Source: Psammoneis japonica (Eukaryota). Taken from it: DNA of 64,000 nt. Positions 1-64,000 of the stretch are shown here, one piece after another (positions within the stretch are counted from its first letter, which is position 1; every line of letters begins with the position of its first letter). The stretch covers positions 349,100-413,099 of the forward strand of contig QPGO01000055.1 of assembly GCA_008632985.1 (NCBI GenBank), given 5' to 3'. The notes beneath the pieces are model-generated. The model saw only the letters and a program-made list of their open reading frames with translations. It did not search any database and was not told the origin of the DNA. The translations under genes and the position numbers were made by a program.

Positions 1-3000
1 GCGAGCCGGGTTCTACATGTGAGAATCCCACACCGCTAAAGGGAGCTACCAAAAAGGCGCTTCGTCAGCTGATTGCCGTTTCTAGCGACGACAACCCATT
101 TATTCGGGATGTTACCTTTCCGCGGACTGGATCGGCATGCGACGATCAGGACATCGACGTTGAGATCGAAATTCAAGTTGTGCGTCGCTGAGAAGGTTTC
201 TCTTTAATTTGTCTTCCTCTCCTGCTTGAAACTTACCATTTTGGTTCTGCTCTGCACTACAGGGAACAGATTGTTGGAAGCATGTACACCCGGAACATCT
301 CGGAGTATGGGATGTTACATATTGGTAAGGAAGATTGTCTCTTTCGACTTCATTCTTTCGACAACGTTACCAACTTTATTCTTTCTCTGTCGTACTTTTT
401 ATCCTCAGGACAAGTGGAAAGACCCATCCAGGTAATCAAGACGCTGCAAATGCCGGTCGTCCAAACCCAATTACCAAGTGGTTGGACGGAGGCCAACCAG
501 TTCTGGTATATCCCGCAAGTCATCCAATGGAAGGCACGTTGAACCATAGCATGAGTCGTTGGGATGCAAATTATGGCAAGTTCGAATATGTTGGACGATT
601 CGGGGACACGTTGAATTACCGTGACCTTCCAAGCAATCTGCAAACAGAAGCTGTGTCTGAGTTCTATGGTGCAAATGCCGGAGCAGAAGGGACAGAGGTA
701 CTGATCTGTGGGAGCCCTGGAGAAGTAGCAAACGACGAACTCCTTGGCGATAATTTCGACGTGGCCAGCGACTTCTTCCGCGATACAACACCTCGGTGAG
801 TGAACTCCACCCCAGCATCGCTAGCTCTACAACAACCGTGACTCTTTCTGCAGCATGATTGGAGCTTCCGGTGACTTTCCAGTGCGCGCATAAATCTCGT
901 CGTCTCCATTCTCATTTCCAACGCTTCTACGCCCATTCTTTCTCTGTCCCAGGTCTATGCTCTCGAGACAAAGGGAAATTGTGTGGACAATGATTGCCTT
1001 ATTTGGCAAAGATCAGCTGCGACAACGTATGGCTTGGGCCCTCAGTCAAATTCTTGTCATTGCGAAGCAATCCATCAGCGTGGAAGGCAAAGACACAGAG
1101 ATTAATCTCAATTTCTACGATATCTTCGTCAGAAACGCGTTCGGCAATTATTTTGACGTGTTGCGCGAAATTAGCTTTTCGCCATTAATGGCGGAGAATC
1201 TCTCATATGTGAATTCTCGTTCGTCGGCGTACATGCTTGAGAAGTACGTTCGCCACGAATACGCAGACGAGAACTTTGCCAGGTACGAATGTGCAATCAA
1301 CATTAGGTTGAGACGCTTCATGAAAGCACATGGATACTCACACTTTGTTCCTCCTTCGTTGACTTCAGAGAGATAATGCAGCTCTTTTCCACCGGACTGG
1401 TCTTACTGAACGTTGACGGCACTCCTAAACTTGACGAAAATAACAAAACGATTGAAGTATACACGAATGCCGACATTCGCTCTTTTGCCCGCGCATGGAC
1501 CGGCTTTTCGCGACAAGTTGGGCGTGGTAACTACGAAGATATCGATAGTTCAAACCGACTGGATCCTATGCGCCTTATTCCAGAGTGGCGAGATCGTTTT
1601 CCAAAGACGGACCTATATGGAGGTTACATTGGCGATGGATATCCTTTGTGTGTTGACTTACCCGAGAAGCAGTTCCTGCGGAAGGGCGCAACGTATAGGC
1701 TGTTGGGGAGATCGGCTCTTCCGGAGTTGCAATACGATCAATCTCAATATACGAAACGTTTCACTCTGGACGAGAAAGACTCGTCTCTGTTTTCTGAGCT
1801 CTGTGAAGACCAAGGGAACGGGTGTAAGTTTGAAAACCAGGTGGTCCTTGACAAAAATCTAAAATGTCACGGACTGGAGTGCAGCGTTGATACTGTCCGT
1901 GTTGTGGAAGTCACGCCCGGAATGTTCTACGAATACGTGCGCCCACCTTGCGTTGAACACATTGTCTTCGAGAACGGGATGAAGCTAAATAAAGCGACAA
2001 AGAGAAGACCTCCAATCTGTGGCAATCCGCTTCTCCCTATTGCGACATCTGCATGCTGCGAAGAACCAGACTCTTATACTGAAGCAATCAGTAGTAATTA
2101 CTACGAAGGAGAGCGGATGACGTTTGCGACTCAGGATGCACGATGTGCCTCGATTGGGCGAAGCTCTTGTGAATATGACCACGCTGACAGGGGTGCAGAG
2201 CACTACTGGCAAAATGATCTCATATACCGTTGGGCTTTTGCTCCGTGTACGATTAAGATCAAAATCAATCCTGAAGGTGAAGTTGCGATCGTTCACGATG
2301 TCACAACCATTTCAAGTGGCAAAGTTCCTCACATCAGCGACGAGAATCGCAATTACTTTGGGGTAGCTTGGAACGACGGCGGCTTTCCACAGGCTTCCCG
2401 AGACGATTGTGGCATCTGTCAGAAAGTGGAAGGAAATAACTGCTTGTGCGAGACCTCCGTGAAGGAGGAGGCAGTGTTCACCGGTGATCCAGAAAGCGCG
2501 GCAGCTGTTCTTACCAAGTTACATGTTGGTGCGCCAGACCCAAGATCTTTTGACGATGGCACTTTTTCATCAACCATCGTGAATGATTTTATCGTCCACA
2601 GGACAGAGAACTCGTATTCGTCTAGCACTATCTTTCAGGTGAAAGATGATGCTGGCCGAACACGGTACCTAAAGAATGTAAAGTCAACTGTTTTCCTTGA
2701 AGATGGGAACGGCAAGAGGACTGGAAATTCATTCAGGAACCCTGTCCATTTCATGAGCTTGGTGCCGTCAGAAGCGACGGCAAGAGATGCCATGTACGAG
2801 ACAGAAGCGACATTACAGCATTACTTTTATCATTCAAACACCGCGCCCTTTTTGTGTCTTCGTTTCATCCAACGCTTTGGTATCTCAAACCCCAGTCCAC
2901 GGTATGTAAAGGCATGCGCTACTGCATTCCAGCGCGGCGACTACCAGTCACAGGGAATCAGATATGGAAAAGGAGAATACGGGGACTTGGCCGCCACGGT

Positions 3001-5227
3001 CGCCTCGATTCTTCTCGATCGTGAAGCCCGATCCGTAGTACTTGACGCGGATCCTTCCTTCGGCTCGATCCGTGAGCCTGTCATGAGAGTTATTGGCTTA
3101 ATGCGTGGTTTGGACTTTCAAATGAGGGACAGTAAGCGAAAGGGTGAAACTCCATTGGCTGTGTTCAGGGATTTAAACGAATACATTGGACAAATGGCAC
3201 ACGAGCACACGTCTGTATTCAGCTTCTTTCTTCCGGAGTTTGCACCTGAAGGATCTGTATCGAGTGCGTCACTTGTGGCGCCCGAAGCACAGATGCTTGA
3301 CATGCCCAAGAGTATCGACCTCGTCAACGGTTTGCACGGTTTAATTCAATACGGCCTCTCTCCTTGTTTCTATGATATGAGAACTGGGCGTCAGTTTGGT
3401 TTTGGCGTTGTTTCCGACCCTCCGGTGGGCTACGGAGGCTGCCGGGACAACGGGAAGTTTAGCAGAGCTTCAGGAATGTTCATGTATGAACCCTCGGGTG
3501 AAACTTCCGAAGCAATTGTCGATGAGCTCGCCACTCTTCTGACATCAGGAAGGCTCAGCACCGAGAACAGGAAACATATTGCTGCTGCTTTCGATGCTGC
3601 GGTGGTTGACGTTGATGCACGTGCTGGCTTACGTATAGCACAACAATTGATCACCACGACTGGGGAATACCACACAACCAATACAGTAAAGCAGACAGCG
3701 GAGTCTCTGCCGGAGATCCTTCCCCCCCCGCCCAGTGTGAACGAGTTCAAGGCAGTTGTTGTTCTCATGCTGGCGGGAGGATGCGATTCTTTCAACATGC
3801 TCGTCCCCAACGAATGCTCTGCGGATGATGGCGGCGTTGACGCATACACGCATTATGCTGAAAGTCGAAACCCTGCGCATCTCTTGCCTGAGAATCTTCT
3901 TCCAATTGACGCCAGCGGGCAGGTGGGCTGCAGCACCTTTGGTGTCCATGAAGAGCTACCCATTGTTCAAGACCTATACAACGACGGAGACCTCGTCTTC
4001 TTTGCAAACACTGGAGTCTTGGGCAAGAGCTCTACAAAGTCAAACTACAGATTCAACACACCGACGCAACTGTTTGCTCACAACACTATGCAATACGAGA
4101 CACGAGCTTTAGATGTTTTCAGAGAATCCGCTGGCGCGGGTGTACTGGGACGTTTGACTGACGCACTAGGGAAAAGTGGTGTAACTACTGTTTCTACCGC
4201 TTTGGATGCAACATCCAGTATCTTGGCTGGAATCCCTGGTCAATCACCAACCCCGTACGTTGTCAGTCAGAATGGAGTCCGCCAATTCATGCCACAAGAT
4301 GCAGCCACTATGAGCAGATCCGAAATGATTACTGCAATCAAAAACCTCAACAATGCCACTACCCCGGATAGCGGCTTTATGGCCAAGACATGGTCAAAAT
4401 GTTTGATTGAATCGCTCTTTCAAAATGAAGAGCTGCACGCGGCACTCGAGGGTGCCGAAGTAACTTCCGATTTTGGTGACACCGAGTTGGGACGGAAATT
4501 CGATATTGTTTCAAAGATGATACAGACTCGACACACGCGTGGAACAGATACTGAATTTTTCTTTGTAGAACTGGGCGGCTTTGATACGCATTCAGATGTG
4601 GAGGTGAATTTGAAGAATTTGTTTAGCATGGTTAACTCTGGCATTCAAGGTCTCGTTAAGGAACTGAAATCCATGGATTTGTGGGACAATGTGGTCATAT
4701 TACAAACGTCGGAATTCGGTCGGACACTCTCTCAAAACTCTGGTGATGGTACGGATCATGCCTGGGGCGGCAACTACTTTATGGCCGGCGGAGCCGTCAA
4801 GGGCGGCAGAATCTTGGGAGAATATCCTTCCGACATGTCTGAGAATAGCGACATTAATGTGGGAAGAGGACGACTCATCCCCACAACGTCTTGGGATCAG
4901 ATCTGGCCCGGCATCGCGCAATGGACCGGCATCACCAAGGCTGAAGATTTTGACAATATCTGCCCGAATCGCGGCAACTTTGATTCCGTATTTACTGCGT
5001 TTGATTTGTTTGAGAATACGCCTCAAGATCCAATCCCAGAACCCGTTCCCGAAGGCAACGGAGAGACGTCTACACCTGGAGAGCAGCAGCCTGGCGAAAG
5101 CCCCTCTCCATCACCCACGGCGTATCCCAATGCAAACTCGGAATCGTCCGCAGTACCCCACGTGGTTGTCTCATTTACTTCCAGCATGCTGGTCCTTTTG
5201 GTCCTAACAGGGATTCAACTAGTCTAG
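1..5227 (+). CDS. DUF1800-DUF1501 fusion protein, 5' end outside the window; probable cell-surface or GPI-anchored protein
   Basis: Exons read by eye: <1-179, 263-324, 409-795, 953-1282, 1369-5227, all GT..AG introns that keep frame. DUF1800-type motifs: DQLRQRMAWALSQILV, ADENFAREIMQLF, SNPSPRYV, GSIREP. DUF1501-type motifs: LAGGCDSFNMLVP, GGFDTHS, SEFGRTL, GTDHAWGG, GRLIPT. Ends in a P/S/T-rich linker and a hydrophobic tail. Colinear with the paralog at 41399-48430. Confidence 0.85.
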
Positions 5228-5599
5228 TATCTTTCGGCAAGTGCGCATTGGATGCACATTTGTAGGAGATAAGTTAGTGAGTAACGTTCGAATGAATAAC
5301 AACAAGAAGAAGCTGATACTTCTCAATGGATAGTTCGGAGATTGGAATACGCTCAACAGACAAAACCCCACACAACTGAGATTGTCGAAAGACAACTGAG
5401 CCGAGACGCGGTCCGTATGAATTCGTCTCAACGGGAGCACTCTTTTATCGTACTCCCGACAAGGCCACCACCGGCAACTTACACAACAATAGAACAGCTG
5501 ACAAGCTCCACTTATACAAAACAAGAGGCGTTCTTCTACTCTAGCGCTCCGCTATTTCGCAGAACACTTGAAACTCCCTAACAACAAGTGAACGCGACG

Positions 5600-6640
5600 A
5601 ATCCATAAAACATGCAGGCGATCAGCACTGAAATGGTCCAACACCACACATCGATGACAAGCCTTGGGGGAGTGTCGTACCGTAATGAATATCCCAGCGT
5701 GGACCCAACCTGAAAGAAAAAGAGCAGTGTGGTGCGAAAACAGAAACCATGACATCAAAGTGTGCAACAACATCGCAAGCGCTGCGACCGTCATTGTCGT
5801 CCATTGACGTACGTGCGGAATGAATGACACGCCAATAAAGATTGCTGTGCTGCACTTTTGGTGTTTCCACTTCCATTGTTGTTCAAAGCGTGTTTCAAAC
5901 ATTTGTTTGAAACACGCCAATGTCAAAAGTTGACAGAGATCGGTCGCGCAGGACAACATTTGCCTGAAAAGCACCATCAGAAGATGGAGCTTAAGCTTCT
6001 GCGTGTCTTCAGGTGACGGGGATGGAGTGGGAAAAGTGTAGCTGGAAAACAACTTACGAGAACAGATGTCGCAAAATGACAAGGAAAGAAATGGTTCGGC
6101 CCCAGTGGCTCCTGGCAATGGCACATCCCATCGAAGTGCATCTTTGGTCAATTCTCTTTTCCTTTCCTTGTGCATCGTACGATGCATTGTTCACGTTCAT
6201 TGTCACAGCACGAAGTGCTTCCAAACATTGCTTGATTCGGCTGACAGTGCTTTTGATGACACGCCACTGTTGAGCTGCACTTGGCGTTGCAGAGGGAAAT
6301 GCCGAGGGTTCCGTTCAAGGGTTGGTCATCACGTCAGCTGGCCGAGTGGGAGGGGCAGTCAACGGGACTTTACTGGTTGGCAATGTCGGGACAGATGATG
6401 GACTGGAGAAACATGGACTCCAGCTCGGAGACACTCGTTCGATTTGCCCCGACCTCCGCGGACTTGACTGGCAACACCTGCGCCACCTGGAGACAACACG
6501 CCATCAAGCACAACGAGCTGTGGAATGCCATGCAAGAGCCAGCTCTCTGTTGTCCACAGGATTGGTGAGCCATCCTAGGCGATCGCGGCTTGGCAAACAA
6601 ACAGCACATCATGAGAGACGCGACGAGTTGTGATCGAAAA
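5600..6640. other. Partly TpA-depleted, CpG-retaining degenerate sequence (probable repeat or duplicated remnant)
   Basis: Few TpA and many TG/CA; ORFs are Cys/His-rich and Tyr-poor with no recognisable domain. Boundaries approximate. Confidence 0.45.
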
Positions 6641-7047
6641 ACGAGCGCGAAAGAAAAAGCTTTGGGAGATTTTGAGTCGTACTACATTAACATGACCGTT
6701 GCTAAATTTCTCGACGACTGTCATTTTTGTGTGTCTTCGTAAGATTAATGCGATGATTTCGTGTGTAGAACATTGGTGGAAACTCTCCGTTTTCAAAATC
6801 ATTGCCAATTCCTACGTGTGCAACGGCATCGAAATTCTAGTCATAGCTGGCTAAATGGACATCTAACATTTTAGTCATGAAACATCTCATTTAAGCCCAT
6901 TTAACATTTAGATTTTCAGGACAATGGGAAATGACTCTTGTGTGGCATTGTGACTCTACAATGTCCTTCCCACCGCAACAACAAAATGTTGCCAACTCTG
7001 CTGTCCTCACAATTTTCTCGACTCGGTGTTTTTGCTTCCCGAAAAAC

Positions 7048-7932
7048 ATGAAGCTCTCAAAGACCCCCCTCGTCTTTGCCTTCCTTGGATTGGCCGCCGT
7101 TGCGCAAGCCTCAGGTGTGTTGACTGCAATCGGCTGACACCTTCGCATGATTGAAAACCCAATTGTAAATTTTGCTCACTCTGGTTCTCACTGCATCGTG
7201 ATGACTGTAGACGCCATGTACGACCCTGACACCTCGACAGGTGCCGTTCTCATTGATGACGGCAGCGAAGAAAAAGGTCGTGGTCACGGAAAGCAGGATC
7301 GCCCCATCAAGGACAAGCCGACGACTCCGGCGAAGAAAATGCTGAGGACTGGCAAACCAGACGACCGGCCGGTGGAAAAGGAGGAACGCGAAAAGCCAGA
7401 CAACGAGCCTGCCATGACCAGAACTGGCTACACGGAGAAGGAGGAATGCGAAAAGCCAGACAACGAACCCACCATGACCAGGACTGGCCACACACCGAAG
7501 GAGGAACGCGAGTCAGAGCGTGAAAAGGACAAGGAGGATCGTGAGTCGGAGCGTGAAAAGGACATTGAAGAACGCGAAGAGGAACGCGAAAAGGAAATTG
7601 AGGAACGCGAGGCGGAACGCGAAAAGGAAATTGAAGAACGCGAGGCGGAACGCGAAAAGGAGAAGGAAGAGCGCGAGGCGGAGCGTGAAAAGGACATCGA
7701 GGAACGCGAGGCAGAACGTGAAAAGGATGTTGAAGAACGCGAGGCGGAGCGTGAAAAGGACAAGGAGGAACGCGAGACGGAGCGTGAAAAGGAGAAGGAA
7801 GAGCGCGAGGCGGAACGCGAAAAGGACATTGAGGAACGCGAGGCGGAACTCGAGAAGGAAAAGGAGGAACGCGAAAAGCCAGACAACGAGCCCGTCAAGA
7901 AACGCGCAAGGAAAAACAAGCCTGAACAATGA
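7048..7932 (+). CDS. Putative secreted, highly charged E/R/K repeat protein (about 262 aa)
   Basis: Exon 1 (7048-7114) encodes the signal-peptide-like MKLSKTPLVFAFLGLAAVAQAS. Intron 7115-7210 (GTGTGT..TGTAG) joins in frame to exon 2 (7211-7932), which carries EEREAEREK repeats. Confidence 0.6.
7381..7893 (+). repeat. Coding tandem repeats: two 60-bp units, then eleven 33-bp units, then a partial 60-bp unit
   Basis: EE(R/C)EKPDNEP(A/T)MTRTG(Y/H)T(E/P)K twice (7381-7500); EEREAEREK(E/D)(I/K/V)-type unit eleven times (7501-7863); EEREKPDNEP again at 7864. Confidence 0.9.
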
Positions 7933-8099
7933 TCTTCCGCGTGTGCTAGCGAAAGGATTGTTCGGAGTTTTGTTGCTGGATTCGTTGCGTCACTTTACAG
8001 TTTAGCTGCTGACAATGTGGCTGTAGCAACCCAAATGATGTCGTAGACATCTGGTTCTGTAGCCCATTGTTTCACCCTCAACATCAGCAAGACAGTCAT

Positions 8100-9720
8100 G
8101 TGTCATTGTGAACTGATGTAGCTTCGGTTCAGGTAGACCACATTTCATGCCGGCAGATGACAAAGACTGCAAGGGCACAATAAAAGCTTTGTGAAGGGCG
8201 AATTCCTCATGCCGCATGTGCATGGCACCACATGCTGGAAAAGCGGATTCCAGATTCCAGGAGGAGTTCGCGCATCAGCAGCGCAGTTTTTGTGTGCAAG
8301 AACAATGACGACGGCGACGAAGGACACGCTGTTCACTGTTGAACAGAAAGTCCTCCATGAATCATCATCCCGACACTTCTCTCCAAGAGCCTCTTCTTGT
8401 TGCTAACAACACCAACATGAAGAATCCTCAGCAAGAGAAGAGTGCCGGCAGCGCTGCTGACTGGAGTCAAGAGTGCGCGGATCGCGCGTCTGTCTGTGCT
8501 CCTGCTGATTGAAAGTTGAACAATTCAGAAGCAAAGAAGTGTCACTTGAAATGCGATGCCACCCGTAACTTGTTGCTGATTGCATCATGCGATGGACGCG
8601 TTCCAGCCCCAGGTGGGAGCTCGCAGCACTGATGTGTGACACAAACAATTTTTGTCATCCGTCGTATGTTTTGCACGTAGATTTCTACGAGTGACATTTA
8701 AAAAAAATTGTCCAGACTCGCTGTTTTGCTAAGCCCCAGACGTTTTATGTGATGAATTTATAGAAACAACAGCGCGCCAGTTGCATTTTTCAATGTCTGA
8801 AGAGTGCAGCTGGCTGAGCAAAAAATGATGTGCTTCAATCATGGGCGAGTTTGTGCGTTCGCAAAATTGCCTCATTTTCTGTTGGCGATCATTGACATTT
8901 TAATCACCGCATGATTTTACTGCGGAGCTCGCACACAGAAGTCTGTGGGCCCAATGTCACACGGATTCCCGCCTGCGTCTGGAACGCGTCGATGACAATG
9001 AGGAGGCATTGGATGCCATGGACGTGCTCGTGACATTGTTGGTCATGCGGAACTGGAATTGAGTTTCTCTGGAAATCATCATCAGGAAGAGGAAGAGCGA
9101 CCCGCTTCATCAGCACCCGAAGACGTGTCTGGAAGTGCCAACTTGCATGTTTGTGTCTGCCCCTGTCATGATCCATCACAAGAGAAATGGCTGTCACAGT
9201 GTGGAATTGCTGCTCATGAGCAGATTCGCACTCCACATGTTTAGAACTGTCACTTGCCAAGAAGTCGGTGGACAACAGGCAAACTGAAAATGTGACTGGA
9301 GCGACAGCAGCCAATTCACCACATGCATGTGGAAGATTGAACCAGTTTTCAAACTTTTGAATGCTGCTGCAATCGCGATGAACAGCATCTTGAAAAATCG
9401 CTTGGAAGTGAACCACTGGTCGATTTGGTTTCGAAGACAAAAAATTGAAAACGTTTCGCAAGCTGCCAGCTCTCAGCTTGGCAGCAGACAGTTCCGCAGC
9501 AAGTTCTTCTTCTTGTTGGTCGGCCCACTTTCGGACCCATTTGAGAAGCACATGGTTGGCAAGAAAGAGTGCATCTAGCGTGACGAGGACGCCAATGAAG
9601 GTGAGTGAGACCGCCATTTTTTCATGTGCGAATGCAGCCGCATTGGTGTTGCTCTTTTCCAACAGCAGGAGGTCGCCGACACAAGATGACAATCTCGCCA
9701 AAAAGTGACTGCGTGTGCGC
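8100..9720. other. TpA-depleted, CpG-retaining block containing a Tyr-free degenerate ORF (8904-9701, minus strand)
   Basis: By eye, 2 TpA in 8921-9720 against 9 TpA in the next 60 nt (9721-9780). CpG is still common. The 265-aa ORF has no Tyr. Confidence 0.6.
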
Positions 9721-10681
9721 GGTTATTAGACTGTGTAGGTGTGTGTACGTGTGTGAGGTGTAAGTAGGATATACGTAGAATTACTACTGAGTGATTGACA
9801 TGCCGTGGATCTACGTGGTCTACATGGAACATAAATTTATGTTGGTCTCTGAGGCTATTAAATATCATTGATTTTGCTAAGGCCTCTAATATATGTATAT
9901 ACCAATTCAAAAGTCTGACAGAACACCCCAAAAGAACTCTGGAATCTGGATAAAAAAAATTTCTATTTAACGGTGCGGACAGGGTCGCCCCGAAGCGCTT
10001 CTCAAAATATTTTCAGATTGAATACAGTAAAACATCTACTATTACCAAAACAGAGTTATTATCGGATAAATAGATCCCGTGGTCTTCGCGCGCAAACAAC
10101 ACGATAACGCACAACAACACCATGGCGAGAAACGCGAACGCCGTCCCCTCATCTACAAGCTGGGAATACGAGATACTATTGAAGTGGTTGGACAATATGT
10201 ATGCGCTGTATTCATGGGTCAAGTTGGGTTTCTTCTCGCTGCTTGTTGTTGCGTCATTTTACAACGTTTTGACCCACGCCGTGTTCTTTGCTTTGTTGCT
10301 TCTGCTCGCGCGCCACCAACAGCTCTTCCTGCAGGGTATGGCTACAAGCACGGCTGCATCGAACCCAAACGTGCGCGACCAACTAGCCCTACCCCGGCTA
10401 ACTCATAAATGAATATATTTTAATATATTTGAAATTTCTTTCCCGTTGCGGTACTCCCAACGGCAAAACATACCGTTGTTCTGTGGTACAAGAAATTACG
10501 TTGATTTCTACGGAATCGCATTTAGCGAACTCCAACGCCATCTGCGTGCATCGATCCTTGCAATGCACACACGATACACACAATAACAAACTTTTTGCAC
10601 ATCACCCACCCTTTAGAGCTAGAGTCTATTGTATTTTTCTCAAGACTTCACTCCAAACTCCTCATTTTTGAGTGCTGCACC

Positions 10682-11236
10682 ATGGAGGTACAAGATCTCT
10701 CTAAAGCAAAACGAGATCCGTTGATTCAGCAGTGACAACAAAAGAAGGATCGAGAGCAGGTGCTGATCTCGCTGCTGAAAAAGGAACGAGATCTTCGGGT
10801 TTCCCCTGAAATTCAGCGCGAAATGCAAGTCGCAGAGTCGTCCTACGAAAGCGAGTGGATGGATGTCGTTGAAGAATTGCAACAGAGAATCGTGGCGCAA
10901 CACAACGCCCAGAACCCGCTTGAACAGATCAGTCTAATGGACCTTCGCCTGGCAGCAGAGCGGCACCCAGACGTGGCGTTTTGGATCAAATACAACCGGG
11001 CTCGATCAGGAGACTTACGAGTGGGTGATATGGCACCCAATGTACCGTTGGTTCGTGCAAAGGACAATCAGAACTCGTGTCTTCTGGGACCAGATTCAAA
11101 GCGGTGTGTTGTCATGGCTGGATCGTGGTCCTGACCCCCGTTTCGCTACTTGGGTCCAGCCTTGTACCAAGTGGCGAAGAGTAACCAAACCGATGGAAAC
11201 GCAAAGTACGAGTCGACATTGACCAAAACAGGATGA
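10682..11236 (+). pseudogene. Iodothyronine deiodinase-like selenoprotein, N-terminal half only (truncated)
   Basis: ATG at 10682. The frame reads GDMAPNVPL...VVMAGSWS-TGA(11132-11134)-PPFR, matching the deiodinase GSxS/T-Sec-PPF active site. There is a second in-frame TGA at 10733-10735. Similarity stops after YQVAK (about 11179), and the downstream VYIxEAH motif is missing. Confidence 0.65.
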
Positions 11237-13875
11237 CGACGAAATTCCCCACATTGATCGCTTTCGCAATGTGTTTGTCAAACCCCTGAATGATGTTGTA
11301 ACAAACTTTGTCGCTCCGGTGCATTCGAAAACGGCGTCGCAAAAAACAAAATTGCACGTGGCGCTCAAGGACAATTTTGTTTATCTGCATCTCGACAAAA
11401 AGACGCGAGACGTACTCGTCCATGCCATGGAACTCATTTCGGTACCGAAGGGGCACGTGATTATAAAGCAGGGTGATATTGGGGATTACTTTTACATTGT
11501 AGAGCATGGGACTGTGCAATTTACAGTGGATGGGAAAGACGTTGGTACAGGATCTGGCGGAAATGCCTTTGGTGAGCTCGCCCTGCTTCATGATACGCCT
11601 CGTGCGGCAACCGTCACGGCTGTCACGTCTTGTACTCTGTGGAGAGTGAGTCAAGACGTGGTGAGGCAACTCCGCCGGAAAATGGCATTGGAACACCAAC
11701 AAACAGCCCGAGAATGCGTCGACAAGGTCTACTTTTGGAAAGACTTGGCCGAACAGGACAAGGAGCGGATTGCAAGTGCCTTGGAAATGAAACACTTTGC
11801 TGCCAATGATGTACTGATCCACAAGGGTACTGTGTGTGACGGACTCGTTATTATTCAACAAGGTACCATCAAGACAGTCAATGTGTCGATTGGTGATACC
11901 AAGGTACAGGACTTGACCTTTGGTTGTAATGAAGTCTTTGGACAAAATCTTATTCAAGACGAAAAGCTCTGGCCAGGCGACGCAAGGGCACTCACAGACG
12001 GAGTCATGTTTTACCTTTCACGCGACAACTTTATCAAGTTGGTGGGTGGACTCGATCTAGACAAGCTTATTGCCAAGAGCTTGCATAAGCGCATGCTGGT
12101 ACGTCTTTAATACCGTCTCGTTCTTGTGTGTTTTGTTTATACTCTAATCTATTTTTATAGATACTCACATGATGCTTAACATATATTGGTGCACTAAATC
12201 GATAGCAAGCAACGGACCTCTTTCGCAATTCCAATGTGGACGACGTTGAGATGGATTCAATTGTGGATCGAATCAAAACTGTCCACTATGAAAACAAGCA
12301 CGTCTTTTTCCGACAAGGCAAGGTCGTGACGCATCCAACGATTTACATTGTCATTTCGGGAACCGTCTCGGTATCCACAAATAATTTGTTAGGCGGAACG
12401 ACAAAGATTCTCGAATCAAACAACATGTTTGGACACGAAGAACTGGTACCAGAAACAAAAGGAGAACCCAGAAAAGCGACACATACCATTGCTGCGGCTC
12501 AAGACGTGACCATGGGTGTCTTGACTCTGGAGGATATCGAAAGGGTCATTTTGGATCAAGCAAGACTGGGAAGAAAGATCGAAGAGGCACCTACCAAACA
12601 TGGATATTCGATTCAACTCGATTCCTTGGAAATGCTCAAACTACTTGGAGCTGGTACCTTTGGACAAGTGTGGCTAGTTTGTGAAAGTGACAACCCAAAT
12701 ATTGGCCGCAACAAAAAACTATTCGTCAAGAAGGCAACGCCAAATAGTAATAGCAGCCAACTAGCAGGCAAAGCGACATATGCGCTCAAGGTCCAATACA
12801 AGCGTGACATACTGAAATACAACCAAGTAACGGGAGTGCTGGAGGAAAAGGCAATTATGCAAAAGATGAATCATCCCTTTGTCATGCGTCTACTCAATTC
12901 GTACAAGGACGATGAGTGCCTGTACATGCTGGTTAATCTATTTCAAGGCGGAGAGCTGTCTAGTATTATTCATACACATGAATTTGACGGCATTCTCGAG
13001 GATGAGGTTGTCTTTTATGCCGCGGGAGTATTTGAGGGGCTAAGCTACATGCATCGTCAAGGCATCATTCATCGAGATATAAAAGGTGAAAATTGCATGC
13101 TGGATAGTGATGGTTATTGTGTTTTAATCGATCTTGGTTTTGGTGAGTTTTATGCGGATATTAGTTGGCGGCAGAGGGATAGCTACTCTCTTTGAAATAT
13201 CGTGAAATGTCTTCTCACGTTGTTTTGCTCGTCGCGACGATTTTCAAACAGCAACGGAGGTAGAGGGTAAGACCTATACCTTTTGTGGTACTCCAGTCTA
13301 CATGGCCCCCGAGGTAATATTGGGCGAAGGTAAGTACTCTAGCTTGTTGAGTCTTTGGTATGATTCCTTTGTTGGTCACGTCTTGTGGTTCACATTGTTA
13401 ATAACTCAGTAATATTTCAAATGGATGCAACTTAGGACACAATCATGGTGCCGATTTGTGGAGTCTCGGGGTTCTCATCTACGACATGATTGTTGGATAC
13501 ACTCCATTCTACCTTCCTGGAATGTCGCATGTGGACTTGTACCAGCAGATTGTGACGGCCAAGTACAAGTTTCCAACCAACTTGGACATTTCGCAAGAAG
13601 CAAAAGACTTGATTGGCAACTTGCTTACTCCAAAGCCGTCGTTGCGCATTGGATGTTTGTCACGAGGAGAACTCGATATTAGAGACCATGCTTGGTTCTT
13701 AGATATGGACTTTGGTAAACTGTTTCGCAAAGAGCTTCAAGCACCGTGGACCCCCAACGTTAAGGGCCCGTTTGATGTTTCCAAGTTTGACGCTTCTTGG
13801 TCCAAGCTAGAGAAGCATACGAAGAAGCGATCTCCGCTTTCGAATTCGGAGCAAAGGTATTTTAATGAGTTCTAG
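11193..13875 (+). CDS. cGMP/cAMP-dependent protein kinase-like protein (three cNMP-binding domains plus AGC kinase domain)
   Basis: Introns at 12099-12205, 13143-13251 and 13330-13435. cNMP motifs include IIKQGDIGDYFYIVE and FGELALLHDTPRAATV. Kinase motifs: LGAGTFGQV, HRDIKGEN, DLG, GTPVYMAPE, DLWSLGV. The 5' start is uncertain because ATG 11193 is followed by an in-frame TGA at 11220-11222. Confidence 0.85.
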
Positions 13876-14169
13876 AGAGTAACGTAGTTCCTATTTGTAA
13901 AAGAACTGCTCGCATTTTTGTTGTAGACTCTTATATTCACACTGAGAGGCTACACATCTCCCCCCTGCCATGTATGAATACGCTGATCCTCCTCTTGTGC
14001 AATGCATACGTCACAACAGCTGCTCTATTCTTGCTTGTCCCGCGGCTGACGGCTGACGCGGGTAGTTTTGGTCGCGCGACAGTATACGATCTCAGCATTC
14101 TTCCTTTCTGTGTCGACAACAATCTCTACTCTGATGAAGACCTCTACTGGTAGTAGAACATAAGCAGCG

Positions 14170-15039
14170 ATGGGGAATGCACCTCTCTCGAGTCCACCAC
14201 GGCCTTCAGCGCACAGGGTCGTGATGCCGATCATGACCAAGAGGAGATTTGGAACGAAATTGTCAATACTTCCACTTTTTCGGTATGATGATCCCGCGAC
14301 TGAAAGTGCGGGAAGTGGCGTCAGCCTGACTACTGCAAGTACGAGTGCTTCTCGGTCGACGACGGCTCAAACCTCCAACACAAGCTCTCCAGACAATAAT
14401 GTCGTGGTTATGGATAGCGGCTGTGACTTGCATGATGAATCGTTTCCAAAGCAATTTAACACCGGCCCGATTTCTCGTGAAGAATACAATGAGAAAATGC
14501 AGCAACTCACAGAACGCTTGGACGAGTGGAAAGGCGGAAGAGCGACTGTTGCCATTCTAAGCATTGCCTTGTTTATTCTTGTTGCCTTTTTTGCGGCCTA
14601 CTTTACTCCACATTTTTGGAGCAGCCCGCTTTTTGACCATCCTGGGTACATTACAGCCATGGCTGTGACCATTATTTCTGTTTTTTCCCTCCTCTATCGA
14701 TATGCACGTCGGGAATCGCAGAAGCTAATGGCAGACGTGGAAGACTTGTATCGACCCTGGAGAGGCCGAGGCGTCCACGTAACAATGAAACAATGTGCGA
14801 ATGTTGCCCAATCCATCCCATATGTACAGCGTTCATCAAGAGCAATACATGGAGGAGCGCAACCCACCTCTGGGTCAAATTGTTATTGCATCGTCATGAC
14901 ACTTATCGATGAAAACGAGGAAGATGCACAAGAAGATATTAGTATAGGAACGATCATGACTGACGACAGCCGCGAGAGTGGAAGCGGCGACGAAGTAAAC
15001 GAGGAAGGAGAGGTGAATGTCGCTGATGATGTCGTTTAG
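14170..15039 (+). CDS. Hypothetical two-TM membrane protein (289 aa) with acidic tail
   Basis: Long ORF with normal composition, two hydrophobic segments (VAILSIALFILVAFFAAYF and ITAMAVTIISVFSLLY) and a D/E-rich C-terminus. Confidence 0.6.
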   Translation: MGNAPLSSPPRPSAHRVVMPIMTKRRFGTKLSILPLFRYDDPATESAGSGVSLTTASTSASRSTTAQTSNTSSPDNNVVVMDSGCDLHDESFPKQFNTGPISREEYNEKMQQLTERLDEWKGGRATVAILSIALFILVAFFAAYFTPHFWSSPLFDHPGYITAMAVTIISVFSLLYRYARRESQKLMADVEDLYRPWRGRGVHVTMKQCANVAQSIPYVQRSSRAIHGGAQPTSGSNCYCIVMTLIDENEEDAQEDISIGTIMTDDSRESGSGDEVNEEGEVNVADDVV

Positions 15040-15529
15040 AAGTAGTGTGTTGCGTCGTTGCATAATACGTAAGTAGTAGCTTGGATTGACTGAAGCTTTT
15101 CGAGAAGCTCGAGCCATGACATCAAGAGCGTTGATTTTAAATGGTGCTGTTTATGTTGGATGTAAGAGCCTCGAGGGTATCCTTTGAAGGTACAAGCCCT
15201 TGATATGCTGTAGCCCTAAATCTGTACCAGACAGCGGATGCCATCTTTCACAAGAAAGAGAAAGCTGCTTGCACGAAGTTTTGCTCTCCGGAGATTGAAT
15301 AAAACTCCTCTAGAGTATTTATCGATCAAGTGATTTGGCACGACGAGGCGTTGGCATCGTGGAAGCGAATTTACCAGCAAGAACAAGTTAGCATTTCCAA
15401 CTATGACGTAGAGAGGAATAGAGACCCAATTCTTGTTAGCATTCAAAACGACGTACACGCTTTAATTCAAGCTTATGGAATGCCGTATCGCTGTCTACAT
15501 TTCTAACTCTGTCGTAGTTGAAACGACTA

Positions 15530-18500
15530 GTTGGCACCATGCATGCTGAGCCATCCGATGACCCAACTGTGTCGCACCGGCGTGAAGGGTGCTGTCGAAT
15601 CCCGTTGCGGAAATTTCCAGTGTGGCAGCGAATGGCTCAGGTTGCACTTTTGATTTCTCTCCAGCAGAAGATGAGTTGGGCTGGGCTCATTGATTGGCAC
15701 TGTGCCATGGGTTGAAAGAGCCAATTTTTCTTCCTGAGATGGAACAAAAAAACTTGTGATTTCAAGCCATGTTCCTGACATGGCAAAACATGCTCTCAGG
15801 CACCAGAGACAATGGCAAAAATGTGAAAGATGCAGTTCATGAATGCCCAACAATTGCTGCACGTGTTGTGGCTCTGACACTTTAACAAATGTCAAACATT
15901 TGCATGTGTGAAGCCAGGGCAGCTTGATGCAATTTATGGAAAAAGAGACATGCAGACAAACGCAGACGGGTCTCATTTGAATCAGCCAGTGAAGGGAAAT
16001 CTGCTGCACCAACTCAGAACCAAACTTGCTTCTGCAATGGGGGATGACTCACTCATGACACACACTCATTGCTTGTGCCAGCAAATTCTGAGGGAGTTCT
16101 GAGTTGCACAAGTTCAGAGCAGCCACCATGCACCCGTGGCTGCACCAGCACCCTGGCAATCATCAAGGTCTCTGATGCGCCTCACACCAGAACTCCTTCA
16201 AGCAACAAGAAAGCCATTCCTTTGGTGACATCTTGACATGTCTTTGCTCTTCATCATAGAAATGGATGTCTGAGCTTGATGCAAAAGTTCTTCACACTGG
16301 CACGGAGTGCTCTTTTGCACCGTTTTGCAGCTCATCCTGGGAAAGGCAAGTGAGCGTCAATGTGGGAGCTGCGGCAAACCCTGCATCTGGATGGCTGTGG
16401 TCCTGCTGGCATGACAGTGGCCCCCATCTAGCTCTGTGCTTGCTCTGCAACACTGGCGAAGGCAGTTTTGTGAATTTTTTGATGATGCACTTCGATGTTG
16501 TTGAAAGCCAGTGTTTCTTGGTGAAACAAACAAGCAGGGCCACCTGGCTTGTTTGGCCCACATGGAAGCATTCAAACAACTGTGCCTGTGGCTTTGTTCA
16601 TGACAAGAGTTGCTCCTTTCCTTGCAAAAGAATCAATGCTGACTTTAAAGAACACTCTGAATCAGCGTGCCACAAGCCTTGACACCAGCCATTGACATGT
16701 TGTCAACATCTCTTTGTTGCACTCTCTTGTCACACAGCAAAGCTGCAGCCATGTCAACCTGTGCAACCACCTTCTTGCCATTGACTGCCTGTGATGTGCT
16801 TCAGGCCTGGGTGGGACTCCATGTGACATGTGACATGGGCCCACACAGTTCTGCACTCAAGCTTGGCAGCTCATGTGACTGCCATGCATTGAACTCATTT
16901 GTTGTCAACATCCAAATGCACTGCCAAGATTGTGCACTGTAGCTGTGCCTCTTTGCACTCACAATTTCTAGAAGCAAACAACATTTGAGAGGGGCTTTGT
17001 GTGAAAAAAAAATGACAAAAGTTGTTGAGTGTGTCACCCAACAATTGCGCTGCACAATCACACAAAACAGTGCCCAAGGCACCCAGAAATGCATGTGCAC
17101 AACATCTGGTGCATGTCAAAAAATGCCTGTGTTGCAGCCGCAGCAGTGCAAGGCCCCACCGACATTGGGTCTGCTGCTGATGCACCACTTTGCACACTGG
17201 CATTGTGGCAAATTCTGAAACAGCAGCAGGGGATCCCTCTGGCTTGGCACTTTGACATCTCTGGGTGCTTTCAGGGAGCATGCCACACAGCAAGAGTTGC
17301 CATTTTCATGCACAAGTGTCAGATTTCTGTGGAAAAAGTGATGGAAGAGGAAGGTTGCAAAAAGTCTGGCTTCAGCTTGCCAAAACAAATGCAGAAGTGA
17401 GAAAAGTGTTGTGCATTGTTTGCAGCAAGAATGAACCTACATCGCCGCAGCACCTGTGACAGCACAAGAGCATTTTGCTCATCCCAAGGACCTCTGCAGC
17501 ACTGCTGCTGCTTGTGTGGGAAAAAGTTGTGGCAACAACAGCCTTGGCAGTGCCCAGAGCACTGCTGGGTGGCAATGGCATTGCTGGCCCTTGCTTGCCA
17601 TCATTTGACAACAGCAAGAAGTTGAGGTTTTTGGAAACGCATCTTCCTGTTGCTTGTTTGCACAAAAGCCCTTGCTTGCAAGTGTGGTTTGCCATCTGGC
17701 ATTTAATTTGGCATGGCCACAAAAGATCAAAACAGCACAAACAGCACAAACAGCCCACACATCAACGTGCTGTCTGTCATCTTGTGTGACACAAAAATGA
17801 AGAAGAGTGGGAACCCAGTGCTGGGCCTGGGACACCACTGTGACAAACAAAGCCAGGATGACATCAGGCAGTCATTTTCCATCAGCACCACAACATTGCC
17901 AGGGGCTTTGAGGATGATGCAGACTTTTGTTCTGCAAGTGGGGCTGGCAATCATGATCTGTCAATGAATCAGAACAATCTCAAGCTGTGAAAAACAGGAC
18001 AAGCCAGCCTCTGCACCGCCAACTTGAAATCCAAATGATGGCAATTCATGCTTGAACATGCCCCCCCCCTTCTCTCAAAAAAATTTGCCACCCAATTAAT
18101 TCCCTTCTCTGGAGAGGAGAGAGCAGCTGAGTTTTTGAAAGTTTTGTGCTCCAGCCACCTGGTTTTGCTGCTGCCATTGTCCCCTTGGATGTCAAAGAAG
18201 GACAAAAGCTCAACCTGCATTTGTCAAGCAAGAAGCACTGGCAACAGAGAAAATGGAGGAGAAAACAACATGGGCCAAGCTTTTGTGGGTTTGTGCTGAT
18301 GTTGCAAAAGGACCACCAGTTGTTTTTGCCAGATTGCAAGGTTGTGCTTGCAGATGATGGCCCACATCAGCTGGGTGCAGCCACTTTGCTTGAGCTGAGT
18401 GGATTTTGTGGGTGGTGTGTTTTCCTTGTGGGCTTGCAGGGACTCAACCAACATGAGTGCTTTTTTTGGCTTTTGTTTTCCAGACAATGAAAAAGGAGCA

Positions 18501-20535
18501 AGTGGGTGTTTGGAAACCAAAGCCACATTGGTGGCAAGCTTGTTGTGAGCTTTGCCGCAGTTGGGGCTCTGTTGTCTCACAACACCATGAGCTCATCTTG
18601 TTTGTCAGTTGCATGCTCTCCTTTGCTTGTGTTGGTTTGCAAAGAAAGTGCGTCTGGAAAGGCATGTCAGTGTGGCTTGGAGATCACTGTCCAATGAACA
18701 ACTCCACTCCAGCAAGCTCAAGGGGCATTCTTTGTCAGACAACACACAGCGCTGCACCCCCTCCTTGCTGCATCAGATGCACTCCAGCTCTGGGTGGGAC
18801 CTCATGCTGTGACGTTGGCATTTTTTTAGATGCACTCCACGTCACTCGTGCTCATTTCTGCATGACTTTGGTGGCATTTTGTGCCCTTGCTCTGTGGTGC
18901 AATCACTGGGCTGTTCTCCATTCAACAAATCTTGGCACCATTTTGTGCAGGTGAGACAGATTTTTAAAAGCTGTGAGTGCCAACAAAAACTGCAGCTGTG
19001 CTGCAAAGTTGGCCCCTCACTCAGGTGTTGAGAACAACTCACTTTTTGACCAGTGTGTCAAAACAATGCAGAGCTCACACGTGGATTTCTGTGAGCGCCA
19101 ATGTCACAAACAGCTCAGTTGAGGGCATGGAACATGCCACAATTGGCAAGGCCCTCAAAACACATTGCTCAAGGAAGCTCTGGTTGTTGCAAAGTGTGGG
19201 GGTCACTCCACATTGAGGTGCTTTGTGAGCAGAGCTGCCAGCATCTGAGCTGACAACATTGCTCTCCTCAAAATCATGAGAGTTGTTGTGAGCAATGACA
19301 AACCTTGAGCACCAAGTGCCTTTCACAACCACAGCCATCTAGAAGCCCAATTTCTTTGACTCTGCCGCAACTCAAACTTTGCTCTTGTGTCTCTGTCAGC
19401 AGGCAGTCTGAGGGCTTGCTCACCTTGACAAAGAGTTTGAAGTTGTCAACTCTTTTTTCCAATGCAAAAAAGACACAGGGTTGCCTCCAAACTCCTGAAA
19501 AAGGGCCACATGAGAGAAAAACTTTGAGCTCATCTCCAAGTGCACACAAAAGTGCCCTCTTGAGCATGCAAATCTTGTTTGTTGTGCAGCCAACATTGTG
19601 ACGTTCTAGCATGAGCTATAATTTGGCAATCAGGGGCAAGCTCTGTTTTCATGGGTTCTTCATCACAGCTGTCAACAAACTGCTCCAATGTCCCAGTGGT
19701 CAATGAGCTTTTTTTTCAAGTGCCAGTCAGAGAGTTGAGTGCTGCAACCAAGATTTTTGTTTGTCATCAAGACATGTGACAACACAACAACTTGATCTCA
19801 AGTCCAGGATGAGAGTGGGAAGAGATCAGTTGTTCTTTCATGTGTGCACCACTTGACAAGTTTTCCATGCCAAGTGGCTTGCAAAAGGAGAGTTGTTTTC
19901 CAACCTCAATGGAGAAATGCACAATGAACAAAACCCTTTGCATTTGCTTTTCCTCTCAAAATTGTTCAACTCATGCAAGGCCGCCATCATGGGCATGACA
20001 TGGCCAACATTTTGTGGTGCATCATCCAATCCTTGAAATGCACTCCAATGACTTGCAAGTCCCAAGTGATTGCTGGTCTGCCTGAGTTGCTGCCAGCATT
20101 GATTGCAGCATTTTGGCTTGAATTGCTGGCATGCACACCAAGGCTTGTGAGCATTTTTGTGTTTCAATGTAACTTGTCACACACTTGGCATGACACTCAC
20201 AGCAAATCACCACCTGTGGGACACCCCAGAACTCCACATTGTCTTGCAGCAGAGCCAGCAAAGGACCAAATTCAAGTGGCTCCAGGTTGTTTTGGAAGAA
20301 GAAAATCCTCATGTTCTGCACATGACAAGGCCAAATTGCACCAGTTGTTGCAAGCAGTTTTTGCAACAGCTTGAAATTCCAGTTTGTCACCACCACACTG
20401 GACTTGCTCTGTGCTGGCATGCTTGACCATGTGGGCATGAGCCGTGGTTGTCCCATGCAGATCTGTGTCGACTTGAGGAGCTCCACCACGATGTTCGTCT
20501 GTCGCTGTTGTCGCATGGCAAGCATTCAATCTCCA
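15530..20535. mobile_element. Old hypermutated repeat or TE-derived block (TpA- and CpG-depleted); family not identifiable
   Basis: By eye, 2 TpA and 4 CpG in 17401-18000 against about 26 TpA in host coding 1381-1980. Dense spurious Cys/His-rich ORFs. TE origin is inferred only by analogy with the Harbinger element at the window end. Confidence 0.55.
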
Positions 20536-21622
20536 TATAATTAACAATCAAAAACACTAGGCCCCTAGGAAGTACAGAAAGAAGATTCGCATCAATTATG
20601 GCGTGACTGACGATAACCTCATGCTCTCTTGTTGGCAAAAAGAGTCTTAAGTACCGTCTTGCTTCCTCGATAGGTTGTTTTCTGCAAAGGGTGTCTCGCA
20701 AGTAAGAACTCGTCGTATGGGCTTTGAGATTGGTAGAAAAAGCTTGAGCATTAAGTGATCGATCCCTGCATTTTGACTTGTATCGAACAGCTAGAGGGTG
20801 TATCGAAGTTAACAGTATGCCGCGAGAATCATATTTCTTGTGCATCTCAACGCTGCGTATCTTAGGACATCAGTGTGGCGTTCAGCAACTGCTTTTGAAG
20901 CATGAGGCTGGGTGGATCACGACGAATTTTTCACTTTTGTTACGAGCGAGTGTAAGCGTTGAATGATAACGATGCATTCTTGTTAGGCGAAGCTGCTACG
21001 ACAGCGTCTTTACCCTCTCTATCACGCTCAGAGTCTGGTTATCAGAAAGTTGGGCCGTTGTGGCGACGTAGGGTGTAGTAAGCCGGGATGGTTGCTCGAC
21101 GACAAGTCATCGACTACCAACCGGATAACACTTCCACAGCGCCTGTGCCACAAGCCCAACGATCCACACTCCCCTACCTTCTGTACCGTAGCGAGATCCA
21201 TGTTGAGCAAAATACGGCCTGAATGGTTTAACCTTGTGCCTGACTGCAAGAGACCCATGCTCTACTAAGTACCCATATCATTCCTTGGTTACAAAGGTCA
21301 AGCCCCCCTAGAGATCTCTCAGCGATACCCATCAACCGTTCGCCACATTGTCTTGATCTCTCGTGCGAGCAGGCTCCCATCAAACTGTCGTACATGATAC
21401 TGTTTGAAGAAGTGGGTCGCGTGGTTCCAGCAATGTGACGTACTATGAAGCATTGTACTGCTAGCGCAAAAGACTTTGCCGCAAGTCTCTTCTATGTAAG
21501 CCAAGCTCCGTTTCTGTCAAGCTTGTGTCTTTCCTCAACCATCGCAGTGCGTTCTAAGCCGAGCGATGGGCACATGAATTGTTTCGAGGCGATCTCAAAC
21601 TGAGTAAAGATAAGGGATCAAG

Positions 21623-22195
21623 CTAGTTCCATATCGTGTAGTCAAGGACAGCGAGAGGCAATCCACGATCAAAATCTTGGTTCCATTTCGTTGGTATGCG
21701 GGCAACCAACTGCTCCGGTCCGAATTCAACTTGTTGTTCTTCCTGAACGCAAAACTCGAGATTGGAATCCTCGTCTTTCCCCTCTCTTTTGGAGAGTGCC
21801 ACTGCTCGAATCACGTCGTGCTCACAATTATGAGTCCACACGATTTGTATATTTTCTACCCGAGCAAAGCGAAAGGCTGCTGGTGATCCATCTCCAACCT
21901 CAACCCCATCAACGGTCCAGGTCCCCGTTTGATAGACGACAACATCACCCTCTTCAAGACAAGCAGATAGGTGCATGTCGCCACGACCAAACAGACTTTC
22001 GTCTGACTGTAACTCAACGCTTGGCTCCTGATTGTCATATTGTAAAGAAGACAGAACTCGTACTGATGATGGGATGACCTGTCGATCTACTGGGTTCACA
22101 GGTACCGCAGAAAATGCTGACGAACTTTGAACGATAAGTGGCAAGCAGCAGAGGAGCGATAAAACAGGCAGCTGAAGTAAGATTGAAGGTGACAT
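21623..22195 (-). CDS. Hypothetical protein (about 190 aa), probably plastid-targeted
   Basis: Start MSPSILLQLPVLSLLCCLPLIVQSSSAFSAVP resembles a signal peptide plus an ASAFAP-like motif. Globular region LFGRGDMHLSACLEEGDVVVYQTGTW; normal TpA content. Confidence 0.7.
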   Translation of the reverse strand: MSPSILLQLPVLSLLCCLPLIVQSSSAFSAVPVNPVDRQVIPSSVRVLSSLQYDNQEPSVELQSDESLFGRGDMHLSACLEEGDVVVYQTGTWTVDGVEVGDGSPAAFRFARVENIQIVWTHNCEHDVIRAVALSKREGKDEDSNLEFCVQEEQQVEFGPEQLVARIPTKWNQDFDRGLPLAVLDYTIWN

Positions 22196-22439
22196 GATGC
22201 GGATAAGAGTACCTGTAACGGTATCGACAAGCGACAACGTGCACGGCATGCGAAGCCCCTGCGAAAGCCGAGCGCCATGCGCCATCGCCAGCTATGATGT
22301 GTGATGTGGCACAGGACGCGTGCGCTGTGGGGGGTGCGCGCCCTGTGATGAACGTCTCGAGAAAATGGGGGACATGCGCACTGCCACAGTAAGAAACTGT
22401 TCCACGACGATAAATTCCTGTCAAGTCTACTGCTTCTCC

Positions 22440-25400
22440 CCCCCCCCCCCTGTTCTCTCCACTGGCTTGCCACCTTTGTCGTCGGACGCCCACATGTTCT
22501 TGAGTTCCTCCAGAGCTTGCTTGAAATCCATTTTGGTGGGGTTCAAATCCACTCCTCTCAATTGTCTCGGATCTTCATGGCTCATTGCACACAGCAAGAC
22601 ATGGATGAAAGATGGCTTGCATCTGGGTTCCAGACAGAGACAAGGTGGTCCTGTGGTGCATGCAGAATGGTCTGAAACACTTCAAAGTGAGTGTGTTGGG
22701 TGGAACAGGGATTCAAGAAGCAACAGATGTGTTGGTGGAGCTTGCTCTAGAATCAGATGAGCCATGATGAGAGCAAGAACAAGATCAAGCGGGGCAGCAG
22801 AGCTGCTGCGCTCTCCACCACAATGGCGTTGATGGCCGAGCTTGTCACCAACTTCAAACCAGCCCACATCATCCAAAGCCATTTGTTTTTCCAAGTCTGG
22901 CTGAGACATTGGGAGCGCAAGTTGACATCTGTGCCAAAAGGTCATGGGCATGCAATGGATCAAGAGCATGCTGAGCATCTGCAAAGGTGGCTGTTCTTCT
23001 TCAACAACATTGTTGCGCACCTTGTTCAACATGCAATTGACCATTGGTGCATCGGGAAGCAAGACGTGATGATGCAATCTGCAGAGGCTTTTGCACATGC
23101 AATGATTTAAAAAATTCAGAAACTCGCACGCAGCTTGGTCCTCTCCCCACTCTCCAAGACACACATCTTTGACTGCTTGGCAAGAACAGCCTTCTTCCAA
23201 GCTGCGGCACACCTCAACATCCCACAACAAAATGCATCACAACAAACCAACAAGCGTGCTGATGCCATGTGCCCAGTCCCTTCTGTGGACTCAACTGGCT
23301 GTGCAGTTGCTGTGACCAGCCCTGAGAGCTCACAACTGCAAGCATGCCTGGCACATCATTGTGGATTGTGTCTCCATGTGCATGTCACCACAAGAGAAAA
23401 ATGGTGGCCACTCCATTTCCAGTCATTTTCAAATCACTGGTTGCACCCATTGTTGTGATTGTCCCTTGGCGATGATGATTTCTCCTTTGCTGGGCTGAAG
23501 GCACTCTTCTTGCCAGTGTGCTTGCAGGGCGCAATCATGACCATGTCATTTTTGTCATGTGATTTTGACACAGATTTTCTTGCATGGACAGATCAGTGCA
23601 AAAAGAAGGAGAAGCTGCACAGCGACAAGCAAGATCATCAGCTCTCAAGTCATTGTGCCTGCAGCAACAGTGCTCTTGGTGGCAGCAGTGGTCATGGCAG
23701 CATTGGAGCAGGTTTCAACAGCACTGGAGTGGGGTGGCAATGATCATGGCAGAGGTGATGGTGGTGGTCATGGGAGTGATGGCAGCATTGTTCAAGGCAG
23801 CGAGGCAGCAGTGGTTGCAGGAGAGGGCAGAGGCAGTCTTGGGAGCAGGTGGTGGTGGTCATGGCTGGTGGCACCAGTTGTGACAGTGGCTGCACCAGGG
23901 GAAACAGCATTGGTGGCTGTGATGGTGCTGTTCATGCTGGGGTTGTTGAAAAGTGGTGGTGGCCGCAGAGGAAGTTTCAGCACCAGAGTTGGTGGTGTCA
24001 GGCAGAGGCAGTGGTTGTGGTGATGGTGGCAGCACTGCTCTGGGGGGGGGGCAGCAGAGTGCTCAGGTGGTGGTCGCAGCTTCAACATTGCCAGAGCAGG
24101 TGACAGAGGTGAGGGCAAAGCTTTGAATGGCTGGCCCAGTGCTGGTGGAAGTGTGGCTGTGGCACTTGTGCTGTCAGGAGAGGCCAAGCTTGGAGAGGCT
24201 GAAGTGGCAGCATGTGCAAGGCTGCCCAAGGTGCCAACATGGGATGTGGTGTTGGCAGTTGATCTGGCAGCCAAGATGATGGCATGGCAGTGTGGCACAG
24301 TTTGTGCAGGGGCTGAAAGCAGCTGCATCATTGGTGGTGGCAGGTGGCGCTGTTCATGCTGGGGCTGATGATGAGTGCAGAGTCAGCAGCAGAGGTGGCG
24401 CTGGCGGTTGCAGCAAACCTGGCAGCAGCTTGTGTGTGAAGAGTTGGTGGCAGGGGCTTTTGACAACAATCTGTCAGCCAGTTGGAAATGAGCTGCAAGA
24501 AACAATGACTGAAAAATTTCTGTCTCCAGGCATCTCCAAGCTGTTGTGATGAATGCAAGACAACAAGGCCACCTTCCTGCCATTGTTGCTGGGAAGCAAG
24601 CGCAGAGTTGTGCAAAAGCTGGATGTGGCCATTCCACCAACGGATGGAGAGAAATCTCCATTTGAGAGCTGCACACAAACCACTGCCAATGGTTGTTCCT
24701 CCCTCTAGACAAGAGAGAGGAGTGCTGCAATTTTGAGAATTTTGCTTTGGTCCAACCCATCTTTTGAGCCTCTCACTCATTCCTCAAACCATGGTCAGGT
24801 CAATGGGGCTGACTCTTGTTCAAAGCAAGTGGGTTCATGATGAGTGACAGTGGAACATTCAAGAAACTGCCAATCTTGCTGACTCATGAATGTCTGGCAC
24901 CACACAACATGCTTTCAACCACAATTTTTGTTTTGAAATGTGGGCATCTTTCAACATCTGTGATGACCAAATGGCACCCAGCAACAGCAGAAGCTTTGGT
25001 GCTTCAATGTGGAAGAGCAGGTCCCATGTGTTTTCCAAAGCCATGCAGTGGATGCCATCAGCCTGACTTGTCTCCAACACCCGATTGACCCCCCGCTGAA
25101 CTCATTCCAAGGATGGCCTTCCTTTGTCAAAGCAGCCCAAATGATCCTTCATGTTTTGGGGTCATTCTTTGGCTCTGGATTTGATTGGTTTGGGAAATGT
25201 CATGCCCACAAGAGCCGTGACTTCCATTTCAGAACAGTCCTGGCAGCTGCACAATCACCCCCGTTGCAACCGCATCGTCAATGTTTTTGTGCAGTTGCTC
25301 TGCATGCATCTTGCATCTGTTTGGATTTGACAGACACCAAACATGTGATTGTGCACTGTTGCTGGCAATCTGAATGACTTCATAAATTGAAATGTGACTT

Positions 25401-27010
25401 CTGGCATTGCCTCCAACCATGAGCACCATGTCAACATTTCTGCCACATCCTGTGTTTTTTCTCTTGCAGAATTTCATGATTGTTGCACAGACCCACTGCA
25501 ATTGTTTGAGTTCAATTTGGCGTCCTGGTGTGCCTGCATGGCAGCATCAAAGAACTTCTTCCCCAAGCCGGGCGCAGTTGCTGACGGCAATTCAGGTGAG
25601 CAGACATTTTGGCACATTGCTCAGCTTGGAATGAACCTTGGCCACCAAAGGACTCCATTCCATGGTGCTGCGGTGGAGATTGTTTGCCAGCAAAATGGCT
25701 GCAGTTCTTCAAAGGGTGCAAGCCTTGCATGAATGCCTGCGTGTCACAGAAAAATCATTGGAGGATGCTGTGTGCAAAGGAAAAACTGCAAACATGGTGG
25801 TTGAAAGCATCAATCATGACGGATGCGGCAGATGACAAGCGCGGTGTGTGTGGTTGACTCCAAATAAAAAAAAGATGCTGGAGCTCAGAGCTCAAAGATT
25901 TTTTTTGGTTGCAGATGCCAGCACAGGTGCTGTGCCAGTGGATGACCACAGCGCAGGTCCTCACCTTTTCCATTTGAGCACTGATTGCTTCACCAGGACC
26001 ATGGGCTAGCTGTCTTTTACAACTGAGTGCAGCTGTCAAATCATCTTTGTAAACAAATCTCCATTTTGTCAATCACTTGTGTTTGATCAACTCTGGATTC
26101 ATTTAACAAGTGCCAAATTGAAGACTGAACTCACCACATTTTGCACATGGCTGCAGCACAGACACAGCAGATCTGTGGGTGCTCTTCTGTTTTTCTTCTG
26201 TTGGGGTCACAACTTGTTGCAAAGTCAATGAACAAATTTGGTGTCAATGGTGACAAAGAACAAAGCAAAGAGACTTGATGAAACACAAAAAAGCAGGGCT
26301 CTTGTGTGAGGCTGTTTGGTGCAAAACCTCAAAAAGGAAGCGTTGTTGACTGACTCACACAGTGACAGAAAACCTTGATGCCAGCCCTGCAAGCCACTCT
26401 GAACAGATCCTCTGTTGGTGAAAATGCAATCAATGGAAACTCTTGTCTTGCTGTCTGGGATGCAACATGATTGAGCAAGGCCTCCATGTCATCTTCATCA
26501 TCAGCATTGCTCTGATTTGTTCCTTGCTGTGGGGTTTACAAATGTGCAACACACCTGCAGCTGCTCCTTTTCTGAGTTGTTTTTTACAAATGCTCTCATG
26601 CCACATCTGCACAGGCAACAATCTTCCAATTTGAGCACAGCTCCCACTGCTCATTTTCATGTCATGGTGGTGTTCATCCTCAAGCATCAAGTTCGGCTGC
26701 TCATCTTGCTGTTCTCTTGTGGCGAAGATGTGCTGACATTGTTGCTCACTCTCTAGAGTTCACGGTGTTCCCTGCAATGACAAAGGCTTCCTGCTTGACT
26801 TGCAATGTCAAGGCTTTCCCAGATTCCACTGCAATGGCCTGTCCCGAGGAAAAGCTTGCATTTTTTGCTGTGGCTGGGATGCAACCACAGAGGAAAAGAT
26901 TTTCCCAAATCGTCGTCTGTTTTAATCCCTGGCTGCAGATGTTGCGGTGGACCTCCAGTCGAGTGCAAATAATTTGAACGTGGAGGATGCTCCACATCAC
27001 GCCCCCCTTT
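22440..27010. mobile_element. Old hypermutated repeat or TE-derived block (TpA- and CpG-depleted); family not identifiable
   Basis: No TpA found by eye between 23110 and 24705 (about 1.6 kb). CpG is rare and TG/CA is in excess. Confidence 0.55.
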
Positions 27011-27411
27011 CTAGAAACGAGAGAAGCCGTAAGATGGACCCTGTGGCAGGGTGGGTTCGAAGCCTTGAAATACAACGAAGAGGGTGTGCGCGAAAACAAC
27101 AAGCAATGTTCTCTGTAAACGGTTAATTTTTACACGTGGCATCACGGAGGGGTGGGCAGCAGCATAGCAGGCTCAAGGCAACCTTACGGCAAGTCCTGCT
27201 ACCCGATGTTTTTTTATCTCAATTGGTAGAATGCATTTCCTGTGGCTTTCACATTGCAGGTGTCCAGACGCTTCCTCATTTGTCGCTTCGCCAAGTGCTT
27301 CAGTCTACATTTTAGACGAAATAAGAGATATGCTCTCCCTCCCTTGGGTAAATAATATAGTAATTGATCATATGATTACCGTATGCAACACTGATAGTGA
27401 AATAATCCCAT

Positions 27412-28449
27412 CTAGATTCCGCTTAGCCCACCGTGACTGCCTTCTTCGTCAACATCGTAGAACTTGTCCTCGCTGCCAGAGTCGTCGTCATCATGTTCAG
27501 CCGCGTCACCATCGTCTTGCAAATCAAAAAATATTTGTTCCTCAGGCGAGAGTGCCGGCATTTTTGTTTGCAAGTACTTCCTCGTGCGGTAAGCCGTCTC
27601 ACAAGTTTCCTTCAAGCCCCACTGCCCCACAGTGTCAATGATGGCTTCGATGATCTCCGGGAGCCCTTGCTGCAACACCACAGTCATGTGGGTGACAAGG
27701 GTTACACTCTCGTCAAGGGTTGTGTATAAGAGAACGGATTTTGTCTTCACTGTTGCGTCCTCCTTGGGAGGAACCGATCGCTTGGTTCTTTCCAAGAGAA
27801 TACCTCCGTCGACACGGATACCGACATGTTGACCGAGCTTTGACAAGGTATCTGTCGGCAGTCCCGAAACCCGAAACTGGATAGTAAAGTTGTAAACATA
27901 CGGTATAATGGGCTTTGTAATCCGAAAGTTGTCGGGCTCCATCTTGTCATAGTCGTCCCAAACGGTTGTTCCTGCCGGCTGACACGAACGCTGGTACTCG
28001 TAGGAGGACAGAATAGACGGATTGCTGAGCAAGTCGCTCACGTCTGCACCGACCAGTAGATAAGCGCATCGTGTCAAGAGAAATGTGTACTTTTCTTCGT
28101 TGCTGGCATACTCAAAATGAGGGACGTAGTTTTCTTTTGTTTCGTCTTCAAATGCAGACAGATTAATAAGCGAGTCAACCATTTCAGTTTCGTACGCTGA
28201 CAGCTCGTGGTTGCAGACAAAGGAAAACAGGCATCCGCCTGCTTCTAAAGCTCGCAAGTTATTTGGATCAGTGTATTGGTTTTCGAAAGACGAAAGTACG
28301 ATACTCTTGTCCTGGACGCTGGTATCGTACTCGCCATCCCCTCGATCATCACTCGACACATTATACAATTGCTTGCAAGAATCAAGAGCTCTGTCGGTAG
28401 AAATGTTTTCGATAGGGGACAAGGTTGGCATTTCCTGTGCTGCCATCAT
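27412..28449 (-). CDS. Hypothetical protein (345 aa) with acidic C-terminus carrying FFAT-like motifs
   Basis: Intact Tyr-rich ORF with normal TpA content. The tail contains EEQIFFDLQDD and SEDKFYDVDEE. Confidence 0.75.
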   Translation of the reverse strand: MMAAQEMPTLSPIENISTDRALDSCKQLYNVSSDDRGDGEYDTSVQDKSIVLSSFENQYTDPNNLRALEAGGCLFSFVCNHELSAYETEMVDSLINLSAFEDETKENYVPHFEYASNEEKYTFLLTRCAYLLVGADVSDLLSNPSILSSYEYQRSCQPAGTTVWDDYDKMEPDNFRITKPIIPYVYNFTIQFRVSGLPTDTLSKLGQHVGIRVDGGILLERTKRSVPPKEDATVKTKSVLLYTTLDESVTLVTHMTVVLQQGLPEIIEAIIDTVGQWGLKETCETAYRTRKYLQTKMPALSPEEQIFFDLQDDGDAAEHDDDDSGSEDKFYDVDEEGSHGGLSGI

Positions 28450-28579
28450 GGTAAGGCTAATAGAGTGTGATTGGATGGGTTTTGATAGGGCAGGTTGGGG
28501 TTGACAGCCGTCGATTCTTCTTTCTTCTTGTTTGATGCGGGTGTTCGTCGATGTTCCGCGTGTTTGTTCCTATTTCTTT

Positions 28580-31500
28580 CTTGTGGCGCTTTTTTCCCCG
28601 CGACGCGGTTCTTGTTTCTTTGTTTCTTTGACACGACCTGACATCACCAACCGCGTTGCACGACAGACCGATGCGAACTTCCGGTCCTGTCCGTCCGTCA
28701 AATCCGCGCACAGGCGATCTATGTCCGTGTTCATCCCGAATGTTTCTGGGAACAGCTGCAGCAGTGAAGCCTTCTCTGCATCAGCTGTCCATCAGCCACC
28801 TGACAAAGGTGATGCCCCTGCATCTGTCTCATCAGCTCACCCATTTGGGTCTGTGTTTCACCATTCTTTCGGCACACGACATTTGGCTTCTCTCCTTCTC
28901 AAAGCAAAGAAGGCACAAATCTGTGCTGGAGCTGGTCTGCCACTTTGTCAATTGTCACAACAAGCAAGAGAAGGCAAAGGCACCAACAAGTGCAACAGTT
29001 TGCAGAGGCCACACAGCTGGCACTTGAGCTGGCACTTCTCTCAAATCTGCCAACACTGTGTCCACAAAAGACAAGTGAGTGGTGGAGCATGCACTGGGCT
29101 GGCCCAGGTGCTTGCTTGCACAGGGCACAAGGTTGCAGGTGGGTGCTCACAGAGTGTGCCACCCTTCCACAATCCTTGGGAGTGCTGCAGGAGGCCAGCT
29201 TGGTGCATTGCTGACAGTGGTCTTGGCTCAGACAGAGGAGTTGTTGGCTGGGCCAACTCCAGCCAGAGCTGACAATGATTTGGCCAAACTCCAAGGTTCT
29301 TGATGGCTTTGATCATGAAGCCACTTTTTGTTGTTCTCATGGACTCTGTGGCATGGTTTGGTGCCATCTTTTCCAGAGCTCCCTGGCTGCAATTTGCCAC
29401 AGTTGTTGCCACAGACAACCCCGTGGATCACCAGCCAGCCAATGCCACACACTTGCTGCAGGCCAAAACTTTGCAGTGCACAGGGCTTTTGTCATTTTTA
29501 AGATGTGTTGATGTTGCTGCATGTGCAAGAATGGCAACAAGTGTTGCTGTTGTTTGCAACTTCAGGACAAGAGAGGGAAAATTTGGTGCACTTTGGCACT
29601 CACTTCAGACCCGTTTTGTTTCTTTTTCTTGCAAGAAGCTGCAGGTGCCTCAGCAAGGTCAAACCACATGGACCAAAAGAAACTGGGTTTGCTGAGGGTG
29701 ACACAACCAATGCCACAGCAGCCATCAGGGTTGTCACATTGTCAGTGAAAACATCAAGATGCAAGCAGATGGGAAAGATTCCAGGGAATTTCACAAAAAC
29801 ATGAGTGGCGGCCATCTCTGCAAAGGCACTTGGCATGGTGGCCAGCGCGTTGTTGTTGAGGCAGCACAGCACATGGCAATTGCCACTTGCAGACCCCACT
29901 TGACCTTCATTTGTTTTTGATTCCTTGCTCCTTTTTTTGCAGGCTGCCAGAGCATGTCAGCAAAGTTGGTTTCAAGTTGTTGTTGGCAACCTGGGTGCAC
30001 TTCAAGCTGGCAGCAAGTTTGATGTTTTCTTGTTGTGATTGAGAAAGAGTGCAACAGACAATGTCTTCCATGTTTGTGGCAAAAATGATGAGTGAACAAA
30101 TGGTTCCTTGCAGTGCTCCACAGTTTTCATGAACTTGACAACTTTTTCACCACATTTAAATTAAAAAAATGTGGCCATGGACAAAGCCCCAACAAAGCCA
30201 AATGTGGCAAGGAGAAAAGAACAAACCACACATGATGTCAAGAAAGTGCCAATGATCAACTTGATTGCACGGTGACTTGAGATCAAGTTGAGCAAGAACC
30301 AGTTGTCTGGCTCTGGGGATTTGTGCAAATCAGGTGACAGAGCAGTGTTTTTCTTCTTTGAGTTCATGAGAGTTGAGTGGGGAAGAATCTTGACACAATT
30401 GGGGCTTGTTGATGCAACCAGCCAGAGTGCAATTCTTTCATTTGTTGAGTTGCTTTCATTGGTCTCACATTTTGCAGGGAGGAGAATTCAAGATGGGAGC
30501 TCATTGTTTGTGAAAGACATCAGATTTGCCTCAATCCAGACATTTTGTCTTTTGTGAAGTGGGGTCTGTTGGGAGAACAATGTTGCAAGCAACTTGAATC
30601 ATGGGAACAATCATTCATGGATGGCATCAATGAGCTTTGACATTTTGCAAAGATCTGAGGAGCAACCAAGCAACTCGGCACAGCTGCGCCAATGACCCAG
30701 CTGGTTTTTCTTGCTTGAGAGTGAAGTTTGTCAGGAAGATGAGGACAGAGTTTGCTCCAATCTGAGTCAAGGTTGGTGTTGGCATCTGCAGCCCAAGCTT
30801 GACTCCATTCAGACATGAGAGATTCCAACTCAGGAGGAGCACACCAAGGAGTGCCACAAGACTGACTCAGCTGCTGCAGAAGCAGCTTCAGGTGCCAAGA
30901 TGCTTTGTGGCAAGATTTGCCAATGGGAAAGCAGAGCACCAGATGTTCATCACAATTGCTCCTGAAAAAGCTGCAGCACATTGACGGCAGTGCAACAAAA
31001 GCTTGTGATGAGTGATCAAAATGCAGGAGCACCATCATTGAAAAATTGTTTTTTAGAAACTTGCCAGCTGCTTTTCCTGCTTTGTTTGGCATCAAATGAT
31101 TGTCCCAAGATTTTGCGTCTGCGTGAAACAAGGCCTGTTCCAGCTCCAGGTGACCTGCAATCCTTTGTGCGAGATGCCAGCCAAAAATTGCACTTGGCAC
31201 AATGAACTCCTTCAATTTTGCTCATTTCAAAAATGGAGAGGTGAGCAAACACAAAAAAAAACAGAACTTTCATGTGCACTCACCCTTTCTTCATCCCAAG
31301 TGTTGCTGGGAACAGAGCTGCTGCAATGCAGCCATCTCTGCGGCAGCTGTCCCTGAGCCACCCAATGCAGTGAGGTGATGAAAAATTTGCATCATGAAAG
31401 GAGAAGCCTTGTTCAACACCTTCTCTCACTTTGAGCTCATTGGCATCTCTGACTTGCTCCAGACTTGGGTGGCATGTGCATGCCCCTTTTTGCCCAAAAA

Positions 31501-34480
31501 GAATGTTTTGTGCTTTGTTCAACATGTTGTCAACATTCAATTGATGTGGCCACTTTAATGGCTTGCAATTAAAACAAGCAGGGTGAGTTCAAACCAACTT
31601 ACAGCCAAAATGGCCATGGCTTTCAGTGACCATGATGGCCTTTTTTTTTCAGCCTCGTGGAAAATTGAATGTCATGATGAGGACCACAGCATTTTACATG
31701 GTCTGTGTCATCCACCGCTGCAATGAAACTGCTTGTCACCGGCTGCAGCACAGCACAAAAAGACCAAATCTGTCAGCGCCAAGAACAACTGAGCCTCAAC
31801 TCACAATTTGCTTCTGAGGACCATTGCTTTTCTGTTCCCATGTGTGTTTCCTTCTTTTGTTGAATTGCTCAAGTGTGTCAGTTGTTTGTGATGACAAAAC
31901 AGTGAAACAGTGTCCAAAATCAACGCCATTGTGTGGGCTGAACTTTGCTTCTTCCCACATCTTCTGAAACTTGTCAATCAGCGCAAGTTTCATTTGGTCC
32001 ATTGAGAGCAACTTGTCATCAAGTGCGCCAACAAAAGATTGTTTGTGTCTGAGCAAAGAGCACACTTGATGTCATTTCTGTGCACATGAGTGCATTTTTT
32101 GTGAATCGCCCATCTTGTGACCAAGCTCATCTTGCGGCACAATTTGGTGATCGACAACTCAGTCCATCCTCAGTTTTGAATGTGTGGGTGCACACATGAG
32201 ACCTTTCTGCATGTGCCCACAACAACACATTTGCAAATCATTGCACTTTGAGCATTGACAATTGCACCGGAAATTTGGGCTGCACATTTCACACAAAAAG
32301 GGGCATTTTTTTTTGCGCATGTGCACACCTGAGTCTGGAACAAGTCCTCTGGTCTTTGTTCTTTTTACAAAACACACACAGCTTCTTCTTCCTGGAACAC
32401 AAGCCAAAAGAAAACAGATGAGTTTGCATGAAGTGAATTGCCTCTTTTGCCACTTGTTGGAACAAGCAAGAGAGTGCAAGGGCATCAACAAATGCGGCGA
32501 TTGCAACAACCATGAAATGTTGCCGCTCAACAAGCTTGGTGTTTCTTGCTTCTCTCAAGTTTGTCAGCAACACATGTCTTGGATGCTCTCAGGCACAACA
32601 AGGTTGCAGATGAAAGCTCACACCATGACAAGCAGAGGAGTTGTTGGCTGAGTCAACTGTTGGACTGACATCATTGCACACAGCACCGCTGTGTGGACTG
32701 TGCACAAAAACTTGAGTCACAATGACCAAGATGATTGTCCTCAGGATTGCTCAATGAAGAGCCACACCAGTGCATTTTGTTGGCCTCTGTTGCATCAGTC
32801 CTCCAACAGACAGGCTCCTGTGGAAACCAGCCAGCCACACGGGGATGCATCTTCTCACCTTTGGGTGTTCCTTGGCATCAGCAGGGACCTCACCACCCAC
32901 CTTGGCACCCTCAAGTTCTGCCACTCCAGCCTCTGCAGAATTTGTGTGTGAGAACCGGCACTCAGCCTGCGCTGGCTTTGTGACCAGTTCCTGTGACCTT
33001 GGCTGATGCTTTGGCTGTCCCCATGCAAATTGCGTGTTGGCTGGCCAGTGACTGAATTTTGCGTCCATGCAGCACCACGTGGCACACCAACAGCAACACA
33101 GCATGCAGAAACGGTCAAGGGCAGAGTGGACAAAGACATGCATCCATGGTTCTTGGGGAAACTGTGGTGCCAACTGTGATTGGCCAAGCACAATTTGGCA
33201 GAAGCACCACCAATTTGCTCCAAGAGTGGCTCGCCATTTCTTTGGAGGCATTTGCTCCACTGGTGTGCTTGAACCACTGTGACAAGGTGTCAACACAGCA
33301 GAGAAATTGGAAAAGGACAACAACATTGCAAGGCAAAGGAGAAAGATGTCAGCAGAGGATGCTGCGCCAACAAAGTGCACTGCAACAACAAAGGGGGAAA
33401 TGGTTGGAAGGAACCAATGATGGAGCAAGGATGGGATCAAGAAGGGCAATGAACTGCACAAGTGGGCAATGAAAGACTGGGAGGAGAACAAAGAATTCAG
33501 GCAGTGCATGGTTCAAGGAATGGAGGCAAGAGAAGGCCAACTTGTCCAAGCAGGCAGAGAAGAAATGCAAGAAGGGGGAGAAGAGGAAGGAGAGAGAGGA
33601 TGGATGGGCAGCACAAATTGCAGCAAGTGATGAAACCTGGAAAACAGCAAACAAACAAAAAGGCAAGCTGGCACCCAACTCGCAGCAAAGAAAACATGGC
33701 TGTTGCAACTGTTGCATTTAAAGCAGCAACACAAATGCATGAAATGTAGGGTGATGGATTGCAAGTGGCAATGGAGGTGATGAAGGAGTGATGAGCAGCA
33801 AACGTTAAAAAGCAGGGTTGAGAGTCAAATCATGGGCATGGATGCTCGCACTTCAAAGTGGGGTGTGGTTTGGGTTTTAGAAGTTCACAAACTTTGCCAG
33901 TTCTGAACCAATGTTTGAGGGCAAACTTGGCTCATAAATTCACAAATGAATGAGATTAAAGACAAGAAATTGCCAGATTGTGACGGGCGGTCAGAGACCC
34001 AGATCATTGGCACCCCAGATGAACTCCTCTTCCTCAAGCTTTTTTCCAGAACATCATGCCAGAATCAGCTGCTGTCCAGGACAAGTTATAACATGATCAA
34101 AAGATTAATTTTTCAGGTGAGATGATGGAGAGAAAGGAAGCCAAAAAGATGGCAAAGGGCAAAGCTCGTTGTCGAGACACAGCGAGAGACTGTGCAGCAA
34201 GAAAATGTTGAGGCAGGATTCGGGTGGGGATGGGGATGGGGAAGAAGGAACTTCTGACTGACACAGTTGGCAACATTTGACTAACCTGTCTTCTGTCAAT
34301 GGTTTGTTACAAAGGGGCATCAGCCTTGTTGCAGAGTTACGTCTTCCATTGTTGACACCAGAGTGCCATCGTGACGGACGTGCGACGTGCAATAAAAAAT
34401 GAATCGGCGACTGAGGGAAGGCAGGGGAAATGGGCAATGAGCACATTGCAAAAGCTTTCAAAAAAAAAATGAAAGATGTC
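28580..34480. mobile_element. Old hypermutated repeat or TE-derived block (TpA- and CpG-depleted)
   Basis: About 1.3 kb (32368-33718) without a TpA by eye. Contains two copies of a dispersed repeat also found at 36917-37095. Confidence 0.6.
29125..29325 (+). repeat. Dispersed repeat, copy A (homologous to 36917-37095 and partly to 32598-32650)
   Basis: Shared blocks GCACAAGGTTGCAGGTG (29125 and 36917), TGATTTGGCCAA...GTTCTTGATGGCTTTGAT (29276 and 37045), and CAGAGGAGTTGTTGGCTG (29233 and 32633). Confidence 0.85.
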
Positions 34481-34534
34481 GAAAGCGCACATCACACAGT
34501 CTATCCCTCACTTCATCTCACCCTATGTATTATC

Positions 34535-35436
34535 ATGGTCCTCCCTGTTCCAAACATACGTCAAATCGCATTGGACTATGGCTACGAAGAGATTGAGCTG
34601 AATGATACTTCTCGAGTCATTTCCTTTCGCCGCGAAACCACTCGCATCAATGTCTATTACACCACTGGGACGTTGGCACCTGCCTGAACCACCCCCAAAA
34701 GGGCAAGACCCAGCTCTTTCGAAGGAATATTACCACCTTGGAGGCGCTAGAGCGTATCTTGGACAATCCACGCACCCATACCAATGAAGGATACTACACG
34801 CGAAAGACTATTGGACAAAAGTGGAAGAATGACAAAACCAACGAAGTGGTGGCGGATTCGGCCCGACGATGGATCTATGTCGGCAATGCTACCGGAATTA
34901 TACAAAATAAGCGAGAAGAGGAGATTGTTACAGATACTTGCACCAAATGGGACAACCTACAGTGGAAACCGGGGCAAGATCCAGTTTCACACAATAGACG
35001 ATATGCATGTGGCAGCACTGGTGGTCTCATGCTGACGCTGCATGAGATTATGCAGGAAACAGTCGGTGACTTTCATATCTGTCATGGGCAGGAAGTGAAT
35101 GATTTTCTTGCTGGTAAACGAGACGAGCCGGAGATTCATACTGGCGCCGGTTGTTGTGGAGACCGCTGCCCCAAATATCAAGCGTTTATGGAAAAGCATG
35201 CGGATGATCTGGGGCATTTGAAGCGACAATTCATGAATCTGAGGAAAGATCTCCGAATTGAGCTCGCTCATTGGTGTCTCGCCAGGACTGAACAAGATCA
35301 TTACTTTACATATCTGAATTTTAGGCCAATGATGACGGTTTACCACGACCGCTTACACTTTGCTCATTGGGAATACGGTGAGATGAACTATCCGCGAAGG
35401 ACGGGCTTGTGTAAACACTGTGGAGTAGGGCCCTAA
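34535..35436 (+). CDS. Hypothetical protein with an RINVYYTTGTVGTCLNHP..GKTQLFRR domain; one-base frameshift near 34671
   Basis: ATG 34535 reads ...RINVYYTTGT. Adding one base gives VGTCLNHPQKGKTQLFRRNI...LDNPRTHTNEGY and joins ORF 34738-35436. I recognise this motif from uncharacterised algal proteins from memory only. Confidence 0.6.
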
Positions 35437-35929
35437 AGTACTCGACGCCTACATTGAATGAGGGCATTAATCGCCAGGAGAGATTCGTACAAGAGGAGTC
35501 ACTCTGCAAGGTGTGGCTACAGCTGAGTACTCCACCCATTGAAAGACAATGACATTATAGTTTCGGAATGCCATGCCACTGCGCCCACTTTCGTACGAAC
35601 ATGAGCCTATTTTACACATCCTATTTACACCCGTTCCTCCGCAGTTTGAGATGTACCTTTATCCGTTGGCCGAGGGCCCACAATAACATTCACATCCGAT
35701 CCACTTTATTTCGCTTTATGTCCCGCAACAATCATTCTTCTGACAATGAGGAGTACTTTCGTTTCTTCCCAGCGGTGAATGGGGCACTTGCGTTGGTGTT
35801 GCTGTCAGCCACCAAAATTATCCCAAAAAGCCGCTGGGGTTCTCCCGCAAAAGTCCGTACAAAGTATTGACTCCGCGGGCGGGTTGCGTCTTATTCACCA
35901 GATTCATTGCTAGGAATCAGGTCGATTAA

Positions 35930-37200
35930 AACCAACGAAACGCGCACAATTTTGGATGCTGAAGGTGTCGTTTGGCGCATTGTGTGCCGACCCAATGCAT
36001 TCAAGTCCCTCCAATGCTCAATCATGCAATTGACATCTTCACAAACTTCACCATTTTCATCTGTTGCACAGATCTTGACATTTTTCAGTGCAGCATTTCC
36101 TTGTTTGAGCAACTTCATCACAGTCCATTTGTCATCCACCTTTTGGGCCATTCCAAGGTGGAGGGTGTGGGTTGGTGTGTTGAACAACAGATGGTTGCAG
36201 AAAAAGGACCAGTCCAAATCCCATGGTCCCTTGAGGTTTAGATCCTCAAAATGCTGGGTTCACTGACCAAAGTCCAAATGCATGCATTCTCAAGTTGTGC
36301 ACTGTGGCAACACATGTGCGCGTCTCAAGCAATGCATTTTTTGCACCTTCTGCAAGAGGAAGAGCAATTCAGTTCCAAACAAAAAAATTTCAACTTGGCA
36401 CTGACAGCCAATCTTGATTGCTGATTTTTGCCTGGCAACTTGTGGTGGCAACGTTCATGGAGTGGAATGTCATGGCCAGAAAAATTCCCAACTCTCACTT
36501 CAAATTGGTGGTTGCCAATTTGTTTCCAGTGTGATGCAAAGCATCGCCAAGACAGACAAAAAAGGCATTGTCAGCGCCTTCATCCAATTTGGCACAACTC
36601 ATGAGAGACACGCTTCTCCCATTGAAAGCAGCCAGTGCCTTGTAAAAATGGCAGACTGAGCAACTCAATTGCCTTGGGCAGCTTTGAAGGCAAGGGAAGT
36701 GAATGGGCAACAACCCAAGTTTTGAAAAAGACTTCATTGGAACATTTGCTGCAGCTGATTGCAGGAGCTTCAAAAAGGCTTCTGACTCAAATTGGACCAT
36801 GTGGTAGAGTTTCACAGACTCAATGTGAGGGATGACTCAAGCCACAGCAACAGCAGTCTGTTGATTGATCGTCACCTGTTTTTGCTCAAAATGGGTGTGG
36901 TCAAACAAATCTGCAAGCACAAGGTTGCAGGTGCGTGCTCTCAAAGTGTGCAACTCCTCGCTCCCCACCACAATCCTCGGGATCACCACCGCAGCAGGAG
37001 GCAGCCAGCTCAGCATTGCTGAGCTAACTCAGGAGTTGACATGGTGATTTGGCCAACACACCAAAGTTCTTGATGGCTTTGATTATCAAGCCACTCACAC
37101 CGTTTGGGTGCTCTGGCAGAATGCGTGACGTGAGTGTCTGCGGTGTCTGTTCCCGCGCGCGAAAAAGACACAAAAGAACCGCAAGCGGCAGGAAAGGATT
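35930..37200. mobile_element. Short hypermutated repeat-derived block
   Basis: Near absence of TpA. Contains dispersed repeat copy B. Confidence 0.55.
36917..37095 (+). repeat. Dispersed repeat, copy B
   Basis: Aligns with 29125-29325 and retains two TpA (37025, 37084) that are CpA in copy A. Confidence 0.85.
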
Positions 37201-37256
37201 CCATCTCCAAATAAACGCAGCCAGAGTGGAACCTTCAGCCCTTCCTTTCGTTTATA

Positions 37257-39656
37257 ATGGAAATGGCGTCTGCGCCCTTGCTATTGCGTTCCCAGAGTGA
37301 AGAAAACATGTCTTCTAGCAGCAGCAGTGGTTTGAGTGGCTCCTCGGAATCGTCGGATACCAATCAAAATGATGAGGATGCGGATTCCATTGGTTCCGAC
37401 ACTGAACAAGCAGAAGCCTTGAACGAGCCAGAAGATTTTCACAGGGAGCTACCGAATGCACTTGTTGAAAACGCTGACTTGCCGTTGAATGAAGAGGAAT
37501 TATCAAGCACTCAGGAGGATCCGAAAAATATGTGTGTGCTGTCACGAAAAACTCACGTGGCGATTGTTGTTGTTTTTGTGGTTGTTATTCTCGCTGTTAC
37601 TGGCATCATTCTCTACGTTTCTCTGCGAGATACCAACCGTCAAGAGAGTAAGGAGGGCTCAAAAGGCACTAATGATCCAGCACCTGCGGCTGAAAATCTA
37701 AAGGAGCTTCAGTCGCGATGGAGAGACAGATTGATTGCACAAAACATATCGAACCGCGTCGACTTGCTTAATCCTACATCCCCCCAGTCTCAATCACTGA
37801 ATTGGCTCGTTTATACGGATGAATTATTGCCAAAGTCACTAGAAACTGCCGGTTTTCAGGTTGTTATACAACGGTATGTCCTTTTGGTGTTGGCCTACAA
37901 TTGTGGTGGAGAGCAATGGCGAGCCATTGGCAAACCTTGGATACGTCGGCCAACGGACCACGAGTGTGACTGGGGCGGGATTGTATGCAGTTCAACTACT
38001 CGCAATGTCACAGAACTGAACCTATCAGCGGTTCAAATGACTGGGGGCTTGCCTAATGAAATTGAGCACTTGACCAAGCTCGGTATGTTGTTGTCGTTGC
38101 TGGGAACTCTTACCTAACCGGTGTTGTTGGCTCTCTCATTGTGCAGCTTATTTCCTCAGACTCATTGAATGTAGAGTACAATCGCTTGAAAGGACCTATT
38201 CCACTAGGCATATATCGCTTGTCAAATCTGAGTAAGTGCTTTGCAGTCGCTCATCACAAAACGAATGCCAAGTCTAACCCTGCGTAAATCTGGTGTCTTG
38301 TCCCCTCGCAGAGTCAATCAACGTTGGTTTCAACGATTTTGGATCAACCATAAGTGAAGAAATCGGGTCAATGTCAAACCTAGGTGCGACGTATTTCCTT
38401 AGTTGTTGATGCGTGTGGATCGAAAGAAAAACGAATTGATGCTAATACTCTTGAGCTTTGAAAACATCATTTCTGATTGCAGTCCAGTTTTACGCATCTG
38501 ATAATTTCCTTATTGGCACACTGCCCGAGAGTATGAAGAAACTAAAGCGACTTGGTAAGAATGCTGCGGCTGAATATGTGCGTGCAGGCTGCGACTCTCT
38601 CATACGGTGGTTTCCCACCTGCTTGTTGATTCGTTAGAACGGCTGGCTATCGAGTTCAATGTAGTTGCGGCTCCCATCTTTGATTTTGTAATGGAATGGC
38701 CCAAGTTAGGTGAGAACGAGTGTCGTGGTTCAAAAATTCGGAGTAGACCCTTTTTTCATTATGTCCGAGCGATTTTGGTATCGTCGATTGAACCTCCTTG
38801 GCCTCTTGTCCTTGTGCACTTCTGTAGTTGAGCTCCGCGCTCGAGACACAAAATTTTATGGGACGATCCCCACACAGATACACTTGGTGTCGAACTTGGG
38901 TAGGTGTTGTTCCGCCAGTCTATGCGTTAAATTTGTATACCACCTCTCTAATGACTTGATTATTTTCTTCTTGAATTGACTAAAAGATCACATCGAGCTC
39001 CCCGGCAGTCCCATTTCGGGTACCATTGCATCGGAGCTAGGATTACTTTCGAGATTGCGTAAGTATGGTGTCGCAGCGTATTCTCGTAGCGCATCTCTTA
39101 CCTCAACACCGCAATAATTCATTTGTTCAGGACTCCTTGTCCTGGGAAAGAGTAAGCCTAGTTTGAACGGCAAGATTCCAAGTGAGCTTGGAAACTGCAG
39201 AAACCTCGATACCTTGGTTTTATGGAACAGTGGTGCACTGACGTCCTTTATTCCCACAACCCTGGGTTTGTTAACGAATTTAACGACACTAGACCTATCA
39301 GCAAACGATTTGACGGGTGAAATACCCACCGAGATTGGAGAACTGGTCAAAATGGAAAGCCTTGCGCTTCAAATCAACCGTCTTTCTGGGCCGTTGCCTT
39401 CTGAATTGGGACGTCTGACAAATCTAGGTAAGCTGTAATCGCTCGGCATGACACTGCTGTAATGAAAGTACTTGCTATCTTATCATGGGTCTTTCTTTCC
39501 ATAGCGACGTTATTTATTGAAAGGAATGAACGCTTGACAGGATCTATTCCATCGAACTTATGCGAGAATAAAGTCATTCCTTTACTGCGCGAATTTGTTG
39601 CGGATTGTGTAGTCGACTGTGATTGTTGCGTCGACAGAGACACATTATGTCCTTGA
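37257..39656 (+). CDS. Type II membrane leucine-rich-repeat protein (plant-type 24-aa LRRs, N-cap and Cys C-cap)
   Basis: Exons: 37257-38082, 38160-38231, 38312-38383, 38483-38554, 38638-38709, 38828-38899, 38987-39058, 39131-39427, 39505-39656. TM segment VAIVVVFVVVILAVTGIILYV; cap PQSQSLNWL..QRYVL..HECDWGGIVC; LxxLxLxxNxLxGxIPxELG repeats; terminal DCVVDCDCC. Confidence 0.9.
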
Positions 39657-40166
39657 CTCTTCGAGAACAGCATGGTTTCGGGCAGCGCGTTGCCTCGCGG
39701 TTTTCGAATGCTACTTCGGTTGCGATGGCGAACGCTATCAGCAAATACTCTTCTCGTTGACACAACCGTTGGGAGGTAAGGATGTGATAAATTTGGGGCT
39801 CTCACAGTCTGCCGGGCACTCTCTTGAGTCACCTCTTCATCTTAATAACGTCCATATTCTCAGAGGGATATATTGGTATTTCTTAGAAACAACTGAAACT
39901 AGCCCCTCCCCTCAGTCCTTTCTCTAGAGCGGTAGAGAGAGGCTTCTTTCTGATTGATCACAAATTAAACAATAAGTAGTCTATTGTGCAGGATGACTGC
40001 AGCGTTTCACTAAACTAGACTTACACGTTTTCCGCATACGATGATGGGAAATAGTCATTGGCTGTATCAGAGATTTTTGCGCAAACAGAAACTCAGAGAA
40101 GTCCGAAGGGTACCACCGGCCAATTAATATCGACTTAACCTAGATTTTAAAACACTTGTCGTTAAC

Positions 40167-41198
40167 TTACTCTTGTTCCTCCTGAGCAAAAACAGCATTC
40201 TCTTGAATGGTCATTGCTTCCTTGTTTCCAAGGTACTCTTCCAAGATTTCTGAATTCGCACCAAAGAGAGACTTCAAGTTTGTGGTTCCGGAGACCCGTT
40301 CTTCCACCCCCGTGGCCCTCGCCCTCTCAAAGCCAGCAATATCCTTAATCAACCATGCGGGGTATCCTTGATTCTTGAGCTCTTCTTCAATCTCATGGTA
40401 CCCAATGGCGACATGCTCAAGCTCCTTGCCCACAAATTCCGAAAATACCTTGCACACGTCCACGTCACGAATGGGTTTCACTCCTGTCACTTCGTAGATT
40501 TTGTTGCGGTGCGTCTTTTGGTCTCCAAGAGAAGCAAGGGCGGCCACGGCAACAACATTGGGACTGACATAGTTGACTCCCATTCCATACGAAGCGGTAA
40601 CGTACTTGCCTTCATCGCGCAAGTAAGGTCCCTTTTGCATAAGCAGATCCGACATGAGATTGGATGCTCTCAAAATGGTGTAGCTCATGCGAGAGTTCAA
40701 GTGCGTCTTGGTGAGAATTTCGTCACATTCACGATGGAACCTTACATAAGGAACATACTTCTTGTATGGATCATTCCCCACAACAAAGACGGAGGTCTTG
40801 ACAAAGTGCTCCACGCCGTACTTTCGGCATGCGGCTTCAAACGCAGCAAACGTTTTCGCGGAAGCCTCGTGCTCCATATGCGGCAGCGTACAAAATACAG
40901 TCTTGACTCCGGCGAGCGCCATCTTGTACTCGTCTTGATCAGTCCAGTCGAACTTGATGACTTTGGCACCCAAGGCTTCGAACTCATCCGAGACCTTCTG
41001 CCCAATCGATTCATCTTCAACGCCATGCTGCCTCTTTCCTTTCCAGATACCGACACGAAGGTCTTTATGCCCGGCTTCCAGCAAGCCCTTGGCGACTCGG
41101 TATCCTACGACGGAGGTTCCAGCCGTGATGAAACACGTGCCCATGTCTTCGTCCTCATTGAGGCGAAGAGGGTCGAGAGCGCACTTGAGAAAGGCCAT
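40167..41198 (-). CDS. NmrA-like atypical NAD(P)-binding Rossmann protein
   Basis: N-terminal CFITAGTSVVGYRVAKGL, ALAGVKTVFCTLP, GVEHFVKTS, SYTILR, HRNKIYEVTG follow the NmrA/SDR-atypical pattern. Confidence 0.8.
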   Translation of the reverse strand: MAFLKCALDPLRLNEDEDMGTCFITAGTSVVGYRVAKGLLEAGHKDLRVGIWKGKRQHGVEDESIGQKVSDEFEALGAKVIKFDWTDQDEYKMALAGVKTVFCTLPHMEHEASAKTFAAFEAACRKYGVEHFVKTSVFVVGNDPYKKYVPYVRFHRECDEILTKTHLNSRMSYTILRASNLMSDLLMQKGPYLRDEGKYVTASYGMGVNYVSPNVVAVAALASLGDQKTHRNKIYEVTGVKPIRDVDVCKVFSEFVGKELEHVAIGYHEIEEELKNQGYPAWLIKDIAGFERARATGVEERVSGTTNLKSLFGANSEILEEYLGNKEAMTIQENAVFAQEEQE

Positions 41199-41398
41199 GG
41201 TGAAGAGTGAAGAACGCGAAGTGCGCTGTCATAAAATCTTTGGTGGGATCTTCTGCGCGCGCCATCACAGCTTTGCGCGATTGGTTATATTCTAAGTATT
41301 AATATATGTATGTTTATATTCTAAGCTCATGTCCGCCCATCGCCCGTCAGTCGAGGTCTTTCTAGTGATAGTAGCTTCCGTCTGCAAAAAGCCGATGG

Positions 41399-44300
41399 TT
41401 ACACCATGAGGAGCGCAACCGCCGAACAAGCCAAGAAAAGTGTGCTTGGAAGGCCTCTCAAACGGAAAGACCACGCGGATGAATCGTCTCGTGAGCCAAA
41501 AAGCGGTCGTTTCGGTTCAGCTAATGTTGTTCCCTGCGCGACGGAATTCTCGACACCAGGACTGGGCGACGCTGTTTCGATTGTTGGCTGCGTACTCGGC
41601 TTCAAGGATTCTTCAGTACCTCCGGGAGTAACTTCTTGGCTGGGCATTACTGTACTGGGAGCCAACGTTGGTAGGACTGCTTGACTTGGTATTGCAGTAC
41701 CTGGAGAAACTGTGGGATTAGTGCTCGGCTCTGTAGAGGTCGTCGAGTTCTCTCCTTCGCCTGGCGCGCTCGGCTCTGTAGCATTATTGGATGGAGAACC
41801 AGCCGGAGGAGGGGTTTCAGTTGCAGCGGGTGAATCTCGATACAAGTCACTTGCGCTGAAACTAAAAGGAAAATTTCCACGATTAGGACAGATCTTGTCC
41901 AAATCGGAGGATTCCGTGACACCAGACCACTGTGCGATTGATGGCCAAATTTGATCCCAGGCCGTTGTTGGGATTAGACGCCCTCTCCCGACGCTAAGGG
42001 TGCTCGTGTCAGACATGTCGGAAGGATATTCTCCCAAGATTCTGCCACCCTTGACGGCTCCGCCCGCCATAAAGTAGTTCCCACCCCAACCATGATCTGT
42101 GCCAAAGCCACTGTTTTGAGAAAGCGTTCTTGCAAACTCTGATATCTGTACCAGAGTCGTATGGTTCCACATGCCGAGCAACTTCATTTCCTGCACAAAG
42201 GCTCGTAAACCGGTGTTTACCTCTCGAAAGCGGGTTTCAAGACTAGTCTTCAGATCGGCATGAGAATCAAAGCCTCCAATCTCTACATAAAAAATATCAA
42301 CATCAGTTCCTCTGGATTCTCTCGTCTTGATCATCTTTGATACCATTTGAAGCTTTCTCCCCAATGGAGTTTCACCAAAGTCAGTTTCCAAATCCGTGGA
42401 TTCAACTGTGTCGTACAGATCTTGGTTCTTGTCCAATGAATCAAGAAGCGAATTTGACCATGTTTCTGCCATAAAGCCACTATCATAGCTGGCGGCACTA
42501 TTGAGTGCCTTGATTGTGTCGACCATTTTTGGTTTCGTCATGGATATCGATTCTTGAGGAATGAATCGCTTCACTCCATACTGGCTGACAACCGTATGCG
42601 ATGGCGACACGCCTGGCTCTCCGGATAATGCACTAGATGTTGTGTCTATGGAAATCAATCCCGCGGAGAGGCCTTTGCGAGTCAACGCATCGCTCAATCT
42701 TCCAAGGACGCCGATACCAGCCGCTTGCTGGAAAAGATCGACACTCCTTACTTCTCGCTGCATTGAATTATGTGAGAATAGGTCGGTGGGATTGTTTGCC
42801 TTGTAATTTTCACGAGTAGACGGACGTCCCAGAACACCAGCATTGGCAAAGAATAGTAATTCTTCTTGGTTGTAGAGATCTTGAACAATGGGTAGCTTTT
42901 CATGAACGCCAAATGTTTCACAGCCGACTTGCCCGCTTCCATTTATGGGGAGAAGCTCTTCATGCAAAAGATGCGCGGGGTTACCTGTTGCGTGGTAGAG
43001 ATTGGGAGGGAGACTGTGAGAGCCTTGCGTGAGCCGTGTAAAACATCGCGAAACAACTTACGGGCATTAACATAGTGCGTGTAGGCGTCATCGCCTGTAG
43101 CAGCAGTGCAACCTCTTGGTACCAACATATTGAACGAGTCACAACCACCCGAAAGCATGAGATAGACTATGGCCTTGTACGAGCTGCCCCCATTCGAATG
43201 TGACTCCTCGCTTTGTCTTGACTTCCCAGTGGGCTTGACTGTATTGGTTGTTTGAAATTCGGGTGTAGTGACAATCAACTGTTGCACGAGACGCAACGCC
43301 GCCTCTGCATTCGTCGCTTGCAGGGCTTCATCATATGCGTTCATCAACAGTTGGCGACTAGATGAATGTAGACGGCCCGATGTAAGGACTGTGGCAAGCT
43401 CATCAATGATATCACTGGTTGTTGCACCAGTGGGGGTAAAGGTAAGAATACCGGTTGCTCTGTTGTACTGACCATTGTCGGCACATTCACCAGAACCAAC
43501 CTCGGGAACGCTGGTGTAACCAAACCCGAATTGAACGTCATTTTCTCTGTAGCACTCGGATAGTCCATACTTTATCAATGCAAACAAACCGTCAATGGTC
43601 GCAAGGTTCTTCGGCGCATCCAGCATTTGCGCCTCAGGTGCCACCAACGACGCACTCGACACGCGGCCATCAGGAGCAAACTCGGGAAGAAAAAACGAGA
43701 AAACGGACTCAAACTCATATGCCATTTGGCCAATGAAAGTATCAATGTCATGAAAGATGATCATTGGAGTTTCTCCTTTGGCGCCGCTGTCTTTCATTCG
43801 AAAATCCATTCCGCGCATGAAGGCAATCACTCTCAGTATTGGTTCACGGATTGAACCGTGAGAAGGATCTGCGTCGAGAATAGGCATAGCTGCCTCGCGA
43901 TCCAAGACAATTGCAGCTACAGTCGAAGCCAAATCTCCATAGCGCCCTGTACCAAACGTGACTTCCCCGGCTTTGTACGTCCCGGTTCGAAAGGCTGTAG
44001 CGCATGATTTCACAAACCTGGGACTGGGGTTTGACATGCCAAAGCGCTGGATGAATCGAACGCACAAGAACGGCGCCGTGTTGTCGTGGTAAAAGTAATG
44101 CTGCAATGTCGCTTCAGTCTCGTACATGGCATCACGAATGTTCGTTTCTGATAGCACTAGGCTCATAAAATGTACTGGATTTCGAAATGAAAAGGTCGAA
44201 CCCTGAACCCCACTACCAATAACAACGGTGGACTTCGCATTCTTTAGGAAGCGAATACGGCCCACAGGATCCAGCACCTCAAAAATCGTGTCCGTGGTAT

Positions 44301-47300
44301 AGTTGTCAGCCGGGTTATGAACCTTGAAGTCATTCACAACCGTCGTAGTGTATGCGCCAGGATCGAAAGTGCTTGGATCTGGCGCCCCAACGTGCAAAGA
44401 TAACAGGATTGACTCTGAGCTATTTGGTTGGCTGGTAAATACAGCTGTATCTTCAACGAACGCGTCGCACAAGCAGTTGACTCCCTCAACGGTCGCGCAG
44501 TCACCACAATCGCTCTCTTCCTGCTTCGGGAATTGTCCGTTCTCCCATTGAACTTTAAAGTAATTTTGCGTGTCATCGTTAACATGAAGAACCTTTCTCT
44601 CTGATATGAAGGTAACATTGTGGACGATGGCAACCAACCCATCTGGGTTGACTTTTGCTTGTATACTGCAAGGCGCAAACGCCCAATGGAATACCACATC
44701 GTTCTTCCAGAAAGGCGCATCCGCGTCAACGCGACGATACTCGCAGGATTGGAGGCCTCTTGCCTCACAGCGAGCATTCTGAGTAGCAAACGTCATTCTC
44801 TCTATGTCATATCGTATATCTGAAACTGCGTTGGAGCTATTTCGACCGCTTTCGCAGCAAGCAGATGTTGCGATAGGGAGAAGCGGGTTTCCACACATCG
44901 GAGAACGAGCTTGATATTCACGATTCAGCTTCATGGCGTCGTTATAGAAAGCCATTTCCACACATGCAGGTCGCACATATTCATAGAAGATATCTTGTGA
45001 CATCTGTACGACACGAACTGTATCAACATCGCATTCTTCATTGTCGCAAACTAGGTTTTCATTCAGCGTGACTTGCACTGGAAAACTGCAGCCCTCTCCA
45101 CGGTCATCACAAAGAACAGAAAAGAGAGAGGAAGTTTGGTTCAGTGTGAACCTTTTGGAGAAGAGGGCGTCATCCGTCATTAGCTCTGGAAGTGGTGAGC
45201 TACCGAGAAGTCTATACTTCGCCCCCTTCCTAAGGAACTGCCTTTCCGGAAGATCAACACACAGTGGATACCCATCACCAATGAACCCTCCATAGAGGTC
45301 TGACTTTGGAAAACGATCACGCCATTCCGGAATTATTTTCATTGGATCAATTCCATTGACTCTGTCGGGTTGTTCAGTGTTACCGCGAAGATTTTGTCGA
45401 TCGAAACCAGTCCATGCTCTCGCTAGCGATCTGATCTCGTCGTTTGTGTATACCTTTTGGGTGCTATTGTTTGCGTCGAGCTTTGGGGTGCCGTCCAAGT
45501 TGAGCAACACTAACCCAGTGGTAAATAACTGCATTATCTCTCTGGCAAAGTTCTCGTCAGCAAACTCACGTTTCAAACTTTTGTCGTACACATATGCTTG
45601 GGATTTGGACTGAAGAAAGGACAAGTTCTCTGCCATTAACGCATTGTAGCTTATTCCTCGCAAAATATCGAGATAATCACCTACGGCATTCCTCACGAAA
45701 AGGTCATAGAACTGAAGAAACATCTCGGTGCTCTTCCCCTCAACTTTCACGGAGTCTAAGGCAATCACAAGTATCTGGCTCAGTGCAAATGCCATCCTTT
45801 GTCTTAGCTGATCCGGAGCATTCATCGCAAGCATTGTCCAGACGATCTCACGGCTTCTCCCATATTGATTCCTAAAGGTGGTGTCTCTCAGATAATTGGA
45901 TGACAAATCGAACTGTGATCCGTTCTCAGCATTGTTCGCCACTTCACCTGGCGAACCACAGACAACACGGCCTCTTCCTCCGCGACTACCACTTACGCCG
46001 TAGTATTCAGCAACATTGTCCACTCGTAGCTCGTCTGTGAGATCCAGATAGTTTATTGAATCTCCAAAGCGCCCTATGTAATCGAATTTCTGGCGAGTTG
46101 AGTCCCATCGAGTCATGGTATGGTCAATTGAACCGTCCAACGGATGCGTGCTAGGGTACACAAGAAAGGGCGACCCCTCGTCGAGCCATTTCTTTATAGG
46201 ATGGTTCGATGCAGGTTCTCTCGCTTCAGCATCGACATTGCCGGGGTGTTCTTGAGCCCAGGACGTCATGTCAAAGATGGAAAGATGATCGGGGTGGACA
46301 TGGGTCCAACAGTCGGGACCCACTTGGATCTCGATTTCGAGTTCTACGTCAATATCGTCGCATTCTACCCCGAAAGAAGGAAAATCGATATCGCGGACGT
46401 AGAGATTCCGGTCGGTAGAACTCAAGATGAGTCTTTTCAGTACAGTTGCGGTCCCGGGGCTTACGCCTGTCTGGTTAGCGCAAGTTCTGCCAGCATTCCG
46501 TTCCCAGCGACTACGAACACCAGGAGTACAGGGATGATCAATCTCGTAGCTGAATTCTTCCTGTTTGACTTTCAACCCACGAATTGCATAAACATACCGT
46601 CCAGTCAAAGCATGGAGTTGAACAAGATTGGCAGCGTCAAGGTCGATGAACGTATCCGGAGGTGGCACCGAACCACACGTATTGTCGTCCATACTCAAGA
46701 CGCACTGGCCACTGTTTTCAAAAGTCCGTGGTACGTTTGCACAGACAGTAGCACCATTGGTTGCATTGGAAATAGAGCCTCCACCATCAAGCATAGGAGA
46801 GTCGACAGTATTCTGCTCAAGTACAAGCCGGGGGTCCCACTGCAACAGACCAAATGTAGGATGACGGAGAAATATTGGTGGGTCGAAATCCTCCGCTTGA
46901 GAAGGGAAGTTACGACACAAGTCATCATTGAGCCCGCTCGTTAGAATATATCGATCATCGTTTCGGGTTTTGCCGCCGTCTTTCCATTCATCAATTACAC
47001 TCATTGTCGCATTTTCAGGCGCATGAATGACATGGTCGCCGAGGTAGCTTTCAAACCCAGTAAAGTTGATGGCTGGATTGCCAATATCTCGATCGATTGT
47101 TTCGCAAGTGCCACGCTCCTTTCCATCATATGGCTTGGTCTGCAAATAAAGCCTTCCTCGTACGTAGTCAAAGGGTAGTTGACAAATCTTGTATGGATGA
47201 TTCGGATCCCAGTGCGGGAATAGATCTTGAATGCGTGGCTCATCCCATGCGAATTCTTGCACGACCGTACGGGCGTGTCCTGATGGCAAGGAATCAAGAA

Positions 47301-48430
47301 CAAGTATTAGAAAAGAGAGCGGTGAAAAGGAGAAAACTGCAAAAAATAAGCAACGTACCGTCCACAAGGAGTATCCATGGTCCGGTGGGAATGTCTCTTC
47401 CATCGGTTTCATTTTTAGCAAAGGTTGTGTTTTGAACATAGACATAACCAGAGGCAAATCCGTCTTGCTGGTGTGCATCCTTGTCGGTAAATGTAAACCT
47501 ACGCCATCGCGAATTCGCGTCACACGGGCCATCGGATCTTCCAGCTCGCTGTGAAAACGTCCACTACAAAAAAAAAAGGAAACGCGGCAAAAAAGATGTG
47601 AGATTCAGATTGCTATTCAGTATTCATGACCAGTCACGTTTTTTTTTAAGACTTACTCGTGGATTTGCTCTTTTTCGCCAGTACTCTCGATGACTGGAGA
47701 GTGGTATTTGCATTTGCTCTTGAACCCAGAGAGCGCGGCTTGGAAACTCTTGAATGGATTGGATGTCAGACCGCCGTGTACCAAACGTTGTCATTTGAAG
47801 AAAGCGAGCAGCCTCTTCTGCTGCAGAAAGAGTATATTGGTAGGATGATAGCTGATATTCTTGATTTTTCGCAACACTTGGCAAGTAAAACGAGCAGACG
47901 GCATTGCGGCATTCGATCGGACCAGTTTCTCGAAAGACCTCGGATGCAATCGATCCGGCCGCGACTTCCCAGTCATAATAATGATAAGAACGAGCAAGGG
48001 GTACCACAGCCGTCACGTTGCCCAGTTCATTTCTTTGAATCCTCGTTAACGTGCACAGGTCTCCAAAGGTTGACAGTTGAAAATGACCTCCAGCTGCTGG
48101 TAATGTCTTGATACCGTCAGGAGAAGGGCACGTCCAATTAGCGTCGGTGCATTGCTTCTCGACAAGTGAACGACCCACAAATAACGTCTTGTTGCTGGCA
48201 CTAATACCAACTCCATTTTCTGTGCATATCGATCCGGGACAGCAGTCTGCGTCTTGCAAACAAGTTGCAGGATTGGTGCATTCTGGAGCTGCCGGTAAAC
48301 AAAACGTGCCGTTCCATATGCAATGGATTGCATCGTTGCATACTTGCTGAGAACTGATTGAAACGCAACTATTCACTGCTGTTACTCCATATGCAATCAA
48401 TAACAAGAAAACAAAGACAAAGTAACGCAT
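41399..48430 (-). CDS. Full-length DUF1800-DUF1501 fusion protein (about 2255 aa) with signal peptide and S/T/P-rich, hydrophobic C-terminus
   Basis: Exons 48430-47657, 47548-47359, 47279-43062 and 42984-41399 sum to 6768 nt, in frame. Signal peptide MRYFVFVFLLLIAYGVTA, then a Cys-rich segment, EAARFLQMTTFG, and the same DUF1800/DUF1501 motifs as the paralog at 1-5227. Confidence 0.9.
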
Positions 48431-48896
48431 TGATATTTTGTGACGCTTGGCTTGTACTTGGTGGATTCTTTCTCAAACACAGAAATACGTTGCTCGCATG
48501 TAATAATAGCAGTGAGTTCTTGAGCAATAATCTCTAGTCCGCACAACCAAACAAAAGGGTATGTTGTACACTAAAATCAATCGTGTTGTTGTTGTTTGCG
48601 AACACAACATCATCATCTTGGTGCGTCGTCCCAGAGGCATTGGAGTCATCATGCCCAACAAGATTTTGATTTATGAGAGGCATCGCAAAGAACGAAAACA
48701 TAAAGCGCGCGCCGCGACTCAAAAATGAGGTCTTGAAGGCCATTCGTTACGTCGAAGAAGAGCCTCTCTGTCATCGCGCGCGACACGAAAGAGCCTCTCT
48801 TTCAGCCTCGTTTTTAGCCTAAAAGAGGCCGCACGCAACATAAGATCGAGCCGTCACATTTTGCACTTTCCACCCTGCTAATAGTACGACTGCACC

Positions 48897-50177
48897 ATGA
48901 AGGTCAAGTTGTTCTCCAAGACGGATCGTCGCGTCCCCGTGACTGTAGTGACGGGTTTCCTTGGTTCGGGCAAGAGCACACTGCTCAATCACATTCTCAC
49001 GGACAAGACGCACGGTCTCAAGTTTGCCGTGATTGAAAACGAGCTCGGTGCCGTCGCGATTGATAATGAGATTCTAGCCAAAAAGGTGGATGAAGAAATC
49101 GTTGAAGTCACCAACGGTTGCATCTGCTGCAGCATTCGTGGCGATTTGGTAAGGTCACTCAACAAGCTGTACAAGAAGGTTGCCAAGTTTGACGGCATCT
49201 TGCTGGAAACGACTGGATTAGCGGACCCTGCTCCCATTGTACAGACCTTCTTTCAGAACCAAGAAATCAAGAAAAACTTCAAGCTTGACGGAGTCCTTAC
49301 AGTAGTGGACGCAAAGCACATTCTGGAACGTCTCGCTGAAGTCAAGCCCGATGGAGTCGTCAATGAGGCAGCCGAGCAGATTGCCTTTGCCGACAAGATT
49401 TTGCTAAACAAGGTGGATCTTGTTCCTAACGAGAAAACCTTGGACCAGATCGAGTCGGAAATCAAAGACATTAATCCCACGGTTTCGATACTTCGCACCA
49501 CCAATAGTGTCGTGGAAAACCCCAAGGATGCGCTTTTGGATATTGGTGGCTTTGATGTCGAGCGAGCGCTCGAGATGGACCCGGAATTCCTAACGGTGGA
49601 GCGCAGGCATCGCAAAGATCGGCGCATCGGTAGCCTGTGCTGTCAGGTGGACGGTGAAGTCAACCTCTTTCAACTCGAAGAGTGGATCACAACCTTGCTC
49701 AACCCTACCATGATGAACAGTCATGACCATAGCGAGCATAAGGGCGAACACGATCATGACCATGATCATGCGGATCATAGTAAGGACGATACAGTCTTGT
49801 ACCGGTACAAGGGCGTTCTAGCCATCAAGGGCATGCCCAACAAGTACATTTTTCAAGGTGTAGGCATGGTGCTTACCGGACGCTTTGACAATGAGCAGCC
49901 ATGGGGCGAGAGCGAACCAAAATCATCTCAGTTTGTCTTTATCGGGAAAAACTTGGACAAGGACATGCTTCAAAAAGGATTCGAGGCGTGTCTCGTGACG
50001 GAGGAGTTGCGTTTTGATATTGGATCCAAAGTACAAGCACGAGTAGAAGCAAGCTGGAAGATGGGTCAAGTTATTGCTCATTGGGATGAAGGCAATCCGT
50101 ACAGGATTCGTCTCGATAAAGAGGAAGAAATTTGGGCTCCACTTGATATTGAAGAAGTCGTTCGGCGCCCAGAATAG
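48897..50177 (+). CDS. CobW/COG0523-family G3E GTPase metallochaperone
   Basis: GFLGSGKSTL Walker A, IENELG, GCICC metal motif, ETTGLADP, NKVD. CobW-C domain with a His-rich insert (HDHSEHKGEHDHDHDHADH) and a small C-terminal beta domain. Confidence 0.92.
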   Translation: MKVKLFSKTDRRVPVTVVTGFLGSGKSTLLNHILTDKTHGLKFAVIENELGAVAIDNEILAKKVDEEIVEVTNGCICCSIRGDLVRSLNKLYKKVAKFDGILLETTGLADPAPIVQTFFQNQEIKKNFKLDGVLTVVDAKHILERLAEVKPDGVVNEAAEQIAFADKILLNKVDLVPNEKTLDQIESEIKDINPTVSILRTTNSVVENPKDALLDIGGFDVERALEMDPEFLTVERRHRKDRRIGSLCCQVDGEVNLFQLEEWITTLLNPTMMNSHDHSEHKGEHDHDHDHADHSKDDTVLYRYKGVLAIKGMPNKYIFQGVGMVLTGRFDNEQPWGESEPKSSQFVFIGKNLDKDMLQKGFEACLVTEELRFDIGSKVQARVEASWKMGQVIAHWDEGNPYRIRLDKEEEIWAPLDIEEVVRRPE

Positions 50178-50520
50178 ATACTGTTGGTGTTTCGTCAGAA
50201 CCACACATATGATGCCATACATCGGTGCTCGGTGCTTTGCTTTTCTTCTCTACTGTAGAAGTGTAGAGATTTGTATGTTTACTCTGTCAGCTTTATTGGA
50301 ATCAGTAAACGACCCAACGTAGACTACTGTAACTAAGGCCAACGACATCTTCGCTGCGACTTCTTCGCTTTCCACTCACTTGCACATCATCTGCTTTTTG
50401 TTGCATGAAAGCGTGGCGCCGGGTACCGATTCAGCAATGCATGATGCGATGCGTGATGCGAGACGAAAGGCAGTGGTTTTTGTCTGGACCTCAGACCTCG
50501 CAACTAACGCACGTGCGAGC

Positions 50521-50627
50521 CGCGAGGTCTACATAATGCTTTTTTCGCGAGGTCTAATGTTTTTTTCGCGAGGTCTAATGTTTTTTCGCGAGGTCTAATG
50601 GTTTTTCGCGAGGTCCAACGGTTTTTT
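50521..50627. repeat. About 20-bp tandem repeat TTTTTTCGCGAGGTCTAATG, five cores, with inverted core copies on both flanks
   Basis: CGCGAGGTC at 50521, 50546, 50567, 50587 and 50607; inverted GACCTCGC at 50494 and 50638. Confidence 0.9.
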
Positions 50628-51307
50628 AAAAGCACTGGACCTCGCACAGGTTCAAGAAACTTCCGGTCGAGTAGTCTACTCTCTAGCTAGCTAGGGCTAG
50701 AGTGTTGTCAGCTTGAATGCCCTACTCACTGTCTTTTGGGTCGAGGAGTTGGTTTGCTATTCCTGAAGCTATTGACGGTGGTGGTATGATTACGCTACAT
50801 GACTCGCACTCTCCCAGCTTGAATATGTTTGGGCCAAAAAAGTTTGAAGATAACTCGTCGTGAATGCTGTAACAGTTCCGCACATGAACTTTTGTTTCCA
50901 CATCCGAACAATTTTACCTAGTTTGTTGATGTCACCCCTTGAATATAGCACATGTGGCATAAACATTAACAATACCGTAGGAACTGGATGGGTGTAGTTA
51001 GAAAGCTAGTAACAATGGCTCTCACAGCAAAGCTCAAGGCGGTCGGGTAGGGTTGTCAGGTTCAGATTTCCACTTTGCTGCCTTCAACGATTTATTAATG
51101 TCCCTTTCGGGTCGAGCAAACCCAAGAAAGTGGATTCACAGCAATGACCGTTCCTTAGATCAGCTTTTCGCATCGTCGTGATTACAGACGTCACGCGCGT
51201 TCCGGCAAAGAGGCTTTCGTGCTCGTCACTAGCTAGCTGCCCCGACAACATTGATAACTGGTTTAGTTAGAATTACAGTAGAATCTAGTTCTTCCTAGGG
51301 TCTAATC

Positions 51308-52669
51308 TTAAGACGAATCTTTTGGTCGAATGTTGTCCGTTGACAGATTCTTGAAAAAGTTTTTCCACTTTGGTTGTTTCAATGCTTTGTCAATGTCTAC
51401 TGTACAGAACTTCCCTTCATCTTCTGCCTCCTTGAATTGGAAGCGGAGTTCTTGCTCCCCACTTTCTGTAGCGTATACCTCTGGAAACATTTCTATCGCG
51501 TATTCCAAGGAGTCCTTAAAGAACTTCTCAGATTTATCCGGCGATAAGCATTCCAATGGAAAGTCAGTGGCTGTGGCGAGTCCCATTTGCAATGCATGCA
51601 TCTCAACGGCATGAGACACATCCTTTCGTGTCAAGGAGTCGTCCACCCATTTCCTTTGATAGGCTTCGACCGCCAGCATATCGTATCGGATAATATGATC
51701 ACTGGAAGGATTCACGTGCTCAACGATAATTGGATCTTCTTCGAGATGCTTGCATAACTGCTCAGCTTCTGGCATGGCTACCCCGCAAAAGAAGTCGCTC
51801 AGTATATCGGTGCTGTTGTCCATGTCGAGTACGCGAATATCCGAGAAACGTTCCGCCCAGCGTCTCTTGACTGGCAAAGGCAAATGAAAGGGTCGCTCCA
51901 TGAATTCATCAAAATAGTCAGAAAAGGAACTGATAATTCTTCCTCCGTTATCTGGCCAATTCTCAACGACCGGTCGTCGTCGTTTAATAACTTTGAAGTT
52001 GTGCGCTTGGTAGTATTTGGAAGGAATCCATTCGTGTAAATGGCGGTACGTAAATACGATTCGAACCTTCCAATCCTTCAATAAAGGCATCAAGTTGTCC
52101 CACAAATACTCTTGCTCTTCCTCCTCGCTTCTGCAAATATTGAGCATTTCTTCCGAAAAAATCAAATTGTGATTCTTTTCACGATGTTCTCTAACAATGC
52201 CTTTGAATTCTTCCCATTTTTCTTCACAATCCGGATGAATACCGTCACGGCAGTTTCGAACAAGCTCATGCGTATGCTTTGTTTTTGGGTAATTGGTCGT
52301 TCCCAAATAGTAAAAGTTGTCCTTGGCGAGGATATCCTGGGAGGCGTTTGCAAAATGTTGAATTGTAGTCGTTCCCGTTTTAGGTGGACCGACGTGTAGC
52401 ACAAACAGTGGCTTTGACTTTCGATTTTTTCGAATTGACGCTGCATTGTTCTTTTTGTATTCTTCTTGAAGACTCTCGCCTTGCTGGATCATTCCCAAGC
52501 AATACATTAATGCAAACAACAAGACTGCTCCAAGACACACCGGCTTGTTGTATCGAAGCATCCTGTCTCTTTGTGCGTTCTCGTTTGCTGCTTCAATCTC
52601 TTCAAGTGCTGTTTCAGCCTGTTGTGTGAATTTTAGGACAGTACGTGCAAGTGACTTGCGATAGATCAT
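51308..52669 (-). CDS. Type II membrane P-loop sulfotransferase-like protein
   Basis: TM segment VCLGAVLLFALMYCLGMI, then LHVGPPKTGTTTIQ (5'-PSB-like loop), LIFSEE and VRIVFTYR..WIPSKY. Confidence 0.72.
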   Translation of the reverse strand: MIYRKSLARTVLKFTQQAETALEEIEAANENAQRDRMLRYNKPVCLGAVLLFALMYCLGMIQQGESLQEEYKKNNAASIRKNRKSKPLFVLHVGPPKTGTTTIQHFANASQDILAKDNFYYLGTTNYPKTKHTHELVRNCRDGIHPDCEEKWEEFKGIVREHREKNHNLIFSEEMLNICRSEEEEQEYLWDNLMPLLKDWKVRIVFTYRHLHEWIPSKYYQAHNFKVIKRRRPVVENWPDNGGRIISSFSDYFDEFMERPFHLPLPVKRRWAERFSDIRVLDMDNSTDILSDFFCGVAMPEAEQLCKHLEEDPIIVEHVNPSSDHIIRYDMLAVEAYQRKWVDDSLTRKDVSHAVEMHALQMGLATATDFPLECLSPDKSEKFFKDSLEYAIEMFPEVYATESGEQELRFQFKEAEDEGKFCTVDIDKALKQPKWKNFFKNLSTDNIRPKDSS

Positions 52670-53023
52670 CGAGAAGGCCGAGGTGAAACAAAGTTTGCTG
52701 TTTTGCCCAAGATGTGGGCGCCGAAAGCGAAGCTGAAATAAGAACTATAGAAATTAATATATTTTATTTCCACCTTATCCAATGAAATCGCTTCAAATTG
52801 TACACAAAAACGATAGTGCGAGTCGTGGTGGCGGCAAGGCTTTCGATCGCGCGGAGGTTGGAAGTTGAAGGACGATGAGCGCCGATCTTTTTCTGTCATC
52901 CGCAGTTCACATCGACATCATCAAGTAGATTGTATTCATGCTCTGCAATAGAGCGTCGAGATTCATTCAATGACCATGCTGAAGCTGGTGGCGTCAGCAC
53001 GGCTGAATTCAAACCTAAAGGCA

Positions 53024-54310
53024 ATGAGGACTGTTGCAATTTTGCTCTCGATAATTCCGTGTGTAATGGGTATGTCCATCCCAACGCCCTTGGACACACT
53101 GACATCAGGACTTGCAAGCATTTGTCGTCTACCCTTTGGCGTAACTGTGGCAAACGTTCCTGAAACAACAAAAAATAGTATTGAGCTCAAACAACTGTAT
53201 GACGTTGAAAACTCGGTCGACTGTCGCAAAGTACGAGAAGCGATCTCCGAACTTGACCTTGTTGTGGACTTGGTCATTCCAGTTGCGACCAATTCGCGTT
53301 GCTTGACAGACCAAGACTATCAATACGCTTTACCACAAGATGCAATCATCCCAAGACTAGTGCTGTCTGACGAAGGAGAGGAGATTGTGCTTAGTGGGTC
53401 GGATCAGATACTCGAGTATTTTGAAACAAAATGTGGTTTGCCTACAAAATTCAAGGATGAGAAATACGGCGAAGCTCTGCAAGTAGTGTTTAATGTTGGA
53501 AATGTTATTGCGTCTGCCATGAGAGTTGGTCGTGGCAATGTGGTTTCTCCTACGGCGAGGGAAGCCCCACGTCCCAACAAGCCACTTGTATTGTACAGTT
53601 ATGAAGGTAATCAGTTCTGTAGACTTGTCCGTGAAGTCTTGACGGAACTTGATATTGTATACGAGCTTCGAAGTGCCGGCAAGGAGTCTCCTCGCCGTCA
53701 AGAACTTTTGGATATTTCAGGCAAGTCACAATGCCCATATCTGATTGACCCAAACAACAACGACCTTGGTATGCCCGAGTCTGCAGACATTATTGAATAC
53801 CTCTACCGGAACTACGCTAGATATACCCCACCCAGCGAAATATTACAATGGACATCGAACAATATCATGTCGCTTGCCAAGCCAATTTTTCAATCCACGG
53901 CACCAGCATTGGCAGGATCTAGTAGCGACACCTACGAAACACGTTTGGAGGAAGCCAAAGCAAAGCTGGAAGACGACATCCAATCATCTCCTGTTGTGGT
54001 TTACACGTATAGTCTCTCTCCATTCTCTAGCGAAACGACAAAGTTGCTGGACAGTCTCAATATCGAGTACACGGAGATTAGTCTCGGAGCGGAGTGGATA
54101 CCAGGACTCATCCAGGACAGCGCCATGCGAGTAGCCTTGATGGAAAAAACAAATCAGTCGTCTCTACCTCATATTTTTGTCGGTGGAGAGTCCATTGGCG
54201 GTTTGTTTAGTGGTACACCTGGTCTCTTGCCCTTATTGGAAGAAGGGCGCTTCAAAGACATGGTCAAGGGTGCATTATCTGCAGACTTGGAACAATCAGC
54301 GTTTCAATAG
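53024..54310 (+). CDS. Multi-domain GST-N/glutaredoxin (thioredoxin-fold) protein, probably organelle-targeted
   Basis: Likely start MRTVAILLSIIPCVMG. Three Trx-fold units: LYDVENSVDCRKVRE; LYSYEGNQFCRLVRE..QCPYLIDPN..ESADII; VYTYSLSPFS..SLPHIFVGGESIGG. Confidence 0.8.
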   Translation: MRTVAILLSIIPCVMGMSIPTPLDTLTSGLASICRLPFGVTVANVPETTKNSIELKQLYDVENSVDCRKVREAISELDLVVDLVIPVATNSRCLTDQDYQYALPQDAIIPRLVLSDEGEEIVLSGSDQILEYFETKCGLPTKFKDEKYGEALQVVFNVGNVIASAMRVGRGNVVSPTAREAPRPNKPLVLYSYEGNQFCRLVREVLTELDIVYELRSAGKESPRRQELLDISGKSQCPYLIDPNNNDLGMPESADIIEYLYRNYARYTPPSEILQWTSNNIMSLAKPIFQSTAPALAGSSSDTYETRLEEAKAKLEDDIQSSPVVVYTYSLSPFSSETTKLLDSLNIEYTEISLGAEWIPGLIQDSAMRVALMEKTNQSSLPHIFVGGESIGGLFSGTPGLLPLLEEGRFKDMVKGALSADLEQSAFQ

Positions 54311-54479
54311 GTAGAGCCTTATAATAGGACCCTTCGCTATTAATTCAAGAATTTGGGGTGCAATAGCTAGTCCAGGTAACATGCAATGTACTAACTTTGT
54401 TTCTAGTTCATTCTGTGTTCGCAACTGGGTTCATGACAAAAATGTTTTGACTCTCGACGAAAAATGCTCCCTCTCCGAG

Positions 54480-55796
54480 TTAGAGCTCCTGATCGCCGCG
54501 CACATCGCCACTCAAATCTATGAGAGCGAGCTCCATGGCTGTCATGAGGGATTTGTAATAAATGCGAATGATTTCTAGCTCGTTTTCAGGAGCTGAAAAT
54601 TCAGCGGCATCCAAGCTTTTTAGGCGTGCGAGCTGATCTTGTAGAAAATCAATACCACTCTGGGGCGGCTTTCCTCTCATCCAAGAAACAGCAAGTTCCC
54701 CCGCTTGATCAAGATCAAGATCAAACGCCACCTCAAAAGAACGCCTTTCAAATATCCACCGTTGGGGAAACTGCTCGACAAATCCATAGTCACGAAGCGC
54801 TTCAGGTGTCCCGTAATGGTGGAGCCGATTACCACAGTCTTCACACAAGTAGTAGCTTAGGCAAATCTCCTCGCCGGCTTGTATATCTCGATTCGCTAAA
54901 ACTTCAATATTGACGCCATTGTGCACTTTATGCACGGAGTTTCTTGTCTTTGTATTTAACTTTTTGCCATTTTGATGATTCATCATGTCATAGACAGGGA
55001 GGAGAAGATCGTCCCAGCCACGTTGTGTCAAAAACATGTAGGCGTCCTCTCCCAAGGGATCGTCAGCTCCAGCGCATGCAACGCGCCAATCATCAAGGTG
55101 ATGAATGGGTGAATCTGGAGGTAGAATTGTGTGCATTTGTTCATCCTGTCCCAGTATACGAAGCAGCAATTCCTTGCCTTCATCCGACCACGCACTCGGG
55201 AGCTGACCAGATTTCTGATCCAAAAGATAGAGTACATAAGCTGAAAATTCCGACTTTTCTCCCAGTTTCATTTCTCTTGCGAGGTTCCTAGCTGTCACAC
55301 AATATTCGTCGTCGTATCCACGATAACGGATAAAATGGGCAGGGAATTGTGTGCCTTTATCACCGTCAGTGAATTCGATATCAAAGGTACCGTCTGAATG
55401 AACTGCAGTCAATACCCCGGGATACCATTGTTCGTCCGCTTCATAGAACCCGTCCACATCGTCGCCTACATTGAAGGGCTTGTTTGACTGCTTATTGGGA
55501 GTTTCTTCCATTGGTCTGGTTTGTGATGAAATGACAGCATTGGGAGGAAGAGAAATCAAAAGTTCATTTTCCTTGAAATCACCGGTAGCAAACACGCCAT
55601 TCCATACATTCACGTCGTTCGGATCAGAAGCGGTGCGAATCTCGAGTTTATCACTTAGAAATCCTCCCTTGGAACGTAACCACGTAATCAAGGACTCTCC
55701 GTGATTGATGGCCGTACTGTCATCCGCTCTGCTTCTCGCAACGACAGCGGAGACAAAAAGCAAAGCAAAACGGCGTGAATACCGGTGATTCATCAT
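54480..55796 (-). CDS. SET-domain methyltransferase (Rubisco-LSMT/SETD3-like) with Tudor-like insert
   Basis: WLRSKGG, GVFATGD, LLPVYDMMNH, ANRDIQAGEEICLSY, LRDYGFVE. Insert FNVGDDVDGFYEADEQWYPGVL..GTFDIEFTDGD. N-terminal hydrophobic stretch; ends DQEL. Confidence 0.8.
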   Translation of the reverse strand: MMNHRYSRRFALLFVSAVVARSRADDSTAINHGESLITWLRSKGGFLSDKLEIRTASDPNDVNVWNGVFATGDFKENELLISLPPNAVISSQTRPMEETPNKQSNKPFNVGDDVDGFYEADEQWYPGVLTAVHSDGTFDIEFTDGDKGTQFPAHFIRYRGYDDEYCVTARNLAREMKLGEKSEFSAYVLYLLDQKSGQLPSAWSDEGKELLLRILGQDEQMHTILPPDSPIHHLDDWRVACAGADDPLGEDAYMFLTQRGWDDLLLPVYDMMNHQNGKKLNTKTRNSVHKVHNGVNIEVLANRDIQAGEEICLSYYLCEDCGNRLHHYGTPEALRDYGFVEQFPQRWIFERRSFEVAFDLDLDQAGELAVSWMRGKPPQSGIDFLQDQLARLKSLDAAEFSAPENELEIIRIYYKSLMTAMELALIDLSGDVRGDQEL

Positions 55797-55950
55797 GTCG
55801 CTGATACTGTACAGAAGAATAATCAACAGAGAAATTATAAGCCGCAAAAGGTGCCGTCTCCTCGTTGCGGTTTCAAGGTTGCTTCTGCCATACAATAACC
55901 TACTGGCTCGCTTTTGTTGCTGTCATTGCTTTGCTTGATACCGCTGCGTT

Positions 55951-55966
55951 CGACTCTAGTAGTAGA
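55951..55966. promoter_or_regulatory. Candidate cis-element CGACTCTAGTAGTAGA (copy 1)
   Basis: Identical 16-mer at 57632-57647; both lie upstream of minus-strand genes. Confidence 0.3.
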
Positions 55967-56524
55967 CTACTACTATGGTTTCTTCAGCTATTCGATAGTC
56001 ATTGCATAGTAAATAACAAGTAATAATCTATATTCAGTTGCTCCTTTTTCATATTCAACACTGTAATCGTCTTGCTGTTGCTCTGCACCCTCTACAGTAC
56101 AGCTGCCGCTCTAGCTAGGTAGTAACTTTGAGAGGGCGAGAGGCTTGAACCTCGCTTGGGGCGATGTAAACGGTACCAATTTACCTTACATTACTTTGGT
56201 TCGAACCTTGACCATGACGGCCCTTACCAAAACTTCTGCCTCGCTCTGTCACTGAGGAATTTGTGCGCCTGGGCCGCAATTCTTGTATCCAACTCATACT
56301 GTACAACAGCACAAATATTGCTACACTACACAGACAAGCAATAATGGAGGGACAAGGAGAGACAGAATGGAAACAACTCTCTATGTTAAACCAACGTCTA
56401 GTACGATTTCAAACCACCCCTCACAAAATACACAACCAAAGACTCTGCAAGAATTACTCTGCTGGATGTTACAGTAGCTATCGGTGATTCTCTTGTTACA
56501 ATTGTTGGAGTTTCTTTAATGTAT

Positions 56525-57317
56525 CTAGAACCATCCCTGTCCATCTCCAAAAGGAGAAAAGTGTCCCGCAGCGGCCTGCTCGGCAAGGTTTTGTCCGGTA
56601 AAGACTTCGTGGGTAATGGTACCGGCAATGGCCATCATGGCGGCACGTCCGTTGTTAAGTTCGGCGTTCATCTGACGGACCTTCTTGGCGGGTTCCTTGT
56701 CCCAGTTGTTGATCTTTCCTAGACGCACACCATAGTCTCCATCGAGTTTGGATGCTGGCCACCAGGCGAGCTCAATAAAACCGGTGACAATCAGAATCTG
56801 CAAAAGACCAGCAGGAGGGACCTGAAAGAGACCACCAATACCCGTATCGATATCAGAGAACTTGAGGTTGTTGGAGGGTGAAAGGTATCCATCGAACGTC
56901 CAGTGGTTGTTGTGGACGAAGGTTCCCAACATAGCCATCATGGCAATGCGGCCGTGCTTCTTCTCGACGGCACGGTAGCGAACAAACTTCTCCTCGTCCG
57001 TAATGTATCCGAGAGGATCAAAGAATCCGAGAGGAGCCGTGGCACCAATCTCCATGTCAGCCTCATTGAGAGCAGTGGAGGACTTTGCCGCCTGAGGAGT
57101 ACAGAAGTAGTATTGCACGCGTCAGGTGTAAGGAATGCACAACATGAGACATGAGAGACAAACAAGTCATGAGAAATACAGATTAGAATGCATCTCGCCG
57201 CACCAAACGCTTCTTTCATCAGCTCTTTCATACACACACACAAACACTCACCGGAGTGTTGACAGGGGCAAAGGCGGCGGCAGAGCCGAGAAGAGCGGCA
57301 AGGATAGCAAACTTCAT
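56525..57317 (-). CDS. Fucoxanthin-chlorophyll a/c light-harvesting protein (LHC/FCP), about 210 aa
   Basis: Exon 1 (57317-57252) encodes MKFAILAALLGSAAAFAPVNTP; intron 57251-57092. LHC motifs GFFDPLG, EKKHGRIAMMA, ELNNGRAAMMA. Confidence 0.95.
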
Positions 57318-57631
57318 CTTGATCAGTACTTCGGAGGAGGTCTGTGGGTCTCTTTTTCTCTTCGCTCGGCAACCAGTTGCGTTGGCGTTGTTGTTGGTTT
57401 GCACGTTGGATTTCTACGGGGCTGGACAACGCCACGCATCAAGACGTATCTTCCGAACGATCTGCGTATCTTGAGTTCAACTTGAAAGTAGCATTCCCTT
57501 TTTTCAAAGATTCCCTCCTGCCAGTTGAAGCACGAGCGACGTACGTACGACCGAATCTTTCAACTCAGAACCCGGATTTTCAACACTTCAATTTGAGTCT
57601 TTTGGAATTTCCCTCCGACCTCGACCCGACC

Positions 57632-57647
57632 CGACTCTAGTAGTAGA
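57632..57647. promoter_or_regulatory. Candidate cis-element CGACTCTAGTAGTAGA (copy 2)
   Basis: Identical to 55951-55966; about 315 bp upstream of the LHC start codon. Confidence 0.3.
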
Positions 57648-58554
57648 GCTAGCTTTTGACTATCGACTATCGGCATTGGGAACGTGACAAATGTCGTGAA
57701 TGGAAGAGCCATCGTGTCAATAACTACTATGGACAGAGGCGTTGACATGGAAGCTGTACGGATGAAGGAGAGGCTCGTAGAGGGAGACTTTGTAACGAGC
57801 GACAGCACCTGCAAATAAGGCTAAGATGCACAGCATTTTCTCGGCTTATGAAAAAGGCACTACATTGGCACGAGGTATCCTCCCCGACATCTGTTGTAAT
57901 CTGCGTCGAATTCGAAATAACGGGGAGGTTCTATCATGGTTGCTGAGGATCAAGGCCCTGCACGCTTTGTATGACAACAAAAAGTGATTGCCACATACAA
58001 GTATGGCGTTGCTGATCGAACGCTCCGTACACGTAAGGTATCATTGTTCCAGCTCTTTTGAATTGATCCGATAAGAACTATGGGTGATCAGCTCTGAGGA
58101 GCCAGAAATCTACTGGCTGATTATAAAGTCCGTGGCTGTGGAACATCGTGGACGGCGCATACGTTCTGGTACCCGTACCTGAGTGGTTGGTACTATAACG
58201 GAGACTCGGCTTCGTCCAAGGGCTGCTTTGAAAGGAAAGGCGCAATCTTACGACACCAGACGGGAACCACCAAATTACTGAAATACCGCTGCACCGTTAG
58301 CCCAGTCTCTCTGAGCTATGAATAGACGCCAAGGAATACTGTGACCGAACGACCTCTGGCTACTACTTAATCTCCAACCTTAGTGCATCATCATTCAAGT
58401 GGGACACGAGAATGATAATAAGGGCCTTGTCTACTTTAAATTGTAGATGTACACACTTATCGTTATATACACTGTTGGCATTGTCCATTGTAATTAGCGT
58501 TTGAAACTGCGCAATGACGGATGCAGCGATGATTCCCATCCAAGCTTTTTTGCT

Positions 58555-60620
58555 TTAGCTCGTTTTAGTTTTTCTCACGGACTGAAACTTGAGGAATATC
58601 ATTGCCAAGACTCGGAACCCAGCAATAAGGGCGCATAAACAGCCAACGTTGCGCCATTTGTGGTCGACGTCCCACGAAAAGGATTCCAAAACTGCTCTAC
58701 CAAGAACTCCCTCCGTTTCCCAAATCACAATCATCACACCTTCGTAACCATATCGAACAAATGATAGGTACGACAGCCAAACAAACCAGGGATCAATGTC
58801 GTCAACATTGATAAAGAGCCCGCCAAATATCACAAGCGGCTGCTCTCGCGAATGAAACAATTTGTCAGATCAACGGCTTTCTTTCATCCTTTACATATAA
58901 CAACGGTCCCAACTTACCATAAGCAATAACGGACCCAAAGCCAAAGCGACACCGACATTAGGAGCAATTGTCCCAACGAAGTATCCGAGAGATACTGCAC
59001 TAACTGCAGTCAAGACAATGAACAAAGCGTACGTAAAAAAGGCCCCGGCCCCTCTTCCTCCAAACCCAACCAGAAAGTACAAGATTGTGGCAAAAATGAA
59101 AGGAAACACCACCTGGAAAGGAAACTCTGCAAAGGATTTGCCAATAAAGTAGGCTGACGTCGTGTATGAGTTTGCCGACGTTTCACGCAGAAATATCGGC
59201 TTTTCAAGCGGGAACACTGCAATACGCCTAAGGTACCTAAGATACCTTGATTCAAAACAGAAAAGAAAAGAACGCCGTTCACTGACTGGACGTTGTCAGG
59301 CTTGATGGGCGATTTGCCAAGCGAAACGAAAATCACACCCACCAACAAGCCAAGAATAATGGATTGCCCCAGACGCATCCTTCCGAGCGTTGCGTCACGT
59401 CTATATGTCAAGATGGTCCTCTTCATTAGTTGACTGAGCTGGGTACACCAGGACGCAGCATATTTCTTCTTTGCGAGCATAAGCTTCACCGTCGAGGCTC
59501 TTCTTAGCTTTCTTTTGTCGTCACCATCCCCGTCAGCATCTTGTCCGCCCTCGGAACGCTCGTCCCACTTATCCAAGACATTCTCCGAGACACCTGGAAC
59601 GCTTAGAAGCTTCAGATAGTAATCCGCCGGATTCAAGAGTGGCGGCAACGGCTTCCCAATGGATGCAAAGTGCTCAATCGCACCTGATGTAGTGCCCGAG
59701 TAGGCCGTCCTTCCGTCTGCTAGTAAATGAAGCTTTGTAAATGCGGAGAAGACATAGGAGGATGGCTGATGAATCGTGGCCAAGATCGTATGTCCCACCC
59801 GAGCAAGGCGACAAAGCTTTGCTACCACAGCTTCGGCCATGTGGCTATCTAAACCCGAGGTTGGTTCATCAACGAAAATAACCGAAGGATTCGATAGCAG
59901 TTCCGTAGCTAGGCTCAAACGCTTTCGTTCCCCGCCAGAGATCCGTCCTTGGACAAGTGCACCAACCCCTCCAATCGGTGTGTTTGCGCACTTAGTCAAA
60001 CCGAGCTCGTTCAAAAGCCCATCGACTCGGTCAAATTTATCTTCATCAGACACACTCCTATCAATACGAAGGCGCGCTGAAAAAATCAAGTGTTCTCTCG
60101 GAGTCATACTCGGGATGAATAAATCTTCTTGTTGGACGAAACAAAAGTTCGTTGAATCGCCCTGCAGGGTTTCATAGATGGGTACTCCATTAAAGGATAC
60201 GTAACCACTAAAGGATGGCTTCTGACCCGCTAAAACACTCAGGAGCGTAGTCTTTCCTGCACCAGAGCTGAACATAAAATCCATACGAATGCGGTATATT
60301 TGTAAGAAAGAAAAGATGGAACGATGGAAAGGCGGGGTAGAGAGATTGACTTACGGCCCCATGATCGCAAGTAAGTCTCCTGGTCCTGCTTCTCCTCCGG
60401 CTCCTTCCAACAATACCTTGCTCTCGCGGGTTTTCTTAATGTCGACAGAAAAAGACACGTCATAATTCAAATGCACAGGCTTTGGCTTCTCCAACTCAAC
60501 AGCGTCTGGGTCCTCCATAGTGTCAGACAATAAGCTCGTCCCATCCAAACGAAAATCTTCATACGTTTGTTCCTGCTGCTCCACGTCAATTGCAGTTTCA
60601 ACGTCCTCAGTGGCTGACAT
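58555..60620 (-). CDS. ABCG (White-like) half transporter; one-base frameshift near 59216
   Basis: Introns at 60354-60268 and 58917-58840. GPSGAGKT Walker A across the splice, ISGGERKR signature, VDEPTSGLD, TIHQPS, and a C-terminal TM domain. The frame breaks at VLQ/(V)FPLEKPIFLRE. Confidence 0.9.
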
Positions 60621-60942
60621 GATCAAGAGCACTAAAGATAGTGAGAGCACACGTACGCTATGGTTCCTGATGCTCGAAGCTCGAATAGAAGTACTCTGGG
60701 AGTTGCATGAAAAATCGAAATTTTCATTTTCCCCTGTTTTTCTCGCATTTTCAGGATCGTGCGAACAGCACGCATGCCGATAGCCGATGCTGCCGACTGC
60801 GGTGCCGAGGTGGTAGCCCGTACTCTGTATCGATGTAGCCAACAGCGGAGGCTACGCGGTGTCGTTGTCAACGATGTTTTATGGATTGAAACTAAGACGT
60901 AAAGACACTGCTGTGCTAAGAAGTAAGAATAATGCAATTAAA

Positions 60943-62077
60943 CTAATGTTCTAAACTGCTGGTGTTTCTAATGACAGCCGCCACACTTGTCCTTGTTGCT
61001 GCTGTGAAAACCAAAACAATGTAAAATGAAAAGAAACGCCGCGCACCCTGCTTCGCCACACAAGCAGTGCCGTCAATCAACATAACCTTGGGGCTCTCCA
61101 TAGAGCGGTATGTTGAGTCCTCAGCTTTGAGGTCAACACATGCAATTCTTGAACCATCCTTGCCCCCCAAAAGATGAACCTTGTTGATCTTTTTCGACAC
61201 TTTGATGGGCAAAGGAACAGTGGCTGTTGACGCCAAGACATCGCTGTCCGACAACCTCATGGAGGACAACTGATCCGAAAGTGCCTCTGGGCGCTTGTGC
61301 ACATCCCTGAGCTCTTGGTCTCCTTGGGATTGTGCCTCCTCCACCAGCACAGCATGGAGTGAGTCCATGTCCATGCTGTGACCCGGCCACTCGGAGGTGC
61401 ACTGTAAAAACCAACCGCCACCCGTCACCGCGAGCTTGAAGCTAGAAAGGTCCTCAGTGCATGCTCCTGAGGGAGCTACAATCACCAGCACCACATGGTC
61501 TGTCTTGTTGACAGAATCCTTGCAGGTCGCCTGCAAAACCATGGGCTTGAATGTCTGGTCGTCCTCAAATGCTGGGGGGTCCAAAGCAGTGGGGGCGACA
61601 GCTGCAAAACTGCCGGTTTCCTTGGCTGACGGCAGGCCGACGTCGGCTAAGAGCTCGTCCTCGTCCATGTCGAGGTCTTCCCCTTTTGAAACAAGTGGAC
61701 AACAGTCAAGAGAAAAAAAGAGCAACATGAGAGTGCATTCTGTTTCATTTGACAAAGTGCAGCATGTGGCGACACTTGCTTCCGCCAGTGCCATCATCTG
61801 CCGGTGGCGCAGCACTGTCATCAGCGCTTCGTTGTCACAGGTTGAAACCAGTTTCTTTCCTCAGCTTGCACAGCTGAGTGCAAAATTTGGCAAGAGGACA
61901 CTTCAAAAACTCTGCACGCATGGACTGAACCTCCTTTGGTGACGCTCCAGGATTGATCCTTTTTTGCAACAGGAGATCCCTGAGCAGCATCCAGTCGGGC
62001 GAGTTTTTTCGAAAGGCGGGAGGCGGCTTCAAGTCAGTGCCAAACACTGACTTGCTCCTTGTGTTCATTGTCACCAT
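60943..62077 (-). pseudogene. Accessory ORF of the Harbinger-like element (disrupted)
   Basis: Exon 1 (62077-61780) has a premature TGA at 61837-61835. An intron at 61779-61683 with a GCAAGT donor joins in frame to EDLDMDEDELL.... Tyr is absent through the core. Confidence 0.55.
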
Positions 62078-62358
62078 CGTGTGTGTGTTGGTCACTGTTC
62101 TCAATTTTATGACGAGGCAAGCTGCAAATCCTCTGAATGCGTGTTGCTCACTCGGCACACTACGGCAAGGTTCGCATCGAATCCCGAACTCCGATTTGAA
62201 TTGTTCACGACCGTCTCAACTCTCTCTTTATGTGGGACAGTCAATCCCACACATGCAAGTCCCGGCAAATTTGAAATTGCCACAACCGCCAAAACCAAAA
62301 AAAGGCCCATCGGGGGGGGCTGTTGTGAAGTGTTGGAGCTCAAGATTCCCTTGCACAC

Positions 62359-62838
62359 CGTTCCAAAAGCGTTCCAAAAGCGTTCCAAAACCGTTCCGAG
62401 AACGTTCTCGATTGCACCAATTCGCGCGGAAATCAAACTTTGGAGCCTCTTAATCTGGCAATGAGACACATGATGCATTGCAGTTGGTGCACTGTTGTTA
62501 GAACCATTTGAGCATGGCACAATGGTGTAAAAGTTTAACAGATTAGATGGATTTATTGCAAAAAGGTGCACCCGTCAAAACAGGTCACCATTTTCTCTAA
62601 GAAAAAGAACGGCTGTTAGAAGTCTCAATGATTTTGATTTACAGTGGCTGTGAGTTGAACTGCAAAGTGTTGTTGTAACTGCTGGCATTGTTTGACACTA
62701 AACCACATCTACAACAACCGCCAATGGCTCCAACACGGAAATGCCATTCGACGAAATGGGCATTTCATCATTCCCGTGTTTCCACCGTTCCGGGACCGCA
62801 CCAAAAGCGTTCCGAAACCGCACCAAAAGCGTTCCCGA
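62359..62838. repeat. Two clusters of 11-bp CGTTCCAAAAG-type repeats in the transposon spacer
   Basis: 62359-62410 has three to four units ending in the palindrome CGAGAACGTTCTCG; 62785-62838 has CGCACCAAAAGCGTTCC twice. Confidence 0.8.
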
Positions 62839-63032
62839 AGGGAATCTCTCTAAAAGGCCTGACATCAGAGCATTGTTTTTAGACGTTGGAAACGAATGAG
62901 AACCCCACCCGACCATCAATCCACCTGTGATGCGGCAACAAAAACACTGCTGCACGGAACTGGCGCCGCAGCAATCTTGTCAGCATGTGACATGAAACAT
63001 CATGCGCGCAACACACGTCTGTGTTGCTCACC

Positions 63033-64000
63033 ATGCAAATGCGCCTGCCCAAAGCCACAGCAGATTATCTTGCGGGGACAGTCATCCAGAGGCCGATGAG
63101 GTCACAACGGATTTGGAACCGCAGATTTGCCTCGTGCTTCTGCTCTCCGCGAGACGCAGTGTGTGAGTTGTGGGGCCTTCTTGAAGATGATGGCAACATC
63201 CCACGCGGATTTCTGCCCACTCATTTGTTGCACACATTTTGTTTTCTGAAACTGCATGACACTGAAACCACAATGGCCAGAATCTGCGGTGGCACACACG
63301 AGGATACGTTGAGAAAATGGGTGTGGGTTGGGATGGCGCTAATTGCGAATTTGAACTTGGTGCGTGCCATGACTCCAATTTCTCTTTGAAAATCAATGCA
63401 CTGACATTTGATTCACCATAATTTCATCACAGATTGATTGGGAGAACAGGTTTGTGGATGACAATGGCAGTGCATGCAAGGTGACGGTGGACGGCACTGA
63501 CTTTCGCATCAACGAACCATCGCCGTTCGATCCCATCTGGCATTCGCATGAATTCAACGGCGCAGGGCTCAGGTGCGAAATCGCCACATGCATTCAGACA
63601 GGTTGGACAGTTTGGGTGAATGGCCCCCACCCAGCTGGCATTCCTGATTTGAGCATGGCACGAGAGGCGATCAATTGTGAACTTCAAGATGGAGAGTTTT
63701 GCTCAGCTGATGGGGCATGCAGTGACGGACACCAGTGTTGTGTGGCCCCGACCGGCCTGCGCAATGCCGACCAACACATGAAGACCGTCGCTCGCGCCCG
63801 CCACGAAGCTGTCAACGGTTGGTTCAAGCGCTTCCAAATGATGACAAGAACGTGTCGTCATGATCGATTGACGCATCACCTTGCCTTCCAAGCAGTGGCG
63901 AACATCACACAGCTTTCCATTGTGATGGGACACACACCCTTTGAAGTGGAATGCTCAGATGAACAGGAACCCATTGAGAAATTAGGACATTTTGCAACAT
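63033..64000 (+). pseudogene. Harbinger/ISL2EU-type DDE transposase, hypermutated at TpA
   Basis: Exon 63033-63359, intron 63360-63432, exon 63433 to beyond 64000. Motifs HLL..FLKL.DTE, TLRKWVW, VTVDGTDF (D1), ADG (D2), RARHEAVN (E), AVANITQL. Confidence 0.85.

What the first reader, a model, noticed from the sequence alone, without database searches (positions are those of the whole stretch)
5600..64000. Candidate new genome-defence mutator: repeat-targeted erasure of TpA (TA to TG/CA), a reverse-direction RIP
Seen: six sharply bounded blocks, roughly 24 kb in total, nearly lack TpA. Hand counts give 0 in 23110-24705, 2 in 17401-18000, 1 in 63421-64000 and 2 in 8921-9720, against about 26 in 600 nt of host coding sequence (1381-1980). 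TG/CA are in excess, and host genes between the blocks are normal. Known: fungal RIP (CpA to TpA) creates TpA; 5mC deamination removes CpG, not TpA; APOBECs act on C; TadA- and ADAR-type deaminases convert A to I (read as G) and favour a 5' T/U. Inference: an A-to-G process acts on TpA on both strands of repeat DNA, such as a DNA adenine deaminase or modification-coupled error-prone repair. It would destroy Tyr codons, TAA/TAG stops, GTA splice donors, TATA boxes and TA/TAA target sites. I know of no published description, but I could not search the literature.
Basis: partly seen in the sequence, partly recalled or inferred. Interest (0 to 1): 0.95.

Follow-up and report, generated by a model that had tools for sequence, protein, structure and literature searches.

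The report
TpA- and CpG-erased DNA blocks in a diatom
Several sharply bounded stretches between ordinary diatom genes have had nearly every TA, and in four of six cases also nearly every CG, turned into TG or CA, the footprint of a locally aimed mutation process that so far has been described only once, in a 2026 preprint on an unrelated alga.

Summary
Four strong blocks lie at 15529-20536, 22429-26900, 28721-34300 and 35928-37100. Together they hold 53 TpA where 705 are expected. Two weaker blocks (5600-9576 and 61110-64000) have lost TpA only.

Pyrimidine-purine steps number 241.7 per kb in the blocks and 241.2 per kb in background. The TA and CG lost (-85 per kb) equal the TG and CA gained (+86 per kb). 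The blocks are therefore background-like DNA changed by transitions, not DNA of foreign composition.

TpA loss depends on context, in the order T-A-T > T-A-C > T-A-G > T-A-A. It is symmetric between strands, unclustered, and has edges sharp to about 20 bp. CpG loss is nested 60-250 bp inside those edges.

An independent re-assembly of the reads reproduces the blocks and their junctions at flank depth. A diverged paralogue carries TA or CG where the block has TG or CA.

The host is a diatom-like alga, not Bigelowiella natans, where TpA-to-TpG/CpA hypermutation was reported in 2026. I judge this a new member of a very recently described kind. The enzyme, the targeting rule and the origin of the blocks remain unknown.

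The parts
15529..20536 (.). Strong block A: TpA- and CpG-erased DNA (5.0 kb)
   Evidence: TA-free runs and sharp edges (last TA at 15528, next dense TA from 20536). TA observed/expected is about 0.03 and CG 0.04-0.25. X1 contigs cover 15201-18882 and 18856-20148 with 3 and 0 differences. Pfam found nothing in ORFs or in a six-frame read-through of 15500-20000. A fossil purine/pyrimidine period-3 patch lies in the 900-nt window starting at 18601 (power 6.2).
22429..26900 (.). Strong block B: TpA- and CpG-erased DNA (4.5 kb); holds the 1598-nt TA-free run 23109-24706
   Evidence: X1 contigs cover 21737-24821 and 24800-28554 with 0 and 1 differences and cross both edges. A paralogue 80-85% alike over 24946-25149 and 25543-25673 carries TA or CG where the block has TG or CA. 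There was no real Pfam hit.
28721..34300 (.). Strong block C: TpA- and CpG-erased DNA (5.6 kb). TA is already sparse from 28487. The right edge is gradual (33.8-34.5 kb).
   Evidence: The X1 contig 28529-31634 shows 0 differences. The part 31.2-33.9 kb has many paralogous contigs (summed depth 215-1500 against about 68). Pfam found nothing in 31000-34400 or in ORFs. Purine/pyrimidine period-3 power reaches 7.7 in the window starting at 29701.
35928..37100 (.). Strong block D: TpA- and CpG-erased DNA (1.2 kb)
   Evidence: A short direct similarity links 36917-37095 to 29125-29325 in block C (82% over 82 nt, 71% over 107 nt).
5600..9576 (.). Weak block W1: TpA depleted (observed/expected 0.22), CpG kept (0.95). 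Patchy, with normal stretches at about 6600-7000, 8000-8200 and 8600-8800.
   Evidence: The context ranking of TA loss is the same as in the strong blocks. No Pfam hit. The stretch 7374-7874 is a 33/66-nt tandem repeat.
61110..64000 (.). Weak block W2: TpA depleted (observed/expected 0.15), CpG mildly low (0.73). Runs off the window end.
20537..22428 (.). Normal-composition segment N1 between blocks A and B
   Evidence: TA and CG are at background density. An X2 contig covers 20997-22284 with 0 differences. No Pfam hit in its ORFs.
27412..28569 (-). Conserved diatom gene (385-aa ORF, no Pfam family) in the normal segment N2 between blocks B and C
   Evidence: 46 homologues were found. All named ones at 44-63% identity are diatoms (Triceratium, Nitzschia inconspicua, Cyclotella cryptica, Stephanocyclus). 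Purine/pyrimidine period-3 power is 6.8.
34606..35436 (+). ORF (276 aa) in the normal segment N3 between blocks C and D
   Evidence: Normal TA and CG. Period-3 power 5.9. No Pfam hit and no atlas hit.

Best explanation
Two context-specific transition processes have worn down the blocks where they sit in the chromosome of a diatom-like alga. The blocks are discrete, non-coding or degenerate DNA lying between conserved host genes.

Process 1 turns TpA into TpG or CpA. This is an A-to-G change on either strand, with a preference for a pyrimidine 3' of the A (T-A-Y). It acts site by site, equally on both strands. It stops within about 20 bp at the block edges. It can run without process 2, as in W1 and W2.

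Process 2 is the ordinary decay of CpG to TpG/CpA, as expected from 5-methylcytosine deamination in silenced DNA. It occupies the interior of the four most eroded blocks.

Process 1 is the same kind of event as the TpA hypermutation measured in Bigelowiella natans in 2026. I infer, but have not shown, that it is enzymatic adenine deamination in DNA by a TadA/ADAT-type deaminase. I also infer that this enzyme is aimed at silenced or foreign DNA by a sequence-level guide rather than by spreading chromatin, and that it serves genome defence.
For: Shown:
1. Mass balance. Pyrimidine-purine steps number 241.2 per kb in background, 241.7 in the strong blocks and 241.2 in W1. TA falls by 40 and CG by 45 per kb, while CA rises by 43 and TG by 43.
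2. Simulation. Converting 92.4% of TA and 81.8% of CG in background DNA gives CA 114.4 and TG 113.2 per kb. The observed values are 114.5 and 113.9. The RMS misfit over 16 dinucleotides falls from 22.9 to 7.4.
3. Context. In the strong blocks 0 R-TA-Y sites remain where about 238 are expected, while TTAA keeps 57%. The fitted per-strand loss by the base 3' of the A is T 2.46 > C 2.21 > G 1.04 > A 0.35 in the strong blocks. The ranking is the same in the weak blocks (1.73 > 0.83 > 0.33 > 0.07).
4. Strand symmetry. TG and CA labels are equal in number and unclustered (runs-test z from -1.0 to +1.7).
5. Edges. TA edges are sharp to about 20 bp. The CpG-poor domain starts 60-250 bp further in. W1 and W2 have lost TA but not CG.
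6. Read support. X1 contigs reproduce the blocks and cross the edges at flank depth.
7. Paralogue. Among the 35 differences to paralogues listed in block B (40 of 496 places were shown), the paralogue has TA at 8 sites and CG at 4 sites where the block has TG or CA. Two adjacent double changes (CA against TG) also occur.
8. Host. The flanking segment holds a conserved diatom gene.

From the literature: TpA to TpG/CpA hypermutation at about 6e-7 per site per generation was measured in integrated viral DNA of B. natans.
Against: - No ongoing TpA mutation is seen here. The 5 full-depth differences between the window and the X1 reads are all CpG to TpG/CpA, and none is at TpA.
- The share of paralogue transitions that fall on the block's TG/CA (16 of 28) is not clearly above the roughly 46% expected by chance. 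Only 40 of 496 variant places were visible, so the copy-against-copy test is thin.
- For the multi-copy part of block C I could not see whether the other copies are equally TA-poor. A family that was already eroded before it spread is not excluded there.
- The very sharp edges would also fit erosion before insertion.
- Non-YR dinucleotides deviate from the simulation (GC +18, AT -12, GA and TC about -10 per kb). The source DNA was therefore not exactly like the mostly coding background.
- No viral or transposon protein domain was found in any block, so 'foreign DNA' is an assumption.
- No genome was available to look for a deaminase.
- X1 may be the window's own source, so the read support is not an independent sample.
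Confidence: 0.72

Rival explanations
1. The erosion happened before the DNA arrived at this locus. On this view the blocks are copies of element families, or foreign DNA, that were already free of TA and CG when they inserted. They could have been hypermutated elsewhere or while episomal, or belong to non-autonomous elements that keep spreading after erosion. The sharp edges would then simply be insertion junctions.
For: TA edges are sharp to about 20 bp with no gradient into the flanks. Part of block C is multi-copy. No coding capacity is left.
Against: - The purine/pyrimidine skeleton and the mass balance match this host's own DNA exactly.
- A paralogue of block B keeps TA and CG.
- CA-against-TG double differences between copies indicate hits after the copies diverged.
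- The CpG-poor domain is nested inside the TA-poor domain, which points to a position-dependent process in place.
- W1 and W2 are patchy intermediates.
- In B. natans the mutation was measured in integrated DNA.
- No terminal repeats are present.
Confidence: 0.12
2. The T of TpA (equivalently R-T-A) would be the modified base, for example oxidised by a TET/JBP-type enzyme. Alternatively the A would be methylated, and error-prone repair or mispairing would turn the site into CpA or TpG.
For: Sequence alone cannot tell A-to-G on one strand from T-to-C on the other. The T-A-Y preference is equally an R-T-A preference. From memory, not from any call: some protists replace T by 5-hydroxymethyluracil, preferentially at TpA.
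Against: From general knowledge: 5hmU:A pairs and 6mA:T pairs are not strongly mutagenic, whereas inosine pairs with C at every replication. That fits a clean transition-only outcome with an intact purine/pyrimidine skeleton. The natural substrate of TadA/ADAT is A34 preceded by the invariant U33, which gives a ready reason for TpA specificity.
Confidence: 0.15
3. Selection rather than mutation. On this view the blocks avoid TA and CG because a nuclease, a restriction-like system or RNA decay acts on those steps.
For: Joint CpG and UpA avoidance is known from RNA viruses (PMC3829696, seen only in the listing and abstract). A phage island with TpA loss and CA/TG gain was judged a maintained bias in an earlier finding of this scan (e1-5320246).
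Against: - An observed/expected ratio of 0.03-0.05 over 16 kb is far beyond known avoidance.
- The blocks have no long ORFs, no Pfam domains and mostly no coding periodicity, so there is little for selection to keep.
- The exact mass balance fits conversion, not replacement.
Confidence: 0.03
4. A sequencing or assembly artefact, such as systematic miscalls at modified bases or a chimeric join.
For: All three runs come from one sample, which may be the source of the window. The platform is not on record.
Against: Logan's independent contigs of X1 carry the blocks with 0-3 differences at mean word depth 60-70, the same as the flanks, and bridge five of the block edges. A miscall at a palindromic step would give conflicting calls from the two strands, not a clean TG or CA.
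Confidence: 0.02

Closest known systems
TpA to TpG/CpA hypermutation of integrated NCLDV and virophage DNA in Bigelowiella natans (Mettrop et al., bioRxiv 10.64898/2026.01.13.699255; abstract, Results and Discussion read, supplements closed)
   Same: Transitions occur only at TpA, giving TpG or CpA according to strand. [quoted passage not shown] The long-term footprint is TpA depletion with CpA+TpG enrichment; the preprint reports 124 such clusters of 1-kb windows, most with unannotated genes. The proposed cause is DNA adenine deamination used as defence.
   Different: - The host here is diatom-like (Stramenopiles), not a chlorarachniophyte (Rhizaria).
- Erosion here is near saturation: TA observed/expected is 0.05, against Rho 0.45 for their NCLDV region.
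- The blocks here are 1-6 kb and show no detectable viral or transposon domains.
- CpG is co-depleted here. The preprint's main text never mentions CpG (0 occurrences).
- The preprint's text gives no context beyond the dinucleotide, whereas a T-A-Y preference is seen here.
- No direct rate measurement exists here.
Fungal repeat-induced point mutation (RIP)
   Same: Both irreversibly mutate selected DNA segments by dinucleotide-specific transitions. Both leave sharply distinct compositional blocks next to normal genes.
   Different: The direction is opposite: RIP turns CpA into TpA and creates TpA. RIP hits both copies of a duplication, whereas here a paralogue keeps TA and CG and the blocks stand at single-copy depth. 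The 65-66% identical inverted gene pair in the window is untouched.
Methylation-driven CpG decay (5-methylcytosine deamination) in silenced repeats
   Same: CpG is lost and TpG/CpA gained in blocks A-D. The T-C-G context is the most affected and G-C-G the least.
   Different: It cannot remove TpA. W1 and W2 lose TpA without losing CpG. The CpG-poor domain is nested inside the TpA-poor one.
ADAR-type A-to-I hyperediting of double-stranded RNA and its retro-copied products
   Same: An A-to-G outcome with a preference for a 5' U/T.
   Different: Editing of an RNA that is then copied back would mark one strand in clusters. Here TG and CA are equal and unclustered. From memory: ADAR is confined to animals and prefers a 3' G, not a pyrimidine.

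Membership tests
B. natans-type TpA hypermutation (2026 preprint) | TpA lost, with a matching gain of TpG and CpA on both strands | tested here: met
   TA falls by 40 per kb while CA and TG each rise by 43 per kb (this includes the CpG contribution). In W1, where CpG is intact, the pyrimidine-purine total is unchanged at 241.2 per kb. TG and CA are equal in number.
B. natans-type TpA hypermutation (2026 preprint) | Confined to discrete regions while neighbouring DNA is ordinary | tested here: met
   Edges are sharp to about 20 bp. Genes between the blocks and in 37-61 kb have TA observed/expected of 0.4-1.0.
B. natans-type TpA hypermutation (2026 preprint) | Directly measured excess of new A-to-G/T-to-C mutations at TpA | tested here: inconclusive
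   Only one sample is available. The 5 fixed differences between the window and the X1 contigs are all at CpG, and none is at TpA.
B. natans-type TpA hypermutation (2026 preprint) | Targets are integrated viral or other foreign DNA | tested here: inconclusive
   No viral or transposon Pfam domain was found in 97 ORFs or in six-frame read-throughs of A (15500-20000), B, C (31000-34400) and W1. Parts have paralogues. Heavy erosion could hide any homology.
B. natans-type TpA hypermutation (2026 preprint) | An ADAT2/TadA-like deaminase candidate in the genome | not testable with these tools
   No genome is held for this window. No deaminase domain appeared among the window proteins scanned.
Fungal RIP | C-to-T at CpA, creating TpA and depleting CpA/TpG | tested here: not met
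   The opposite is seen: TpA observed/expected is 0.05 and CpA/TpG 1.8-1.9.
Fungal RIP | All copies of a duplicated sequence are mutated | tested here: not met
   A paralogue of block B carries TA at 8 and CG at 4 of the listed variant sites. Only 40 of 496 places were visible.
5mC-deamination CpG decay | CpG depleted with a gain in TpG/CpA | tested here: met
   Blocks A-D hold 162 CpG against 894 expected. This accounts for only about half of the TG/CA gain.
5mC-deamination CpG decay | Cytosine methylation present on the region | not testable with these tools
   No methylation data are available.
ADAR-type RNA hyperediting followed by retro-copying | Strand-coordinated clusters of A-to-G | tested here: not met
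   Runs tests on TG/CA labels give z from -1.0 to +1.7, and the skew variance is at or near the binomial value.

The most novel reading that the evidence does not exclude
Diatoms, like the rhizarian alga B. natans, would carry a natural, guide-directed DNA adenine base editor. This would be a TadA/ADAT-derived deaminase with a T-A-Y preference. A sequence-level guide (small RNA or homology) rather than spreading chromatin would bring it to particular DNA segments, which would explain edges sharp to about 20 bp. It would act independently of cytosine methylation and erase TpA until the segment is informationally dead. That would make it an ancient defence shared across the SAR supergroup. A still bolder variant is that the same enzyme also deaminates C at CpG. 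The preprint's account of dual A/C activity of amphioxus and trypanosome ADAT2 makes this conceivable. However, the TA-only blocks and the offset edges argue against it.
Probability: 0.25. Interest if true: 0.9.

Novelty: new member of a known kind. Interest (0 to 1): 0.68.

Why it matters
A mutator that erases TpA from chosen DNA segments was first reported in early 2026, in one chlorarachniophyte. Its enzyme and its targeting rule are unknown.

This window adds four things:
- It shows the end state of the same process in a diatom-like alga, a different branch of the SAR supergroup. The mechanism may therefore be old and widespread in marine algae.
- It separates the process from CpG decay, through the TA-only blocks and the nested CpG domain.
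- It gives an extended target preference (T-A-Y) that any candidate enzyme can be tested against.
- It shows targeting precise to about 20 bp, which constrains how targets are recognised.

From general knowledge, some diatoms can be genetically transformed and edited, so the enzyme and any guide could be found by knockouts. A natural enzyme that deaminates adenine in double-stranded DNA would also interest base-editing technology. For annotation, such blocks yield long spurious ORFs rich in Cys, His and Trp and lacking Tyr, and they hide the transposon or viral origin of the DNA.

Tried and rejected
- Whole genome: none is held. Genome-wide profiles, family consensus alignments and a deaminase search could not be done.
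- Earlier findings of this scan: none for this genome or sequence.
- Repeat structure: blastn self-comparison, purine/pyrimidine-space exact matches (k=30), terminal direct or inverted repeats at block ends, and blastn/tblastx among the normal segments all found nothing beyond a weak 29125-29325 / 36917-37095 match.
- Origin of the blocks, Pfam: nothing credible in 97 ORFs of at least 90 aa or in six-frame stop-read-through scans of B, C 31-34.4 kb, W1 and A 15.5-20 kb. The one hit (Myticin-prepro, E 0.0047, below cut-off) is a cysteine-richness artefact. Block C 28.7-31 kb, block D and W2 were not scanned in read-through mode.
- Origin of the blocks, sequence search: the fossil-frame ORF 18457-18954 gave one hit in 1.84 billion representatives. 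It is a tandem-repeat protein matched in 8 short stretches, which I reject as uninformative.
- Protein atlas: the 385-aa ORF scored at most 0.85 (hypothetical giant-virus clusters), below the tool's lead threshold, and the later diatom homologues contradict it. The 276-aa ORF gave no usable hit.
- Relatives in metagenomes: a scan with the 385-aa ORF confirmed none. The second scan was not used, because the known relatives sit on short contigs.
- Rfam: no match in the window.
- Expression: no RNA holder was listed. X2's contigs at 99% or more cover only the normal segments (15201-15450, 20997-22284, 27358-28464, 34506-35200) and none lies in a block.
- Enrichment test on paralogue differences: 16 of 28 listed transitions fall on block TG/CA against about 46% expected. 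This is not significant, so I do not count it as support.
- Literature: five searches found only the B. natans preprint for TpA-directed hypermutation in a cellular genome, and nothing for diatoms. The preprint's supplementary tables, which include the mutation list that could give its flanking context, are closed.

Full report
**1. The observation**

The window is 64 kb with 47.7% G+C. It comes from a eukaryote with long, apparently intron-free genes.

A 500-nt sliding profile and a list of TA-free gaps show six blocks in which TpA is nearly absent.

I define four strong blocks:
- A, 15529-20536
- B, 22429-26900
- C, 28721-34300
- D, 35928-37100

Together they span 16,233 nt. There are also two weaker, patchy blocks: W1 (5600-9576) and W2 (61110-64000, which runs off the window).

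The strong blocks hold 53 TpA where 705 are expected at the rate of the rest of the window. TpA observed/expected is 0.05 against 0.62. CpA is 1.88 and TpG 1.78, against 1.14 and 1.15.

W1 and W2 keep their CpG (0.95 and 0.73).

**2. The blocks are real**

No genome is held for this window. One sample with three coded runs holds the stretch.

Logan's independent contigs of run X1 reproduce the region 15201-35032 in eight pieces with 0-3 differences each. Their depth is 60-70, the same inside and outside the blocks. The pieces bridge five of the block edges (15529, 22429, 26900, 28721 and 34300).

X1 may be the window's own source. It does not show that a second sample has them.

**3. Mutation, not composition**

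Transitions keep purines as purines and pyrimidines as pyrimidines. The number of pyrimidine-purine steps per kb is 241.2 in background, 241.7 in the strong blocks and 241.2 in W1. TA falls by 40 and CG by 45 per kb, while CA rises by 43 and TG by 43.

I simulated conversion of 92.4% of TA and 81.8% of CG in background DNA, each to TG or CA at random. The result is CA 114.4 and TG 113.2 per kb, against 114.5 and 113.9 observed. The RMS misfit over the 16 dinucleotides falls from 22.9 to 7.4.

The remaining misfit is GC +18, AT -12, and GA and TC about -10 per kb. It shows that the source DNA was not quite like the mostly coding background.

Laying contigs at 80% identity or more brought in 504 contigs, so parts of the blocks have paralogues. 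The part 31.2-33.9 kb stands out, with summed depth of 215-1500. Only 40 of 496 variant places were printed.

Thirty-five of the printed places lie in block B, against paralogous contigs 80-85% alike. In these:
- the paralogue has TA at 8 places and CG at 4 places where the block has TG or CA;
- two adjacent double differences occur (CA against TG, and TG against CA).

So at least one paralogue is not eroded, and some sites were resolved differently after the copies split.

One caution applies. Sixteen of 28 listed transitions fall on TG/CA, against about 46% expected by chance. That is not a significant enrichment.

**4. Anatomy of the two processes**

*Context.* Residual TpA is strongly context-dependent. 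In the strong blocks 0 R-TA-Y sites remain where about 238 are expected. TTAA keeps 57% and CTAG 26%.

An additive per-strand fit gives loss exponents by the base 3' of the A:

| Set | T | C | G | A |
|---|---|---|---|---|
| Strong blocks | 2.46 | 2.21 | 1.04 | 0.35 |
| Weak blocks | 1.73 | 0.83 | 0.33 | 0.07 |

The order is the same in both sets. The target is therefore T-A-Y, or equivalently R-T-A on the other strand.

CpG loss ranks T-C-G (1.40) > A-C-G (1.00) > C-C-G (0.76) > G-C-G (0.36).

*Strands.* TG and CA are equal in number and randomly interspersed (runs-test z from -1.0 to +1.7). The hits were therefore independent, single-site and on either strand. They were not a processive sweep along one strand of an RNA or single-stranded intermediate.

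*Edges.* TpA density switches from about one per 10-20 nt to none within about 20 nt at 15528, 20536, 22428 and 35927. Normal CpG density continues 60-250 nt into the TA-free zone at the six edges where this can be read: both edges of A and D and the left edges of B and C.

Taken together with the TA-only blocks W1 and W2, this separates a TpA process from a CpG process. The CpG process is nested inside the most eroded blocks.

**5. What the blocks are**

They are not copies of one another. Blastn, purine/pyrimidine-space matching and terminal-repeat tests found nothing.

They have no long ORFs beyond what the absence of TAA and TAG stops explains.

No credible Pfam domain was found in 97 ORFs or in six-frame read-throughs of A (15500-20000), B, C (31000-34400) and W1.

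The purine/pyrimidine skeleton is blind to transitions. It shows coding-type period-3 power of 6-23 in the known genes. In the blocks the power is mostly below 2.5, with three patches in the 900-nt windows starting at 18601 (6.2), 23401 (6.7) and 29701 (7.7). These may be fossil coding segments. The 23.4 kb patch is a Gly/Ser/Ala-rich low-complexity stretch.

An ORF in the fossil frame (18457-18954) found nothing useful among 1.84 billion representatives.

The segments between the blocks have normal composition. One holds a 385-aa gene whose 46 homologues include Triceratium, Nitzschia, Cyclotella and Stephanocyclus at 44-63% identity.

The named relatives of the SET-domain gene are also diatoms. 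The named relatives of CobW are haptophyte, pelagophyte and diatom, at 53% identity or less.

The host is therefore a diatom-like ochrophyte. The blocks sit between conserved host genes in a genome that elsewhere has short intergenic spacers (37-61 kb of the window). The blocks are most simply old insertions, but this is inferred.

**6. Comparison with what is known**

Five literature searches found one relevant report: bioRxiv 10.64898/2026.01.13.699255. I read its abstract, Results and Discussion and ran a term search. Its supplements are closed.

In mutation-accumulation lines of Bigelowiella natans, 231 of 302 new single-nucleotide mutations fell in an integrated NCLDV and a virophage. The rate there was about 6e-7 per site per generation. 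Nearly all were A-to-G or T-to-C, and all of these were at TpA.

The authors also found 124 clusters of TpA-depleted, CpA+TpG-enriched 1-kb windows. They proposed an ADAT2-like DNA adenine deaminase used for defence.

Their main text never mentions CpG, flanking context or other species.

The window is not from B. natans:
- the best CobW relatives are 59% identical and unnamed;
- no B. natans protein stands among the best 120 hits;
- the conserved neighbours are diatom genes.

Fungal RIP runs in the opposite direction and hits all copies. CpG decay explains only the CpG half. ADAR-type editing of an RNA intermediate is contradicted by the strand symmetry.

**7. Mechanism**

*Shown:* two context-specific transition processes have acted on discrete segments that lie between intact genes.

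*Inferred for process 1:*
- It is enzymatic deamination of adenine in double-stranded DNA. Inosine pairs with C, which gives clean transitions.
- From general knowledge, TadA/ADAT enzymes act on A34, which follows the invariant U33. That gives a rationale for TpA specificity. The T-A-C of the bacterial TadA substrate fits the preference for a 3' pyrimidine.
- Targeting is at sequence level. A process tied to spreading chromatin should blur over a nucleosome or more, whereas the edges here are sharp to about 20 nt.

*Inferred for process 2:* it is 5mC deamination in the methylated interior of silenced DNA.

*Open questions:*
- the enzyme;
- whether the A or the T is the chemical target;
- what marks a segment;
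- whether the erosion of the multi-copy part of block C came before its spread;
- whether the process is still active. The five fixed differences between the window and the X1 reads are all CpG to TpG/CpA and none is at TpA.

**8. Verdict**

However, its 'repeat-targeted' and 'undescribed' claims do not hold as stated, and it missed the CpG loss.

I rate this a new member of a kind first described in 2026. It has added value in four ways: a second, distant lineage; a saturated end state; the T-A-Y context; and the separation of TpA loss from CpG decay.

Noticed in passing
window 16356, 17161, 18814, 20804, 20947: The only five full-depth differences between the window and the X1 read contigs over 15201-35200 are all CpG in the window against CpA or TpG in the reads. 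Three lie among the few CpG left in block A. Two lie in the normal segment just right of it. This may reflect fast ongoing CpG decay, alleles, or a difference between the data behind the assembly and this run.
   Followed up: partly
window block edges: 15528-15629, 20443-20536, 22428-22568, 28486-28737, 35927-35988, 36870-37084: The CpG-poor domain begins 60-250 nt inside the TpA-poor domain at the six edges where it can be read, as if methylation-linked decay spares a rim of each eroded block.
   Followed up: partly
window 1307-5227 (+) and 41399-47604 (-): These are two diverged, inverted paralogues of a DUF1800+DUF1501 gene, 65-66% identical at nucleotide level over about 3 kb. The first is one 1306-aa ORF. 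The second is split into two overlapping ORFs (41399-43057 and 42943-47604), by a frameshift or a short intron. Neither shows TpA or CpG erosion.
   Followed up: no
window 7374-7874, in ORF 7138-7932 (+): A tandem array with a 33/66-nt period (11.4 copies, 82% matches) plus a 60-nt repeat just upstream. It encodes an EEREAEREKE-type charged repeat and has CpG observed/expected of 1.86. It sits inside weak block W1, and its low TA count may be compositional.
   Followed up: partly
window, 900-nt windows starting at 18601, 23401 and 29701: Period-3 signal in the purine/pyrimidine skeleton (power 6.2, 6.7 and 7.7, against mostly below 2.5 elsewhere in the blocks) suggests fossil coding segments that survive transition erosion. 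ORF 18457-18954 is in the frame the signal predicts, but it has no informative homologue.
   Followed up: partly
window 29125-29325 and 36917-37095: A short direct similarity (82% over 82 nt, 71% over 107 nt) between the start of block C and the end of block D. It could be the remains of terminal repeats of a larger element spanning C, the normal segment N3 and D, or it could be chance.
   Followed up: no
window 50534-50627: A 20-nt tandem repeat (4.6 copies, 93% matches) in the spacer after the CobW-like gene.
   Followed up: no
window 21793 / 34948: One X1 contig (depth about 170) joins a 45-nt match ending at 21793 to sequence from 34948 on, with 33 other letters between. A short repeat is therefore shared by the normal segments N1 and N3 and by another locus.
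   Followed up: no

Follow-up and report, generated by a model that had tools for sequence, protein, structure and literature searches.

Introduction

How a transposase gene can lose all of its tyrosine codons and nearly all of its TpA dinucleotides, and at the same time keep its CpG and an open reading frame, is the question raised by positions 63033 to 64000 of a stretch of DNA from Psammoneis japonica (GCA_008632985.1, contig QPGO01000055.1, positions 349,100 to 413,099). The whole stretch of 64,000 nucleotides that was analysed is hereafter called the window. A first-pass annotation of this locus had proposed that the tyrosines of a Harbinger-type transposase had been recoded to cysteine and histidine by a mutator of TpA acting on DNA. 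The phenomenon that it inferred is one already described, for the alga Bigelowiella natans, in the main text of the 2026 preprint of Mettrop et al. (10.64898/2026.01.13.699255).

According to that text, 231 of 302 nuclear mutations in B. natans mutation accumulation fell in integrated regions of giant-virus and virophage origin, and 230 of these 231 were A>G or T>C, with all GC-biased ones on TpA, at a rate of ~6e-7 per site per generation in the integrated foreign DNA. The B. natans genome is also described as having 124 clusters of TpA-poor, CpA+TpG-rich kilobases, with TpA-poor coding sequences (CDS) enriched in the "DDE-superfamily endonuclease" and reverse-transcriptase Pfam families, and the enzyme put forward is an ADAT2-like deaminase (10.64898/2026.01.13.699255). 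In our literature search, this was the only work describing mobile DNA depleted by TpA>CpA/TpG changes.

Organization of the element at the end of the window

The two divergent genes of a mobile element occupy the final 3 kb of the window; the element extends past position 64000, and its left end would lie somewhere within ~60.7-61.1 kb. The transposase gene lies on the forward strand and consists of exon 1 (63033-63359; 109 codons from an ATG at 63033, three TpA), a predicted intron (63360-63432; 73 nt, GT..AG, phase 0, with one TpA at 63419) and exon 2, which encodes the DDE domain (63433-63999; 189 codons, with the frame still open where the window stops). The predicted splice restores the frame, the two transposase ORFs differing by +1, and the predicted junction (..IANLNL/IDWENRF..) lines up with homologs that have no insert at that place; further homologs from the databases read through the place of the predicted intron in frame and with a similar length. 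None of the contig joints listed bridges the predicted intron, and run X2 has almost zero cover over exon 2. A set of 80 metagenome loci was found with a 5-sequence alignment as query, and in 55 of these 80 loci exon 1 DNA has a tblastn match just upstream of the DDE match.

The second gene (60943-62077) lies on the reverse strand and runs from an ATG at 62077 down to ~61.0 kb. ORF 61838-62215 gives the frame of its N-terminal part and ORF 60943-61860 that of its C-terminal part, with an intron or a frameshift near 61.7-61.85 kb, between the two frames. Relatives of this gene adjoin the transposase in six of the 80 metagenome loci by tblastn (L017, L008, L011, L065, L003 and L022). The homolog search returned seven homologs, none with a Pfam annotation, and a Pfam search detected no domain either in the second gene or in its less mutated relatives.

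Between both genes lies a MITE-like insert (62343-62848, repeat family D1). It carries perfect inverted repeats of 10 bp at its termini (62343-62352 and 62838-62847), along with subterminal repeats of 11 nt. The TpA density in its centre is normal, and 12 of the 26 TpA of the depleted tract described below lie within 62451-62710. Four contigs have a loose end left of 62340, where they diverge from the window, which fits the insert being an independent mobile unit.

Affiliation of the transposase

An exhaustive phmmer search returned 2060 relatives at E<=1e-3, 29 of them at E<=1e-30, the best with E=2.8e-48 and 55% identity; a word-index homolog search confined to longer proteins found nothing. 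The Pfam family DDE_Tnp_4 (PF13359) was matched by 13 of 30 aligned family members, window included, with a best E-value of 4.4e-15. The 196-aa ORF of the window matched it with E=0.0018 and 18.4 bits, which is below the gathering cut-off of 24.8, and the 189-aa exon 2 protein matched no Pfam family at E<=0.001. The low score of the window copy is plausibly caused by its substitutions at conserved columns. Residues D20 (VDGTDF), D93 (ADGAC) and E125 (ARHEAVN) are kept, and their columns, which we take to be the catalytic triad of the DDE family, are invariant in all 30 aligned sequences.

Based on its homology to DDE_Tnp_4 members and on the D-D-E columns, the assignment to Harbinger-type transposases made in the first-pass annotation holds, although the window copy's own Pfam score is sub-threshold. 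The element resembles PIF/Harbinger transposons in its homologous transposase, the D-D-E columns, the presence of a second gene beside the transposase, its multi-copy family and a MITE-like relative close by, and differs from them in that no Myb/SANT domain could be recognised in the second gene and in that the window copy scores under the Pfam DDE_Tnp_4 cut-off.

Loss of TpA and its extent

Counting confirmed the composition that had drawn attention to exon 2, which encodes no Tyr, 11 His and 10 Cys, and which holds one TpA (at 63983), 32 CpG and no stop. With Tyr at 3.5% of residues, which is the median among the homologs, 189 residues would lack Tyr with a probability of 0.0012. No TA occurs from 63420 to 63982, a run with a chance of ~3e-10 at the TpA frequency of host CDS (0.038). 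Over 63412-64000, the observed/expected ratio (o/e) is 0.06 for TA, 0.80 for CG, 1.61 for TG and 1.72 for CA.

The depletion goes well beyond this exon. A TpA-depleted tract with both genes spans 61110-64000 (26 TpA in 2891 bp), with o/e values of 0.15 for TA, 0.73 for CG, 1.49 for CA and 1.58 for TG, and the predicted intron and the intergenic DNA between both genes are depleted in TA like the exons. The flank at 60000-61109 has a normal TpA density (53 TpA in 1110 bp), and the window's host ORFs have a TpA frequency of 0.038, a CpA+TpG frequency of 0.144, a CpG o/e of ~1.0 and a TA o/e of ~0.6. The TA loss is thus restricted to the mobile DNA, with normal TpA in the adjoining host genes. By kilobase, the o/e of TA and of TG/CA is 0.14 and 1.51 at 61001-62000, 0.25 and 1.42 at 62001-63000, and 0.09 and 1.68 at 63001-64000. 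When classed in the manner of the B. natans kilobases, all three are TpA-poor, and one is CA+TG-rich with the other two nearly so, bearing in mind that the o/e used here may differ from the Rho of the preprint.

Conserved residues and the reversion test

The motifs quoted in the first-pass annotation (WHSHEF, GLRCEI, GWTVWVNGPHP, FCSADGAC, TCRH, FEVEC and, in exon 1, FLKLHDTE) were all found in the sequence, and the residues that it had expected in their place were scored against 150 homologs (cluster representatives). At most columns the expected Tyr, Lys or Ile is indeed the majority residue. Lys is found at position 40 in 145 of the 150 homologs, and Tyr at positions 48 and 96 in 130 each, where the window has Glu, Cys and Cys, so that K40E, Y48C and Y96C fall at columns conserved at 87-97%. 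Likewise, I59 and I75 are found in 127 and 126 of the 150 homologs (Thr and Met in the window). Tyr is less frequent at position 37 (71/150; His in the window) and at position 174 (65/150, with 41 gaps; Cys in the window). The expectation is weaker at the GPHP column (Phe 66%, Tyr 19%) and at the TCRH column (Phe 63%, Tyr 20%), which are mostly Phe in the homologs, with Tyr second.

In the reversion test, each CA or TG of exon 2 was changed to TA, and a more than two-fold better fit to the 150-homolog profile was counted as an improvement. The fit was improved by 18 of 64 non-synonymous reversions to TA, compared with 13 of 213 transitions in other contexts (odds ratio 6.0, p=7.9e-6), and by 10 of 74 reversions to CG (p=0.05). 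The improving reversions include H37Y, E40K, C48Y, T52I, T59I, H66Y, M75I, C90Y, S91L, C96Y, M136I, C141Y and C174Y. Of the 18, 12 are of the TG type and six of the CA type, and the presence of both outcomes in exon 2 indicates that both strands were hit, as had been claimed. The recoding proposed for exon 1, which is poorly conserved, fared less well, since the exon-wide test was not significant (6/32 vs 21/123, p=0.80). What stands is H75 in FLKLH, where homologs read FLKxY and 39 of them have Tyr, and this is the sole convincing case of Tyr recoding in exon 1.

Independent changes in other copies

The copies compared here are the contigs of one public run (X1) with this locus, possibly the sample of the window's own assembly, and are thus paralogs and not individuals. 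The host genes alongside have a summed depth of ~58, which rises to 560-1700 (~10-30x host) from ~60.7 kb on. The X1 contigs placed number 621, of which 193 are at >=99% likeness, 193 at 95-99% and 235 at 90-95%. The raised depth and the contigs at 90-99% likeness indicate that the element is a diverged multi-copy family in the sample. TpA is normal over the leftmost 360 bp of this high-depth DNA (~60750-61110), so that the depleted tract is not exactly coextensive with the repeat.

Among the contig differences, 40 of 93 were listed, and 35 of these lie at or beyond 60700. In 20 of the 35 listed differences, other copies have TA where the window has TG (12) or CA (8), against a chance expectation of 18.7% (p=5e-7). 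The remaining ones comprise six partner changes at such dinucleotides (five of them TG<->CA swaps), one TA>CA, one CpG and seven others. In all, 27 of the 35 fall on dinucleotides that are TA in one copy and TG or CA in another, which bears out the TA-centred excess expected between copies. At 63550 all six contigs have A (AAA, Lys40), at 63719 eight contigs have A (TAC, Tyr96), and at 63853-4 the window reads TGT and other copies CAT or TAT. Three of the 18 reversion sites inferred for exon 2 appear among the listed differences; the other 15 may be common to all copies or lie outside the listed differences. An assembly artefact was ruled out, as the same pattern is present in many contigs of the run.

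Among the 150 homologs, 12 have His or Cys at two or more of four conserved Tyr columns, and six have no Tyr at all. The choice between His and Cys at the Tyr columns is specific to the copy (window HCCC; the Tyr-less relatives P0001 CHHH, P0008 HCCH and P0096 CCHC; and P0007 FHCC). Judging from their sequences, the Tyr-less copies are very probably dead. Pairwise comparisons of near-identical metagenome loci said little for the most part. L026 and L053 differ by 11 TA>TG/CA changes one way and none the other among 109 mismatches, and L008 and L011 by 52 vs 31 among 668, whereas six further pairs either had no TA bias or were nearly identical.

Context of the surviving TA and other TA-poor DNA

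The TA dinucleotides that survive in the window's TA-poor tracts are found in a biased context. YTAR accounts for 28 of 50 survivors, compared with 16.5% in host DNA (p=2.5e-10), and RTAY for one of 50, compared with 33.5% in host DNA. In the same tracts, the trinucleotides ATA and GTA are down 50-fold and TTA 6-fold. The predominance of YTAR among the survivors and the loss of RTAY suggest that the mutator would prefer purine-T-A on each strand.

Four other TA-poor islands lie in the window (15.5-20.5, 22.4-26.5, 28.7-33.7 and 35.9-36.6 kb; 14.8 kb in all), and these have lost CpG as well, with o/e values of 0.04 for TA, 0.17 for CG and 1.8-1.9 for CA/TG. The transposase tract is set apart from them by its CpG (CG o/e 0.73-0.80 vs 0.17 in the other islands). 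By self-BLAST, the islands are not mutual copies within the window. A Pfam search on 74 island ORFs of >=100 aa gave no match at gathering score (DUF5393 was weak, with E=0.0045, and sub-cut-off), and the ESM Atlas gave no usable match for two island ORFs.

Over the 80 metagenome loci, the transposase has TA o/e values between 0 and 1.1 (median ~0.53), with five loci at <=0.22. The survivor context was tabulated in 13 of the 80. In the TA-poor loci L053, L009, L014 and L048, YTAR makes up 42-57% and RTAY 0-14%, and in the TA-normal loci L043, L060 and L019, YTAR makes up 12-16% and RTAY 35-39%; L010 (YTAR 25%, RTAY 27%) and L026 (YTAR 29%, RTAY 13%) are less clear. The survivor bias recurs in Tyr-poor Harbinger relatives of several metagenomes, and the system could thus act beyond one species.

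Considering these findings together, it is conceivable, though we regard this as doubtful, that the purine-T-A mutator, with a recognition wider than TpA alone, provides one of two steps by which silenced mobile DNA is eroded, CpG being lost as well, and that it is active in more organisms. If so, the end state would be islands in which TA and CG have nearly all collapsed to TG/CA, and long artificial ORFs could arise where stop codons have been erased.

Origin of the TA loss

We consider it highly probable that a TA-specific transition process acted at the DNA level on this copy after its insertion. The DNA-level TA mutator proposed in the first-pass annotation is supported by the reversion test, by the copy-specific His and Cys, by paralogs that keep TA or carry the other outcome at the window's TG/CA sites, and by the de novo spectrum reported in the main text for B. 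natans (10.64898/2026.01.13.699255). The locus would be one copy of a multi-copy, two-gene DNA transposon of the PIF/Harbinger type in which, following insertion, TpA was probably converted in the DNA itself to TpG or CpA, i.e., by an A:T>G:C transition at A on either strand, in a process that would have run almost to saturation. Its coding effect would be the replacement of Tyr (TAY) by Cys (TGY) or His (CAY), of Ile (ATA) by Met or Thr and of Leu (TTA) by Ser, and across a codon junction T/AAA would become T/GAA, so that Lys is replaced by Glu. The end product would be an open but crippled transposase gene.

A change of TA to CA or TG creates no TAA or TAG, yields TGA from TAA only, erases stops and introduces no indels. 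As the process yields no new stop or indel, the frame stays open however long it runs. The open frame had been read as the sign of a fast process acting on a young element; it is instead the expected end state, and is silent on speed or age, and we do not retain this part of the earlier interpretation.

The enzyme could be a DNA adenine deaminase, possibly of the ADAT2-like type proposed by Mettrop et al. (10.64898/2026.01.13.699255), with silencing marks or small RNAs perhaps guiding it to its targets, and it may serve in genome defence. What the current study itself observed is the signature, the independent hits in different copies, and the confinement of the signature to the element. The natural ADAT2 substrate is the anticodon loop of tRNAs, in the context Y32-U33-A34, and the purine-T-A preference suggested here does not match this context.

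A process that is equally TA-specific and acts on DNA, with its chemistry on thymine (T being oxidised or otherwise modified, followed by mispairing or faulty repair and T>C), is an unlikely alternative. An A>G change and a T>C change on the opposite strand leave the same sequence, and both outcomes are found in similar numbers (12 TG and 6 CA in exon 2; 12 TG and 8 CA between contigs). Nor are they arranged in strand patches, as TG vs CA, counted per 100 nt, was not over-dispersed (chi2/df 0.83 in the islands and 1.16 in host DNA). The ADAT2-like candidate named in the preprint speaks against thymine chemistry, and was itself put forward from sequence and predicted fold only (10.64898/2026.01.13.699255).

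Selection against TpA or UpA (for mRNA stability, codon usage or nuclease avoidance), or a lineage with natural His and Cys at these positions, would find some support in the under-representation of UpA in most coding DNA, which is also seen in the TA o/e of the host CDS (~0.6) and in the family median (~0.53). We consider this very improbable, as the changes are non-synonymous and hit columns as conserved as K40, Y48 and Y96, paralogs from the same sample keep TA at those sites, the choice between His and Cys varies between copies, and the non-coding parts are depleted too.

Even less probable, to the point of being hardly credible, is an ADAR/ADAT-type A-to-I editing at UA in the element's RNA, followed by reverse transcription and re-integration. 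ADARs also edit A after A, and AA is not depleted here (o/e 1.24). The editing of dsRNA would fit the hits on both strands, and ADARs usually favour a U 5' of the edited A (10.64898/2026.01.13.699255). Nevertheless, the element belongs to the DDE transposons, which move by cut and paste, and the kept predicted intron, together with the TA loss in that intron and in the intergenic DNA, argues against a route through processed RNA, in agreement with the first-pass annotation, which had judged RNA editing unlikely. Moreover, the preprint describes the mutations as arising in place, in single-copy integrated DNA (10.64898/2026.01.13.699255). Fungal RIP was rejected as it runs in the wrong direction, given the low TA and the high CA and TG of the tract.

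Comparison with known systems

The locus resembles the B. natans system described in the main text of the preprint (10.64898/2026.01.13.699255) in having TpA>TpG/CpA transitions almost alone, on both strands, in foreign or mobile DNA only, and in TpA-poor clusters of kilobases; the likeness is thus one of mutational signature. At 0.0018, exon 2 here has the same TpA frequency as the mean of the low-TpA CDS class of B. natans, and the host CDS values (TpA 0.038 and CpA+TpG 0.144 here, 0.041 and 0.137 in B. natans) are compatible with the same system, not diagnostic of it. The targets are different, being single-copy giant-virus and virophage inserts in B. natans and, here, a DNA transposon present in many copies, with outcomes that vary from copy to copy. 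The CpG co-depletion, the YTAR bias and the recoding of Tyr to Cys/His are absent from the main text of the preprint, Figure 2B and Tables S2, S6 and S10 aside.

RIP changes C>T mainly at CpA, so that TpA is enriched, GC lowered and stop codons made. The RIP of Neurospora and other fungi shares with the process proposed here a DNA-level, transition-only and dinucleotide-specific mutagenesis that cripples mobile or repeated DNA, and differs from it in that here TpA is destroyed, CpA and TpG are created, GC is unchanged or raised, and no stops are made. In addition, RIP acts on repeats, whereas the main target in B. natans is single-copy (10.64898/2026.01.13.699255). APOBEC3 (C>U in DNA) and ADAR (A>I in dsRNA) are described as leaving edited genomic copies through a hypermutation of the deaminase type (PMC4866542, PMC3197674), to which the pattern reported here is similar. 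These enzymes act on reverse-transcription intermediates or on RNA, whereas here a cut-and-paste DNA element is affected together with its predicted intron and flanks.

Implications

Overall, the locus is a clear new example of a known process, with added detail. Long ORFs in TA-poor tracts are no evidence of function, which is a warning for annotation. The protein footprint, i.e., open genes that are Tyr-less and rich in Cys and His, can be used to find victims in any protein database, and the survivor context, in which YTAR is kept and RTAY lost, sets a condition that the enzyme can be tested against. A DNA adenine deaminase with a defined context in cells would be of interest to genome-defence biology and to base-editor engineering. 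The same ancestral TA is visible as TA, TG or CA in different copies of the family. These results independently confirm, at the sequence level, the action of a TA-specific DNA mutator on mobile DNA, and extend the finding from the two viral inserts treated in the main text of the preprint (10.64898/2026.01.13.699255) to a multi-copy cut-and-paste transposon.

Host genes and introns

In the host portion of the window, DUF1800 and DUF1501 domains occur in a pair of large paralogous genes, one on the plus strand (1307-5227) and the other on the minus strand (41399-47604). They lie in inverted orientation with 36 kb between them and share blocks of 72-82% nucleotide identity. Further host genes encode CobW, SET, ABC transporter, GST/glutaredoxin and cNMP-binding kinase proteins. 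Contigs of sequencing run X2, entered in the records as 'DNA?', omitted four segments inside minus-strand host ORFs, i.e., 47279-47357 (79 nt), 57091-57250 (160 nt), 58840-58917 (78 nt) and 60268-60354 (87 nt), all of which have CT..AC ends, corresponding to GT..AG on the minus strand. Joints across these four segments were absent among the contigs of the other matching run, X1. Considering the ends and position of the segments and the absence of such joints from X1, X2 behaves as cDNA, and the four omitted segments are likely introns.

Structure of the transposon copy

At the left edge of the Harbinger-type element, the high-depth repeat region begins at approximately 60.70-60.75 kb, and normal TpA persists to 61109. 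Within 60750-61110, one contig joined 60799 to 61085, omitting 285 bp with 17 TpA, and other element copies may lack this segment. A MITE-like unit (62343-62848) lies between the transposase and the second gene, with perfect terminal inverted repeats of 10 bp and subterminal repeats of 11 nt. The TpA density at its centre (62451-62710) is normal, with 12 TA in 260 bp, while the surrounding tract is depleted, and four contigs diverge immediately left of 62340, beside the unit. The MITE-like unit either arrived after mutagenesis or escaped it.

Other TpA-poor DNA in the window

Four islands at 15529-20535, 22429-26536, 28721-33718 and 35928-36642 (14.8 kb in total) were identified from dinucleotide observed/expected ratios (o/e) as depleted of TpA (o/e 0.04) and also of CpG (o/e 0.17). 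Their CA and TG ratios reached 1.90 and 1.80, respectively, with an unchanged GC content of 0.48, their borders against normal DNA are sharp, and the remaining CpG is most frequent within GCG/CGC. Comparison within the window revealed no repeat relation among the islands, and their ORFs had no match in Pfam or, for the two ORFs queried, in the ESM Atlas.

The tract at 5600-9575 is also poor in TpA (o/e 0.22), and its CpG is normal (o/e 0.95). Within it, units of approximately 33 nt are repeated in tandem at 7374-7893, a part with 6 TpA and 90 CpG per kb, and a Pfam search of the tract gave no match. This tract could be either a product of the same TpA process or a low-complexity coding repeat.

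Metagenome relatives and sequence context of TpA loss

Metagenome loci L008 and L011 carry related copies of the same two-gene element, and substitutions of the types Y>C, I>M and V>A distinguish their transposases. Over 720 aligned bases, the relative at L053 retains 1 TA and that at L026 has 15, and the TA>TG/CA differences between these two numbered 11 in one direction and 0 in the reverse.

In all TA-poor tracts of the window, YTAR accounted for 28 of the 50 surviving TAs, compared with 16.5% in host DNA, and RTAY for only 1 of the 50, compared with 33.5%. The same YTAR-rich and RTAY-poor survivors were observed in four TA-poor metagenome relatives (L053, L009, L014 and L048). The bias of the survivors towards YTAR and the near loss of RTAY point to a preference of the proposed TpA-specific mutator for purine-T-A.
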